Part shown: positions 1 through 18,204 of the stretch, one piece after another
Numbering within the stretch: position 1 is the stretch's first letter
Layout of the letters: each line of letters opens with the position of its first letter
Virus record (IMG/VR): IMGVR_UViG_2547132272_000012
Length of the DNA stretch: 18,204 nucleotides
DNA from: a virus
Lineage: Duplodnaviria > Heunggongvirae > Uroviricota > Caudoviricetes
Reading direction: 5' to 3' (one strand)
Position numbers and translations under genes: made by a program
Notes under the pieces: model-generated
Databases searched by the model: none
What the model saw: only the letters and a program-made list of their open reading frames with translations
What the model was told of the DNA's origin: nothing

Positions 1-510
1 GTCCACCGTGGGTTTTAATCCGAGGTTTTCAACGGCCTCATCCCTGTCTTCCACATCCGAAAGATTCCTGTCCTGACGCAGAAACAGACCATCCCCGGTC
101 GCCACATTCAGCGTGACCTGCGCACTTTCTTCCACTGCCAGCCGGAACTGCAGTGTGGCGGTAACGCCATTTACCGGTTTCTCAATGGCTGCACAACTTC
201 CGACGGCATAAAGCTCACCATCGGTGGTCAGCAACCCCGCTTCCCTGACCGTAAACCCCCCCACGCCCTCCGGCAGTACAAGATACGCAATAAACTGGTT
301 TTCCTGATCAGGCGATACCGTCAGACGTGAGATGGTGCCGCGATAAACTTCCCTGACCAGCGCCGTCTGCCCGGCCTCTGGTGTGACAGCATTTCCGTTT
401 CCGTCCCCCACCACAAACCCGTCCAGCACCACCGGCGCACCACCCGCCGCAGACGCAGCCTCGAGCGCTTTCCCTCTGTTTGTCAGAATACTGCAATGTT
501 TCGTGGTCAC
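1..510 (-). CDS. Tail fibre protein, N-terminal ~170 codons (P2 gpH-like); 3' part lies beyond the window start
   Basis: Minus-strand frame is open from 528 down to position 1 with no stop; it is not in the ORF track because it runs off the edge. Manual translation gives VTTKHCSILTNRGKALEAASAAGGAPVVLDGFVVGDGNGNAVTPEAGQTALVREVYRGTISRLTVSPDQENQFIAYLVLPEGVGGF..., which resembles the conserved N-terminal domain of P2-type fibre H as I recall it. Candidate start GTG at 510 (TTG at 528 also possible), directly after gene I. Confidence 0.7.
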   Translation of the reverse strand, partial: MTTKHCSILTNRGKALEAASAAGGAPVVLDGFVVGDGNGNAVTPEAGQTALVREVYRGTISRLTVSPDQENQFIAYLVLPEGVGGFTVREAGLLTTDGELYAVGSCAAIEKPVNGVTATLQFRLAVEESAQVTLNVATGDGLFLRQDRNLSDVEDRDEAVENLGLKPTVD

Positions 511-511
511 G

Positions 512-1069
512 TTATTCTCCCGCCTCAATCACCACATCAATATGCGCGGTCACCGCGCCACCAACATAAAACTGGCTGTCCTTTCCGATATCCGTATTTA
601 CGTCAATGGTGCTCAGACCGCTGCGTAAATTCTTGGCCTTAATGACCAGCGCCCTGACCTGACTGTAAAGCACACTGTCAGCACCTTCCCGCAAAAACAG
701 CTCCACACGAAAGGTGTACGGTTTTTTGCGCGGTGAATCCTGCCACCACTCTTTGATTGCAGCCGGAACACCAACCGCACTGAGCGCCCGCAGCACTGCC
801 CCCGCCGTTCCCCGGTGCTGATGCACATATGCCGCATCACGTAAAATTTGCCGCTTCTGCTCTTCACTCCAGTCATCCTGCCAGAAATCCACAGCAAACT
901 CCCAGGCCAGCCACGGCAACAGATGCAACGGACAGGTATCCGGATTTTTCACCTTTCTGACCATATCCGTATCAAGTGTCAGGATGCTTTCTGTTGTGGC
1001 CTGCTCCTGTGCCCGCTCCGGCCTGACAGCGGAAGGCGGCAGAAGTGAGCGAAACGTCTCCGCCATCAC
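512..1069 (-). CDS. Baseplate protein (P2 gpI-like)
   Basis: 185-aa ORF; start overlaps the stop of the J-like gene (ATGA at 1069); position between J and fibre H matches P2 order V-W-J-I-H. Confidence 0.65.
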   Translation of the reverse strand: MMAETFRSLLPPSAVRPERAQEQATTESILTLDTDMVRKVKNPDTCPLHLLPWLAWEFAVDFWQDDWSEEQKRQILRDAAYVHQHRGTAGAVLRALSAVGVPAAIKEWWQDSPRKKPYTFRVELFLREGADSVLYSQVRALVIKAKNLRSGLSTIDVNTDIGKDSQFYVGGAVTAHIDVVIEAGE

Positions 1070-1974
1070 TATACCTCTCTGCGCGTCACATTAACGGCAG
1101 CACAGCGGGGAGCCGTGCCGGTTGCCGGTTCGATATCAGCCCGGGGACTGGACAGAATAACCCGCGCCACACCAGTCTGTTGAAGTGCTGCGTAAATGGC
1201 GGACAGCGGCACCATGCCATTAATCCGGTTTGCCAGCCGGGTATAAGACATCAGCGTGCTTTTCGCATTTTCCAGCACTTCACCGGCATCCGGGCCGTCC
1301 GGTATTTCCAGTTCAGCCGTCACGGTATAGTCATTAATAATGGCGCTTTTCACCGTCACAAAATCCGTCAGCGGACGAATTTCATCAGCATTCAGCCGCG
1401 CACTGACCGCATCCAGCAACGCCTCGCTGGCAGTGCCATTTCCTTCACGGGACAATACGTAGACATCCACCTCCCCCGCACGCCCGTGCTCTTCCGGACC
1501 ATAGGCATCAGCATCCAGCACATTTTCATCAGCAGAGCGGGCATGAAAACGATAGGCATTGCGGGCGCCTGCAGTATTCAGTTGCGACCAGGACAACTGA
1601 ATACGTTCGCGAAAAGCCTCGTCCTCTTCCATAACCGCATCCGTCGGAGGCACGGCATCCGGATTTGCCGGAACAATCACCATACGTCCGACATTGAACG
1701 CCGCGCCAATCTGATCGAGATCGGCCTTCTGCGCACTTGCCAGAAAAACAGCCCGCACGGCATCATTCACCCGCTGAAAAGCCAGGGTGAGCTGAAAGGC
1801 GGTCACTTCGCCCTGCTTGTAAGTCGGGTCGGATTCCACCAGAGCATCAAATTCCGGATCCAGTTCGCGCAGACGTGCCAGCCAGGCCCCGAAAATCACC
1901 GATGCGTCAGGCACCACAATGGCATCCGGTACGGGCAAATCCGAAAGATTGATCACATCATAACTTTCTGCCAT
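1069..1974 (-). CDS. Baseplate assembly protein J (P2 gpJ / Mu gp47-like)
   Basis: 301-aa ORF with size and placement typical of baseplate J between W/gp25-like and I-like genes; 17-nt overlap with upstream W-like gene. Confidence 0.75.
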   Translation of the reverse strand: MAESYDVINLSDLPVPDAIVVPDASVIFGAWLARLRELDPEFDALVESDPTYKQGEVTAFQLTLAFQRVNDAVRAVFLASAQKADLDQIGAAFNVGRMVIVPANPDAVPPTDAVMEEDEAFRERIQLSWSQLNTAGARNAYRFHARSADENVLDADAYGPEEHGRAGEVDVYVLSREGNGTASEALLDAVSARLNADEIRPLTDFVTVKSAIINDYTVTAELEIPDGPDAGEVLENAKSTLMSYTRLANRINGMVPLSAIYAALQQTGVARVILSSPRADIEPATGTAPRCAAVNVTRREV

Positions 1975-2311
1975 AAACGGTTATTCCTCCTGTTGTTACC
2001 TGTGTACCGGTTTCCGTATTCGTCCCCGTGATATCCACCACACATCCGGCCTCATCTTCCGGAAACGTCACGATCACTTTTGACACTTTCAGCCGGGGCT
2101 CCCAGCGCGCCAGCGCCGTCGCCGTGGCAGCAATTATGCGCAGCCTCAGCAGGTCATCCCGGGGAGAGTCCAGCAATTCAAAAAGATCGCTGCCGTAATC
2201 CCTGACCAGAACACGGCTTCCCACTGGCGTGTTCAGAATATCGCTGACTGACTGGCGCAGATGCGCCGCACCGGACAGGCGCTTCCCCGTCCGGCAGTTC
2301 ACACCATTCAT
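1958..2311 (-). CDS. Baseplate wedge protein W (GPW/gp25 family)
   Basis: 117-aa ORF (P2 gpW is about 115 aa); ATG at 2311 lies 2 nt after the D-like stop; position D-W-J-I. Confidence 0.7.
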   Translation of the reverse strand: MNGVNCRTGKRLSGAAHLRQSVSDILNTPVGSRVLVRDYGSDLFELLDSPRDDLLRLRIIAATATALARWEPRLKVSKVIVTFPEDEAGCVVDITGTNTETGTQVTTGGITVYGRKL

Positions 2312-2313
2312 GA

Positions 2314-3486
2314 TTATTTTTTTCCTGATCCGGTACCAAAATAATCCGGCGGCGTTTTATCACCGGATTTTTTGCTTTTGATTTCAGCCACCAGATTAAA
2401 CGTGAAGGTAAAGCCTGAAGAAGAGAGGGAAAACGCCAGTGACTCCACGAGCCAGCGGCGATCTTCCCGCTTACCAAATCCGGATGTCACCACGCCGGAT
2501 TCGGCGGTCATGGCAACATATGAAGGACGGCACGGCCCTGTCAGCGTCATTTTCCGGCTGTTGCGTTGCGCCTGTGTTTTTTTTGACTTTGCCTGTTGTT
2601 CAGCCGTTTCCTTTTCCGGCTGCGTGTACGGACTGGTTACAGACGAGCCGTCATGCTCCACGGTTGCTGTTTTGGTTCGCCCGTCAGCCTTGTCAAAATA
2701 ACGAACCGTGATTTTTTCTTTCTTCTTTTCTCCGGTAGAGCTCCCCCGTTCACCTTCCTGATAATTCCAGGATGACACCACGGAAGGTGTCAGCGTCACG
2801 GTCTTCAGGGGCGCGCCCGATACGGTGGTTCCGGCACCCTGCTCCAGAAACAACCAGTAACCTCCGGCAGGTTTACTGACGGCGTTATACGTCCGGGCAA
2901 GGCGGGACAACAGGCTGGCATCCGATTCTGCCACCTGATCCACATGGGTAATGCGGATCCCCGCCAGCTTCTCCGCCACCCGGGCCTTCAGTCCGTTTTC
3001 CGTGGCAACAGTTTTCACCAGATCACCCAGCGTGAGATTATCCCAGCTTCGTGTTTTCTGATTCAGCACGTCGCCGGACTGCTTTTCCGCATTCATGGGG
3101 GCAGCAGTAGCATAAATTTCGATCCGACGCGGCGGGCCGCTGCTGCTCACGCCGCACACCACAAACCAGCCCTTGTCCACCAGATTACCGTTAAACCCCA
3201 GCGCCACCCGCAGACGCGCCCCCTTTGTCGGCAGGGGCAGTCTTTCAGAAAGCAGCGTGATCTTCAGTTCATCAGACCTGGCGGTGGCTCCGCCGTAATC
3301 CGTCAGGGTGATATCCACAAGATAACGGGCCAGCACCCGCGTGATATCCCGCCCTTCAGCTGTCACCCGATACGCCGGGCAGAATTCCCGGACAGTCGTG
3401 GCGATGGTTTCCTGTTTTTTCTCATTTTTCAGGGACGCCTGATACGCGGCATTTATTGCCTGCAGCTGTTCTGATAATGACGTCAT
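2314..3486 (-). CDS. Tail protein D (P2 gpD / late control D family)
   Basis: ORF track 2314..3507 (397 aa). I prefer the second of two tandem ATGs (3486), 5 nt after a GGAGG Shine-Dalgarno, giving about 390 aa (P2 gpD is about 387 aa). Confidence 0.75.
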   Translation of the reverse strand: MTSLSEQLQAINAAYQASLKNEKKQETIATTVREFCPAYRVTAEGRDITRVLARYLVDITLTDYGGATARSDELKITLLSERLPLPTKGARLRVALGFNGNLVDKGWFVVCGVSSSGPPRRIEIYATAAPMNAEKQSGDVLNQKTRSWDNLTLGDLVKTVATENGLKARVAEKLAGIRITHVDQVAESDASLLSRLARTYNAVSKPAGGYWLFLEQGAGTTVSGAPLKTVTLTPSVVSSWNYQEGERGSSTGEKKKEKITVRYFDKADGRTKTATVEHDGSSVTSPYTQPEKETAEQQAKSKKTQAQRNSRKMTLTGPCRPSYVAMTAESGVVTSGFGKREDRRWLVESLAFSLSSSGFTFTFNLVAEIKSKKSGDKTPPDYFGTGSGKK

Positions 3487-3497
3487 CATCTCCTCCC

Positions 3498-3713
3498 TTA
3501 ATCCCACAGGCTGTATGGCGACTCAGACACCTGTTGTGTGATTTCAGGCAACGCAATGCGGATCCCCGCCGGATAAACCGCGCCTTTCTCTGCCAGCCCC
3601 TGATTGGCCTCCAGCACAAGAGTGAGCACGGCAGACAGATTTTCCGTGCCGTAATGCGTGGCGCAAATCGCATCAAGCACATCCCCGTCACGGGTTATCC
3701 AGATCGTCGGCAT
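3498..3713 (-). CDS. Tail protein X (P2 gpX-like)
   Basis: 71-aa product MPTIWITRDGDVLDAICATHYGTENLSAVLTLVLEANQGLAEKGAVYPAGIRIALPEI... resembles the small tail protein X family (GDTLDAIC ... ANPGLAE pattern). Confidence 0.75.
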   Translation of the reverse strand: MPTIWITRDGDVLDAICATHYGTENLSAVLTLVLEANQGLAEKGAVYPAGIRIALPEITQQVSESPYSLWD

Positions 3714-4167
3714 AATGTTTCAGCTCCAGACTCCACTTTTTGTTACGGTGCCCACCGCCAGGCAAAAAACGGTCGGTGGAATCAGAAAAACGCTCCACCA
3801 CCCACCATCCCAGCACATCACCTTCTCCGCTGACCAGCAGTTGCGGCTCAGCCTTATTCGCTAGGTCATACAGCGTGTTCACCGCCTCCGTCCCCGACTT
3901 CCCCAAAAAGGCGTGCGATTCCCCTTCAAGGCGAACGGTTCGCCCGTTCTTCCCGGTGTACTGCAGCAGACTCTGCTGACCGATGCGCGCCTGCTCGCTC
4001 CAGGTCCACCCCGCCTCACGGGTCAGCTGGTTATATGCCGTGGTATCCACGGAAAAGGCGAAATCCCCCAGCATCAGCATGACTCTGGCATCTGCAGCAC
4101 CACGGAGATAACTGTTGTCACGCTGAAGGCTGTCTTCAGCGAGAGCAATAACCGAACCCACACTCAC
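3688..4167 (-). CDS. Tail protein U (P2 gpU-like)
   Basis: Contains MLMLGDFAFSVDT...W.W..Q.RIGQ, resembling the gpU N-terminal signature. Start re-assigned to GTG at 4167 (GGAGGA 8 nt upstream; GTGA overlap with tape-measure stop) instead of track start 4188; the internal ATG at 4080 is an alternative. Confidence 0.7.
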   Translation of the reverse strand: MSVGSVIALAEDSLQRDNSYLRGAADARVMLMLGDFAFSVDTTAYNQLTREAGWTWSEQARIGQQSLLQYTGKNGRTVRLEGESHAFLGKSGTEAVNTLYDLANKAEPQLLVSGEGDVLGWWVVERFSDSTDRFLPGGGHRNKKWSLELKHYADDLDNP

Positions 4168-5822
4168 CAGACACTTCCTCCATCCCACAACGCATTATTA
4201 CCACTGAAGGCCGGGTTGTTTTTCGTCATACCGGCAATGGCGTCCGCAATACCCTGTTCGCTCTGTCCGGGCTGCGCAACAATGTTGAAGTTATAATTCT
4301 TCACGCTGTTGTCATTCAGCTGTGCGCCGGACTGTCCGCCCTCAACAGGAATGGCCTGCACGGCAGCCTGCCATGCTCCCGCACTGGCAAAAGGATCATC
4401 CTGTTTTCCGGCAGATCCTGCCTGCGCTGCCGGCAACGAAAAATCGAACGTTTTTTCCGGCGTGAGGTAACTGTTCACCGATTCATGAAACGCATCCGTA
4501 TCCACAATGCCCATAAAGCCCTTCGCGGCGTTATATTTTTCACGGACATTCTTTTCAAAATCCGGATTATTTTTCAGTTGCTCATCAAGCCAGGCATCCT
4601 GCCCGCTGTTCCGGGCCACTGTCCGGGCAGCGGTCATGTCACCACGCCCGACATACTCCAGAATCTGCTTCTGATCGCCCTGTTCATCCGGTAATAACCA
4701 GGCGAGTTTTTTGGCTACTGCAAAAATAATTTTTCCGACAAAAATGACGCCTTCGCCGAACTTCAGGGCCGCCGGATACAGCGTGTCCCTCAGAAAAGAC
4801 ACAACCTTTTTAATGCCTCCGCCTTTAAACCACTCTGCCAGGTCACCCGCTGTCTCTTGTATGGCGGGGGCCAGCTCTGCGCCCAGTTGTCCGGAAATTT
4901 CTGCAACCGCAGAAGAAAAAACCTGCTGCAAATCAGAAACAGCCTTGTTTCCGGCGAGTGCGCCAGCCACACCCTCTTTTGTCACCAGGTTATATTTATC
5001 CTGCTCAGCCAGCAGTTCCTGAAAACTTTTTCCAGAACGTTTGATCAGCATCAGCAGTTTACTGGCTTCACCACCAAACAATGCATCCAGCGCAAACGAT
5101 GCCTTTGATTCATCCTTCAGTGACAGCGCCCTGTCGATAATTTTTTCGAACTGTTCCTTATCACTCAGTCCGGCAAGATCGCCTTCCTCAAATCCCAGCG
5201 TTTCAAAGGCGTCAGAAAGCGAACTCTGCTTGCCATTTTGTTTATATTCCCCGGCCTTATGCAGGTATTCCTCAAACAGATCCCCGATATTATCGCCGGT
5301 CATATCGTACTGTTTTGCCAGGGCGTCCCAGTTCATGTACGTGCGGGTATCCACGCCATACGCAGTCGCTTTACCCGCTGTTTCAGCCGTCTGCGCATTC
5401 ATGGCAGCCGGAGCAATCAGCGCACCAAGTGCCGTGGTCACGGCACCGCCCCCCATCGCCAGACCGGCATTCCAGGCAAATTTACCGGTTCCGGCAAGCA
5501 GGCTTTTTCCCTTCCCCATAAAACGTCCGAGCCGATCGCGACGCTCAAGGCTCCGGTTCAGTTTTTTCTGGGCCGCATCCGCTTTCTTAATTTCAGCCGT
5601 GAGCCGGGCGTATTCATCCTCCATCGACTTAAAACGTTTCCCTGCCAGCGCCGCCCGTTTCATTTCTGCCGCCAGCTCTGCCTGCTCTTTACGCAAACGC
5701 GCAGCCTGCTGCTCCACATCCTGCAGATTTTTTCGCAGATCCGTCGCCGAACGACGCCACGAACTGTCCAGTTTGCCCCCGAACGACACGGTGGCCTTAA
5801 GATTCTGGCTTACGCTTCCCAC
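4164..5822 (-). CDS. Tail tape measure protein
   Basis: 552-aa ORF with a coiled-coil-like N-terminus (QDVEQQAARLRKEQAELAAEMKRAALAGKRF...) and Ala/Gly-rich low-complexity centre; GTG start at 5822 with GGAGG 9 nt upstream; lies between chaperone and U. Confidence 0.75.
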   Translation of the reverse strand: MGSVSQNLKATVSFGGKLDSSWRRSATDLRKNLQDVEQQAARLRKEQAELAAEMKRAALAGKRFKSMEDEYARLTAEIKKADAAQKKLNRSLERRDRLGRFMGKGKSLLAGTGKFAWNAGLAMGGGAVTTALGALIAPAAMNAQTAETAGKATAYGVDTRTYMNWDALAKQYDMTGDNIGDLFEEYLHKAGEYKQNGKQSSLSDAFETLGFEEGDLAGLSDKEQFEKIIDRALSLKDESKASFALDALFGGEASKLLMLIKRSGKSFQELLAEQDKYNLVTKEGVAGALAGNKAVSDLQQVFSSAVAEISGQLGAELAPAIQETAGDLAEWFKGGGIKKVVSFLRDTLYPAALKFGEGVIFVGKIIFAVAKKLAWLLPDEQGDQKQILEYVGRGDMTAARTVARNSGQDAWLDEQLKNNPDFEKNVREKYNAAKGFMGIVDTDAFHESVNSYLTPEKTFDFSLPAAQAGSAGKQDDPFASAGAWQAAVQAIPVEGGQSGAQLNDNSVKNYNFNIVAQPGQSEQGIADAIAGMTKNNPAFSGNNALWDGGSVW

Positions 5823-5924
5823 GTTTTACTGCCTCCACTTCATCCAGTAAAAATGCCGTAAACACACTGAACGGCATGGACAGATAATCGGAAAGAGGAA
5901 AATGCAGCCGCCGCCCGAGAAACC

Positions 5925-6224
5925 TTAACCCTCTGAAGATTTCGGTTTCGGTCGCTTCCCGGGTGGCAGCATAAAAACATTAAAGGCATCCGTCAGCTGG
6001 GCATAATCCGCTGCGGTCAGCAGCCAGATATCCTGCTCACTCAGATTACAAAGCTGCGCAATCATACGCGCCTCTTTTTCCTCCTCTGTTCCCCGGTCTT
6101 TGGTGAAGGCAATGCGATCGCGCACCAGCGGTTCGCGCATGGTGATACGTTCCAGCACAGCACCGCCCCCCAGAGTGACCGGCGTGTACAGTGTGATGGT
6201 GCGGGTTTCACCCGGAATATTCAT
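5925..6224 (-). CDS. Tail assembly chaperone (P2 gpE-like); probable frameshift-extended E+E' form
   Basis: 99-aa ORF immediately after the tube gene and its terminator; AAGGAG 6 nt upstream of ATG 6224; followed by an atypical 102-nt gap before the tape-measure gene that is open in alternative frames. Confidence 0.7.
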   Translation of the reverse strand: MNIPGETRTITLYTPVTLGGGAVLERITMREPLVRDRIAFTKDRGTEEEKEARMIAQLCNLSEQDIWLLTAADYAQLTDAFNVFMLPPGKRPKPKSSEG

Positions 6225-6236
6225 AATCTGCTCCTT

Positions 6237-6260
6237 AAAAAAAACGGCCCGCAGGCCGTT
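6237..6260 (-). terminator. Intrinsic terminator after tail tube gene
   Basis: On the minus strand: AACGGCC-TGCG-GGCCGTT stem-loop followed by T8, 17 nt after the tube stop and immediately before the chaperone RBS. Confidence 0.65.
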
Positions 6261-6276
6261 ATGCGTTAATCAGTGC

Positions 6277-6783
6277 TCAGAGACGCACTTTTGCCGACAG
6301 GCCGGCGAGAACATTCACGCCGTTGATCCGACGCTCAAAACGCTCGGTATCAATCATAATGAGTTCGATCCCCTCCAGCGTCTGACGGTAATAATTCACC
6401 GCGATTTCCACTGTCACCGCATTTTCTGACAGGCTGCTGTTTCCACGTGCATCCGGCGTCACCGTTTTCACAAAACCTTCGATTTCTTCGGTGGTCCCCA
6501 GCGCGGTGCCGTTTGCCAGATAGCCCTGATAGGCCGTGAAGCGGGAGCGGTTGCCACTGACAAATCCGAGACTGGACAGCATGTCTGTATCCAGACCATA
6601 GAATTTAATCTGGCAGGTCAGCGCCTCCATGCCGTCGTCAACCGGCGTGGGGGCATCCTGTGCCCCGGTGCGTAAATCAGTGGTGGTTATGGACAGCGTG
6701 GGGGGCGTGAACTCATGCGCTCCCTGAATACGGATCCCCTGGCGGAAAAAAGTCCAGGCCCGTAATGTGTTTTTACTGCTCAT
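6277..6783 (-). CDS. Tail tube protein (P2 gpFII-like)
   Basis: 168-aa ORF, ATGA overlap with sheath stop; size and position typical of contractile tail tube; C-terminal ...IDTERFERRINGVNVL... resembles the FII family. Confidence 0.8.
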   Translation of the reverse strand: MSSKNTLRAWTFFRQGIRIQGAHEFTPPTLSITTTDLRTGAQDAPTPVDDGMEALTCQIKFYGLDTDMLSSLGFVSGNRSRFTAYQGYLANGTALGTTEEIEGFVKTVTPDARGNSSLSENAVTVEIAVNYYRQTLEGIELIMIDTERFERRINGVNVLAGLSAKVRL

Positions 6784-8240
6784 GTTGCCGTCATCTCCTT
6801 AATGCCGTATTCGTTGTTGACGCTCACCCGCATGCTGATAAGTTCAGTCGGCGATTTGGGACCGAAGTCATAGTTGATGTACAGTTCACCGGCTGCCAGC
6901 GTTTCGGCGGTATTCAGTTCCGGATCCAGCCATGCCCGCCCCCCGAAGATGGCACCTTCTGCCACCAGACGGCGCATATACGCATTAATGGTGCCAATAA
7001 TGTCGTCCGCATTCTGGCGATCGAGCGGGCGGTCAACATACGCCAGCATCGCCTCCTGGATACTGTCTTCAATCACATCCGCAGTACGGCGGACGGACTC
7101 GAAATGCCACTGAGGATGGGACGAGCACAGCCGGTTTCCCCAGTGTTTAAATCCGGCGCGGCGGATCAGGGTGGAGACATTCTGCATATTAAGCAGGTTG
7201 GCATCGCAGTTACGCTCACCGAGGATAAATTCATCCACCTGCTCAACACCGAGGATGTTGTAAACCTCCTGGTTTGATTTGCTCCACCACCACCCTTTTT
7301 CATAGTCAATACGGGCACGCAGTCCGGCAGCAAAGGCCGAATACGGGCGATACACCAGTTGCCCCTCTGCATTACTGACCTGCACACGCGGGCGCAGTAA
7401 TTCAGTCCTGGCACCGTAAGACTGGCGACGCTGCACCACATCCTGCAGTGTCGCGCCCGCAGCACAATCCACGTACGCCACTGCACGCAGTTTTCCGGCC
7501 ACCGTTTCCAGTGCCTTACCCACCGCATCGTCTTCACTGAATCCTGGTGCAATCACAATACGTGGCTGATACGTGGTGACGGATTTTGCCGATGACAGCA
7601 TGCTGATCCCCGCAAGAATGGCAGCACGCTGCTCTTCCGGCTTCGTTTTTTCTTCCACCCGGACGATCACCGACAGCGCGTTACGCTGGTCGTTAATCTC
7701 CGTCAGCGCCTGCTTCAGTGTTCCGGTGATCCCCAGACGTGAAAGCGCCGTTGTTCCCGCCATCGCCACTGGCGTGTTCAGCGGAAACGGTTCATCTTCA
7801 CCGCCACTCAGTGTGCCGGAAAACGGCGACACAATACCGTCACCGCTGCCGGTGGCACTCACCCCGGCCCCCGCCACACCATTCACCGCCGTCACAACAT
7901 CACTGACGGTGGCATTGCCTGCCCCCTCTTCACTGCATCCAAGCCAAATCAACAGGCTTCCGTTTTCCCATTTTGCTGACGTGGGAACCGCACCCGCACT
8001 TTTTTCTTTGACAGCCTGTTCAGCAATAACGGTAATGGTATTTCCGCTCCGTCCCCCCGCTTTTGCCGTAAAGGTCAGCTCGTTATCCAGCAGCGGCGTT
8101 CCCGCTGTCAGTGTCGCTGCCACAGCTCCGGCAGCCTGCGGCGCGGTTCCCACCACACCAATAATGGCTGTCTCTATTGTGGTTACTGCCACCGTGCCTG
8201 CTGTCAGCTCGATGGTTTCCACACCATGTAATTGCCCCAT
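6780..8240 (-). CDS. Tail sheath protein (P2 gpFI-like)
   Basis: Contains LIRRAGFKHWGNRLCS and AGELYINYDFGPKSP, closely resembling conserved sheath motifs. Start re-assigned to ATG 8240 (MGQLHGVETIEL...; GGAGA 6 nt upstream) rather than track start 8282. Confidence 0.85.
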   Translation of the reverse strand: MGQLHGVETIELTAGTVAVTTIETAIIGVVGTAPQAAGAVAATLTAGTPLLDNELTFTAKAGGRSGNTITVIAEQAVKEKSAGAVPTSAKWENGSLLIWLGCSEEGAGNATVSDVVTAVNGVAGAGVSATGSGDGIVSPFSGTLSGGEDEPFPLNTPVAMAGTTALSRLGITGTLKQALTEINDQRNALSVIVRVEEKTKPEEQRAAILAGISMLSSAKSVTTYQPRIVIAPGFSEDDAVGKALETVAGKLRAVAYVDCAAGATLQDVVQRRQSYGARTELLRPRVQVSNAEGQLVYRPYSAFAAGLRARIDYEKGWWWSKSNQEVYNILGVEQVDEFILGERNCDANLLNMQNVSTLIRRAGFKHWGNRLCSSHPQWHFESVRRTADVIEDSIQEAMLAYVDRPLDRQNADDIIGTINAYMRRLVAEGAIFGGRAWLDPELNTAETLAAGELYINYDFGPKSPTELISMRVSVNNEYGIKEMTAT

Positions 8241-8257
8241 TTGCATTCTCCGGACAT

Positions 8258-8278
8258 AAAAAAACCTGCCGCAGCAGG
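8258..8278 (-). terminator. Terminator-like hairpin plus T-run between spike V and sheath genes
   Basis: Minus strand CCTGC-TGCG-GCAGG followed by T7, beginning 1 nt after the V stop; short stem, so possibly an attenuator or stability element rather than an efficient terminator. Confidence 0.4.
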
Positions 8279-8899
8279 TCACATTTTCTGATTCGGTACT
8301 TTCGTGGTTCCCCCACTGTCTCCGGGATGGTCGTGTCCATTAAACGTTTCCCGGATCCGGCTCATGCTGCCGGATTTATCCGTCACCTCGCCTTTTGCAT
8401 AAAAATCACTTTTCACCACCACTTCACCTTCAACCATCGTGCGTCCGTTCACGATCAGGTCTTCTGAGATCATGACGTTTCCGTCCAGCACACCATTCCC
8501 GGTAATGGCATAGGTGCCCCCTTCCGCCAGAATAATGGTCAGTGAGTGCGTCTCCCGGTTATAGCAAATTTCCGTGCCATCTCCGTAACGGGTGATGTGC
8601 TCACTGTCGCTGCCCTGCGGAGCCGGTGCCTCACCGGTATTCCAGCCGGGAAAAACACGACCGTTATTCAGCTCCCCGGCCTCTGACAGTACCGTGACCG
8701 CATCGCCCACAGCAAACGGCTCAAAATCTGCCCGGTTTTTCCCGGCAAAACCCTGACACAATGGCAGCCAGGTGGTCACAATATCCCCCAGATCCACGCG
8801 GCATTCCGGAAAACCACCGTCCAGCCGCACCGAGTGGATCACCCCACGCCGGACCATATTTGCCAGGCGACGCTGTAAATCCCCCAGAACCTCATTCAC
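8279..8899 (-). CDS. Baseplate spike/assembly protein V (P2 gpV / Mu gp45-like)
   Basis: C-terminal motif GHDHPGDSGGTT is the gpV spike signature. Start re-assigned to GTG 8899 (GAGGGA 7 nt upstream; N-terminus then MNEVLGDLQRRLANMVRRG...). Confidence 0.8.
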   Translation of the reverse strand: MNEVLGDLQRRLANMVRRGVIHSVRLDGGFPECRVDLGDIVTTWLPLCQGFAGKNRADFEPFAVGDAVTVLSEAGELNNGRVFPGWNTGEAPAPQGSDSEHITRYGDGTEICYNRETHSLTIILAEGGTYAITGNGVLDGNVMISEDLIVNGRTMVEGEVVVKSDFYAKGEVTDKSGSMSRIRETFNGHDHPGDSGGTTKVPNQKM

Positions 8900-9461
8900 G
8901 TGGCTTTCCCTCAAAAATCAGCCGATAATCATCCACATGCTGTCGCCCGATCTCCGGTGCCACGCCCAGCCAGGCCCGCTGTAACGGCAGGTTATCCGTG
9001 GCAAAGGGATCCATACCAAACGTCACCGTCTGGTTAAATGAAATCTGCCAGACCAGATAATCATCCAGACGCGGATCGGTTTCATCTGCGTCCGCTGATA
9101 TAAAAATGGCAGGCTCCACATTTGCCAGTCCGAACGTCTGCCCGTCGAGCCAGTGCGACAACGCGGCGGCCGCCGAACGGATAAAAATATCCGGCTTTAT
9201 CGCCCTGCGTTCTTCTTTTTTTTCTTTATCCGACTCACCGGCACGGTCAACCAGTACCCACAGCGCGGCAGACAACACCACCGTCATCTGCCCGTCTGCA
9301 TTGCTTTTCGCATCCCAGCCATCCACCGCCAGAAACACCGCCGGAGTGACCAGTTGCGTGACCCGTTCCGGATAGGTGTCCGCATCATTGATCCATTTAA
9401 GTTTTTTCAGGGCATCCAGCACAGCAGCGTGCCAGGATGCCATGCATAAGGGTTCAGCCAT
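8892..9461 (-). CDS. Putative tail completion / tail terminator protein (function uncertain)
   Basis: Track ORF 8892..9557; preferred start is ATG 9461 (MAEPLCMASWHAAVLDALKK...) preceded by GAGGA. Position immediately upstream of V matches P2 R/S-type tail completion genes; no motif recognised. Confidence 0.4.
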   Translation of the reverse strand: MAEPLCMASWHAAVLDALKKLKWINDADTYPERVTQLVTPAVFLAVDGWDAKSNADGQMTVVLSAALWVLVDRAGESDKEKKEERRAIKPDIFIRSAAAALSHWLDGQTFGLANVEPAIFISADADETDPRLDDYLVWQISFNQTVTFGMDPFATDNLPLQRAWLGVAPEIGRQHVDDYRLIFEGKPRE

Positions 9462-9475
9462 TGCGTCCTCACATT

Positions 9476-10159
9476 TTATCGGGGGGCCACGGTAATGCCG
9501 TACTTCGCGCGTCGCCGGATGTCCGATTCGAACTCTTTCATAAAAATTTCCAGGCACTCCGCAAAAGCCACATCTTCAACATAATCCATCGTGCTGGCAT
9601 AAATACCAGCTTCAGCCTCCCGGACACGCCCGGTTTCAGGATTTTTGATGATGATTGTTCGTCGGTTCTCTTTGCGACTACGTATCACCAGCCCGTTTTC
9701 ATACGCGGCAGGAGATAAAAACGAACCGTTGGGTTCAAAAACGGGATCGCTGGCTTTGCGGCGACGTCGCCGGACACGGTTCTCTTTGATAAACCGCCCG
9801 GTTACCGGATCACGGAGATCATGACGCCGGACACGTTGCCCACGAATGCGTCCGCGCAAATCTTTTATCTTGATCGCATTAAGGCCAAACCAGAGACGGG
9901 CTTCATCCATAGCATTACCCCGGGTAATGCGGGTGGAAAAAAGCCGCCTGTCCAGTGTGTCCATTTTGCGGGGAGCCAGGCCGGTTTTCAGTTCCGCAAG
10001 CGCCTTCATGCGCATTTTTGATGCCGTTCGCTTCAGTGCGCGGGAATAGGCCAGACGGAACTGGTGCTGCGTTGCACCAGCCTGCGCCGCAATATCCCGC
10101 AATTCTTCGACGTCGATATCAAACAACAGATTTCGCCGGATGCGTGATGCCCGCGCCAT
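9476..10159 (-). CDS. Hypothetical basic (Arg-rich) protein at head-tail junction
   Basis: 227-aa ORF with AAGGAG 7 nt upstream of ATG 10159; very Arg/Lys-rich (RVRRRRRK, RGRIRGQRVRRHDLRD). No family recognised; maybe a virion morphogenesis or neck protein. Confidence 0.5.
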   Translation of the reverse strand: MARASRIRRNLLFDIDVEELRDIAAQAGATQHQFRLAYSRALKRTASKMRMKALAELKTGLAPRKMDTLDRRLFSTRITRGNAMDEARLWFGLNAIKIKDLRGRIRGQRVRRHDLRDPVTGRFIKENRVRRRRRKASDPVFEPNGSFLSPAAYENGLVIRSRKENRRTIIIKNPETGRVREAEAGIYASTMDYVEDVAFAECLEIFMKEFESDIRRRAKYGITVAPR

Positions 10160-10180
10160 TGCGATATCTCCTTATGAAGT

Positions 10181-10537
10181 TTATTTTTTACTCCATTCGA
10201 TGGTCGGTAATGACGTCCCCCGTCCACGCCCGAGCGTTACGCGTGTACGCCCCATTTCATCCGCACCAATATGCGTGACGCGGTAAAATTCGTGGTTCAG
10301 CTCCACTGTGCAGTTTGTGCTGAGCCCCTTAATATCCTCTGTCAGTGCGCTGAATGCCGGAGCCTGATCGTTAATTTCTCCACCACCCGGAACACGAACC
10401 GGCGCATCCGGAGATTCAAAAATCACCATAACAGGGCGACGCTCGCTGCCAATAGACAGTATCGCCGGACACTCCTCGGAAAAAAGCCGGGAAATGCGGG
10501 CATCTGCCCGCATCAGCCGTTTATGAAATCGATGCAT
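10181..10537 (-). CDS. Putative head-tail joining / head completion protein
   Basis: Track ORF 10181..10558 begins with TTG; I prefer ATG 10537 (ATGA overlap with upstream stop), giving about 118 aa. Size and position are consistent with a lambda FII-like connector; assignment is positional only. Confidence 0.4.
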   Translation of the reverse strand: MHRFHKRLMRADARISRLFSEECPAILSIGSERRPVMVIFESPDAPVRVPGGGEINDQAPAFSALTEDIKGLSTNCTVELNHEFYRVTHIGADEMGRTRVTLGRGRGTSLPTIEWSKK

Positions 10538-10866
10538 CAGTACCCCAGACGCACACAAACACAGGCATCTCCGGCTTCAGCCGATGCCCATACTGTTCCC
10601 ACCAGCGTATTACCTGATTTCGTTGCGGTCAGTGTTGCCGTATCCGCTTTGAAATACACCAGCTTGCCTTGCGTTAGCGCCTCTGCCTCTTTAGGTAAAG
10701 AGAAAACCCCCACCGTATGCAGAATGCCCACATCCCCGTCCGGAATATCAGCGTGAGCAACACCAACAAGATTATCCTGAACAACCAGATCGCCAGATGA
10801 CACCGCCTTCCCGGTCCCGTTCACCCAGTCGACGTTTTTTCCGTCCTGAACAAAATTTTTTGACAT
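10537..10866 (-). CDS. Putative head decoration protein (lambda gpD-like)
   Basis: Preferred start ATG 10866 (MSKNFVQDG...; GGAGA 6 nt upstream) rather than 10911, which abuts the terminator T-run. About 109 aa (lambda gpD is about 110 aa) with DGDVGILHTVGV resembling the DGAAVGILAV region of lambda gpD. Confidence 0.45.
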   Translation of the reverse strand: MSKNFVQDGKNVDWVNGTGKAVSSGDLVVQDNLVGVAHADIPDGDVGILHTVGVFSLPKEAEALTQGKLVYFKADTATLTATKSGNTLVGTVWASAEAGDACVCVRLGY

Positions 10867-10883
10867 TTTTTTCTCCGGTAAAT

Positions 10884-10936
10884 GCGGCGCAAAGTGCGCC
10901 GCTTCAGCCATAAAAAAAACCGCCCTGTCCGGCGGT
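10884..10936 (-). terminator. Intrinsic terminator after major capsid gene, plus a second perfect stem-loop
   Basis: Minus strand: capsid stop, then ACCGCC-GGACAG-GGCGGT hairpin (10919-10936) followed by T8 (10912-10919); then a perfect 7-bp inverted repeat GCGGCGC-ACTTT-GCGCCGC (10884-10902) before the downstream RBS. Confidence 0.65.
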
Positions 10937-10939
10937 TAT

Positions 10940-13030
10940 TTATTGTTTTTTCACTTTGACCATGCCACGCCAGTCAAGCGGTGCCACTCCGGCATCAATG
11001 CGCACCTTGAATGCTGCACCATCAACCGTAAAGCCCTGTTGCTGCTCCAGATACGGCGTATCAATACCGTCGAGGTAAGCCACTTCAATCGTGTCACGCC
11101 CCTGCGCTGCCACCAGGTAATAATCCGTCGGGCTGCTGTCATCAAGGCGGGCCTCTGACAGAACCGTGGCAAAATTCTGAATCGGGTTAATAATGCCGCT
11201 GTTCGCATCTGCACCGGGCACGCTGGCAGACTTAATCAACTGATTGGCACGCGACTCAATGGCAACAGGCGTCAACATAAAAGCAGGACGAATGTTCAGG
11301 CGGCGGTCACCCGATTTCTGGAGCAGCATGGCTTTACGCCCGGAATCCAGCCCCTCAATAGACAAATCTGCAGTCACCAGGTTGCCATGATCTGCATGGA
11401 ACAGCGGTTTGCCATCCGACATTTTCGGATTGCTGGTCAGCACGGCCCAGACCAGATCACCCACGGTAGTCCGCGCTGCCGCCCCCATTGCCATCGGAAT
11501 ACGGGTCAGCATATCCAGGTCATCATTGATGATGGTCTGGCGATCAATGCTGAACAATTCGCCATAAGTCGCCAGTGCAATCGGTTCGCCACGATCTTTC
11601 AGGGTCACATATTTATATTCAGCCCCCGGCAATACTTTTCGTAGCGTCGGGAAAGTTTCCAGCCCGACACGATGCGCGGTTTTAAAATCAGTCAGCGTTC
11701 CCTTGCGGGTCCATTTGTCAAAATTTTCGCTGGCATCATCCCAGCCCTGCAACGCAGCTTTATGAGCCACATCCATCAGGATATTGCCGAAATCGCTGCT
11801 GCTGTGAGTAAATGCCAGCCCCACCATCGCCATCGGTGCGGAATGACCGGAGATACCGATACCGCGATCAACCAGCGAAGCACGCGCCAGCTCGCGCAGT
11901 GTAAAACCGTTATAAGCATTATCTTTTTCTGCTTCGGCATATCCGGCGCGTGCCATCACAGCCGCACGAATGGAATCGCCGACCAGATTACCGTTCCCGG
12001 CATGAATATGAACAGCGCCCGGGCCTGCACTTGGTGTCGTTCCGGCTGCCAGCGCCTGCAACAGTTTTTCACGGGCCTGTGCTTCCGTACAGGTCATGTC
12101 GTTCAGACACTCCGCTTTCAGTGCGGCATAAGACGGGAAAGAGGCAAAAACTGCGGTTACAGCCTGCACACGTTCCGCATTGGCTGCCATCAGTTGTTGC
12201 TGAACCTGCGAAGCAATTGCGCTGATATCCACATTTCCGGTTGATGGTGCCTGCTGAGCAGCGATCTGTTGCGCATTTTGCGGGGTTGCTTTCGGCTCCT
12301 GCGGCTGTCCGTTTGTCGTTTCTGCACGTGGAGCAAAAAGCGCGTTAATCTGTTCTGGCATATTATGGTAATCCTTCAGTTTATTTTGGTTCACACAGGC
12401 CGCAGCCTGTAATTCAGGTTCAAGCGTATCAGCGAAGCCTTTTTCCACGGCTTCAGCACCGTTCAGCCAGGTTTCTGCTTTCAGCATGGCTTCCAGCTCC
12501 TCCTGCCCGAGTCCGGTTTTATTCATGTAGGCTGACAGCATCAGCGCCTCGTTGCGATCCAGCCAGTCAGCATAATCACGCATATCATCGGAATCACCGG
12601 CGATCCCGCCCCACGGCTTGTGCACCATCAGCCAGGAATTTTCAGGCATATGCACTGTGGCGCCTGGCAGGCAGACAATCATGGAGGCCATGCTGGCTGC
12701 AACACCATCCACCCAGATATCCACCTTCGCTTTCAGCCGTGACAGCGTGTTAAAGATGGCAAACCCCTGCATCACATCACCGCCCGGGCTGTGGATATGC
12801 AGATCAATAGCGCTGGCCTCAAACACCCCCGCATCCTTACAGTCAGCAATAAACTGCTGCGCGGTGATGCCCCATCCGCCAATCACGTCATAGAGGTAAA
12901 TTTCCACCCGCCCGGCAGTCTGTGCACGGATTTCATACCAGCACTGACCATTAGCGGCATCCACCCCCGCAAGGCTGGCGCGGGGATTAATCATCGTCCC
13001 GCGAAGACGCGGGTTTATCATTTGCTGCAT
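10940..13030 (-). CDS. Fused prohead protease (ClpP/S49-like) - scaffold - major capsid polyprotein
   Basis: 696-aa ORF. N-terminus (HIHSPGGDVMQGFAIFNTL...DIWVDGVAASMASMIVCLPG...HMPENSWLMVHKPWGG) looks like a ClpP/S49 serine protease fold; the middle is Ala/Gln-rich; the C-terminal ~300 aa is capsid-like. ATG 13030 has AAGGAG 9 nt upstream and overlaps the portal 3' end by 44 nt. Confidence 0.8.
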   Translation of the reverse strand: MQQMINPRLRGTMINPRASLAGVDAANGQCWYEIRAQTAGRVEIYLYDVIGGWGITAQQFIADCKDAGVFEASAIDLHIHSPGGDVMQGFAIFNTLSRLKAKVDIWVDGVAASMASMIVCLPGATVHMPENSWLMVHKPWGGIAGDSDDMRDYADWLDRNEALMLSAYMNKTGLGQEELEAMLKAETWLNGAEAVEKGFADTLEPELQAAACVNQNKLKDYHNMPEQINALFAPRAETTNGQPQEPKATPQNAQQIAAQQAPSTGNVDISAIASQVQQQLMAANAERVQAVTAVFASFPSYAALKAECLNDMTCTEAQAREKLLQALAAGTTPSAGPGAVHIHAGNGNLVGDSIRAAVMARAGYAEAEKDNAYNGFTLRELARASLVDRGIGISGHSAPMAMVGLAFTHSSSDFGNILMDVAHKAALQGWDDASENFDKWTRKGTLTDFKTAHRVGLETFPTLRKVLPGAEYKYVTLKDRGEPIALATYGELFSIDRQTIINDDLDMLTRIPMAMGAAARTTVGDLVWAVLTSNPKMSDGKPLFHADHGNLVTADLSIEGLDSGRKAMLLQKSGDRRLNIRPAFMLTPVAIESRANQLIKSASVPGADANSGIINPIQNFATVLSEARLDDSSPTDYYLVAAQGRDTIEVAYLDGIDTPYLEQQQGFTVDGAAFKVRIDAGVAPLDWRGMVKVKKQ

Positions 13031-14498
13031 CAGGGATCACTCCTTTATCGTTAGCGGCGTCAGAATCGAACACCAGCCCGTTTTCCCGGTTAAATTCAGT
13101 TTCACGCAGTCGCTGACGTTTGACCTCCTGCGGTGACTGCCCACGGGCACGTATCCACTCGGCCTCCGTCCCGGCACCACCGCGAAGAATGGCCCGCCAT
13201 GCTGCAGCCTCCTTCACCGGATCAATCCACGGCATCACCGGGCCAAGATAAGTGGCATTGAAAAGCGTGGACATATCCACATCAGGAGGAATTTCAAGAA
13301 AAGGTATCGCCTGCTCCAGCCATGCCCGGTACACCGGGCGGCTGTACTGACCGACAAACCACTGCTGTAAAACCCCGTAGCCTTCGTAACCTTCCACCAG
13401 CTCCTGACGCTGCGAACTGTAGGAGCCGTTATAGTCACGGGCAATACTGGAATAACTGCCACGGGTTCCGGCAGCCACAGCACGCAACTGCCCGTTCCGG
13501 AATTCATAAAGATGAACATTCGGACGATTCGACTCCACCATCCCCAGATCTTCACCGGGGGCCAGTTCGTCAAAAATCATGCCCGGCGAAATATCAAAGT
13601 ACCGGGGTTTTTGTTCTGTGGGTGTCCAGTCGTTATCCGTCGGAAAGCTGGCGGCATCACCACGCTTAATGTAGAAACCCAGCGCGGCAGCAATACGGGC
13701 AGCCACACGCTCTGATTCTTCATAATCTTTCAGATCAGCAATCCGGCGAATCACACCATGTAACAGGCTGACACCTCTCACCTGATGAAGCCGTTTCCGC
13801 ATCGCCAGATGAAGCATGTTGTCTGCGTGAACAGTTTTGAGATCGGCGCTGAATCCACGCATATTTGCAGGATGGTATTTATAAACCCGATACCCTACAG
13901 GCCGCCCCCAGTTGTTAAGAATAATGCCCTGGCGGACTTGCTGACCCGCGTTCGTGTTCAGACTGACCGGAACAAAATCTGCTTCGAGAAGTTCCAGTGA
14001 TAATGGCACCACAGTGGAATGATTCAGACCGGCGACAGGACCACGCACCAGTTGTACGAACATCTCGCCATCACGCAAAGCAGATCGCAATGCCATCCGT
14101 TCGGCCTCCGGGCGGGTGAACATCCCCGTGACCTCAGGGCGAACAGACCATTCAGACCACAATGCCGAGATCTGCTCTGCCAGCGATTCATGCAGGGTGC
14201 CATCGCTTCTCAGTGGTTGTGGTTCGACCTGGATCCCCTGCGCACCAATAACCCGCTCTTCCAGCTTATCCAGCAGACCAATCACGATATCGTGATCTTC
14301 ATCCAGCGCCCTGGCCTGCTCCCTTAACGAGGTACCGGCAGAAAAAACCGCTGTATCGGCAGAACGGCTCTCGCGCCGCGCCTTATTCAGGCGTGAAGGC
14401 TGCGCCGCCTCATAAGCTCTCAGCAGTATTTTGTTTCTGGCGCGCGAAACTGCCCACCCTGGCGCAATTGCGCCAAGTGCTTTATCAAAAAAACCCAT
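12987..14498 (-). CDS. Portal protein (lambda gpB family)
   Basis: 503-aa ORF directly after gpW-like and terL; ATG 14498 with GAGG 7 nt upstream; size and order match the lambda A-W-B arrangement. Confidence 0.8.
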   Translation of the reverse strand: MGFFDKALGAIAPGWAVSRARNKILLRAYEAAQPSRLNKARRESRSADTAVFSAGTSLREQARALDEDHDIVIGLLDKLEERVIGAQGIQVEPQPLRSDGTLHESLAEQISALWSEWSVRPEVTGMFTRPEAERMALRSALRDGEMFVQLVRGPVAGLNHSTVVPLSLELLEADFVPVSLNTNAGQQVRQGIILNNWGRPVGYRVYKYHPANMRGFSADLKTVHADNMLHLAMRKRLHQVRGVSLLHGVIRRIADLKDYEESERVAARIAAALGFYIKRGDAASFPTDNDWTPTEQKPRYFDISPGMIFDELAPGEDLGMVESNRPNVHLYEFRNGQLRAVAAGTRGSYSSIARDYNGSYSSQRQELVEGYEGYGVLQQWFVGQYSRPVYRAWLEQAIPFLEIPPDVDMSTLFNATYLGPVMPWIDPVKEAAAWRAILRGGAGTEAEWIRARGQSPQEVKRQRLRETEFNRENGLVFDSDAANDKGVIPDAANDKPASSRDDD

Positions 14499-14506
14499 AA
14501 AAAACC

Positions 14507-14731
14507 TCAGGAGAAACGGGCGAGTTTGTACGGTTTCCTTGTGGGCTGGCAGGCCGCCGCCCAGCGTTTTTCCCAGTATTCAAGCTCCCTGCGTAATGCA
14601 ACAGGATCATGGTTGGTGATCGCCCTGCCATTCACCCCGGTAAAAGACACACTTTTACCATCCAGGGAATCCCTGTATGCCTGTCGCACGATAACCAGCA
14701 TCTGGAAAATCTCATCTTTTTTCACAACCAT
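14507..14731 (-). CDS. Head-tail joining protein (lambda gpW-like)
   Basis: 74-aa ORF between terL and portal, exactly where lambda W sits; central DGKSVSFTGVNGRAIT resembles the lambda W core. Start ambiguous: ATG 14731 overlaps terL by 10 nt with zero-spacer GGAGG; ATG 14701 is the alternative. Confidence 0.5.
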   Translation of the reverse strand: MVVKKDEIFQMLVIVRQAYRDSLDGKSVSFTGVNGRAITNHDPVALRRELEYWEKRWAAACQPTRKPYKLARFS

Positions 14732-16839
14732 CCTCCGTTTCGGGGTAGTGATAACCAGTTTCCGGATAACGCTTCCGGCGACGCTGCTTTTTGCCGCTCA
14801 TCTCTTCCGACAACGTTTTTCTTGTCCACTGTGTCGGAAGAACGTCTGTCTGCCGAAGTCCCCGCGTCAGCATCCTGCCCTCTTGCCCACTGGGGAGGGT
14901 TGCTCCAGTCACGGATTTTTTCATAGCCACGCAGAATGGCGACGGCATGGGCATAGCAAAAAAGGTCAAACGCTTCGTTATTCCCTTTTCCCGGCTTGCG
15001 CCATTTCCCGTCAGCACCACGTTCCTCATAGGTCAACTCTTCATAAAACCACTCCCCTAGCCAGTCAGGAAAATGAATGTAGCCCGGTCCGGGCATTTCA
15101 CGTTGCAGGTTATTGCTTAGTTGATCTTTCAGCAGATCTGTCTGCAGGAGATATACCGGCACCTTCCCCTGAGCATCCGCACGGCGATCGCTTCGCCCGG
15201 TATTATCCGGGTGTGTGATGGTAATAATTTTCTGGCGTTTCGTGCTGTCTCCCTTTACCAGAAAAACCCGTCGCCCCAGTCCATCCTGACGACATTTTCG
15301 CCAGAATTTATAGGCGTTATCCGTCACCCCGTCCTCACCACCACTGTCCACCGCCATTGCCAGTACAGGCATTCTGCGGGCCGGATCGGACTGGAGCGGA
15401 TACGTTTTCTCCAGTACATCGGTGACCAGCAACTGCCAGTCTTCAGGGTAAGCTCCGGGATGCACAGGTAATGCTTCGCCATTTTCATCGCAACGCAATG
15501 ACTGTCGGATGTTATAACGGTCCACCAGCCAGCGTTCGCCGTCCTCGCCATAGCCAATAATCTGCACCACAAACCGTCGGTTCTTCCCGCCCTGCACGTC
15601 CACAGCCGCAATAAGAAAACGCACTTTCGGCGGTACCAGGCGCTTACCGTAATCCTCAGCCCGCTGCATCAGAACATCTGCACTGCGCAACTCCATGGCG
15701 GAACGAGGCAAATAAGGCAATCCCCAGTCGGTGTTAATCACCGCCTTCAGTGTTTCCTCACTGCCTGTGGCTTCATATTCCTGCTCAGCAGTCAGTAGTT
15801 TGTAAACCAGTTGCGCCCAGGTCTGATAGGCTGCAGCGGGGCCTTCCATCCAGAAGCTGGCTATCCTTGAATGACGTGGCGTTCCGGTAACATTCCCTTC
15901 TCTGTCAATCTGCTCACCTTCACGCAACCAGACGCCGCGACCATTCAGTTCACGTTTCATGTCTGCGGTGATTCGGTTGCCACAATGAGGGCATAATATA
16001 TGAGCCGCTTCACTGGCTTTTACAGGATCAGGATTGTCACGATACCCCGTCATAGCCTCCATCGATGGCTGGAAATAATCACCGCAATCCGGACAAGGCC
16101 AGTACCAGCGACGACGATCGCCACGGTTATACAGAGAAAGGATCCCCGTGGTGGGCGGGGCTTCATGCGGTGACGTTCTGCGCCATTTGCTGTTTGTGAT
16201 TTCACGCCCGGGAGAACTCTCCACCAGCGTCATACCAGCTGACATAAATGTGGTGGTACGTTTTGAAGCCAGGGAGAAACCATCACCTTCGCCATCGATA
16301 TCTTCAGGAAATCGGTCGTAATCAGTCAGCGCCACACATTTAAAATCAGAGGATGACATGACATTGATGGAGGGCCAGCCGATTTTCAGAAAGCTGCCTG
16401 ACAGAAAATATTTGTCATGAACGTTGTTATCGTTGCGGCGTGGACTGAGGCGTTTTCTGACCTCCGGACTGCAACGAAATGTTCTTGCCAGGCGCTTTTT
16501 GGAGTGCTCCTGCGCCTTATCCTGCGTCATCTGCACCAGCAAAAAGTCTGACGGATCGCAAACAATGTTATAAACCACCCAGCCATCAATCAGGCCGTTA
16601 GTCTTGCCCGTACGGGCAGGGCCAACAAAAACAACCGCATCAAACTCACGGGACGACAGGCAGTTCATGGGTTCAATCACATACGGTGCAACCAGCGGAT
16701 CCCACGGAACAGAGTTGCCACCAGATGTAGGGACTCGCATAAATTTTTGTACCGCTTCGGCAACAGGCATCCTGCGCGGCGCTTTAATTAACTGGCCCGT
16801 ATCCAGTTTCAACGATCTGGCGGTCGCCTGCACAGGCAT
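14722..16839 (-). CDS. Terminase large subunit (lambda gpA family)
   Basis: 705-aa ORF with ATPase P-loop-like VGPARTGKT, an acidic block TDYDRFPEDIDGEGDG resembling lambda YDELAAFDDDIEQEG, and a Cys/His cluster WPCPDCG...CPHCG; ATGA overlap with terS. Confidence 0.9.
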   Translation of the reverse strand: MPVQATARSLKLDTGQLIKAPRRMPVAEAVQKFMRVPTSGGNSVPWDPLVAPYVIEPMNCLSSREFDAVVFVGPARTGKTNGLIDGWVVYNIVCDPSDFLLVQMTQDKAQEHSKKRLARTFRCSPEVRKRLSPRRNDNNVHDKYFLSGSFLKIGWPSINVMSSSDFKCVALTDYDRFPEDIDGEGDGFSLASKRTTTFMSAGMTLVESSPGREITNSKWRRTSPHEAPPTTGILSLYNRGDRRRWYWPCPDCGDYFQPSMEAMTGYRDNPDPVKASEAAHILCPHCGNRITADMKRELNGRGVWLREGEQIDREGNVTGTPRHSRIASFWMEGPAAAYQTWAQLVYKLLTAEQEYEATGSEETLKAVINTDWGLPYLPRSAMELRSADVLMQRAEDYGKRLVPPKVRFLIAAVDVQGGKNRRFVVQIIGYGEDGERWLVDRYNIRQSLRCDENGEALPVHPGAYPEDWQLLVTDVLEKTYPLQSDPARRMPVLAMAVDSGGEDGVTDNAYKFWRKCRQDGLGRRVFLVKGDSTKRQKIITITHPDNTGRSDRRADAQGKVPVYLLQTDLLKDQLSNNLQREMPGPGYIHFPDWLGEWFYEELTYEERGADGKWRKPGKGNNEAFDLFCYAHAVAILRGYEKIRDWSNPPQWARGQDADAGTSADRRSSDTVDKKNVVGRDERQKAASPEALSGNWLSLPRNGGWL

Positions 16840-17339
16840 TATTCGTCCTCCTGATTTTCCTCCTCTGTATCTTCCTGTTTGCTGTCATCTGCCACCCGCC
16901 GCGCAATTTCGTCACGCAAATCATCAATAATGCTTTGCACCCGCATGACAGCCGAAGGCTCGAGAGCGCAATCGCGTTCAAGAATATCGGGGAGAGTTTC
17001 CAGAACCTGCACCATAGCCTTTGCCATTTCAGCAAATTCACGGGCGACATCAGACGCAGGGATCAGTTCTCCGACCTCCTGTTCAAATTTCAGACGTTCC
17101 CGTTCTGACTGATACCAGGCTTTTCGGTCATGGGGATCCATTTCCCCTTCAGCGACAGGCGGTGGCAACTTCATTAGCTCTGCCAGAATATCAGTAAGTT
17201 TATACAGCTTGAGGTTACTCTCATGCCCACCCGCTGTTCGGACATTTTTGATTCTTGATGCGACAGTCTGTCGGTGCACACCCGACAGCGCAGCTAACTG
17301 GCTGACATTAAGAACAAGGTGTTTCAATTCCTTATCCAC
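16839..17339 (-). CDS. Terminase small subunit (Nu1-like, N-terminal HTH)
   Basis: 166-aa ORF directly upstream of and overlapping terL; N-terminal helix-turn-helix-like VSQLAALSGVHRQTVASRI and acidic C-terminus; GTG start 17339 with GGAGG 5 nt upstream. Confidence 0.7.
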   Translation of the reverse strand: MDKELKHLVLNVSQLAALSGVHRQTVASRIKNVRTAGGHESNLKLYKLTDILAELMKLPPPVAEGEMDPHDRKAWYQSERERLKFEQEVGELIPASDVAREFAEMAKAMVQVLETLPDILERDCALEPSAVMRVQSIIDDLRDEIARRVADDSKQEDTEEENQEDE

Positions 17340-17350
17340 TTACCCCTCCA

Positions 17351-17433
17351 GTGATGAACAAAAAACAAACATTTTCGACACCAGCTATTTTTTAACCTTT
17401 CATTATCAATAAATTACAGTGGTGGTGATGAAC
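17351..17433 (-). promoter_or_regulatory. cosB-like element: two GTGATGAAC direct repeats flanking an IHF-consensus site
   Basis: GTGATGAAC occurs at 17351-17359 and 17425-17433; between them, TATCAATAAATTA (17404-17416) matches the IHF consensus WATCAANNNNTTR. The layout resembles lambda cosB just upstream of Nu1. Confidence 0.4.
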
Positions 17434-17591
17434 GATGAAAATGCAAAAATTTGGCGATTTCTGCGCATCCGTATCCCCTCGGTGTTCTAAATTCCAGGAA
17501 GGACCCGTGAAAATGGGAGCAATTATCATTTGCATACACTCCAACACCTACATTATCGCAGCCCCTCGCTGAAGAGCTGCTGTAATGCCTG

Positions 17592-17990
17592 TTACTCACG
17601 AATCAGGCGAGCACTCTTACCATTCATTTCAATACGCGAATACTGCGGTTTACCATCAATGATGTCTGTCATCACGAACATCTCACCCGGCTGCAGTTCA
17701 ACTACTGCGCCTTCCGGCAATTCCATGCAGGCAAATACCGGACAGCCCGGATAACGACCATCTTCTGTTGCTTCCAGCATTGACTCACCAAACCACTCCG
17801 TCATGGCGCGACCATCAGCTGCTTTGTAGTGGATCAAGTACTGGTTTTCACTACCTGCATACTGAGCACGCCCCCTCACTTCCCCCCATTCATCACTGAT
17901 ACGTACCTCCACCAGTTGTGACAACTCAAACTTAAACGGAACAGCAGCGGTACCAATTACAATCGGTTTGCTTTCTGTTTTTTTCATCAT
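17592..17990 (-). CDS. Hypothetical protein (unknown function) upstream of terminase
   Basis: 132-aa ORF MMKKTESKPIVIGTAAVPFKFELSQLVEVRISDEWGEVRGRAQYAGSENQYLIHYKAADGRAMTEWFGESML...; AGGAG 3-6 nt before tandem ATGs; no transmembrane segment or signal peptide evident; no family confidently recognised. Confidence 0.55.
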   Translation of the reverse strand: MMKKTESKPIVIGTAAVPFKFELSQLVEVRISDEWGEVRGRAQYAGSENQYLIHYKAADGRAMTEWFGESMLEATEDGRYPGCPVFACMELPEGAVVELQPGEMFVMTDIIDGKPQYSRIEMNGKSARLIRE

Positions 17991-18204
17991 CGTCTCCTGA
18001 TATCAAAGCCCGTCGCCGCAGCGGGCACTGATCAACATTTGAGTATTCGCGGCGACAGAAAGAATTTATTTTATTGAGTAGCCACAAACACAGAATTTCA
18101 TGCTTTCCGGACGCTGGCGCCCCCCTTCATTTTTCAGCAAAATATTCTGCTCTTACAGGCGATCAGTTCTGCAGACACTGCCGGACACCGTCGACAATTT
18201 CACA

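Follow-up and report, generated by a model that had tools for sequence, protein, structure and literature searches.

Described phages related to the locus

The Type-1 neck, with the gene order Ad1-Hc1-Ne1-Tc1, is common to siphoviruses and myoviruses and is represented in lambda by W, FII, Z and U (Lopes et al. 2014, PMC4362835). Lambdoid siphoviruses with a ClpP-capsid fusion head (cdtI, the Stx2a phages, and Pseudomonas phages F10 and MD8) carry a DUF1441 small terminase (terS), a gpA-type large terminase (terL), W, a lambda-family portal, the fusion protein and a cement protein. The neck genes FII, Z and terminator come after the head genes, followed by the lambda non-contractile tail (V, G/T, H, M, L, K, I and J). 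In phage lambda itself, by contrast, C/Nu3, D and E are separate genes, and terS is of the Nu1 family. The myovirus morphology of the Jilinviruses (Iiscvirinae, e.g. vB_EcoM-ep3) has been confirmed by TEM (PMC11990801). Wolbachia phage WO consists of head, connector/baseplate and tail modules with homology to lambda, T4, P2 and Mu (PMC9203015).

We analyzed a stretch of 18,204 nucleotides of viral DNA, hereafter the window. The window very probably represents the virion (late) operon of a prophage in E. coli. This temperate lambdoid myovirus of Enterobacterales very probably belongs together with Citrobacter phage Chris1 and Hafnia phage yong2, and it combines a lambda-type head, a P2/Mu-type contractile tail and a standard Type-1 neck. 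The pairing of lambda-style head and packaging genes with a P2/Mu-style tail is real, yet it is a conserved and previously sampled phage design. The contractile morphology and inducibility of this prophage are predicted from its genes.

Gene content of the window

Every gene is on the minus strand and in the place assigned to it by a sequence-only reading of the window. They run from terS through terL, the gpW-like adaptor, portal, ClpP-capsid fusion, cement protein, FII, Z-like and collar genes to the tail. The structural ORFs are all intact, and neighbors overlap or abut in the manner of a translationally coupled operon. Compared with the RefSeq calls of a 97%-identical E. coli prophage, the mechanical ORF starts were over-extended for several genes; by this comparison, the ORF at 8892-9557 is better read as 8892-9461. 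The features were as follows.

17458..17480, minus: candidate cos (cohesive-end) site, upstream of terS (aligned phage record ends)
16839..17339, minus: terS, small terminase subunit, DUF1441 type in place of Nu1 (PF07278, E 4e-46; phrog_141 "terminase small subunit", 5e-70)
14722..16839, minus: terL, large terminase, lambda gpA type (GpA_ATPase 1.5e-78; GpA_nuclease 1.2e-88; phrog_15 1e-292)
14507..14731, minus: gpW-like head-tail adaptor (phrog_118 "head-tail adaptor", 5e-18; lambda-like position between terL and portal)
12987..14498, minus: portal, lambda gpB family (Phage_portal_2 PF05136 2e-89; phrog_21 4e-116)
10940..13030, minus: ClpP-like prohead protease/scaffold/major capsid protein fusion (CLP_protease 1e-28, residues 73-202; Phage_capsid_4 2e-51, residues 385-693; NCBIfam NF045540 9e-282)
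10537..10866, minus: capsid cement/decoration protein, DUF2190 (PF09956 Phage_cement_2 4e-27; phrog_122 "head decoration", 1e-36)
10181..10537, minus: gpFII-type head-closure (Hc1) protein, last gene of the head module (PF05354 Phage_attach 2e-6; phrog_82 "head closure Hc1", 1.5e-24)
10195..10223, no strand: recombination seam between head and tail modules (blastn against E. coli AJ1 and A19 prophages)
9476..10159, minus: gpZ/HK97 gp10-type neck protein (Ne1, tail completion), first gene of the tail module
8892..9461, minus: putative tail terminator/collar, R2-pyocin PA0615 homologue, 189 aa (profile matches; phrog_1072)
8279..8899, minus: baseplate spike V, P2 gpV type (PF04717 3e-7; TIGR01644 phage_P2_V 1e-23)
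6780..8240, minus: contractile tail sheath (PF04984 and PF17482; phrog_23 5.5e-108)
6277..6783, minus: tail tube, P2 FII type (PF04985 8e-20)
5797..6224, minus: tail assembly chaperone E (5925-6224) with conserved -1 frame extension E' (about 5981-5797) (PF10109 2e-13)
4164..5822, minus: probable tape measure protein (phrog_3654 of unknown function, 1e-205; weak tape measure PHROGs, 1.6e-8 and 5.5e-7; position)
3688..4167, minus: P2 gpU-type tail protein (PF06995 3e-30)
3498..3713, minus: tail protein X (PF05489 3.5e-15)
2314..3501, minus: baseplate hub, gpD type (PF05954 8e-8; phrog_52 6.5e-103)
1958..2311, minus: baseplate wedge gpW/gp25 (PF04965 6.5e-16)
1069..1974, minus: baseplate wedge gpJ (PF04865 2e-25)
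512..1069, minus: baseplate wedge gpI (PF09684 7.5e-40)
1..510, minus: tail fiber N-terminus, 170 residues, gpH position, continuing past the window edge (phrog_1780 and phrog_381 tail fiber, about 1e-43)

The Pfam, PHROG and NCBIfam matches confirmed that the head and packaging genes are lambda-type. Two labels of the sequence-only reading hold as functional analogies and not as family membership: the "Nu1-like" protein is a small terminase with no match to Pfam Phage_Nu1, and the "gpD-like" protein is a decoration protein of PF09956 and not of the lambda gpD family. The gpW-like protein had no match in Pfam or NCBIfam. The amino acid identities of the cdtI proteins to those of the window were 73% (terL), 51% (portal), 52% (ClpP-capsid fusion) and 44% (cement protein). 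After Chris1 and yong2, the top matches of the capsid fusion were siphoviruses at 53-56% (Pseudomonas F10, JBD68 and MD8, and the Stx2a and cdtI lambdoid phages).

The tail was confirmed as P2/Mu-type. The named Pfam matches of the tail proteins had E-values of 8e-8 to 7.5e-40 (3e-7 for V), and the families of sheath, tube, E chaperone, U, X, D, V, W, J and I are those of P2, R2 pyocin and Mu. The motifs quoted earlier occur in the translations, LIRRAGFKHWGNR and GELYINYD in the sheath and HPGDSGGTT in V. Beyond the syntenic phages, the best matches of the sheath were myoviruses (37-54%). The product of 4164..5822 was assigned as the tape measure mostly by its position in the chaperone-gpU interval, as in P2 and Mu, together with weak PHROG similarity. 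E and E' are probably joined by a -1 frameshift: Chris1 and yong2 preserve both the ORF in the -1 frame and the T-run at 5972-5978 (GTTTTTA). The frameshift site is canonical in relatives (T-TTT-TTG in A19, T-TTT-TTA in ep3), whereas that of the window is non-canonical (T-TTT-A).

The tail order of the window is V / sheath...D / W J I H, in contrast to the P2-type order V W J I H / sheath...D in A19 and ep3. The tail gene order of phage P2 itself is similar to this P2-type order. Mu and phiP27 resemble the window in the order sheath-tube-chaperone-tape measure-...-hub-wedges-fiber. The heads of P2 and Mu are unrelated to that of the window, and the R2 pyocin is headless. Matches to the P2 gpR and gpS families were absent among the window proteins.

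The neck and the head-tail seam

The sequence-only reading had described a mosaic in which head-tail adaptors might be sought among three junction ORFs without a clear family. Taken further, this would make the window an unusual, possibly recent chimera of normally incompatible lineages, joined by novel adaptors. By Pfam alone, two of the three ORFs indeed had no match. However, all three fall in known neck families, namely a gpFII head-closure protein, a gpZ/HK97 gp10 neck protein and a PA0615 collar homologue. We assign the product of 8892..9461 as a tail terminator/collar homologous to R2-pyocin PA0615 on the basis of sequence profiles. A profile built from close homologues matched a single PDB sequence, 6u5f_A "Collar PA0615" (E 7.5e-4), and an 89-sequence profile matched PA0615 over its full length (E 7.8e-31), a value that comes from an iterated profile possibly including close PA0615 relatives. 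In Pfam, the collar gave weak Mu Gp37 and Phage_tail_terminator matches; its AF2 model was unusable (pLDDT 45).

Together, the gpW-like, FII, Z-like and collar proteins make up a Type-1 neck of the canonical kind, ordered W...FII-Z-terminator as in lambda itself. Because Type-1 necks serve both siphoviruses and myoviruses (PMC4362835), a special head-tail adaptor is unnecessary. The FII-Z-collar-V junction also occurs in Jilinvirus ep3 and phage WO, which share with the window a gpA-type terminase, a lambda-family portal, FII (PF05354), Z (PF06763), a collar homologue, V and a P2-type baseplate/tail. Both are distant (22-56% amino acid identity, many proteins beneath tblastn detection) and differ in their heads, a fusion of S78 protease and HK97 capsid in ep3 and lambda C/D/E in WO. 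Their baseplate order is the P2-type V-W-J-I; the full P2-type tail order is seen in ep3 (the WO region examined excludes the sheath-to-D block).

The junction does lie within 8892-10537, as had been proposed, but it is a single point at 10195-10223 and not three ORFs wide. It corresponds to the 3' end of the FII gene, at the FII/Z-like boundary. By blastn, the prophage of E. coli AJ1 was 97.6% identical to the window over 1-10195 and unrelated beyond, and that of E. coli A19 was 89% identical over 10223-17530 and divergent before 10223. AJ1 carries a window-type tail, with Z and collar at 93-100% amino acid identity, on a canonical lambda C/D/E/FI head; similarity of the AJ1 head to that of the window was absent except for terL (24%) and portal (22%). 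A19 joins a window-type head (84-96%) to a P2-ordered tail (35-63%), and its FII gene remains with the head module. FII thus partitions with the head, and the Z-like and collar genes with the tail. One Erwinia locus (L017) and two Serratia loci (L023 and L024) supply the remaining combinations, so that among the relatives each of two head types occurs with each of two tail gene orders; phage cdtI carries the window's head type on a lambda siphoviral tail. The C-terminal FII motif G.PG....I..WS(K) is preserved across two head types, and this peptide may be a tail-docking element.

Since the generic Type-1 neck serves both morphotypes, whole head and tail modules swap by recombination at the FII/Z boundary. 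Such recombination is demonstrably recent in E. coli, as AJ1 shares only the tail at 97.6%. Moreover, a separate comparison of the modules, as the sequence-only reading had proposed, matched the head to siphoviruses and the tail to myoviruses once the syntenic relatives were set aside. These two observations would fit such a chimera. Nevertheless, the junction families, the recurrence of the junction cassette in ep3 and WO, and the conservation described below leave a chimera with novel adaptors improbable and already largely refuted.

Gene order in relatives

Head and tail proteins alike had their top phage matches in Chris1 (ON041214) and yong2 (MZ516527). Identity to the window was 85% (major capsid protein) and 76% (sheath) for Chris1, and 69% and 66% for yong2. 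Both have the same order (terS, terL, W, portal, ClpP-capsid fusion, cement, FII, Z-like, collar, V, sheath, tube, E, tape measure, U, X, D, W, J, I and H). They differ in having only 45-85% amino acid identity and patchy nucleotide similarity (about 64-76%), and in their hosts, fibers and accessory cargo (ars genes in Chris1). The identical order was found in 12 of 16 species-level prophage loci from other Enterobacterales (Scandinavium, Enterobacter, Citrobacter, Pantoea, Rosenbergiella, Tatumella and others), in which head proteins were 65-88% and tail proteins 43-83% identical to those of the window. Because head and tail both match Chris1 and yong2 best in the same order, with these 12 loci in addition, the window is in substance an ordinary member of a known group, although the two phages are unclassified Caudoviricetes without an ICTV genus. 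A contractile tail on this head is therefore not unexpected. The window's pairing is the commonest among the sampled loci, and it is old, because head and tail proteins diverged together across genera.

In E. coli the full block is rare (3 of 5426 complete genomes). The prophages of P393-F10, NY1601 and WGI31CT (RefSeq complete genomes) were 96-98% identical over 97-99% of the window, and PGAP had annotated the same gene set in them; they differ by small indels and by more divergence at 17530-17700 and in the fiber N-terminus. In P393-F10 the block lies in lambdoid surroundings: genes for a Q-like antiterminator and RusA, O/P-like replication genes, and a lysis cassette with holin and endolysin. 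Upstream of terS in this genome, the ORF is annotated as a pseudogene.

This rarity, that pseudogene and the decayed relatives (LR882057, with IS3 in the head region, and STEC307/308, which retain just a sheath-tube fragment) would fit a defective prophage or a domesticated element that has lost the ability to produce infectious virions, for instance a tailocin beside the remnant of the head genes. We regard this as very improbable, given the intact, coupled ORFs of the window and the full regulatory, replication and lysis set flanking the block in P393-F10. Furthermore, the two phages that share the gene set of the window, Chris1 and yong2, were deposited as phage genomes, and Chris1 is the subject of a paper (Yu et al. 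2023, cited in PMC10284793) whose title reports that it transmits a resistance determinant. The probability of an assembly artefact, or of two adjacent unrelated prophages taken for one module, is negligible: no support for it was found, the block is contiguous in three independent E. coli chromosomes, in phage genomes and in 12 other species, and the genes share one orientation, uninterrupted at the junction by an integrase, a tRNA or an att-like break.

Proposed assembly pathway

For the lambdoid myovirus favored here, family membership suggests that the DUF1441 small terminase and the gpA-type large terminase would package DNA from a cos site through the lambda-family portal. The ClpP-scaffold-capsid fusion would form a self-processing shell stabilized by the cement protein, and the gpW-like adaptor and an FII hexamer would close the filled head. 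The baseplate would comprise the V spike, the D hub, X, U, the W-J-I wedges and the H fiber, and would nucleate the tape measure (with the E/E' chaperones), tube and sheath. The tube and sheath would be capped by the PA0615-type collar, with the gpZ-type Ne1 protein completing the tail. Completed heads and tails would then dock, with FII on the head side and collar and Z on the tail side.

The candidate cos site and the right end

Alignment places the ends of the linear yong2 record, and likewise the start of the cdtI record, at 17458..17480, with ...CACCGAGGGGATACGGATG to the left of the boundary and CGCAG... to its right. This alignment with phage record ends points to a candidate cos site. 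PhiP27 and SfV-type lambdoid myoviruses likewise have a contractile tail in a lambdoid temperate genome; phiP27 differs in its HK97-type head, in which protease and capsid are separate and the adaptor is Ad1, and in its Mu-type tail, and its nucleotide similarity to the window's structural genes was undetectable. The region upstream of the phiP27 cos is 91.5% identical in nucleotide sequence to the right end of the window (17700-18204).

Head and packaging genes

The long ORFs are all on the minus strand, in a single densely packed block that is read from 17339 to 1. The head and packaging genes were assigned by profile matches.

Genes of the head and packaging region
16839-17339, minus strand, small terminase, DUF1441 (PF07278, 4e-46; phrog_141, 5e-70)
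14722-16839, minus strand, large terminase, gpA-type (PF05876, 1.5e-78, ATPase; PF20454, 1.2e-88, endonuclease)
14507-14731, minus strand, gpW-like adaptor, 74 aa (phrog_118, 5e-18)
12987-14498, minus strand, portal, lambda gpB-family (PF05136, 2e-89)
10940-13030, minus strand, ClpP protease/scaffold/capsid fusion, 696 aa (PF00574 and PF25209; NCBIfam NF045540, 9e-282)
10537-10866, minus strand, cement/decoration protein (PF09956, 4e-27)

The head genes are lambda-type, and the P2-type head (Q portal, P terminase, O scaffold, N capsid) is absent from the window. The lambda-type features are the gpA-type large terminase, the gpB-family portal, and the gpW-like and gpFII completion proteins; the gpW-like protein gave no Pfam gpW match. 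Compared with the lambda head, the window lacks a separate gpC protease/Nu3 scaffold, gpD, and gpE, and carries instead a PF09956 cement protein and one ClpP-scaffold-MCP fusion, which would process itself. The sequence-only reading had described a lambda-type head joined to a P2/Mu-type tail. This description was confirmed, as were the gene content and the quoted motifs, which we found in the sheath and spike translations. Two of its labels overstate family membership. The small terminase, called Nu1-like, is a DUF1441 protein (PF07278) with no match to Phage_Nu1 (PF07471), and its identity as a small terminase comes from the PHROG match. The decoration protein, called gpD-like, belongs to PF09956.

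A candidate cos cleavage site was located at 17458-17480, in a G-rich stretch about 125 nt upstream of the small terminase gene. It aligns with the ends of the linear record of Hafnia phage yong2 and with the start of the phage cdtI record, and the DNA would be packaged from this site. Further upstream, the ORF at 17592-17990 encodes a 132-aa protein of phrog_1935 (function unknown), and this ORF and the sequence beyond it show 90-91% nucleotide identity to phiP27 and an Actinobacillus phage. Among E. coli prophages that are nearly identical elsewhere, variation within the window is confined to the segment 17530-17700; in P393-F10, an E. coli strain carrying the whole block, this segment has a pseudogene annotation. 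No tRNA gene and no Rfam family were found in the window.

Contractile tail genes

Genes of the contractile tail
8279-8899, minus strand, V spike, P2-type
6780-8240, minus strand, sheath
6277-6783, minus strand, tube
5925-6224, minus strand, E-type chaperone
4164-5822, minus strand, presumed tape measure, 552 aa
3688-4167, minus strand, gpU
3498-3713, minus strand, gpX
2314-3501, minus strand, gpD hub
1958-2311, minus strand, gpW/gp25
1069-1974, minus strand, gpJ
512-1069, minus strand, gpI
1-510, minus strand, tail fibre, first 170 residues

The sheath, tube, E, U, X, D, V, and W/J/I proteins matched their Pfam families above the gathering scores in ten of ten cases, and the morphology of the particle is predicted from these genes. 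The tape measure candidate had no Pfam match and weak matches to tape measure PHROGs. In RefSeq, it is variously named 'hypothetical', 'AAA family ATPase', or 'ATP-binding protein'; given these search results, the ATPase names look like annotation artefacts.

The segment 5797-5981 (minus strand) holds a -1 frame ORF that overlaps the last part of the E chaperone gene and extends into the start of the tape measure gene. Its sequence (..RFLGRRLHFP..DYL.MPFS.F..) and the T-run GTTTTTA (5972-5978) are kept in Citrobacter phage Chris1 and in yong2. The slippery site is the canonical T-TTT-TTG in the E. coli prophage A19 and T-TTT-TTA in Jilinvirus ep3, and the window has a non-canonical heptamer. 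The segment is probably a P2-like E/E' programmed frameshift with a non-canonical slippery site.

For the first 150 or so residues of the sheath (1 to about 155, approximately 7770-8240), matches were obtained in Chris1, yong2, and Pseudomonas phage ZRG1 only. All other sheath matches begin at about residue 156, suggesting that the sheath has an additional surface domain.

The tail genes fall into two blocks, and relatives carry these in one order or the other (512-8899 compared with loci L004, L006, L023, and L024). The window has V, sheath-tube-E-TMP-U-X-D, and then W-J-I-H; elsewhere the order is V-W-J-I-H followed by sheath to D. Whichever order is present, V constantly adjoins the collar gene. 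In the Peduoviridae (P2-like phages), the order is V-W-J-I-H-G ... FI-FII-E-T-U-D, with gpR/gpS tail completion proteins. The window does not match this order, and its two tail-proximal neck proteins match gpZ/HK97 gp10 and PA0615, not the P2 R/S Pfam families. The order with sheath to D ahead of W-J-I-H and V beside the collar is specific to this subgroup, a minor variant worth noting.

The three junction ORFs form a standard neck

The three ORFs between head and tail (8892-10537) had been regarded as lacking a clear family. Profile matches identified them as FII-, Z-, and PA0615-type neck proteins.

Genes of the neck
10181-10537, minus strand, FII, lambda gpFII-family head closure (PF05354, 2e-6; phrog_82 'head closure Hc1', 1.5e-24; weak NCBIfam tail_join_FII match)
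9476-10159, minus strand, Z-like protein, 227 aa (phrog_27 'tail completion or Neck1 protein', 3e-24, full length)
8892-9461, minus strand, predicted collar, 189 aa (phrog_1072, function unknown; homologue of R2-pyocin PA0615)

Among the homologues of the Z-like protein, 6 of 29 match Pfam Minor_tail_Z (lambda gpZ), with a best E value of 4.7e-10. A search of PDB sequences with the profile of this 227-aa family gave no meaningful match. Structural support for the assignment as a gpZ/Ne1 neck protein is moderate, because a Foldseek search found no match. Residues 100-140 or so of this protein (approximately 9740-9860) contain an arginine-rich stretch, RGRIRGQRVRRHDLRDPVTGRFIKENRVRRRRRK, in a lower-confidence part of the model. 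Owing to this stretch, the protein exceeds both the lambda gpZ Pfam model (190 positions) and the HK97 gp10-family chain 9mu2_P (109 residues) in length.

The mechanical ORF at 8892-9557 is over-extended, and the collar gene occupies 8892-9461. When a profile of close collar homologues was compared with all PDB sequences, PA0615 (6u5f_A) was the only match (E = 7.5e-4), with a collinear alignment. An exhaustive HMMER search supplied 88 full-length relatives, and the profile widened with these gave the same lone match at E = 7.8e-31, pairing residues 3-169 with 4-164 of 171. Weak Pfam matches to Mu Gp37 and Phage_tail_terminator point in the same direction. The predicted structure reached a pLDDT of only 45 (17-sequence alignment) and was not used, so the prediction of a PA0615-type collar/tail terminator was made from the sequence alone.

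The Type-1 neck, Ad1/W-Hc1-Ne1-Tc1, is common to siphoviruses and myoviruses (Lopes et al. 2014, PMC4362835). The window has the W-like protein and, beyond the head genes, FII (Hc1), the Z-like protein (Ne1), and the collar in the Tc1 position. This order, W ... FII-Z-terminator, matches lambda's W ... FII Z U, and FII would be in physical contact with the collar. Two ORFs listed as 'hypothetical' in PGAP and phage records can now be named, as a gpZ/Ne1 neck protein and a putative PA0615-type collar/tail terminator.

Heads and tails are exchanged at the 3' end of the FII gene

Two E. coli prophages narrowed the seam to about 30 bp. Prophage AJ1 (NZ_OZ547217) shares 97.6% identity with the window over 1-10195; from that point to 17550 the two are unrelated. 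The AJ1 head genes are the canonical lambda set (Nu1-type small terminase, A, W, B, S49 gpC, D, E, FI, and FII), of which the C/D/E/FI genes are not present in the window. Prophage A19 (NZ_CP028756) shares 89% identity with the window over 10223-17530 and is divergent before position 10223; its tail order is V-W-J-I-fibre-sheath-tube-E-T-U-X-D. The AJ1 proteins from Z-like through I are 93-100% identical to those of the window, the large terminase and portal are 24% and 22% identical, and the rest of the head shows no detectable similarity. For A19, identity is 84-96% from the small terminase through the cement protein, 38% for the Z-like protein, and 35-63% for the tail. Because of these breaks in nucleotide identity and the per-protein identities, we place the exchange point at the 3' end of the FII gene. 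The recombination breakpoint is inside the last five FII codons. FII is part of the head module; the Z-like and collar genes are part of the tail module.

In lambda, the head and the tail are assembled by separate pathways and come together at FII and the terminator. The seam would fit such an arrangement. Mapping the exchange point to about 30 bp provides four natural head-by-tail combinations for studies of head-tail joining specificity.

The FII C-terminal peptide, G-x-P-G-x(4-5)-I-x2-W-S-(K/R) (10181-10225), is another minor variant worth noting. Comparison at the same position in loci L002-L005 and L010-L024 showed that it is kept in 20 of 21 FII proteins encoded next to the clade's Z/collar genes. 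It is kept with either a ClpP-fusion head or a lambda C/D/E head (AJ1, Erwinia L017, Serratia L023), and the FII bodies are 31-49% identical. Neither ep3 nor A19 has the peptide, and the Z-like protein of A19 is also the most divergent. It is conceivable, if rather doubtful, that the head is docked through this peptide to the tail's collar/Z ring. If so, a portable 'plug' of a few residues would account for the exchange of unrelated heads on a single contractile tail, and it could serve to engineer head-tail compatibility.

The head-tail combination is shared with known phages and prophages

Within the phage collection, Chris1 (85% for the capsid fusion, 76% for the sheath) and yong2 (69% and 66%) were the best matches of both proteins. 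Syntenic maps showed exactly the same order of the 21-gene virion block as in the window, and tblastn detected each gene from the small terminase to I at 43-85% amino acid identity in both phages. The sequence-only reading had considered the combination unexpected. This view fails in substance because Chris1 and yong2 lead the matches for both head and tail in the same order, with the limit that both are unclassified and do not represent a well-described genus.

A scan in which each bacterial species was represented by one genome, and the collar family from the 17-sequence alignment served as query, gave 16 loci. The architecture and order of the window were found in 12 of them, 2 of which end early at contig ends. 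Their sources are Scandinavium, Enterobacter, several Citrobacter, Pantoea, Rosenbergiella, Tatumella, and metagenome-assembled genomes. The head proteins are 65-88% identical and the tail proteins 43-83% identical in the same order, and therefore head and tail have co-diverged. A Providencia locus is a 2.1-kb contig with the Z-like, collar, and V genes only. The other three loci combine a lambda C/D/E head with a window-order tail (Erwinia), a lambda head with a P2-order tail (Serratia proteamaculans), and a ClpP-fusion head with a P2-order tail (Serratia rubidaea).

Phage cdtI has the same head type (large terminase 73%, portal 51%, capsid fusion 52%) with an ordinary lambda siphoviral tail. 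More distantly, in the myovirus ep3 and in Wolbachia phage WO, a P2-type baseplate likewise follows an FII-Z-collar-V junction; the head is of the S78/HK97-capsid fusion type in ep3 and of the lambda C/D/E type in WO. We rejected the idea that ep3 carries the head type of the window, its 682-aa S78 protease/HK97 capsid fusion being dissimilar to the ClpP fusion. The lambdoid phage phiP27 has a contractile Mu-type tail. An R-type pyocin or tailocin has no capsid, portal, or terminase; the window has a complete head and packaging module contiguous with the tail, and the tailocin reading was rejected. We likewise rejected the readings of the block as an assembly artefact or as two adjacent prophages.

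The combination of a lambda-type head with a contractile tail is not unusual. With the P2/Mu-type tail, it is already known in Chris1, yong2, Jilinvirus, phage WO, and many Enterobacterales prophages. A literature search for a lambda-like head with a contractile tail returned nothing relevant, and no paper mentioning yong2 was found. The block architecture, the neck, and near-identical sequences are already public, and we found no unexpected gene or arrangement. The block has little weight as a discovery, and its use is a tidier annotation.

Occurrence in E. coli

The whole block was found in 3 of 5426 complete E. coli genomes at 96-98% identity, and near-identical copies are already annotated in RefSeq. 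The carrier strains are P393-F10, NY1601, and WGI31CT. One whole-block copy is located at a disrupted ompW beside the trp operon, inside a full lambdoid prophage. The tail half searched alone was found in seven genomes, three with the intact window head, one with the window head disrupted by an IS3, and three with a lambda C/D/E head. The head half alone was found in four genomes. About 700 further matches, at 60-80%, were to other lambdoid prophages, in their terminase region. Decayed copies were also observed. In E. coli LR882057 (H14), an IS3 is inserted among the head genes, and the O-serotype STEC strains STEC307/308 (H24, H25) retain only a sheath-tube-chaperone fragment, beside a shikimate transporter gene.

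Follow-up and report, generated by a model that had tools for sequence, protein, structure and literature searches.

Organization of the tail module

The window analysed here, an 18,204-nucleotide stretch of viral DNA (Caudoviricetes; IMG/VR record IMGVR_UViG_2547132272_000012), carries a tail module with the P2-like order sheath, tube, chaperone (PF10109), tape measure, gpU, tail X, and gpD (Table 1). The same gene order is annotated in relatives. The chaperone gene thus sits between the tube and tape-measure genes, as frameshifting tail chaperones do. Its zero-frame product, the short form, matched the Pfam family PF10109 (Phage_TAC_7, which comprises E, gp41, and gp14 chaperones) with 50.6 bits (E = 2e-13) over residues 9-85, which covers profile positions 1-78 of 79 and exceeds the gathering threshold of 25 bits. 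The product also falls into PHROG 166 (tail protein), and a 99%-identical gene bears the PGAP label "phage tail assembly protein". The candidate tape-measure gene was recognized by a match to PHROG 3654 over its full length, by weaker matches to the tape-measure PHROGs 9483 and 8125, and by its position between the chaperone gene and the genes for gpU (PF06995), tail X, and gpD. A GGAGG at 5836-5832 lies 9 nt upstream of its GTG. In annotation, this neighbouring gene is wrongly labelled "AAA family ATPase".

A gap of 102 nt (5924..5823) separates the chaperone stop at 5925 from the tape-measure start at 5822, in agreement with the coordinates given in a preliminary description of this DNA. That description regarded the operon as otherwise overlapping, but a further gap of 52 nt, with a terminator-like hairpin, lies between the tube and chaperone genes. 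An Rfam scan of 5600-6400 returned nothing meaningful; one sub-threshold TarB match lay over the terminator hairpin.

Table 1. Features of the chaperone locus and of the proposed frameshift
Feature	Coordinates	Strand	Remarks
Tail tube gene, P2 FII-like	6277..6783	-	PF04985 Phage_tube, E 7.8e-20; upstream of chaperone
Short chaperone form, zero frame	5925..6224	-	99 aa, 11.1 kDa; TAA at 5927-5925
Predicted long form	complement(join(5797..5973,5973..6224))	-	142 aa, 16.2 kDa
-1 frame stop TAA	5980..5982	-	directly 5' of slip site; upstream limit of shift window
Proposed -1 slip tetramer U_UUU	5973..5976	-	third base of Val GUU (5976) and Phe UUU (5975-5973)
-1 part of long form	5797..5973	-	encodes YAATREATETEIFRGLRFLGRRLHFPLSDYLSMPFSVFTAFLLDEVEAVKRGKRKPES; base 5973 read twice
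Dual-coding stretch	5928..5972	-	zero frame MLPPGKRPKPKSSEG (short-form tail); -1 frame YAATREATETEIFRG
Candidate stimulatory GC-rich hairpin	5907..5970	-	putative; begins 2 nt 3' of slip tetramer
+1 frame ORF	5840..5989	-	49 codons, TGA at 5842-5840; judged non-coding
Tape measure protein gene	4164..5822	-	552 aa, GTG at 5822; position and PHROG 3654

Coding capacity of the alternative frames

As had been described, the -1 frame is open from 5979 and extends about 9 codons into the tape-measure gene, ending at TAA 5799-5797, which lies 26 nt (8-9 codons) inside that gene. The 49-codon +1 ORF ascribed to the region, which ends just before the tape-measure RBS, is also present in the window; the CCC GGG placed at about 5955-5960 is found at 5963-5958. 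These frames were compared among ~60-75 distinct relatives from at least 11 enterobacterial genera. Most relatives have the same -1 stop (TT TAA Y) upstream of the slip site. The -1 codon between that stop and the slip site is Cys or Arg among relatives, and a codon that varies in this way is taken to be without protein constraint.

Downstream, the -1 frame was uninterrupted in 60/60 distinct relatives across 177 nt. The ratio of synonymous to non-synonymous differences was 341:477 in the -1 frame, 84:866 in the zero frame past its stop, and 27:919 in the +1 frame, and the codon-position entropy of the gap-only part of the -1 frame was 0.56/0.25/0.87 for positions 1/2/3. The conserved -1 peptide, ..RFLGRRLHFP.SDYL.MPFS.F..L.DE.EA..RG.., was kept from E. 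coli to Rosenbergiella, Tatumella, and Erwinia, over a range in which chaperone identity goes down to 64%. In the dual-coding stretch, variation gathers at zero-frame third positions and the zero-frame motif MLPP.KRPK is invariant among relatives. The -1 frame as a whole includes the peptides EATETEIFR and LHFPLSDYLSMPFSVFTAFLLDEVEAVK. On this comparative evidence the open -1 frame is more than a matter of chance, and the pattern of substitution shows it to be protein-coding and under purifying selection.

Tail chaperone genes with other shifts include that of phage Mu (-2) and that of HSTV-2 (+1). The preliminary description had suggested a +1 slip on the proline codon CCC. Such a shift at CCC_G (5963-5960), or a -2 shift as in Mu, would lead into the +1 ORF 5989..5840, which is open in this window up to the tape-measure RBS; CCC is found in 70/75 relatives, and certain tail chaperone genes do shift by +1 or -2 (PMC5009743). 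Among the relatives, however, the +1 frame was interrupted before the tape-measure start region in 55/60, with stops scattered 28-127 nt past the zero-frame stop. The peptide it encodes (VSRAAAAFSSFR is an example) is not conserved, and the codon after CCC is GGG in only 18/75. The +1 frame was rejected because its stops are variable and because it is not under purifying selection in ~75 relatives, and the conservation of CCC is attributed to dual coding, as Pro in the zero frame and Ala/Thr-Arg in the -1 frame. A shift at CCC is therefore scarcely credible. The extension is conserved in the -1 frame only, and as far as a comparison of relatives can settle the direction of the shift, that direction is -1. 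The same comparison strongly supports the earlier proposal that the chaperone is frameshifted to a long form, while placing the shift at a U_UUU tetramer and in the -1 direction instead of at CCC and in the +1 direction.

No ATG, GTG, or TTG is present in the -1 frame of the window between 5979 and 5877, and the conserved -1 peptide begins well upstream of 5877. Judged from the sequence, the -1 frame lacks an initiation codon of its own, and 5979-5925 is the only interval in which ribosomes could enter it. The alternative would be a separate small gene with its own start, like the "GpE family phage tail protein" beside P2-like E. NCBI annotates P2 E' relatives as stand-alone proteins of 35-52 aa, a 39-aa ORF is annotated at this position in Hafnia phage yong2, and a -1 frame ATG happens to occur in some relatives (MRAIRFLG.. 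in P0065) and, at 5877-5875, in the window. Against this, conservation of the peptide is highest in RFLGRRLHFP.SDYL, a segment that precedes that Met, falls in the startless interval, and evolves under purifying selection; three relatives (L016, L017, and L019) have Leu in place of the Met, and database fragments of the -1 ORF start at differing places. Moreover, E+E' of P2 is itself annotated in its GenBank record as a -1 frameshift fusion, and a measurement of the efficiency of that shift is cited in PMC5009743. A separate gene is considered improbable.

Database searches with the extension

An exhaustive HMMER search over 1.84 billion representative proteins recovered only 8 fragmentary calls of the -1 ORF, from which we conclude that the ORF is not an ordinary independently called gene. 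Two of these 8 fragments were chimeric and look like assembly indels. A word-indexed protein search with the extension gave no candidates, and the extension had no match in Pfam, NCBIfam, or PHROG models. Even with the cutoff relaxed to E <= 10, the family PF06528 (Phage_P2_GpE) matched neither the window extension nor one of the 16 family members searched; P2 E+E', used as the positive control, scored 76 bits. In hhalign comparisons, the extension showed no significant similarity to P2 E' and an 18-member PF06528 alignment (P = 0.045, probability ~1%) and none to the WO extension. Weak profile similarity was found to the candidate -1 extension of vB_EcoM-569R10 (unannotated, and deduced in the present analysis; P = 6e-4) and to the extension that is annotated as a frameshift product in phage Mica (P = 6e-3). 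The -1 frame is thus, if narrowly, not without homologues among chaperone extensions: its peptide is conserved across the family and weakly resembles these two, with PF06528 unmatched. In all close relatives examined, the long form was left unannotated by PGAP and most phage submitters.

These blanks would suit a locus without recoding, in which the gap is an untranslated spacer kept by an RNA or regulatory constraint such as the tape-measure RBS or mRNA structure. The gap itself goes unannotated by PGAP and most phage annotators, the extension is missing from the three model collections, and the window allows a stable hairpin to be drawn (see below). A mere spacer is nevertheless very unlikely, since the three-base periodicity and the synonymous excess are specific to the -1 frame, no -1 stop interrupts the 177 nt in any of the 60 relatives, and covariation for RNA structure was not found.

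The proposed slip site

Within the entry interval 5979-5925, inspection of the aligned sequences showed U_UUU to be the sole conserved motif. An in-frame X_XXY_YYZ heptamer is absent from the zero-frame shift region of the window. The preliminary description had reported that no canonical heptamer is in frame, and our search of the shift window was likewise empty; an in-frame Z_ZZN tetramer, U_UUU at 5976-5973, had however been overlooked. Nor is a heptamer common to the relatives, only two of 48 distinct shift windows having one, at other positions. By contrast, U_UUU was the only Z_ZZN motif found in 48/48. A C_CCG tetramer at Leu-Pro codons, present in 34/48 relatives, was dismissed as a common site because it is absent from the window, which has CTG CCA, and because the motif is weak.

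The slip tetramer lies in an invariant block, G-UUUUU-AUG (5978-5970). Among distinct relatives, GTT was found in 75/75 and TTT in 75/75 at the slip site, beside synonymous sites that vary (preceding Phe codon, TTT 54 and TTC 21; Asn, AAT 36 and AAC 39). The relatives had partly been gathered by a peptide pattern containing AFNVFM, so that amino acid conservation at the site is partly ascertainment; codon choice is unaffected by this.

The minimal -1 motif is a Z_ZZN tetramer (PMC4066793; PMC5009743), and frameshifting tail chaperones include non-heptamer sites as well as other shift directions (PMC5009743; PMC10885494). In E. coli, U_UUU is one of the three tetramers most prone to shifting (PMC4066793), belonging to the top three both in efficiency and in use (PMC4066793; PMC5009743), and is employed by IS elements (PMC4066793; PMC5009743). 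Shifting at the six best tetramers reached 0.26-5.6% when a pseudoknot lay downstream, whereas tetramers alone, without a stimulator, are hardly shifty (PMC4066793). In the sequence U_GUU_UUU, the P-site tRNA-Val is left without a re-pairing option (GUU to UGU). Tetramer sites of IS elements (CGA_AAG in IS1222; U_UUY in the IS1 and IS3 families) resemble the present one in relying on re-pairing of a single tRNA with no re-pairing in the P site, but there the shift joins transposase ORFs, and a hairpin or pseudoknot downstream has usually been demonstrated, whereas the hairpin here is a candidate.

Useful transcriptional slippage in bacteria usually needs runs of 7-9 or more A/T. The invariant element here is a homopolymeric run (5977-5973), on which slippage of RNA polymerase, giving a U6 transcript from T5, might take the place of a ribosomal event; it would yield the same long protein and is known in some IS elements and secretion-system genes (PMC5009743). 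Five T are, however, shorter than the runs known to slip usefully in bacteria. In relatives, homologous sites have an interrupted run, namely the classical ribosomal heptamers A_AAU_UUU and G_GGU_UUU and the tetramer GU[A_AAG], and what is conserved is how the run is set against the zero-frame codons (U_UUU), as tRNA re-pairing predicts. Polymerase slippage is accordingly held to be quite unlikely.

Possible stimulators

The core of the candidate hairpin, CC.CCCGGG / CUCGGG.GG, begins 6 nt downstream of the tetramer. Its minimum free energy in the window was -33.8 kcal/mol (z = -3.2), and 2/200 shuffled sequences folded as well. A similar closing stem appeared in the minimum free energy structure of ~10/13 relatives, but single-sequence z-scores were significant in the window and in the only Rosenbergiella locus folded (L020) and not in the other relatives. 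Covariation did not support the long hairpin, which had been drawn by hand, with 71.7% of cells paired versus 71.9% in shuffles and 1 compensatory cell. RNAalifold likewise gave no consensus structure at the hairpin, only a weak one that includes the slip site (-1.4 kcal/mol). Sequence conservation of the hairpin is uninformative because both arms lie in coding sequence. An upstream SD-like element was absent in 43/46 distinct sequences. The GC-rich hairpin (5970..5907) may stimulate the shift.

Relation to known frameshifting chaperones

The closest parallels are found in P2, whose gpE and gpE+E' are encoded in the FETUD tail operon. They have the same N-terminal PF10109 domain, and the P2 genes follow in the same order, FII (tube), E, T (tape measure), U, and D. 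The P2 shift is also -1 and takes place just where the PF10109 domain ends, on the Phe UUU codon homologous to the one here (alignment column 100), and its extension, like the present one, is ~58 aa long and ends a few codons inside the tape-measure gene. The two systems differ in that P2 has the canonical heptamer U_UUU_UUG and the present locus only U_UUU after GU, and in that the short form continues past the slip site for 15 codons here versus 6 in P2. Beyond the unmatched PF06528 profile, the extension resembles P2 E' weakly in a motif, hF-H-[WF]-P-x-S-[ED]..M, at the P of 0.045 given above.

In the alignment, P2, Mica, Mano, and WO all shift at the codon that falls in this Phe UUU column. 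The aligned shift sites are U_UUU_UUG in P2 (annotated), A_AAU_UUU in Mica and G_GGU_UUU in Mano (annotated joins), and U_UUU_UUU in WO. The "tape measure chaperone" proteins of Burkholderia phage Mica and Achromobacter phage Mano belong to PF10109, are 30-40% identical to the chaperone here, and are encoded between the tube and tape-measure genes; in both, a -1 join is annotated. Their UUU slip codon occupies the same alignment column as here, and the Mica junction is F-Y, also as here. Unlike the present site, both are canonical heptamers, their zero frame terminates 2 codons past the slip site, and their extensions are shorter (45-51 aa).

The chaperone gene of lambda, encoding gpG and gpGT, likewise lies between the major tail and tape-measure genes. 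Lambda is a siphovirus, however, its chaperone proteins belong to an unrelated sequence family, and it uses the heptamer G_GGA_AAG where the present locus has none. Lambda requires no more than about 1 GT per 30 G; this ratio is important for tail assembly, and virions contain neither product (PMC5009743).

Proposed mechanism and implications

A programmed -1 ribosomal frameshift at U_UUU, giving a short chaperone of 99 aa and a long one of 142 aa by analogy with G/GT of lambda and E/E+E' of P2, is the reading we regard as highly probable. A minority of ribosomes would slip back by one base, the tRNA-Phe on UUU 5975-5973 re-pairing with UUU 5976-5974 (GU[U_UUU]AUG). The slipped ribosomes would then read UAU GCU GCC ... 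and continue in the -1 frame across the 102-nt gap as far as TAA 5799-5797. Residues 1-84 would be common to both forms, the short one ending in ..NVF-MLPPGKRPKPKSSEG and the long one in ..NVF-YAATRE...RFLGRRLHFPLSDYLSMPFSVF...KPES, with ..LTDAFNVFYAATR as the predicted junction peptide of the latter. We infer the ribosomal nature of the slip, its efficiency, and the role of the hairpin.

The function of the two forms may be sketched by analogy with lambda and P2. The common PF10109 domain would coat the tape measure protein and the extension would recruit tube subunits; the frequency of the slip would fix the ratio of short to long form, and neither form would stay in the virion.

We further think it fairly likely that a lineage of enterobacterial prophages, which combines a lambda-like head with a P2-like tail, has exchanged the canonical heptamer of the family for a minimal U_UUU, perhaps depending on a long-range GC-rich hairpin within dual-coding sequence, and that in this lineage PF10109 is fused to an extension family absent from Pfam, NCBIfam, and PHROGs.

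The shift proposed here is of the ordinary, known chaperone type, and our understanding of tail assembly is unchanged by it; this -1 case has been missed by genome annotators. Adding join complement(5797..5973,5973..6224) would correct the annotation of the tail module in this prophage group, and would bring in an extension family found in none of the searched domain libraries. The locus also provides a clean comparative case, in which synonymous sites are invariant in 75/75 relatives beside freely varying neighbours. A bare U_UUU seems to be enough if the demand for the long form is no more than a few percent, and heptamer-based frameshift predictors would gain from such cases. If this reading is true, the prophages provide a case from nature in which evolution has fixed tetramer-type -1 frameshifting in a phage, and they reveal a systematic gap in current annotation pipelines.

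Tail Module of the Window

All genes in the chaperone region of the window lie on the minus strand, and together the tail genes form a P2 FI-FII-E-T-U-D tail module. The PF10109 match of the chaperone (50.6 bits, residues 9-85) carries the model text "tail assembly chaperone proteins E, 41 or 14." A Pfam search with the 552-aa protein gave no match, and beyond PHROG 3654 it has weaker matches to tape-measure PHROGs; these matches and the order of the genes point to a tape measure protein. The public name, "AAA family ATPase" or "hypothetical protein" by PGAP in near-identical Escherichia coli prophages (related locus L001, 3529-5187), therefore looks wrong. The E. coli prophage at 99% identity has the same PGAP annotation of the module, from which the frameshift is absent.

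Features of the tail module and of the predicted frameshift
Feature	Coordinates	Strand	Matches or details
Tail sheath	6780..8282	-	PF04984, PF17482
Tail tube, P2 FII-type	6277..6783	-	PF04985
Terminator-like hairpin	6237-6260	-	AACGGCC-TGCG-GGCCGTT, then T8
Chaperone, 99 aa	5925..6224	-	PF10109 Phage_TAC_7, PHROG 166; stop TAA 5927-5925
Long form (predicted), 142 aa	complement(join(5797..5973,5973..6224))	-
Candidate slip site U_UUU	5976-5973	-
Candidate stimulatory hairpin	5970..5907	-
Tape-measure candidate, 552 aa	4164..5822	-	PHROG 3654, full length; GTG start 5822, GGAGG 5836-5832
gpU	3688..4188	-	PF06995
Tail protein X	3498..3713	-	PF05489
gpD	2314..3507	-	PF05954

The preliminary description was accurate in its gap, stop, and start positions and in finding both alternative frames open across the untranslated 102 nt between chaperone and tape measure (5924..5823). 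The +1 frame holds a 49-codon ORF at 5989..5840; the −1 frame is bounded by TAA stops at 5982-5980 and 5799-5797, being open from 5979 on, and thus reaches 26 nt into the 552-aa gene. The CCC GGG that had been placed at about 5955-5960 is at 5963-5958, and the operon does not overlap everywhere else, as had been supposed, since the tube-chaperone junction is also a gap, of 52 nt. Downstream of the tube stop (6277), an intrinsic-terminator-like hairpin directly precedes the chaperone RBS (RBS/ATG, 6224); it is kept across the family, with both arms co-changed in Providencia (GCGACC..GGTCGC) and Erwinia (GCAGCC..GGCTGC). A possible role is attenuation of transcription, or stabilization of the sheath/tube mRNA, so that less chaperone and tape measure than sheath and tube is made.

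Coding Potential of the Alternative Frames

Related loci were taken from E. coli genomes (DNA identity 99 and 80%), Citrobacter phage Chris1 and Hafnia phage yong2, GTDB genomes (17 loci; Providencia, Citrobacter, Scandinavium, Pantoea, Enterobacter, Izhakiella, Erwinia, Tatumella, and Rosenbergiella), and IMG/VR (80 loci), the lowest chaperone identity being 64%. Two peptide patterns, one of which included AFNVFM, served to collect loci, and amino acid conservation at the slip site is therefore partly ascertainment; codon choice is unaffected because, as DNA, these patterns are degenerate.

In every relative, the −1 frame runs on beyond the zero-frame stop and ends 83-140 nt later, at the tape-measure start or just inside it, encoding the conserved peptide FYA.AR.A.E....IRFLGRRLHFP.SDYLDMPFS.FSDFL.DE.EA..RG.... 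Ends of the +1 frame are scattered over 28-127 nt beyond the same stop, and the peptide it encodes lacks conservation. Of 60 distinct gap-free sequences, none carries a −1 frame stop from the slip region to the tape-measure start region, and 55 carry a +1 frame stop there. Synonymous to non-synonymous codon differences, counted against a window-like sequence as reference, came to 341:477 for the −1 frame, against 84:866 for the zero frame (beyond its stop) and 27:919 for the +1 frame. Where no other frame is translated, entropy at −1 codon positions 1, 2, and 3 was 0.56, 0.25, and 0.87. By these comparisons, it is the −1 frame that codes for protein; the +1 frame does not. The frameshift proposed in the preliminary description thus stands as a phenomenon, in the form of a conserved −1 extension that stop codons in relatives do not refute, but not in its alternative direction: a +1 (or −2) shift on the proline codon CCC is rejected, given the variable and frequent +1 stops, the 27:919 ratio, and the unconserved peptide.

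In the window, the first ATG, GTG, or TTG met in the −1 frame on reading from 5979 is an ATG at 5877. This Met is Leu in three relatives (L016, L017, and L019) and comes after the most strongly conserved stretch of the peptide, RFLGRRLHFP.SDYL. Entry must therefore be from the frame of the chaperone gene, and the predicted shift must fall between 5979 and 5925. In yong2 (L004, 3433-3552), a 39-aa "hypothetical protein" between the chaperone and tape measure genes lies within the −1 extension region and, by its coordinates, appears to be the 3′ part of the extension called as a separate gene.

A Probable Tetramer Slip Site

The zero frame of the possible shift window holds no X_XXY_YYZ heptamer, in agreement with the preliminary description, which had overlooked the tetramer U_UUU. 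Ribosomes on the chaperone mRNA would slip −1 at this tetramer to give the 142-aa long form. It comprises the third base of GUU and a UUU codon and is the sole Z_ZZN tetramer common to all 48 distinct shift windows. Within 5979-5925, the block G-TTTTT-ATG (5978-5970) shows no variation: 75/75 distinct sequences have GTT for Val and TTT for Phe. The Phe two codons upstream uses TTT in 54 and TTC in 21, and other third positions nearby vary freely. GTT TTT is directly preceded in most relatives by a stop in the −1 frame (TT TAA Y). Because the Asn codon varies (AAT in 36 sequences, AAC in 39), the intervening −1 codon is Cys or Arg and is therefore not under protein constraint. U_UUU is probably the shift site. 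A second tetramer, C_CCG, absent from the window, occurs in 34/48 distinct shift windows as CU[C_CCG] (Leu-Pro codons), 9 nt downstream of U_UUU (L003, L007-L011, and others; columns 21-24 of alignment A2); a weak −1 motif in E. coli, it could be a second, minor entry to the −1 frame.

The minimal −1 motif is Z_ZZN, with a hierarchy in E. coli of A_AAG >> U_UUC > U_UUU; the six best tetramers give 0.26-5.6% with a pseudoknot and are barely active without a stimulator, and the three best predominate at tetramer sites of IS1/IS3 elements (PMC4066793; PMC5009743). In phage lambda, ∼1 GT is produced for every 30 G, and the proportion in P2 is two- to three-fold higher (PMC5009743), so a site of low efficiency fits the need that is expected.

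In the window, a GC-rich hairpin that may stimulate the shift folds 3′ of the slip site at −33.8 kcal/mol (z −3.2; 2/200 shuffles fold as well). About 10 of 13 relatives have a like closing stem (CCGCCC with GGGCGG) in their MFE structure; z-scores in relatives range from −2.2 to +2.0. RNAalifold found no consensus structure in this region, and among 61 sequences the proposed hairpin showed no excess pairing (71.7% paired cells versus 71.9% in shuffles) and one compensatory cell. Both arms are coding (zero-frame Pro-Pro, −1 frame Gly-Arg-Arg), so conservation alone says nothing about RNA structure. An upstream SD-like element is absent in 43/46 distinct sequences.

Predicted Products and Extension Family

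The short form (11.1 kDa) ends NVF-MLPPGKRPKPKSSEG and the predicted long form (16.2 kDa) NVF-YAATREATETEIFRGLRFLGRRLHFPLSDYLSMPFSVFTAFLLDEVEAVKRGKRKPES. That the −1 product is made is considered likely. The Pro/Lys-rich zero-frame tail of the short form, MLPP.KRPK, is conserved, and 5972..5928 is therefore dual-coding; the tail may have its own function or reflect the overlapping −1 frame and possible RNA structure alone.

The extension matched no family in Pfam, NCBIfam, or PHROGs, including PF06528, which covers P2 E′ and for which the positive control scored. Profile comparisons brought a shared motif, [FW]-P-x-S-[DE]-x-[LM]-x-M-x(4)-F, into register, with weak statistics (hhalign P of 6e-4 with the candidate extension of phage vB_EcoM-569R10, inferred here and unannotated; 6e-3 with that of Burkholderia phage Mica; 0.045 with the P2 E′ family; 0.21 with that of Wolbachia phage WO). 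Among 1.84 billion representative proteins, the −1 ORF has only 8 fragmentary calls, and a word-indexed protein search with the extension found none. Two database proteins (P0066 and P0069) join the zero-frame chaperone C terminus straight to the −1 extension in one ORF, the P0069 junction reading ..DAFNVFMLPPAK-TKAALRAIRFLGRRLHF..; assembly indels or naturally occurring frameshift mutations seem more likely here than designed fusions.

Comparison with Known Chaperone Frameshifts

The closest organization is that of P2 E/E+E′, an annotated −1 shift at GG[U_UUU_UUG]. Zero-frame slip sites are GC[A_AAU_UUU] in Mica and CU[G_GGU_UUU] in Achromobacter phage Mano (both annotated joins) and GA[U_UUU_UUU] in WO (annotated as separate gpG and gpGT ORFs). 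The slip-site UUU Phe of the window and these four phages shares one protein alignment column (A6, column 100) at the very end of the PF10109 domain, and the window site is therefore a minimal version of that of the family. Unlike the heptamers, it keeps A-site-type re-pairing (UUU to UUU) alone, since its 5′ codon GUU cannot re-pair (this would be UGU). Past the slip site, the short form continues for 15 codons, versus 2-6 in P2, Mica, and Mano. The vB_EcoM-569R10 chaperone (L105, about 786-1200), 44% identical to that of the window, also has an unannotated −1 extension, with a candidate slip site GU[A_AAG] two codons downstream of the window's position; tetramer-type sites may be recurrent in this branch of PF10109.

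On this comparative sequence evidence, the frameshift appears real, conserved, and programmed, a −1 shift of the classical tail-assembly-chaperone kind. By analogy, its mechanism would be ribosomal, possibly hairpin-stimulated, and its function would be to provide the tape measure and tube with two chaperone forms in a controlled ratio. Chaperone frameshifts of this kind are already known; what is new is an unannotated case with an uncatalogued extension sequence family and a minimal slip site that is mildly unusual.

Follow-up and report, generated by a model that had tools for sequence, protein, structure and literature searches.

Gene Organization of the Locus

We analyzed a window of 18,204 nucleotides, that is, the whole stretch of DNA to which all positions below refer. 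It is a phage structural module with every gene on the minus strand. The order starts with a DUF1441 small terminase, a gpA-type large terminase, a 74-aa gpW-like adaptor and a lambda-family portal. These are followed by a ClpP-protease/major-capsid fusion, a cement/decoration protein, an FII-like head closure protein, the target gene of this study, a 189-aa protein and a gpV-type spike. Sheath, tube, tail assembly chaperone and tape measure protein come next, and the last genes encode gpU-, X-, D-, W/gp25-, J- and I-like baseplate proteins. The head and packaging genes are of lambda type (gpA terminase, lambda-family portal) and the tail genes are of the P2-type contractile kind, so the junction of a lambda-type head with a myovirus tail, noticed in an earlier reading made without database searches (the sequence-only reading), is real. 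Prophages 96–99% identical to the region were found in 13 of 5426 complete E. coli genomes, in which RefSeq annotates the counterpart of the target as 'hypothetical protein'. The locus is an E. coli prophage that joins a lambda-type head to a contractile tail.

The neck genes and related features are as follows.

14507..14731, minus strand: gpW-like head-tail adaptor, 74 aa, a member of the neck set (phrog_118 'head-tail adaptor', E = 4.9e-18)
10181..10558, minus strand: lambda FII-type head closure / head-tail joining protein (Hc1), upstream neighbour of the target (PF05354 Phage_attach, E = 2.2e-6)
10168..10173, minus strand: Shine-Dalgarno sequence AAGGAG, 8 nt 5' of the target ATG, read directly from the sequence
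9476..10159, minus strand: target, predicted tail completion protein (TCP / Ne1) gene of the lambda gpZ superfamily, 227 aa
8892..9461, minus strand: predicted tail terminator / collar capping tube and sheath, downstream neighbour of the target, 189 aa from the ATG at 9461
8279-8914, minus strand: gpV-type spike (PF04717 and Apex motif), directly after the collar gene and ahead of the sheath gene
4164..5822, minus strand: tape measure protein, 552 aa, assigned by position and size, putative TCP partner within the tube

The upstream neighbour also matched phrog_82 'head closure Hc1' (E = 1.5e-24), the PHROG that contains lambda FII, and its RefSeq name is 'head-tail joining protein'. For the downstream neighbour, RefSeq agrees with the start and calls the product 'hypothetical'; the gene falls in phrog_1072 (function unknown). 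The profile of its homologues (A4) matched the R-pyocin 'Collar PA0615' (PDB 6u5f_A, E = 5.6e-10), and there were weak matches to Mu gp37 (PF08873, E = 0.036) and, with hhalign, to Mu gp37/gpK (E = 0.006). Because of the PA0615 match and the weak Mu gp37/gpK match, the 189-aa gene is read as the terminator/collar, and on these profiles it represents a so far unannotated tail terminator/collar family. The target itself showed no homology match to tail terminator/collar proteins (lambda gpU / Mu gpK / pyocin PA0615), and we ruled it out as the tail terminator because the downstream gene bears that signature. The target therefore does lie between a head-completion and a tail-completion gene, as the sequence-only reading had placed it. 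The tape measure gene is flanked by the genes of the tail assembly chaperone (PF10109) and the gpU-like protein (PF06995); its product had no Pfam match and is 'hypothetical' in RefSeq.

Some other properties of the module were recorded. The gpV spike is split from the other baseplate genes (gp25/J/I, 512-2311) by the sheath, tube, chaperone and tape measure genes. The chaperone gene (5925-6224, minus strand) is followed by a 102-nt gap to the tape measure start; the −1 frame is open across this gap, as expected of a P2 E/E'-type frameshift product, and in a simple scan no canonical slippery heptamer was detected close to where the chaperone gene ends. The portal and ClpP-protease/capsid fusion ORFs overlap by 44 nt as listed (12987-13030). 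A 132-aa ORF 5' of the small terminase (17592-17990, minus strand) had no Pfam match.

Start Signals and Conservation of the Target Gene

The target ORF runs on the minus strand from ATG to TAA at 9476-10159 and encodes 227 aa; the strand is absent from the sequence-only reading. The rest of that description agrees with our results, in that the gene is well supported by its AAGGAG ribosome binding site and by tight packing: 21 nt separate it from the stop of the upstream gene and 14 nt from the start of the downstream gene, which has its own GAGGA ahead of the start. Homologues with 30–98% identity were found in Escherichia, Salmonella, Klebsiella, Erwinia, Citrobacter, Providencia, Serratia, Cedecea and Vibrio, and therefore the target is a real conserved gene.

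The protein contains 17.2% Arg, with a net charge of +23 and a pI of 11.1, which is the highest basicity among the 19 module genes. Both highly basic tracts described earlier were located, RGRIRGQRVRRHDLRD at residues 102-117 and RVRRRRRKASD at residues 128-138.

Assignment to the Lambda gpZ Superfamily

Lambda gpZ corresponds to Pfam PF06763, to PHROG 27, to the 'tail completion protein' and to the Ne1 of Lopes et al. 2014. Single-sequence scans of the target against Pfam (E ≤ 0.1) and NCBIfam returned no matches. Against PHROGs, the target matched phrog_27 'tail completion or Neck1 protein' with E = 3.4e-24, and the match covered residues 5-226 of the protein and positions 3-198 of the 199 in the profile. 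Lambda gpZ (from NC_001416) matched the same profile with E = 3.2e-69. Hence the earlier description of an orphan with no recognisable family applies to the single-sequence Pfam and NCBIfam scans and to the RefSeq annotation, and it does not hold against the phrog_27 match.

The relation to the curated Pfam family was then visible in the relatives of the target. Proteins P0046–P0050 are 30–32% identical to it across 93–94% of the query (P0046, E = 4e-20), and PF06763 (Minor_tail_Z) was matched by P0046 with 40.0 bits (E = 4.7e-10, positions 6-186 of 190), by P0050 with 38.3 bits and by P0043 with 23.5 bits. The gathering threshold of PF06763 is 23.9 bits and the target falls below it, so it does not belong to the family as curated. 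Judged by these profiles, the target is placed outside the PF06763 boundary and inside the wider gpZ superfamily, because it has no Pfam match of its own while its relatives match PF06763. An exhaustive HMMER search of 1.84 billion representatives with the clade profile gave 255 proteins at E ≤ 1e-3. Among the 116 full-length representatives, 43 matched PF06763 individually (E ≤ 1e-3), and no second family recurred.

Direct comparison did not reveal the link to gpZ. BLASTP of the target against lambda gpZ gave no match, and hhalign of the shallow 22-sequence clade profile (A2) against lambda gpZ was not significant (probability 0.14%). The link is carried by PF06763-positive intermediates: with the 116-sequence profile (A5), hhalign aligned the single lambda gpZ sequence over 134 columns with a probability of 95.9% and E = 6.4e-9. 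The profile search suggested in the sequence-only reading thus gave phrog_27 and gpZ, and it gave nothing for Mu gpG (A3, hhalign probability 0.2%, not significant). PF04883 (HK97 gp10-like) was matched neither by the target nor by any of the 116 representatives. The target very probably belongs to the gpZ/TCP family.

The representative search also returned two WD40/STAND proteins, P0186 (1582 aa) and P0207 (764 aa), with WD40/STAND and CHAT-WD40 domains. They matched profile positions 115-164 in repeats, and we dismissed them as false positives whose score is summed over 8–12 repeats. The TCP segment 'RDPxTGRF...FxPxGSxL', part of the wider profile segment HxxRDPxTGRF...FxPxGSxL, resembles the WD40 blade 'SDPRTGR...VSFSPDGSLL'.

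Predicted Structure

An AlphaFold2 model of the target was obtained from a 26-sequence alignment (mean pLDDT 77.6). It consists of a short helix, a long helix (31-61), a beta domain (73-185) and a long C-terminal helix (187-220), with a disordered N-terminus and a disordered segment at residues 127-134. The predicted fold agrees with that of TCPs, in which long N-terminal and C-terminal helices surround a loop/beta element as in gp51 of Staphylococcus phage 80alpha, and the model and gp51 share the two-long-helix scaffold.

For the structure-based search that the sequence-only reading had called for, Foldseek was used, and no match to the model was found in the PDB. The hits in BFVD were two 188-aa viral proteins without a name (probability 1.0, TM 0.5–0.6) and weak ones to entries named HK97-gp10 (E = 0.17 to 1.6). 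Sequence-profile searches of the PDB with A2 and A5 gave only noise, and no PDB relative was found for lambda gpZ.

Basicity of the Family and the Arg-Rich Loop

The Arg-rich tracts lie in one variable segment of the protein.

9740..9850, minus strand: central variable basic loop, residues 104-140, with the HxxRDPxTGRF subclade motif and the poly-Arg tract (segment statistics, alignment A5)

Strong basicity is a trait of the whole family. The 116 representatives have a median pI of 10.4 (99% above 9.5) and a median net charge of +17, and lambda gpZ reaches pI 12.0 and a net charge of +37. The loop follows the conserved GLN...LxGR strand and precedes the FxPxG strand. In the 116 representatives it is 8–37 residues long, with a median of 10; the target has the longest, with 37 aa, and its loop charge of +11 is nearly the top. 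About 25 (25–27) residues of the target loop correspond to insert states of the family profile and bear the subclade motif HxxRDPxTGR[FY]. MAFFT places the poly-Arg run opposite RRRRRKKGQR of gpZ. The poly-Arg tract differs in length by indels among close homologues, and its residues 127-134 have pLDDT <50. The Arg-rich tracts are an exaggerated version of the basic loop in lambda gpZ, located within a variable, largely disordered loop of the beta domain.

A connection of the long-loop subclade with contractile tails was ruled out, since the genes of short-loop TCPs (phage ECO1230-10 and the Vibrio-type metagenomic contig L006) likewise have gpV, baseplate genes and P2-type tail genes as neighbours. 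Neither in lambda gpZ nor in the short-loop relatives is there a counterpart that reaches the 37 residues of the basic loop. The long loop might be a functional adaptation of one subclade, for example an arm that reaches through the FII/portal channel and grips the single-stranded cos end, or one that is engaged during sheath contraction, but we regard this as rather doubtful. If it were true, the clade would offer a tractable way to locate, in a contractile-tailed phage, a TCP of the gpZ type, of which none has so far been seen in a virion.

A perfect 14-bp palindrome, CGGCGACGTCGCCG, occurs at 9759-9772 inside the poly-Arg codons with an AatII site at its centre (0 expected, 200 shuffles). 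The palindrome is probably a side effect of the CGN codons.

Conserved Gene Order of the Neck

The canonical order of Type 1 necks is Ad1-Hc1-Ne1-Tc1 (PMC4362835). The target occupies the TCP/Ne1 position in this order, between Hc1 and the terminator (Tc1) and ahead of the tube gene. The local order Hc1 - TCP - terminator is thus the FII-Z-U order of lambda, and it was found in the loci L001, L003, L004, L006 and L008. With a collar of about 180 aa followed by gpV, the same order is present in Citrobacter phage Chris1, in the Jilinvirus ECO1230-10, whose RefSeq name for the TCP is 'tail completion or Neck1 protein', and in L006, whose TCP is PF06763-positive. In L008, a TCP 38% identical to the target is preceded by the lambda head order gpA-gpW-portal-S49 protease-gpD-gpE-FI-FII, and the counterpart of the gpW-like adaptor matches PF02831 gpW. 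Because the same slot order in related loci is accompanied by sequence homology, the target is a homologue of lambda Z by position as well as by sequence; it is an ordinary, very divergent relative of lambda gpZ. A match to a standard tail completion family, with gene order conserved in known phages, is the outcome that the sequence-only reading had named as evidence against its own proposal.

The L008 locus is a 26.4-kb Logan contig (ERR13998665) with a full lambda-type head module, a long-form TCP, a collar, gpV and contractile-tail genes. The adjacency of collar and gpV was kept in all related loci examined (L003, L004, L006, L008), and the rest of the tail module was arranged differently.

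Comparison with Known Tail Completion Proteins

The target shares with lambda gpZ the membership in phrog_27, the slot right after FII, the extreme basicity and an Arg/Lys run in the central loop, and its module shares with lambda the cos-type gpA terminase and the lambda-family portal. However, the two proteins have no pairwise similarity, gpZ has 192 aa and the target 227 aa, and gpZ lacks the subclade insertion of 25–27 aa with the HxxRDPxTGRF motif. In lambda the next gene is gpU, whereas the target is followed by a pyocin-collar/Mu gpK-type terminator that would cap tube and sheath, and the tail is contractile.

Closer in tail type are ECO1230-10 (gp23) and the homologues of ep3, Arya, PPpW-3, Mica and phiRSP, annotated as 'tail completion or Neck1 protein' or 'minor tail protein Z'. 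In tblastn, this group showed 26–30% identity to the target over >90% of the query. These phages are myoviruses with the same order of Hc1, TCP, a conserved protein of about 189 aa and baseplate V. However, their TCPs are shorter (about 175–185 aa) and lack the long basic loop, and the remaining tail module is arranged otherwise.

The sole TCP with a solved structure is gp51 of 80alpha / SaPI1 (PDB 9mu2 chain P; HK97 gp10 family). It is 8% identical to the target, has about half its size and lacks its beta domain; 80alpha is, unlike the prophage studied here, a headful-packaging siphovirus of a Gram-positive host. SPP1 gp16.1, P2 gpS and Mu gpG are experimentally studied TCPs whose relationship to the target was undetectable in our comparisons (for Mu gpG, by hhalign). 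They have been put in the same Ne1/TCP superfamily (PMC4362835, PMC11099176). Their mutants give non-infectious particles or defects in head-tail joining. In P2 and Mu, the TCP gene has left the Hc1-TCP-terminator context (PMC11099176), whereas the present prophage retains it.

Proposed Role of the Target Protein

Studies of other phages have indicated what a TCP does. [quoted passage not shown] SPP1 gp16.1 aids head-tail joining and is required for guiding DNA into the cell at ejection (PMC11099176). The neck lumen of 80alpha/SaPI1 holds a single TCP monomer, which forms a beta-sheet and a helical bundle with the three termini of the tape measure protein; it caps the DNA end and turns a positive face to the DNA (PMC11661146). 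A lumenal location in contact with both tape measure protein and DNA end is known for this system alone (PMC11661146). The neck channel of myophage 812 has been described without a TCP (PMC12886913).

Beyond the homology, fold class, synteny and family-wide basicity established here, we infer the molecular role by analogy. Given the lambda, SPP1 and 80alpha data, we propose the same role for the target at the top of a contractile tail. The TCP would join the finished tail at its head-proximal end, once the downstream collar/terminator has capped tube and sheath. Probably in one or few copies, it would sit in the lumen at the tail-neck junction, where its two long helices and beta element may pack onto the tape measure trimer at the end that faces the head; the partnership with the tape measure protein is suggested by 80alpha (PMC11661146). 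After the FII-capped head has joined, the positively charged face of the TCP would meet the packaged cos-cut DNA end. Since the TCP would thus lie between tape measure protein and DNA, it would have to exit the tail before the DNA. Without it, particles would be expected to look normal and to infect poorly, because the DNA end would be misplaced, or misrouted at ejection.

We estimate the probability that the target is the tail completion protein (TCP / Ne1) of this phage, a highly divergent member of the gpZ superfamily, at about 0.8. The specific picture of a coupler in the lumen that links the tape measure protein to the DNA end, drawn from the analogy with 80alpha, is somewhat more likely than not.

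Alternative Explanations

The target may be a TCP by descent and yet work otherwise than 80alpha gp51, as an assembly factor that is not retained, as a protein bound elsewhere or as a symmetric ring. It is twice as large as gp51 and has in addition a beta domain and a long loop, and the phenotypes of TCP mutants vary between phages (PMC11099176). In addition, high-resolution maps of lambda have never shown gpZ (PMC12617516), and T5 p143 has been fitted as a monomer at the tail tip (PMC11784142). However, the T5 authors doubt that p143 belongs to the family, since its predicted fold is unlike that of other TCPs (PMC11784142), the model of the target keeps the two-long-helix scaffold of gp51, and its strong basicity would suit the acidic lumen and the DNA contact reported for 80alpha (PMC11661146). 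We therefore consider a different mode of action unlikely, though it is the most serious competitor. It is very improbable that the target binds DNA as an ejected or internal protein with no relation to tail completion, for instance as a pilot or anti-defence protein that is packaged along with the genome: the pI of 11.1, the poly-Arg tracts and the disordered basic loop would fit it, but basicity is common to the whole gpZ family, homology and synteny point to the TCP slot, and no defence or anti-defence family was among the Pfam, PHROGs and NCBIfam matches of the target. The earlier idea of a nucleic-acid-binding or injected protein survives in a narrower form, as it would fit known TCPs, of which 80alpha gp51 caps the DNA end (PMC11661146) and SPP1 gp16.1 routes the DNA (PMC11099176).

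The sequence-only reading had put the target forward as a candidate adaptor for the docking of a lambdoid head to a contractile tail. A protein newly evolved to dock a lambda-type head onto a Mu/P2-type tail would be expected exactly where the target lies, at the border of lambda-like head and P2-like tail genes, and it could well lack annotation in RefSeq, Pfam and NCBIfam. But homologous lambda gpZ fills the same slot after FII in a siphovirus, and the gpZ family was found with both siphovirus and myovirus tail types; Type 1 necks in general are common to siphoviruses and myoviruses (PMC4362835). The proteins of the head-tail interface are present and ordinary (FII-like Hc1, PA0615-like terminator/collar), and therefore no special hybrid adaptor is needed. 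This proposal fails on these grounds, and we give it hardly any weight. Least probable of all is a non-functional target, either a chance ORF or part of a decaying prophage remnant. The prophage is rare among complete E. coli genomes, and truncated and fused variants are known (P0012, P0034), but conservation over the full length in many genera, down to 30% identity, a strong ribosome binding site, operon packing and an intact structural module around the target all speak against it.

Consequences for Annotation and Atypical Relatives

The gpZ-type family is already known, and what is new here is a divergent member of it, which will hold nothing surprising for a specialist. The practical value lies in corrected annotation: the target and roughly 250 representative relatives are 'hypothetical' in RefSeq/PGAP, Pfam and NCBIfam although they are gpZ-type tail completion proteins, and the adjacent 189-aa terminator/collar is to be corrected as well. 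The complete neck gene order of lambda (W ... FII-Z) has been carried unchanged onto a contractile tail, with the terminator alone swapped. This supports the view that siphoviruses and myoviruses can exchange Type 1 necks without a dedicated adaptor. To our knowledge, no conserved tail component is less well understood than the TCPs, and neither gpZ itself nor the TCP of any myovirus has yet been located. A contractile-tailed phage whose gpZ homologue is large and well predicted could therefore serve as a useful structural target.

Two relatives had unusual compositions. In P0034 (283 aa, from a 62-kb Logan contig), the TCP sequence from about residue 14 onwards is joined in frame to the N-terminal part of a DUF1441 small terminase. 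P0073 (194 aa) bears the name of a small terminase, yet it shares 100% identity with a portion of the 189-aa collar protein. Both chimeras have the look of prophage remnants without any remaining head genes, or of assembly errors.

Follow-up and report, generated by a model that had tools for sequence, protein, structure and literature searches.

Can one reading frame supply the protease, the scaffold and the shell of a phage head, and if so, what would set the ratio of protease to capsid protein? The question is raised by a 696-aa open reading frame (ORF) in a stretch of viral DNA of 18,204 nt (IMG/VR record IMGVR_UViG_2547132272_000012), here called the window. The ORF is very probably the gene by which a temperate E. 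coli phage of the Gifsy-2 type builds its head; its product combines a protease, a probable scaffold-linker and an HK97-fold capsid protein and would mature itself. The reading as a fusion is correct, but it is already known and ordinary.

The reading frame and its domains

The gene and its neighbours are these:

10940..13030, minus strand: fusion gene for a ClpP-like prohead protease, a scaffold-like linker and the major capsid protein; 696 aa, 75.0 kDa, complete
13040..13045, minus strand: Shine-Dalgarno (SD) sequence AAGGAG of the fusion gene, 9 nt 5' of the Met1 ATG (13030..13028), dG -8.2
12987..13030, minus strand: overlap of 44 nt between the portal gene 3' end and the fusion gene 5' end
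10918..10937, minus strand: terminator-like hairpin and T-run, directly past the fusion gene stop codon
10537..10866, minus strand: head decoration (cement) protein gene, 109 aa (PF09956, 4e-27; phrog_122)

The integrity of the ORF is established. It begins with an ATG and runs uninterrupted for 696 aa, as the original prediction had it. The predicted 44-nt overlap with the portal ORF is real, because Met1 has AAGGAG 9 nt upstream; the upstream ORF (12987..14498) encodes a lambda-family portal by Pfam (PF05136, 2e-89). The overlapping layout is also annotated in Gifsy-2, F10 and a Stx2a phage. At the other end, a comparison with 16 relatives shows a hairpin and T-run at the same position, with other stem sequences, in most of them, Gifsy-2, the Stx2a phage and F10 among these; an Rfam scan of the window found no RNA family. 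The decoration gene starts at Met16 (GGAG-N6), and its product, 42% identical to that of the gene directly after the Gifsy-2 capsid gene, is a functional partner of the capsid protein. The gene context, with a PF05136 portal upstream and a PF09956 decoration gene downstream, is of the Gifsy-2 type and is established.

Within the chain, the following parts can be told apart:

12335..12943, minus strand: ClpP-fold protease domain with a conserved C-terminal extension, aa 30-232
12694..12692, minus strand: catalytic Ser113
12622..12620, minus strand: catalytic His137
12475..12473, minus strand: catalytic Glu186, at the position of ClpP Asp171
12233..12328, minus strand: disordered Ala/Gln/Pro-rich linker, aa 235-266, pLDDT <50
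12044..12226, minus strand: three-helix module, aa 269-329, candidate scaffolding (delta-domain-like) element, confidently modelled
11993..12031, minus strand: second disordered segment, aa 334-346, SAGPGAVHIHAGN, pLDDT <50, between two confident domains
10943..11986, minus strand: HK97-fold major capsid domain, aa 349-696 (Pfam core aa 385-693)

A domain search, suggested with the original prediction, delimits both ends: Pfam CLP_protease matches aa 73-202 (1.3e-28) and Phage_capsid_4 matches aa 385-693 (1.7e-51). The AF2 model of the fusion protein, built from a diverse alignment of 91 sequences, has a mean pLDDT of 86.4 and two disordered joints, and a fold search with it recovered both the ClpP fold and the HK97 fold. 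An earlier AF2 run on 28 close homologues (mean pLDDT 43) was discarded and kept out of the fold search. The three-part fold architecture is established. By sequence family and by fold, the N-terminal domain is a peptidase of family S14 (ClpP); it gave no match to the Peptidase_S49 family (lambda gpC/SppA), so that of the ‘ClpP/S49-like’ domain first proposed, the ClpP part stands and the S49 part falls. The C-terminal domain is a capsid domain by both sequence family and HK97 fold, as was anticipated. A PDB sequence search with the capsid part found no solved member of the exact family, only Mu GpT-type capsids.

The middle is rich in Ala and Gln, again as claimed: 21.8% Ala and 9.5% Gln at aa 206-384, and 22.5% and 16.9%, respectively, at aa 230-300. 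The linker at aa 235-266 is the least conserved part (conservation 0.25-0.45), and its length differs among relatives through in-frame indels. It is followed by the helices of the three-helix module (269-294, 299-310 and 316-329; pLDDT 84-97 in the AF2 model). A second fusion family, NF045541/phrog_4523, shares the helix module and the capsid domain, from about aa 239-242 on. By analogy, the disordered stretch and the three-helix module together most likely serve as an internal scaffold, in the manner of the HK97 delta domain.

Could the single frame be an artefact, or the protease a relic? A sequencing or assembly frameshift might have fused separate protease, scaffold and capsid genes, and some relatives are indeed split (Citrobacter murliniae L008 near aa 368-380, Vibrio sp. 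C7 L177 near aa 207, P0127 and phage PAN70). Across the break in these copies, however, homology resumes in another frame, so the split copies are the broken ones. A check for such an artefact left the ORF whole: a single frame is retained in about 165 related loci, namely in 97/97 of a first set and throughout a second set apart from contig-end or frameshifted copies, rare exceptions that are all of these two kinds. The frame also survives a linker with many in-frame indels, and it is seen in complete RefSeq genomes and isolated phages. A frameshift artefact has practically no chance of being the explanation and is effectively refuted. Slightly less remote, yet still very improbable, is the view that the N-terminal domain has lost its activity and persists, as a dead ClpP relic, for its scaffold mass only, any maturation cleavage being left to a host or another phage protease. 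The exchange of the ClpP catalytic Asp for Glu would fit a relic, and the module can be explained without any other head protease gene. But the lack of any other protease gene in the head module also speaks against it, and Ser113 and His137 are near-invariant (131/133 and 129/133 wider-family representatives) though the family is only 33-56% identical. Position 186 holds Glu in 109 of the 133 relatives and Asp in another 16, i.e. an acidic residue in 125/133. Near-invariant Ser and His with an acidic residue are the pattern of an active enzyme. The protein also passes the NCBIfam equivalog-domain model for ClpP-related head maturation proteases (193 bits versus a cutoff of 120). The catalytic Ser, His and acid are intact, and the active site of what is read here as a working protease is plausibly a Ser-His-Glu triad.

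Family and named systems

How unusual is the fusion? The original prediction implied that it is out of the ordinary, a view that does not survive comparison: the finding is ordinary because the gene belongs to a large named family, known first from Salmonella phage Gifsy-2. Family membership is established. NCBIfam NF045540 (scaf_prot_MCP1) is matched at 936.6 bits versus a cutoff of 475, with aa 42-694 on model positions 2-651 of 652, and phrog_133 is matched end to end (6e-290); the protein differs in nothing of substance from this family and is an ordinary member. RefSeq genes of E. coli prophages, 98.6% identical, bear the name of a ClpP-like prohead protease/major capsid protein fusion. 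At E<=1e-30 there are 3,936 matches among the representatives of a library clustered at 50% identity; of the best 150 library matches, 133 are at least 600 aa long. Members of NF045540 are found in phages or prophages of Citrobacter, Hafnia, Klebsiella, Aeromonas and Rhodobacter, in Stx2a phages, and in Pseudomonas (F10, MD8, JBD68 and the LES prophages). When unfused relatives were sought in viral and metagenome contigs, only fused, truncated or frameshifted copies were found.

The closest named system is Gifsy-2, one gene of which is described in a passage of PMC12315714 (citing Effantin 2010, Virology 402:355) as a prohead protease gene fused to that of the coat protein. Gifsy-2 capsids have T=7 symmetry and a trimeric decoration protein (PMC8814770, PMC8538268). 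The alignment with a known protease-capsid fusion, another of the checks proposed, was carried out with this gene: the Gifsy-2 ‘tripartite capsid gene’ likewise encodes 696 aa and is 50% identical and collinear over aa 31-692 (BLASTP). In Gifsy-2 as here, an overlapping lambda-family portal gene precedes the fusion gene, a terminator-like hairpin lies past its stop codon and a homologous decoration protein gene comes next. The two fusion proteins differ in that their sequences are half diverged, and the two phages differ in their tails: that of Gifsy-2 is lambda-like and non-contractile (V, G/T and H homologues), whereas that of the prophage here is contractile, with a sheath, a tube and a baseplate. 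In sibling E. coli prophages, a lambda-type head cassette lies directly in place of the fusion-type cassette. This swap of head cassettes, with the contractile-tail backbone left identical, is a neat case of module exchange in nature.

Protease, scaffold and capsid in one gene are a recurrent theme also in Microbacterium phages of clusters EE and EL and other actinobacteriophages, and in the Rhodobacter RcC phages (PMC7302621, PMC8601537); by their reported architecture these genes have the same three functions, in different hosts. Lambda (C/Nu3, D, E) has its gene order and its portal and terminase families in common with the prophage here, and its head is likewise stabilized by a decoration protein. 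The parts are of other families, however: the lambda protease is S49 and that here S14/ClpP-type, the lambda capsid is Phage_cap_E and that here Phage_capsid_4/Mu gpT-like, and the lambda decoration protein gpD belongs to PF02924 and that here to PF09956. Moreover, the lambda capsid protein is separate, whereas here it is fused. In HK97, unlike here, protease (gp4) and capsid protein (gp5) are encoded by separate genes; the HK97 protease belongs to a different, herpesvirus-like family, and covalent crosslinks take the place of a decoration protein.

The fusion finding itself matters little, as it confirms what the NCBI pipeline annotates anyway, and an architecture that has been in print for Gifsy-2 since 2010 and is noted repeatedly in phage genomics papers. 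Its practical use is as a warning: where an automated label reads ‘Clp protease’ or ‘head maturation protease’, it conceals that the ORF is the major capsid protein as well.

Head assembly

Scaffold function, self-cleavage and the position of the cut are inferred by homology, and the following route is a proposal. Copies of the chain would gather on the portal and build a procapsid together, their protease and linker parts turned to the inside. The confined proteases would then remove protease and linker, and the capsid protein would be released by the protease built into its own precursor, as the Gifsy-2 precedent implies. The disordered segment at aa 334-346 is, from the model, a candidate region for this maturation cleavage; the cut is probably in or near it, or may lie as far along as about aa 385. 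The product would be a mature capsid protein of roughly 34-38 kDa. Upon DNA packaging the shell would expand, and the decoration protein from the adjoining gene would stabilize it.

Two points stand against this route. The catalytic acid is Glu where ClpP has Asp, and the fusion forces a 1:1 ratio of protease to capsid protein, an unusual load for a procapsid. This load may be relieved by a second, nested product.

Internal starts

Does the gene contain a second start? Two sites come into question:

12485..12504, minus strand: strongest internal SD-like motif, AGGAGGAG-N9-ATG at Met182, dG -10.3; judged incidental
12359..12376, minus strand: candidate nested start, AAGGA (12376..12372)-N10-Met224 ATG (12361..12359); conserved in the subclade

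A strong internal ribosome-binding site (RBS) had been predicted. The motif does exist, as AGGAGGAG (12504..12497) before the ATG of Met182 (12487..12485) is the strongest in-frame combination of SD and ATG, but the RBS role is not upheld. The dG at this site is only +0.3 to -2.9 in Gifsy-2, the Stx2a phage, Hafnia yong2, Trabulsiella and Rosenbergiella, and F10, Aeromonas and Rhodobacter have no Met at this position. The SD is present in 5/17 lineages versus 5.8 expected from synonymous codons; it is fully explained by the amino-acid sequence, as a by-product of Gln-Glu-Glu codons, and is thus incidental. Met182 was rejected as a real start. A search for a start that would yield the capsid protein alone, also suggested at the outset, found no good SD ahead of any Met around the point where the capsid domain begins.

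The site at Met224 has a weaker SD than Met182, but it is conserved. It was analysed in 17 dereplicated lineages of the Gifsy-2/F10/enterobacterial subclade, against a null of synonymous codons with 1000 simulations. The Met224 ATG is present in 17/17 lineages and AGGA(G) lies 9-10 nt upstream in 16/17 (Gifsy-2 keeps Met224 with GAGGAG upstream); 5.7 are expected, and 0/1000 simulations reach the observed number. The SD is therefore kept by synonymous codon choice. Six control sites fit the null, and among 11 conserved-Met columns Met224 alone has a conserved upstream SD. Codon 219 ends in G in 16/17 lineages while the amino acid varies; only 3/639 third positions are near-invariant, and this is the sole one of them with a varying amino acid. 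The geometry matches that of the gene's own start (AAGGAG-N9-ATG), and a gene caller chose Met224 in the frameshifted Vibrio copy.

A start at Met224 may, from its sequence, yield a protease-less scaffold-capsid product of 473 aa and 50.6 kDa. Are there then two products, the 75-kDa full chain and this shorter one, with the protease sub-stoichiometric in the procapsid? The prospect is a real one, rated here somewhat short of an even chance. Several points count against it: the SD in the window (AAGGA, dG -5.5) is of no more than moderate strength and lies rather far from its ATG, the 17 lineages are not fully independent, and apparently unfused homologues that begin at Met224 are frameshift or truncation artefacts. 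Also, Met224 is present in just 10/133 wider-family representatives, with no enrichment of a nearby Met, so most fusion genes manage without it; a conserved internal ATG with an RBS was found only within the Gifsy-2/F10/enterobacterial subclade. For that branch, codon usage suggests, tentatively and with slightly more doubt than belief, that the fusion gene is two nested genes whose internal RBS (xAG-GAx, 9-10 nt) sets the ratio of protease to capsid protein.

Three library proteins of 443-471 aa that start with ‘MP...’ at Met224 were considered as natural unfused scaffold-capsid genes and rejected. On their contigs, one (L177, Vibrio sp. C7) is a frameshifted fusion gene, one (L178) is open to the contig end and the third sits on a contig of 1,501 nt; the argument from unfused genes was dropped. 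No description of a nested Met224 start was found in the searchable literature, a search outside which the primary Gifsy-2 paper lies, and literature searches gave nothing usable on virion proteomics of the protease-capsid fusion family or on its nested initiation.

Nested head genes are known as the lambda C/Nu3 and Mu I/Z pairs, and the nested in-frame initiation of C/Nu3 is the model for the Met224 hypothesis. The Met224 signal is more interesting than the fusion itself. The start is directly testable in Gifsy-2 or Stx2a phages. Should ribosomes use it, it would account for the way in which a fused gene escapes one protease per capsid subunit, and the logic of the lambda and Mu nested head genes would extend to the fusion family.

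Architecture and family of the fusion gene

The fusion gene (10940..13030, minus strand) has an ATG start and runs uninterrupted for 696 aa. AAGGAG at 13045..13040, with a 9-nt spacer, precedes Met1 and makes it the likely start. Upstream, ORF 12987..14498 is a lambda-family portal gene (PF05136, 2e-89), and with this portal ORF and the AAGGAG at Met1, the 44-nt overlap described in the original prediction is real. A Pfam search finds both the proposed ClpP-like N-terminal part (Clp protease domain, aa 73-202, 1.3e-28) and the capsid-like C-terminal part (Phage_capsid_4, aa 385-693, 1.7e-51; the Mu gpT capsid match is weaker). The middle is indeed Ala/Gln-rich: Ala makes up 21.8% and Gln 9.5% of aa 206-384, and of aa 230-300 they make up 22.5% and 16.9%, respectively. 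The match to PHROG 133 runs from end to end (6e-290), and NCBIfam NF045540, named 'ClpP-like prohead protease/major capsid protein fusion protein', scores 936.6 bits over aa 42-694 against a curated cutoff of 475 bits. The AlphaFold model (diverse alignment of 91 sequences, mean pLDDT 86.4) has five pieces:

aa ~30-232, protease domain and C-terminal extension, confident
aa 235-266, Ala/Gln/Pro segment, disordered
aa 269-329, three-helix module, confident
aa 334-346, second disordered segment, SAGPGAVHIHAGN
aa 349-696, C-terminal domain, confident

Ser113 and His137 do not vary within the close family; among representatives only 33-56% identical they are present in 131/133 and 129/133, respectively. 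Glu186 (window 12473..12475) occupies the position of ClpP Asp171; 109 of the 133 representatives have Glu there and 16 have Asp. Because Glu is found at the acid position throughout the family, the sequences suggest that these head proteases use a Ser-His-Glu triad.

Could the single frame be a sequencing artefact? A check for frameshifts against relatives was negative, and the uninterrupted protease-linker-capsid frame is borne out. In 97/97 loci of a first set there is a single open frame, 550 codons or longer; in a second (n=68), ORFs are short only where contig ends or a frameshift cut them. Linker indels among relatives are many, all in frame. Three copies are split:

Citrobacter murliniae CP163158 (L008), about 4103-4140, frameshift near aa 368-380
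Vibrio sp. C7 BBMQ01000056 (L177), about 2450-2460, frameshift near aa 207
homologue P0127, frameshift near aa 385

In each, homology runs on past the break in another frame, so these are damaged fusion genes and not ancestral separate genes. Such frameshifted homologues yield split calls labelled 'Clp protease', which could pass for naturally unfused genes.

The analysis confirms the observation and supports its interpretation, but such a fusion has been described before and already carries a family name. RefSeq E. coli prophages with DNA identity up to 98.6% bear the NCBIfam fusion-protein name, and an IMG/VR contig, L022 (IMGVR_UViG_2529292882_000006, 29,442 bp), is 100% identical across 492 aligned residues. 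The Salmonella phage Gifsy-2 gene (NC_010393, 22471..24561) likewise encodes 696 aa, with 50% identity, and is collinear over aa 31-692. Effantin et al. reportedly studied this Gifsy-2 gene, and their abstract is said to describe an N-terminus resembling ClpP, a central domain, ~200 residues long, that may act in scaffolding, and a C-terminal capsid protein. Passages in later papers citing Effantin state that the Gifsy-2 prohead protease and coat genes are fused (PMC12315714), that the capsid is T=7 (PMC8814770) and that the decoration protein is trimeric and lies at threefold axes (PMC8538268). Protease-scaffold-capsid fusions have also been reported from phages of Microbacterium, Arthrobacter, Gordonia and Rhodococcus (PMC7302621) and from the RcC phages of Rhodobacter (PMC8601537). 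The Gifsy-2-type family has many members: 2,904 proteins match at E<=1e-20 (8,000 candidates scored), and 3,936 at E<=1e-30 among representatives of 50%-identity clusters. Of the best 150 representatives, 133 have at least 600 aa, with alignments mostly from about aa 30 to 692.

Genomic context and probable head maturation

All genes in the window are on the minus strand. The head and neck genes are:

16839..17339, minus, small terminase (DUF1441)
14722..16839, minus, large terminase
14507..14731, minus, gpW-like 74-aa ORF
12987..14498, minus, portal (PF05136), followed by the fusion gene and then the decoration protein
10918..10937, minus, terminator-like hairpin and T-run, 3 nt past the fusion-gene stop and before the decoration gene
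10537..10866, minus, decoration protein (PF09956), 42% identical to the Gifsy-2 neighbour
10181..10558, minus, head-tail attachment
9476..10159, minus, neck/tail completion

A mechanical call extends the decoration ORF to 10537..10911 (minus, 124 aa); however, the family matches do not start before aa 16-21, GGAG-N6 precedes Met16 (10866) and the RefSeq homologue has 109 aa, so the start is probably 10866. A hairpin and T-run with other stem sequences is found at the same place in most of 16 relatives, including Gifsy-2, Stx2a phage and F10. The hairpin may tune the ratio of capsid-gene to downstream transcript, or may stabilise the mRNA.

The fusion gene has the protease-linker-capsid architecture, intact active-site residues and a head-module context. 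How might the head mature? The HK97 and lambda pathways are established knowledge. By analogy with these and with Gifsy-2, fusion chains would assemble on the portal with protease and linker inside, the proteases would strip all that is N-terminal to the capsid fold, and the shell would expand and bind the decoration protein. From about aa 239-242 on, the protein shares homology with another fusion family (NF045541 / phrog_4523), which fits linker and capsid acting as one assembly unit. Cleavage would most likely fall in the disordered aa 334-346, or further on but not beyond the Pfam capsid boundary (about aa 385), giving a mature capsid protein of about 34-38 kDa.

The tail module (window 1..10159) is contractile, and baseplate genes are present:

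6780..8282, minus, sheath
6277..6783, minus, tube
4164..5822, minus, probable tape measure (552 aa, in tape-measure position)

The last ORF has a strong match to phrog_3654 (function unknown) and only weak ones to tape-measure families; its RefSeq homologues are called 'hypothetical protein' or 'AAA family ATPase', the latter a doubtful label. From its gene content, the window therefore combines a Gifsy-2-type head with a contractile (myovirus-type) tail, as does Hafnia phage yong2, whereas Gifsy-2, F10 and Stx2a phage have non-contractile (siphovirus) tails. Sibling E. coli prophages (among them L020, E. coli JNEC-KY178 prophage) are 98.3% identical over window 1..10195 and 91% over 17700..18197, but block 10196..17699 is wholly exchanged for a cassette of lambda type, which encodes an S49 peptidase, a decoration protein of the gpD family, a capsid protein of the gpE family and FI. 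This is a swap of the whole head and packaging module, with its left junction between the neck and head-tail attachment genes.

Candidate internal start signals

Is a second product translated from within the gene? The strong internal RBS of the original prediction exists as a motif at Met182 (AGGAGGAG-N9-ATG, dG -10.3, the strongest in-frame SD+ATG of the gene), but it is judged incidental and rejected. It is the product of Gln-Glu-Glu codons. Among relatives compared, the SD is absent in Gifsy-2, Stx2a phage, yong2, Trabulsiella and Rosenbergiella; F10, Aeromonas and Rhodobacter lack even the Met; and SD-like pairing is found in 5/17 lineages against 5.8 expected. The in-frame scan found no good SD at any Met near the capsid-domain start. 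A different candidate is conserved in a subclade:

12359..12376, minus, Met224 candidate nested start, AAGGA-N10-ATG

Its SD is only moderate in the window, with the SD-ATG geometry of the gene's own start. The comparison covered 17 dereplicated lineages of the subclade, related to each other and including Gifsy-2, F10, Stx2a phage and yong2: all 17 have the ATG, and 16 have an AGGA(G) core 9-10 nt before it. Met224 alone of 11 conserved-Met columns pairs an invariant ATG with an upstream SD core, and its SD signal is joint top among 664 columns. When synonymous codons were redrawn, 5.7 lineages were expected to carry the SD, and 16 or more occurred in 0/1000 simulations (with the caveat that the lineages are related); at six control sites, among them SD-like hot spots that arise from Gly/Glu/Asp codons, the counts matched their nulls. 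A near-invariant third base is seen in 3/639 degenerate columns, two being conserved CTG Leu codons and the third codon 219, where G is present in 16/17 lineages with a variable amino acid (Lys, Glu, Gln or Asn). These comparisons are good evidence that the RNA sequence at the Met224 SD is under selection. On the simplest reading, translation may also begin at Met224, within the gene, and give a scaffold-capsid product of 473 aa and 50.6 kDa that lacks the protease. The signal is confined to the Gifsy-2/F10/enterobacterial subclade; in the wider family Met224 is present in 10/133 representatives, without a compensating Met nearby. That the conserved signal is functional is a tentative proposal, to which we give somewhat less than an even chance. 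This internal start signal is the sole possibly new element here.

Follow-up and report, generated by a model that had tools for sequence, protein, structure and literature searches.

The 252-bp spacer upstream of the small terminase gene terS in the DNA studied here (18,204 nucleotides, called the window below) is very probably, at a probability of about 85%, the cos site of a lambdoid prophage whose head genes are of the Gifsy-2/mEp460/cdtI/yong2 type. The spacer (17340-17591) extends from the GTG start codon of terS, at 17339 on the minus strand, to the stop of a 132-aa open reading frame (ORF) at 17592. The initial annotation had described an AT-rich intergenic region of about 250 bp, and its composition bears this out, with a G+C content of 42% compared with 54% for the whole window. 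The cos elements, like all of the genes in this region, lie on the minus strand. Read in that direction, and with the terminase genes that follow, the features are these.

17506-17500, minus strand: cosQ heptamer GGGTCCT, identical to lambda cosQ.
17482-17461, minus strand: cosN region CCGAG-GGGATACGGATG-CGCAG, placed by gapless homology to known cos sites.
17477-17466, minus strand: predicted 12-nt 5' cohesive end GGGATACGGATG, placed by homology.
17460-17434, minus strand: I2-like spacer with A/T tracts, AAATCGCCAAATTTTTGCATTTTCATC, which aligns with lambda I2.
17433-17419, minus strand: R3 box GTTCATCACCACCAC, which is the repeat at 17425-17433, at a conserved position.
17416-17404, minus strand: I1 IHF site, TATCAATAAATTA on the plus strand, an exact match to the consensus.
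17382-17372, minus strand: R2 box, inverted, GGTGTCGAAAA (reverse complement TTTTCGACACC), between the IHF site and R1.
17359-17348, minus strand: R1 box GTTCATCACTGG, which is the repeat at 17351-17359.
17339-16839, minus strand: terS, 166 aa, GTG start; Pfam DUF1441, E value 4e-46.
17339-17199, minus strand: terS codons 1-47, putative helix-turn-helix (HTH) and wing (..NVSQLAALSGVHRQTVASRIKNVRTAGGHESNLKLY), proposed reader of the R boxes.
16839-14722, minus strand: terL, 705 aa, lambda gpA family; Pfam GpA_ATPase 1.5e-78 and GpA_nuclease 1.2e-88.

The genes next to the spacer agree with the lambda-type terminase that the initial annotation had supposed. TerS matches PHROG 141 ("terminase small subunit") at 4.7e-70 and PHROG 57 at 6e-13 over its full length, and lambda Nu1 matches PHROG 57 at 1.3e-76 and PHROG 141 at 5.6e-8. 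These reciprocal cross-hits make TerS and lambda Nu1 distant homologues. Many HTH families match TerS below threshold, in every case at residues 10-37, and hhalign places residues 10-54 on Nu1 residues 3-49, weakly, with a probability of 21%; we take this part of Nu1 to be its HTH and wing. A profile search of TerS against PDB sequences gave nothing significant, and a single-sequence AlphaFold model (pLDDT 55.7) was too poor to use for the fold. Pfam lists DUF1441 as a family of unknown function. TerL, a gpA-family protein, is the enzyme that would nick cosN. Downstream of terL lie genes for a head-tail adaptor, a lambda-family portal and a ClpP-capsid fusion, and the terS, terL, portal and capsid ORFs are full length in the window. 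The fusion is a single 696-aa ORF (10940-13030, minus strand) with ClpP-type protease and capsid-protein domains, an arrangement reported for Gifsy-2-like heads. In relatives, lysis genes are found upstream of cos.

Two other kinds of packaging site were considered and rejected. A headful (pac) site does not fit a TerL that is of the gpA family and not of a pac type (e.g., Terminase_3/6, P22- or T4-like), nor the presence of cosQ and cosN homologues. A cos of the HK97/phiP27 type, with a 3' overhang and an HNH gene beside terS, does not fit a gpA-type TerL and an upstream ORF that has no Pfam domain. With phiP27 the window has in common only this upstream 132-aa gene; the HNH-side gene L34, the cos and the terminase of phiP27 differ. 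The 132-aa ORF (17592-17990, minus strand) matches PHROG 1935, of unknown function, and phiP27 L33. In phiP27 the gene precedes an HK97-type packaging module, so it travels independently of terminase type.

To the right of the predicted cohesive end, the spacer is laid out like a lambda cosB. The initial annotation had based such a layout on two exact 9-bp repeats, at 17351 and 17425, flanking an IHF consensus at 17404-17416, and both observations hold. The window (18.2 kb) has exactly two copies of the repeat GTGATGAAC, at 17351-17359 and 17425-17433 on the plus strand; these are R1 and R3, respectively, and R3 is the proposed, putative primary binding site for TerS. The sequence TATCAATAAATTA fits the IHF consensus WATCAANNNNTTR, which has 2 matches in the window where 0.56 would be expected window-wide. 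The count of two boxes was incomplete, in that a third, inverted box had been overlooked: R2 (also written GGTGTCGAA) matches R3 and R1 at 7 of the 9 core positions, and its GTGTCGA is highly conserved. The full order is R3-I1-R2(inverted)-R1, three related boxes with the IHF site between R3 and R2, and the order in lambda cosB is R3-I1-R2-R1, also with an inverted R2 (PMC4669245, PMC9026076). A conserved T-tract (17360-17370) precedes R1, which abuts the terS ribosome-binding site GGAGGGG (17343-17349). In the searchable literature, nothing was found that describes R boxes for DUF1441-type terminases.

Taken by themselves, the repeats carry little weight. When the 252-bp spacer is shuffled with its dinucleotides preserved, an exact 9-bp direct repeat arises by chance in 10.6% of cases, which is not significant, and an IHF consensus in 2.8%; the two arise jointly in 0.44%, so that even the combination is only modestly unlikely by chance. 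If the boxes were a chance pattern in an AT-rich spacer, the first two figures would be unsurprising and the third less so, but relatives that are only 50 to 70% identical here would not be expected to keep the position, the orientation and the type-matched co-variation of the boxes, as they do. A chance origin is effectively refuted by these comparative data and has become scarcely credible. It is because the cosB elements are conserved and co-vary in relatives that we judge them to be real.

The relatives were collected by a TerS search of IMG/VR, which gave 80 loci; with phi458, Fels-1, CP-1639, Chris1 and Kp4865-4 added, these represent 68 distinct upstream sequences. Element order is kept in 68 of 68. 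The R boxes switch jointly, all three being of a CATCACC type (R3 TTCATCACC, R2 reverse complement TTCGACACC, R1 TTCATCACT) or all three of a CATCATC type (CATCATC / TTCGACATC), with R2 reading ACACC or ACATC in step with R3 and R1. The box type tracks the type of the 47-residue TerS N terminus without exception (43 CATCACC, 25 CATCATC), one odd row in the table of types being a regular-expression artifact. The CATCACC boxes partner TerS proteins that read ..SG(V/A)HRQT..GG(H/N)xxNLKLY, and the CATCATC boxes partner those that read ..LHRQT..GGHDKLKLY or PGSNxxxKLY. This co-variation is seen directly, as are the elements themselves, their spacing and their conservation. Conservation of the repeats in relatives had been set beforehand as a test of the initial annotation; they are not only conserved but also co-vary with the DNA-binding end of TerS, which supports the R-site/IHF-site/R-site layout it had proposed. 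The IHF site is found with at most one mismatch, at the same position and in the same orientation, in 66 of the 68 relatives, where shuffles predict 12%, and as the exact consensus in 27 of them, where shuffles predict 0.6%. Its four N positions vary freely, and the consensus positions are kept.

Since the relatives share descent, such conservation counts are not independent events, and the independent evidence is a pair of cassette swaps. Between the window and L014/L015, identity is 82-90% in cosQ-cosN-I2, falls to 50-52% in cosB and 67% in terS codons 1-47, and is 97-98% in the rest of terS and 98% in terL. Between L034 and L043, the corresponding values are 94.5%, 62%, 74%, 94% and 98%. 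These profiles argue that, in two separate lineages, cosB and the TerS N-terminal domain have moved together as a single cassette.

The same elements could be viewed as a regulatory region, in which the repeats and the IHF site are operators and a promoter for terS and the late operon. Promoters often contain IHF sites, and as R1 abuts the terS Shine-Dalgarno sequence, bound TerS could damp its own translation. Nevertheless, the region holds no sigma-70-like promoter or terminator, no Rfam family matches in the window, the boxes are at fixed distances from the cosQ and cosN homologues, and it is the DNA-binding end of a terminase subunit, not any regulator, with which they co-vary, so we consider this view very unlikely. 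In lambdoid phages, transcription of the late operon starts at a late promoter upstream of cos and passes through it. A regulatory role of R1 beside packaging is possible; it would leave the fixed cosQ/cosN geometry unexplained.

Under the cos reading, the spacer should also contain a site at which terminase nicks. The initial annotation could not find a convincing cosN, a view that we revise, as a probable one can be placed in the same spacer by ungapped homology to lambda, cdtI, phi458, LLS and yong2. Specifically, no gaps are needed to align the cosN region with lambda CG-GGGCGGCGACCT-CGCGG, with the first bases of the cdtI record (GGGCGGGAGCGT) or with the annotated cohesive end of LLS. 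Alignment to the cos sites of related phages, which that annotation had put forward as a check, is thus gapless both for lambda and for lambdoid phages with the same small-terminase family. On its left, the predicted cohesive end is separated from cosQ by 22 nt in the window, phi458, yong2 and L014, compared with 23 nt in lambda, where cosQ is the packaging-termination signal. On its right, CGCAG and then an A/T-tract segment (17465-17434) are the counterpart of lambda I2, the A/T-tract spacer whose role is described in PMC4856287, and the ATTTTTGCATTTT core of this spacer is widely conserved among relatives. Measured from the CGC of the right flank, the core of R3 lies 35 nt away in both the window and phi458, 34 nt away in yong2 and 40 nt away in lambda.

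Because the nick positions of lambda were measured from cosB (PMC4856287) and the distance to R3 is conserved here, we place the predicted bottom-strand nick between 17466 and 17465. On the top strand, the nick would most likely lie 12 nt to the left of it. Alternatively, the end may be 14 nt long, starting after the conserved CG at 17481-17480. We rejected a 12-nt end directly after the conserved CCG (AGGGGATACGGA), as the nick would then shift by 2 bp from its R3-relative position in phi458 and cdtI; this left-anchored 12-mer is also at odds with the boundary of the yong2 record. A 2-bp insertion in the cosN of the clade was ruled out, since the intervals between cosQ and the end and between the end and R3 are ungapped and show no indel.

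In lambda-like sites, the cosN 12-mer starts with GGGC (PMC9303873) and has CG flanks (PMC4669245, PMC9303873), and its left half is conserved while its right half is variable (PMC4669245, PMC9303873). The window has the right-flank CG and the GGG start, but its left flank is AG instead of CG and its 12-mer begins GGGA instead of GGGC; a CG is present 2 nt farther left of the AG flank. No dyad symmetry is obvious on reading the window cosN. Judged on these features, it departs mildly from the canonical lambda-like form. Across the clade of the window, cosN reads CCG[A/G]G-GGGAT[A/G]C[G/A]GA[T/C][G/A]-CGCAG, with a left flank of AG or GG and an A as base 4. The GGGAT start and the flanks are invariant, and the variable positions of the 12-mer are 6, 8, 11 and 12, a pattern that would be expected under selection. 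In the wider clade, the cosN of other members reads GGGG...

The departures from the canonical form raise the question of whether this cos is a relic, homologous to a working site but itself no longer working, with the AG flank and the GGGATA left half as decay in a defective prophage. The positions at which cosN differs are reported as constrained (PMC4669245, PMC9303873), and some relatives are damaged. The nearest E. coli copy, in strain E10 (L008, 3763-4528), is in a truncated prophage, defective or chimeric, in which terL breaks off after ~650 bp and is joined to P2-like baseplate/tail genes. In the prophage relative CP-1639 (L090, ~405-425), cosN is 2 bp shorter, CACG-GGGCGGGCGG-CGCGG, with 10 nt between the flanks compared with 12, and may be a decayed site. 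Decay would not, however, be expected to produce variation in the right half beside an invariant GGGAT start and invariant flanks on both sides, the pattern seen in 10 IMG/VR contigs and in several copies from E. coli. Moreover, the packaging and head genes of the window are intact, which suggests function, and the same class of cosN is found in yong2, which was deposited as a linear phage genome. We therefore think it improbable that the site is a relic.

The induced Hafnia phage yong2 (MZ516527), whose TerS is 67% identical to that of the window, gives the best outside evidence on where the end lies. Its linear record ends with ...CCGAGGGGGCAGCGACA, the full tail being ...GGGTCCT-(22 nt)-GGGGCAGCGACA, and begins with CGCGGG, CGCGGGAAACGG... 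By alignment, the break in the record coincides exactly with the position homologous to the lambda bottom-strand nick, and the cosN there belongs to the same AG-flank class (CCGAG-GGG...), although what this boundary means depends on how the depositors set the ends of the record. The paper on yong2 (Pan et al. 2022, Curr Microbiol 79:50) is said to give GGGGCAGCGACA as a fixed terminus. A scan of IMG/VR for cosN of the window type found 10 contigs, and in 0 of the 10 was the site at the listed locus or contig end, which is uninformative on termini. In species-representative genomes, the clade pattern of cosN and I2 has 4 matches, namely two in Scandinavium, one in Tatumella and one in another Enterobacteriaceae. 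Two further kinds of record were discarded as sources of cohesive ends: those of mEp460 and Ayreon begin at the terS start or slightly before it, which is an arbitrary point, and that of mEp460_4F5 starts 5 nt before the canonical 12-mer and is uninformative.

Variation is also seen at cosQ. GGGTCCT is found in most of the 68 relatives, and a subset has GGTACTC in its place, equally far from cosN, including L004 (Fels-1, ~1902-1908), L091 (Chris1, ~431-437) and L017-L019, L022-L028, L031 and L032, where it is 21 nt upstream of the end. Natural cosQ variation has been stated as not apparent (PMC4669245), and GGTACTC looks like a natural cosQ variant. Directly upstream of cosQ in the window is AAATGATAATTGCTCCCATTTTCAC (17507-17531, minus strand), and many relatives share ATGATAAT...CATTTT. 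The sequence resembles lambda GATGATAATCATTATCACTTTAC at the same place. It is probably dispensable, given its absence from the common mEp460-type loci of E. coli.

At the far end of the spacer, just past the stop of the 132-aa ORF, there is a stable hairpin, GCAGCTCTTCAGCGAGGGGCTGC, with a 10-bp stem (17550-17585, minus strand). It is also present in L004 (1509-1545), L005 (~1501-1556), L006 (~1010-1050) and L113 (~310-350), and its identity exceeds 90% across Fels-1, phiP27, phi458 and many E. coli prophages that otherwise differ around it. The hairpin is at a mosaic boundary, and in some relatives an insertion of ~145-560 bp separates it from cosQ. Possible roles are those of an mRNA 3' hairpin or of a recombination joint. 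Part of the cosN region, CACCGAGGGGATACG (17470-17484), is 80% identical to the 3' arm of the hairpin, CAGCGAGGGGCTGCG (17557-17571), which is probably due to chance.

Among the closest known systems is lambda itself. The window shares with it an identical cosQ, the same subsite order and orientation, including the inverted R2 and the IHF site between R3 and R2, an A/T-tract I2, a terS that follows directly and a gpA-family terL (PMC4669245, PMC9026076, PMC4856287). The differences are that the TerS of the window is a DUF1441 protein and only a distant homologue of Nu1, that its R boxes (TTCATCACC) are unrelated in sequence to the CGTTTCC-type boxes of lambda, and that its cosB is more compact, terS starting at about +139 compared with +191 and R3 lying closer to the end, in addition to the AG flank and GGGA start of cosN. 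Between lambda and phage 21, cosB and the recognition helix of TerS co-evolve and set packaging specificity, while cosQ and cosN are shared (PMC4669245). The group of the window likewise pairs two R-box types with two TerS N termini around a shared cosQ-cosN-I2, although here specificity is read from sequences alone, and the TerS subfamily is a different one. The cos of N15 is lambda-like as well and follows the same logic in cosQ and cosN (PMC4669245). However, its cosB is simple, with a single R3 and a remote rR2 inside terS, unlike the complex three-box cosB with an IHF site found here.

The phages cdtI, LLS/mEp213 and yong2 and the cyanophage Cr-LKS3 have a TerS of the same family as that of the window. 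The cdtI and LLS records begin at a 12-mer homologous to GGGATACGGATG, which LLS annotates as its cohesive end; unlike that of the window, the ends of cdtI, LLS and mEp213 are GGGCGG... with CG flanks. Within the DUF1441 TerS group, cohesive ends have been reported only for LLS/mEp213, where they were inferred, and for Cr-LKS3, where 5' cohesive ends of 9 nt were found experimentally (PMC9303873). Given the 9-nt end of Cr-LKS3, end length varies in this TerS family. The ends of this distant relative and the boundary of the yong2 record lend indirect support to the prediction that virion DNA has complementary 5' single-stranded ends made at cosN. As far as they were searchable, the papers on the ends of cdtI, LLS, mEp213, yong2 and Cr-LKS3 gave no description of R boxes. 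Published statements on the cosB of Gifsy-1 were set aside as a precedent, because the portal-to-capsid genes of Gifsy-1 are of the lambda/21 type and its TerS is not of this subfamily; Gifsy-1 is absent from the 60 phage records that match the TerS of the window.

Taken together with what is established for lambda, the arrangement of the spacer suggests how packaging would proceed. Protein binding, the nick positions and function in this prophage are predicted here from homology; for TerS at the R boxes and IHF at I1, the prediction of binding also draws on the co-variation of the boxes with the TerS N terminus and on the kept IHF consensus. A TerS dimer would bind the 9-bp R3 and the inverted R2 through its N-terminal HTH, as its homology with lambda indicates. 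IHF bound between R3 and R2 would bend the DNA and bring both boxes together, and R1 would provide additional TerS binding. The bound TerS would anchor the gpA-type TerL on the far side of the A/T-tract I2, about 35 bp to the left, and TerL would make staggered nicks in cosN that leave 5' cohesive ends, most likely the 12-mer GGGATACGGATG. Packaging would then proceed rightward through terS, terL and the head genes and would stop at the next cos, where cosQ (GGGTCCT) and cosN would be read.

A cos site is a well-known and ordinary kind of element; the cosN of this one is mildly unusual, and it involves no new mechanism. We put forward one broader proposal tentatively, with the odds somewhat against it. 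The clade that comprises the window, L010-L030, Chris1 and yong2 could be a natural exception to the lambda-like cosN rules, nicked at an AG, GG or TG flank to give the 12-nt GGGATACGGATG or nicked after CCG to give a 14-nt end, with part of the clade having GGTACTC as cosQ; cosB and the first 47 TerS codons could be a recombining cassette with at least two mutually exclusive packaging specificities. If true, this would offer a natural system for the evolution of nick-site and recognition specificity in terminases.

The cos reading locates the packaging site in a common group of enterobacterial prophages, those with a DUF1441 small terminase and Gifsy-2-like head genes, and it provides concrete predicted genome ends for this prophage. 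It also gives a sequence-level account of packaging specificity in which the R-box type is matched to the N terminus of TerS. These predictions may be of use in annotating the ends of prophages and in predicting which phages or satellites could be packaged together. Finally, the natural cosN and cosQ variants described here would allow the published rules on the positions that terminase needs to be tested.

Follow-up and report, generated by a model that had tools for sequence, protein, structure and literature searches.

A conserved late gene beside a lambda-type cos site in an Escherichia coli prophage encodes a predicted SH3-like barrel that is probably a remote relative of HspQ/YccV

Introduction

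What does a small gene do that lies between the lysis and terminase genes of a prophage and has no assigned family? We followed up this question for one ORF in a DNA stretch of 18,204 nt (IMG/VR record IMGVR_UViG_2547132272_000012), called the window in the following; all positions refer to it. The window corresponds to the late region of an E. coli prophage that has a packaging module of the lambda/Gifsy type and a contractile tail. In E. coli P393-F10, a near-identical copy adjoins trpA/yciEFG.

The protein has been listed before, by PHROGs in a family of unknown function and by GenBank as a 'hypothetical protein'. Although widespread, its family lacks a name, a Pfam model and a proposed fold.

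The ORF and its translation signals

The gene is defined by the following features:

17592–17990, minus strand: ORF of 132 aa (ORF list of the window)
17987, minus strand: putative alternative start, the second ATG of the adjacent in-frame pair at 17985–17990, giving a product of 131 aa
17994–17998, minus strand: Shine-Dalgarno sequence AGGAG, read from the sequence and also kept in relatives

The first-pass annotation had described a 132-aa ORF directly upstream of the terminase genes without naming its strand, and had noted a strong ribosome-binding site. Both are present, on the minus strand. AGGAG is spaced 3 nt from the first ATG and 6 nt from the second (ATGATG), and most annotated homologues have 130–131 aa, counted from the second ATG. 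Because of this spacing and these annotations, the second ATG (17987) is favoured and may be the true start.

The 132-aa protein is acidic (predicted pI of 4.92). Its highest Kyte-Doolittle mean over 19 residues was 1.18, and neither a transmembrane segment nor a lipobox or signal peptide was found in it, in line with the earlier remark that it has no lysis-protein features. Scans of the ORF with Pfam (down to E ≤ 1) and NCBIfam gave zero matches, HNH included. Hence, the ORF is indeed not an HNH endonuclease, and in phiP27 and its relatives, HNH is encoded by a separate gene downstream of the family member. The PADLOC-DB defence HMMs also gave zero matches for the ORF and four relatives.

Family membership and selection

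The ORF product matched phrog_1935 with E = 9e-66 (model positions 1–116 of 116) and phrog_8618 with E = 4e-24 (model positions 2–59 of 61). Close homologues were found in Enterobacterales prophages (100), and a profile search yielded 643 cluster representatives at 50% identity (E ≤ 1e-3). In pairwise comparisons of 14 distinct full-length alleles, dN/dS was 0.135 for residues 1–97 and 0.38 for residues 98–132, i.e. the constraint on the latter is weaker. The phrog_1935 match, the close homologues, the 643 representatives and the low dN/dS of the core together mean that the ORF did not arise by chance. E. coli prophages carry it as a genuine, conserved late gene, the core of which is under purifying selection. 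Conservation and synteny, named earlier as a check, were thus found: the family is conserved, and the genomic slot is kept in the Enterobacterales subfamily. In the searches, none of the known families of lysis or packaging accessories was matched with confidence.

Not all copies are intact. Premature stops were present in 11 of the 80 related viral loci (L033–L039, L041, L042, L079 and L080), every one at or after residue 92 (residue 116 or 92). As the stops occur only there and leave the core intact, the C-terminal extension looks dispensable. The annotated copies in the chromosomes of E. coli STEC383 and P393-F10 are marked as a frameshifted and a truncated pseudogene.

Distant family members are mostly stand-alone proteins of 56–100 aa. 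Some members contain tandem double copies of the domain, and in others the domain is fused to repeated modules (phrog_16354, phrog_23578) or, in two proteins, to a borderline Lcl_C-like domain. Unusual architectures occur in P0101, P0105 and P0364, in P0163 and P0170, and in P0210 and P0237. Apart from the borderline Lcl_C in two of them, PHROGs and Pfam scans of the fusion proteins revealed only modules of unknown function. A Pfam scan of 120 family members (E ≤ 10) showed no recurrent family.

Architecture and predicted fold

Three parts can be distinguished in the protein:

17766–17942, minus strand: core domain, residues 17–75, predicted SH3-like five/six-stranded beta-barrel, HspQ/YccV-like
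17700–17765, minus strand: conserved Enterobacterales tail, residues 76–97, EDxRHPGCPVFAxxxLPEGAVV, from the alignment; it aligns with DEHPEQP of HspQ
17595–17699, minus strand: optional C-terminal extension, residues 98–132, three predicted beta-strands, pLDDT ~70

The core shared by the whole family comprises ~57 residues (17–73 of the ORF product) with the consensus FKFxLxQxVxIxxSGExGxVxGRAEYxxxxNxYLxxYKAADGRAxExWWxESxL. Ten residues (F19, V27, S32, E34, G36, R41, Y51, Y55, G60 and W66) are each kept in at least 90% of the family. The net charge was negative in 83% of 120 family core domains. The extension matches phrog_8025 and is missing from a 97-aa form, which is found in phiP27 (L33) and many others. 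Accordingly, DNA identity with phiP27 begins at window position 17700, which is codon 97.

AlphaFold2 (AF2) reached a pLDDT of 44.8 with a shallow alignment of 37 sequences. With 120 diverse family members, the pLDDT was 86.5, with values of 94–98 over residues 20–80. The model consists of five strands, with a short helical turn ahead of the last one, and of a C-terminal sheet of three strands that is predicted with less confidence. The short 3-10 helix between the last two strands of an SH3-like barrel is present in it. On this model, the core of the ORF product is an all-beta SH3-like barrel. The small beta-rich fold and the WF motif, noted earlier as a weak impression, are therefore borne out, as the model is all-beta and W66 belongs to the residues kept throughout most of the family.

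HspQ (PDB 5ycq) was the best structural match by two methods, so that the structure prediction suggested earlier as a check gave both a confident core model and a best fold match. A fold search against BFVD matched only uncharacterised small phage proteins. Sequence searches of the PDB with two profiles returned chance matches only (E > 0.2).

Relationship to HspQ and YccV

The family profile was compared with HspQ using hhalign. The HspQ query is identical in sequence to chain 5ycq_A and scores 74 bits against Pfam YccV-like. The results were as follows:

Family profile against HspQ alone: score 26.2, probability 33%, E = 4.6e-4
Family profile against the 26-sequence HspQ profile: score 32.6 (31.9 in a re-run), probability 70%, E = 4e-5, 73 columns
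Core only (residues 15–75) against the HspQ profile: score 24.3, probability 44%, E = 2.4e-4
89 distant members only against the HspQ profile: score 24.2, probability 40%, E = 3e-4
Against 100 column-shuffled HspQ profiles: score 10.8 ± 2.1 (maximum of 16.1)
Against the reversed HspQ profile: score 10.0
Against five other SH3-like proteins: score 8.8–12.7

The score with the HspQ profile was ~10 SD above the column-shuffled controls. The signal was retained when the core or the distant members were used by themselves, and the five other SH3-like proteins gave none. The probability of 70% lies under the usual standard of 90–95%, and it is suggestive rather than proof because the HspQ profile is shallow (≥78% identity). 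The alignment of 73 columns covers the entire barrel and the subsequent (E/D)xHP motif and stops at HspQ residue 88.

The two proteins have several landmarks in common. HspQ/YccV and the phage model agree in the order of their strands and in a short helical turn ahead of the last one, and the published description of YccV (PMC7647994) matches the AF2 model in both respects. HspQ/YccV is small, acidic and stand-alone, as is the phage protein. Both HspQ and the phage family start with F-x-(L/I)-x-Q-x-V, carry Y-x-(I/V) in the third strand and end with E-x-x-L, and the (E/D)-x-H-P motif follows the barrel in HspQ and in the phage protein alike.

There are also clear differences. HspQ has an insertion of ~15 residues between strands 2 and 3 that is missing from the phage protein. 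Its C-terminal tail, which activates and binds Lon, and its acetylation site K96 have no counterpart; the C-terminus of the phage proteins is unrelated to the HspQ tail or is absent. Conversely, the polar residues S32, E34 and R41 are conserved in the phage family and are not found in HspQ. Finally, HspQ is encoded by a heat-shock gene of the host, whereas the ORF is a phage gene that is presumably expressed late.

PF08755 did not match the ORF even at E ≤ 1, and it did not appear in the list of the families that the 120 members matched most often (E ≤ 10). Considering profile and model together, the ORF product is HspQ/YccV-like in its predicted fold and probably a remote homologue, while membership of PF08755 is not demonstrated. 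Such membership is not claimed, because there was no Pfam match, the insertion between strands 2 and 3 is missing and the HspQ tail is absent.

Within phrog_1935/phrog_8618, the ORF is a direct member, together with L33 of phiP27 (NP_543085). The DNA of phiP27 is 91.5% identical to the window over the core and the upstream region. The copy in the window has the C-terminal extension of 35 residues, and phiP27 L33 lacks it.

Genomic slot and the cos site

The genes downstream of the ORF belong to the packaging module:

16839–17339, minus strand: terS, DUF1441, phrog_141 (Pfam and PHROGs)
14722–16839, minus strand: terL, gpA-type with GpA_ATPase and GpA_nuclease (Pfam)

In the Enterobacterales subfamily, the gene always lay between the lysis cassette and a packaging module that followed it directly (80 IMG/VR loci, plus contigs found by exact protein match). 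The modules behind it belong to at least five types: lambda Nu1 with gpA; DUF1441 with gpA; HNH with P27-type terS/terL; a gene with a ParB-like nuclease domain and, behind it, another terminase; and a fifth type. The lysis cassettes ahead of it vary as well, with endolysins of either the M15 peptidase or the GH108 type. Phage cdtI shares its terminase type with the window and carries an unrelated gene (orf60) in the slot. We had considered orf60 as a homologue of the ORF and rejected it; the slot is the same and the sequence is unrelated. The variety of packaging modules and lysis cassettes and the replacement in cdtI bear out the original description of an accessory gene, neither lysis nor HNH, in a variable slot between lysis and packaging.

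The contexts of distant members (58–103 aa) are more varied. In Stenotrophomonas phages (L086–L090), they are directly upstream of a ParB_N protein of ~650 aa. Others are located in replication/recombination regions, near cI/cro or near ssDNA-binding and nuclease genes, and P0370 lies inside a structural module upstream of the tape-measure gene. These contexts suggest that the domain is general-purpose and has a fixed slot only in the Enterobacterales subfamily, and that its function may differ across the family.

ParB_N or ParB-like nuclease-domain genes recur just downstream of the 58-aa members and of the Enterobacterales loci L045, L046, L059, L063, L067 and L069. This adjacency may be a functional link or mere proximity to packaging genes.

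The stretch between the ORF and terS had been described as 250 bp of non-coding DNA. It does not code for protein (252 bp), but it is not empty. The following features were located in it by comparison with the ends of lambda, phage cdtI and related loci:

17340–17550, minus strand: lambda-type cos region, from alignment to these ends
17500–17506: cosQ-like GGGTCCT, matching lambda cosQ in sequence and spacing
~17467–17479 (± 2 nt): cohesive-end 12-mer of cosN, inferred from the alignment
17404–17416: IHF consensus TATCAATAAATTA, read on the plus strand, at the position of cosB

Both the cohesive end of lambda, GGGCGGCGACCT, and the start of the cdtI record, GGGCGGGAGCGT, align with the cosN 12-mer (AGGGGATACGGA/T). 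In lambda-like phages such as Gifsy-1, cosQ is strongly conserved and positions 7–12 of the cohesive end are variable (PMC4669245). The cos region is also kept upstream of the DUF1441-type terS in L062, L064, L078, L097 and cdtI. Judged by these alignments, the 252-bp 'spacer' is a lambda-type cos site, the exact nick positions of which we infer. The ORF is ~45 bp upstream of cosQ. In the packaged chromosome, the ORF is the last gene of the right arm, since the spacer is cos. An Rfam scan of 16800–18204 gave zero matches.

The slot at the right chromosome end, before cos, is also that of lambda bor and of other cargo between Rz and cos. Lambda bor encodes a lipoprotein, lies on the opposite strand, has its own promoter and is expressed in lysogens. 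In contrast, the ORF product is predicted to be cytoplasmic, and the gene runs in the direction of the late operon and lacks a detectable promoter.

Two neighbouring reading frames were observed in addition. Comparison with L002 revealed a conserved 51-aa hypothetical gene (WP_187168058) at 18161–18204 on the minus strand that is cut by the window end. It starts beyond that end and finishes ~170 nt upstream of the ORF, and its equivalent in phiP27 is L32. Further downstream, a 696-aa ORF (10940–13030, minus strand) overlaps the end of the portal gene (12987–14498); the RefSeq annotation of its match is a fusion of a ClpP-like prohead protease and a major capsid protein.

Expression

The leader of the gene had been called structured, and semi-independent expression as a moron had been suggested. 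One structure is visible in the leader:

18003–18033, minus strand: weak hairpin just upstream of the ribosome-binding site, with a GC stem (18008–18012 / 18022–18026) followed by UUUGAUAU

The 131-nt leader folded with z = -0.97 relative to shuffled sequences and the local hairpin with z = -0.5. The leader is thus no more stable than shuffled sequences, and it can hardly be called structured.

At the matching place, relatives with two unrelated upstream sequences have a canonical intrinsic terminator (L026, 5963–5982; L045, 5962–5983). Its GC-rich stem of 8–9 bp is accompanied by a T-run (z = -3.0 and -3.3), and 6–10 nt separate its end from the Shine-Dalgarno sequence. As the terminator abuts the Shine-Dalgarno sequence, relatives of this type have no room for an own promoter. 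A consensus scan found no sigma-70-like promoter in 16800–18204 or in L026.

The ORF has the orientation of the lysis and terminase genes and thus of the late operon. RNA polymerase modified by Q passes terminators in the late operons of lambdoid phages and transcribes from pR' across cos into the head genes. As far as can be judged from the sequence, the ORF is most likely transcribed only by such antiterminated late transcription. The lack of a promoter and the terminator abutting the ribosome-binding site in relatives argue for late read-through expression and against an autonomous moron. The suggestion of semi-independent expression is also at odds with the late-operon orientation, and the 250-bp gap cited in its favour is the cos site.

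The hairpin behind the gene

A second structure was found on the other side of the gene:

17551–17587, minus strand: conserved stem-loop of ~15–17 bp, -22 kcal/mol, without a U-tract, beginning 4 nt past the stop codon

This hairpin was far more stable than expected (z = -5.2), and none of 200 shuffled sequences folded as well. It directly followed the stop codon in most fetched loci, with all types of packaging module. The 19 distinct variants showed covariation: 89.5% of the cells were paired, compared with 36–54% when the partners were slid, five pairs had changed on both sides and none of 500 shuffles reached the covariation score. The terminator scan did not call the hairpin, which has no U-tract.

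Megablast matches in many E. coli genomes begin exactly at 17550. This break in homology suggests that the hairpin marks a module or recombination boundary between the lysis side and the packaging side. The hairpin also follows the unrelated orf60 of phage cdtI. As it is present in cdtI, it was considered as a part of cos, and this was rejected because it follows the gene before every packaging type. The hairpin may stabilise the 3' end of the RNA, serve as a processing site, act as a weak terminator or be a junction for recombination.

Proposed function and alternative explanations

The best overall explanation, tentative as it is, is an HspQ-like barrel that binds a component of the host AAA+ proteolysis machinery late in infection. 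A small, soluble, acidic protein with a minimal YccV/HspQ-type barrel would be made from the late transcript on the lysis side. It would act by protein–protein binding, neither as an enzyme nor as a DNA binder. The barrel would serve as a docking unit in the manner of PDIP38 and would dock onto Lon, ClpS/ClpAP or ClpX. The outcome would be an altered set of proteins degraded late in infection.

This proposal is derived from the YccV-like precedents, from an acidic protein that is free of enzyme motifs and membrane segments, from the likely late expression and from the independence of any one terminase or lysis system. The characterised YccV-like domains all modulate AAA+ proteolysis (PMC6719616, PMC7647994). 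HspQ is both a substrate and an activator of Lon, and acetylated HspQ inhibits ClpS (PMC6719616). In PDIP38, the YccV-like barrel docks on the CLPX zinc-binding domain, and ClpF of plants acts with ClpS1/ClpC (PMC7647994). PDIP38/POLDIP2 and ClpF thus use the same barrel as a docking module for components of AAA+ proteases, which shows that the barrel by itself can be a binding unit. They are, however, eukaryotic multidomain proteins with DUF525 or a UVR motif and large insertions. Among the family fusion proteins that were scanned, no fusion of the phage domain to partners of the DUF525 or UVR type was seen. For the phage protein, the mode of action of the HspQ tail is excluded because the tail is absent.

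T4 PinA and T7 Gp4.5 act on Lon. Together with lambda CIII, they are a precedent for small phage proteins that target Lon or FtsH (PMC10286901, PMC1838920). The analogy is functional only, as these proteins have no relation in sequence or fold to the ORF product and their genes are early.

A wider version of the proposal, which we regard as rather doubtful, is that phrog_1935/8618 might be a large unrecognised phage branch of the YccV/HspQ superfamily, with minimal barrels that would re-programme proteolysis by docking onto Lon, ClpS or the zinc-binding domain of ClpX. Late in infection, such barrels might for example block the degradation of phage proteins, or block toxin-antitoxin or abortive-infection defences that are triggered by proteases.

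The link to HspQ/YccV leads to a concrete hypothesis, i.e. binding to Lon, ClpS or ClpX. If it is true, phages join the short list of organisms that steer regulated proteolysis via a YccV domain. The functional claim is put forward as a hypothesis, and otherwise the ORF is an ordinary small accessory phage gene. New here are the fold and the probable relationship to YccV/HspQ, as well as the limits of core, tail and optional extension, the identification of the spacer as cos and the conserved 3' hairpin. The local map is corrected accordingly: the spacer is the cos site, and the covarying hairpin is read as a recombination boundary between lysis-side and packaging modules.

Among the alternatives, a nucleic-acid-binding accessory has to be weighed, either a Tudor/KOW/SH3-like protein or a binder of hemimethylated DNA. 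It would act near cos or on late RNA, for example by helping packaging termination or by shielding the chromosome end. YccV was first described as a hemimethylated-DNA binder. The position of the gene close to cosQ and directly ahead of the packaging module fits this role, a DNA methyltransferase is encoded upstream of the lysis genes in these prophages, and distant members adjoin ParB_N, ssDNA-binding and nuclease genes. However, the low pI and the net negative charge of most family cores point to a protein binder rather than a nucleic-acid binder. Moreover, the gene precedes at least five mechanistically different packaging systems, so it is not tied to one terminase or cos, and cdtI has the same terminase type without it. 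We therefore consider nucleic-acid binding unlikely.

It is similarly improbable that the gene is a moron, i.e. lysogenic-conversion or defence cargo that the prophage expresses to the advantage of its host, be it for superinfection exclusion, for anti-phage defence or as a fitness factor. The slot is a classical one for cargo, as for bor in lambda, and the gene is present in some related phages and absent in others. The strong conserved hairpin behind it could be a terminator, and the homology breaks exactly after this hairpin, as expected of a cassette. These points are countered by the absent promoter consensus, the late-operon orientation and the canonical terminator shortly before the Shine-Dalgarno sequence in relatives. 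The hairpin itself lacks a U-tract, and the terminator scan did not pick it up. Neither a PADLOC match nor a signal peptide, transmembrane segment or lipobox was detected, and the copies in two E. coli chromosomes are pseudogenes.

A virion, assembly or lysis accessory with an SH3-like fold (a minor structural, head-completion or lysis-timing protein) would agree with the position in the late operon and with P0370 in its structural module. Small SH3-like proteins are also known in phage necks and tails (e.g. 8qkh_S). But the gene lies outside the head and tail modules, and it is combined with varying head types (lambda-like, HK97/P27-like and others) and varying endolysin types. In addition, it is not universally present, and its product has no membrane features. 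This makes such a role quite unlikely.

A spurious or decaying ORF without function, as the broken copies in two E. coli chromosomes and the premature stops might suggest, is hardly credible given the low dN/dS of the core, stops that all spare it, 643 clusters and a confidently predicted fold, and for the core domain a non-functional ORF is effectively excluded.

Occurrence in other genomes

DNA resembling an 865-bp stretch spanning the gene was present in 264 of 5,426 complete E. coli genomes. A family member, L33, is also encoded by phiP27, an Stx2e phage. One match concerns a phage of another host: the Actinobacillus phage vB_Apl-pPE4 (PP818812.1, 20220–20583) contains pieces that are ~90% identical to the prophage DNA of the window, and a 50-nt stretch around the hairpin and the stop codon is 100% identical. 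This similarity is unexpectedly close, as the recorded host belongs to a different bacterial family.
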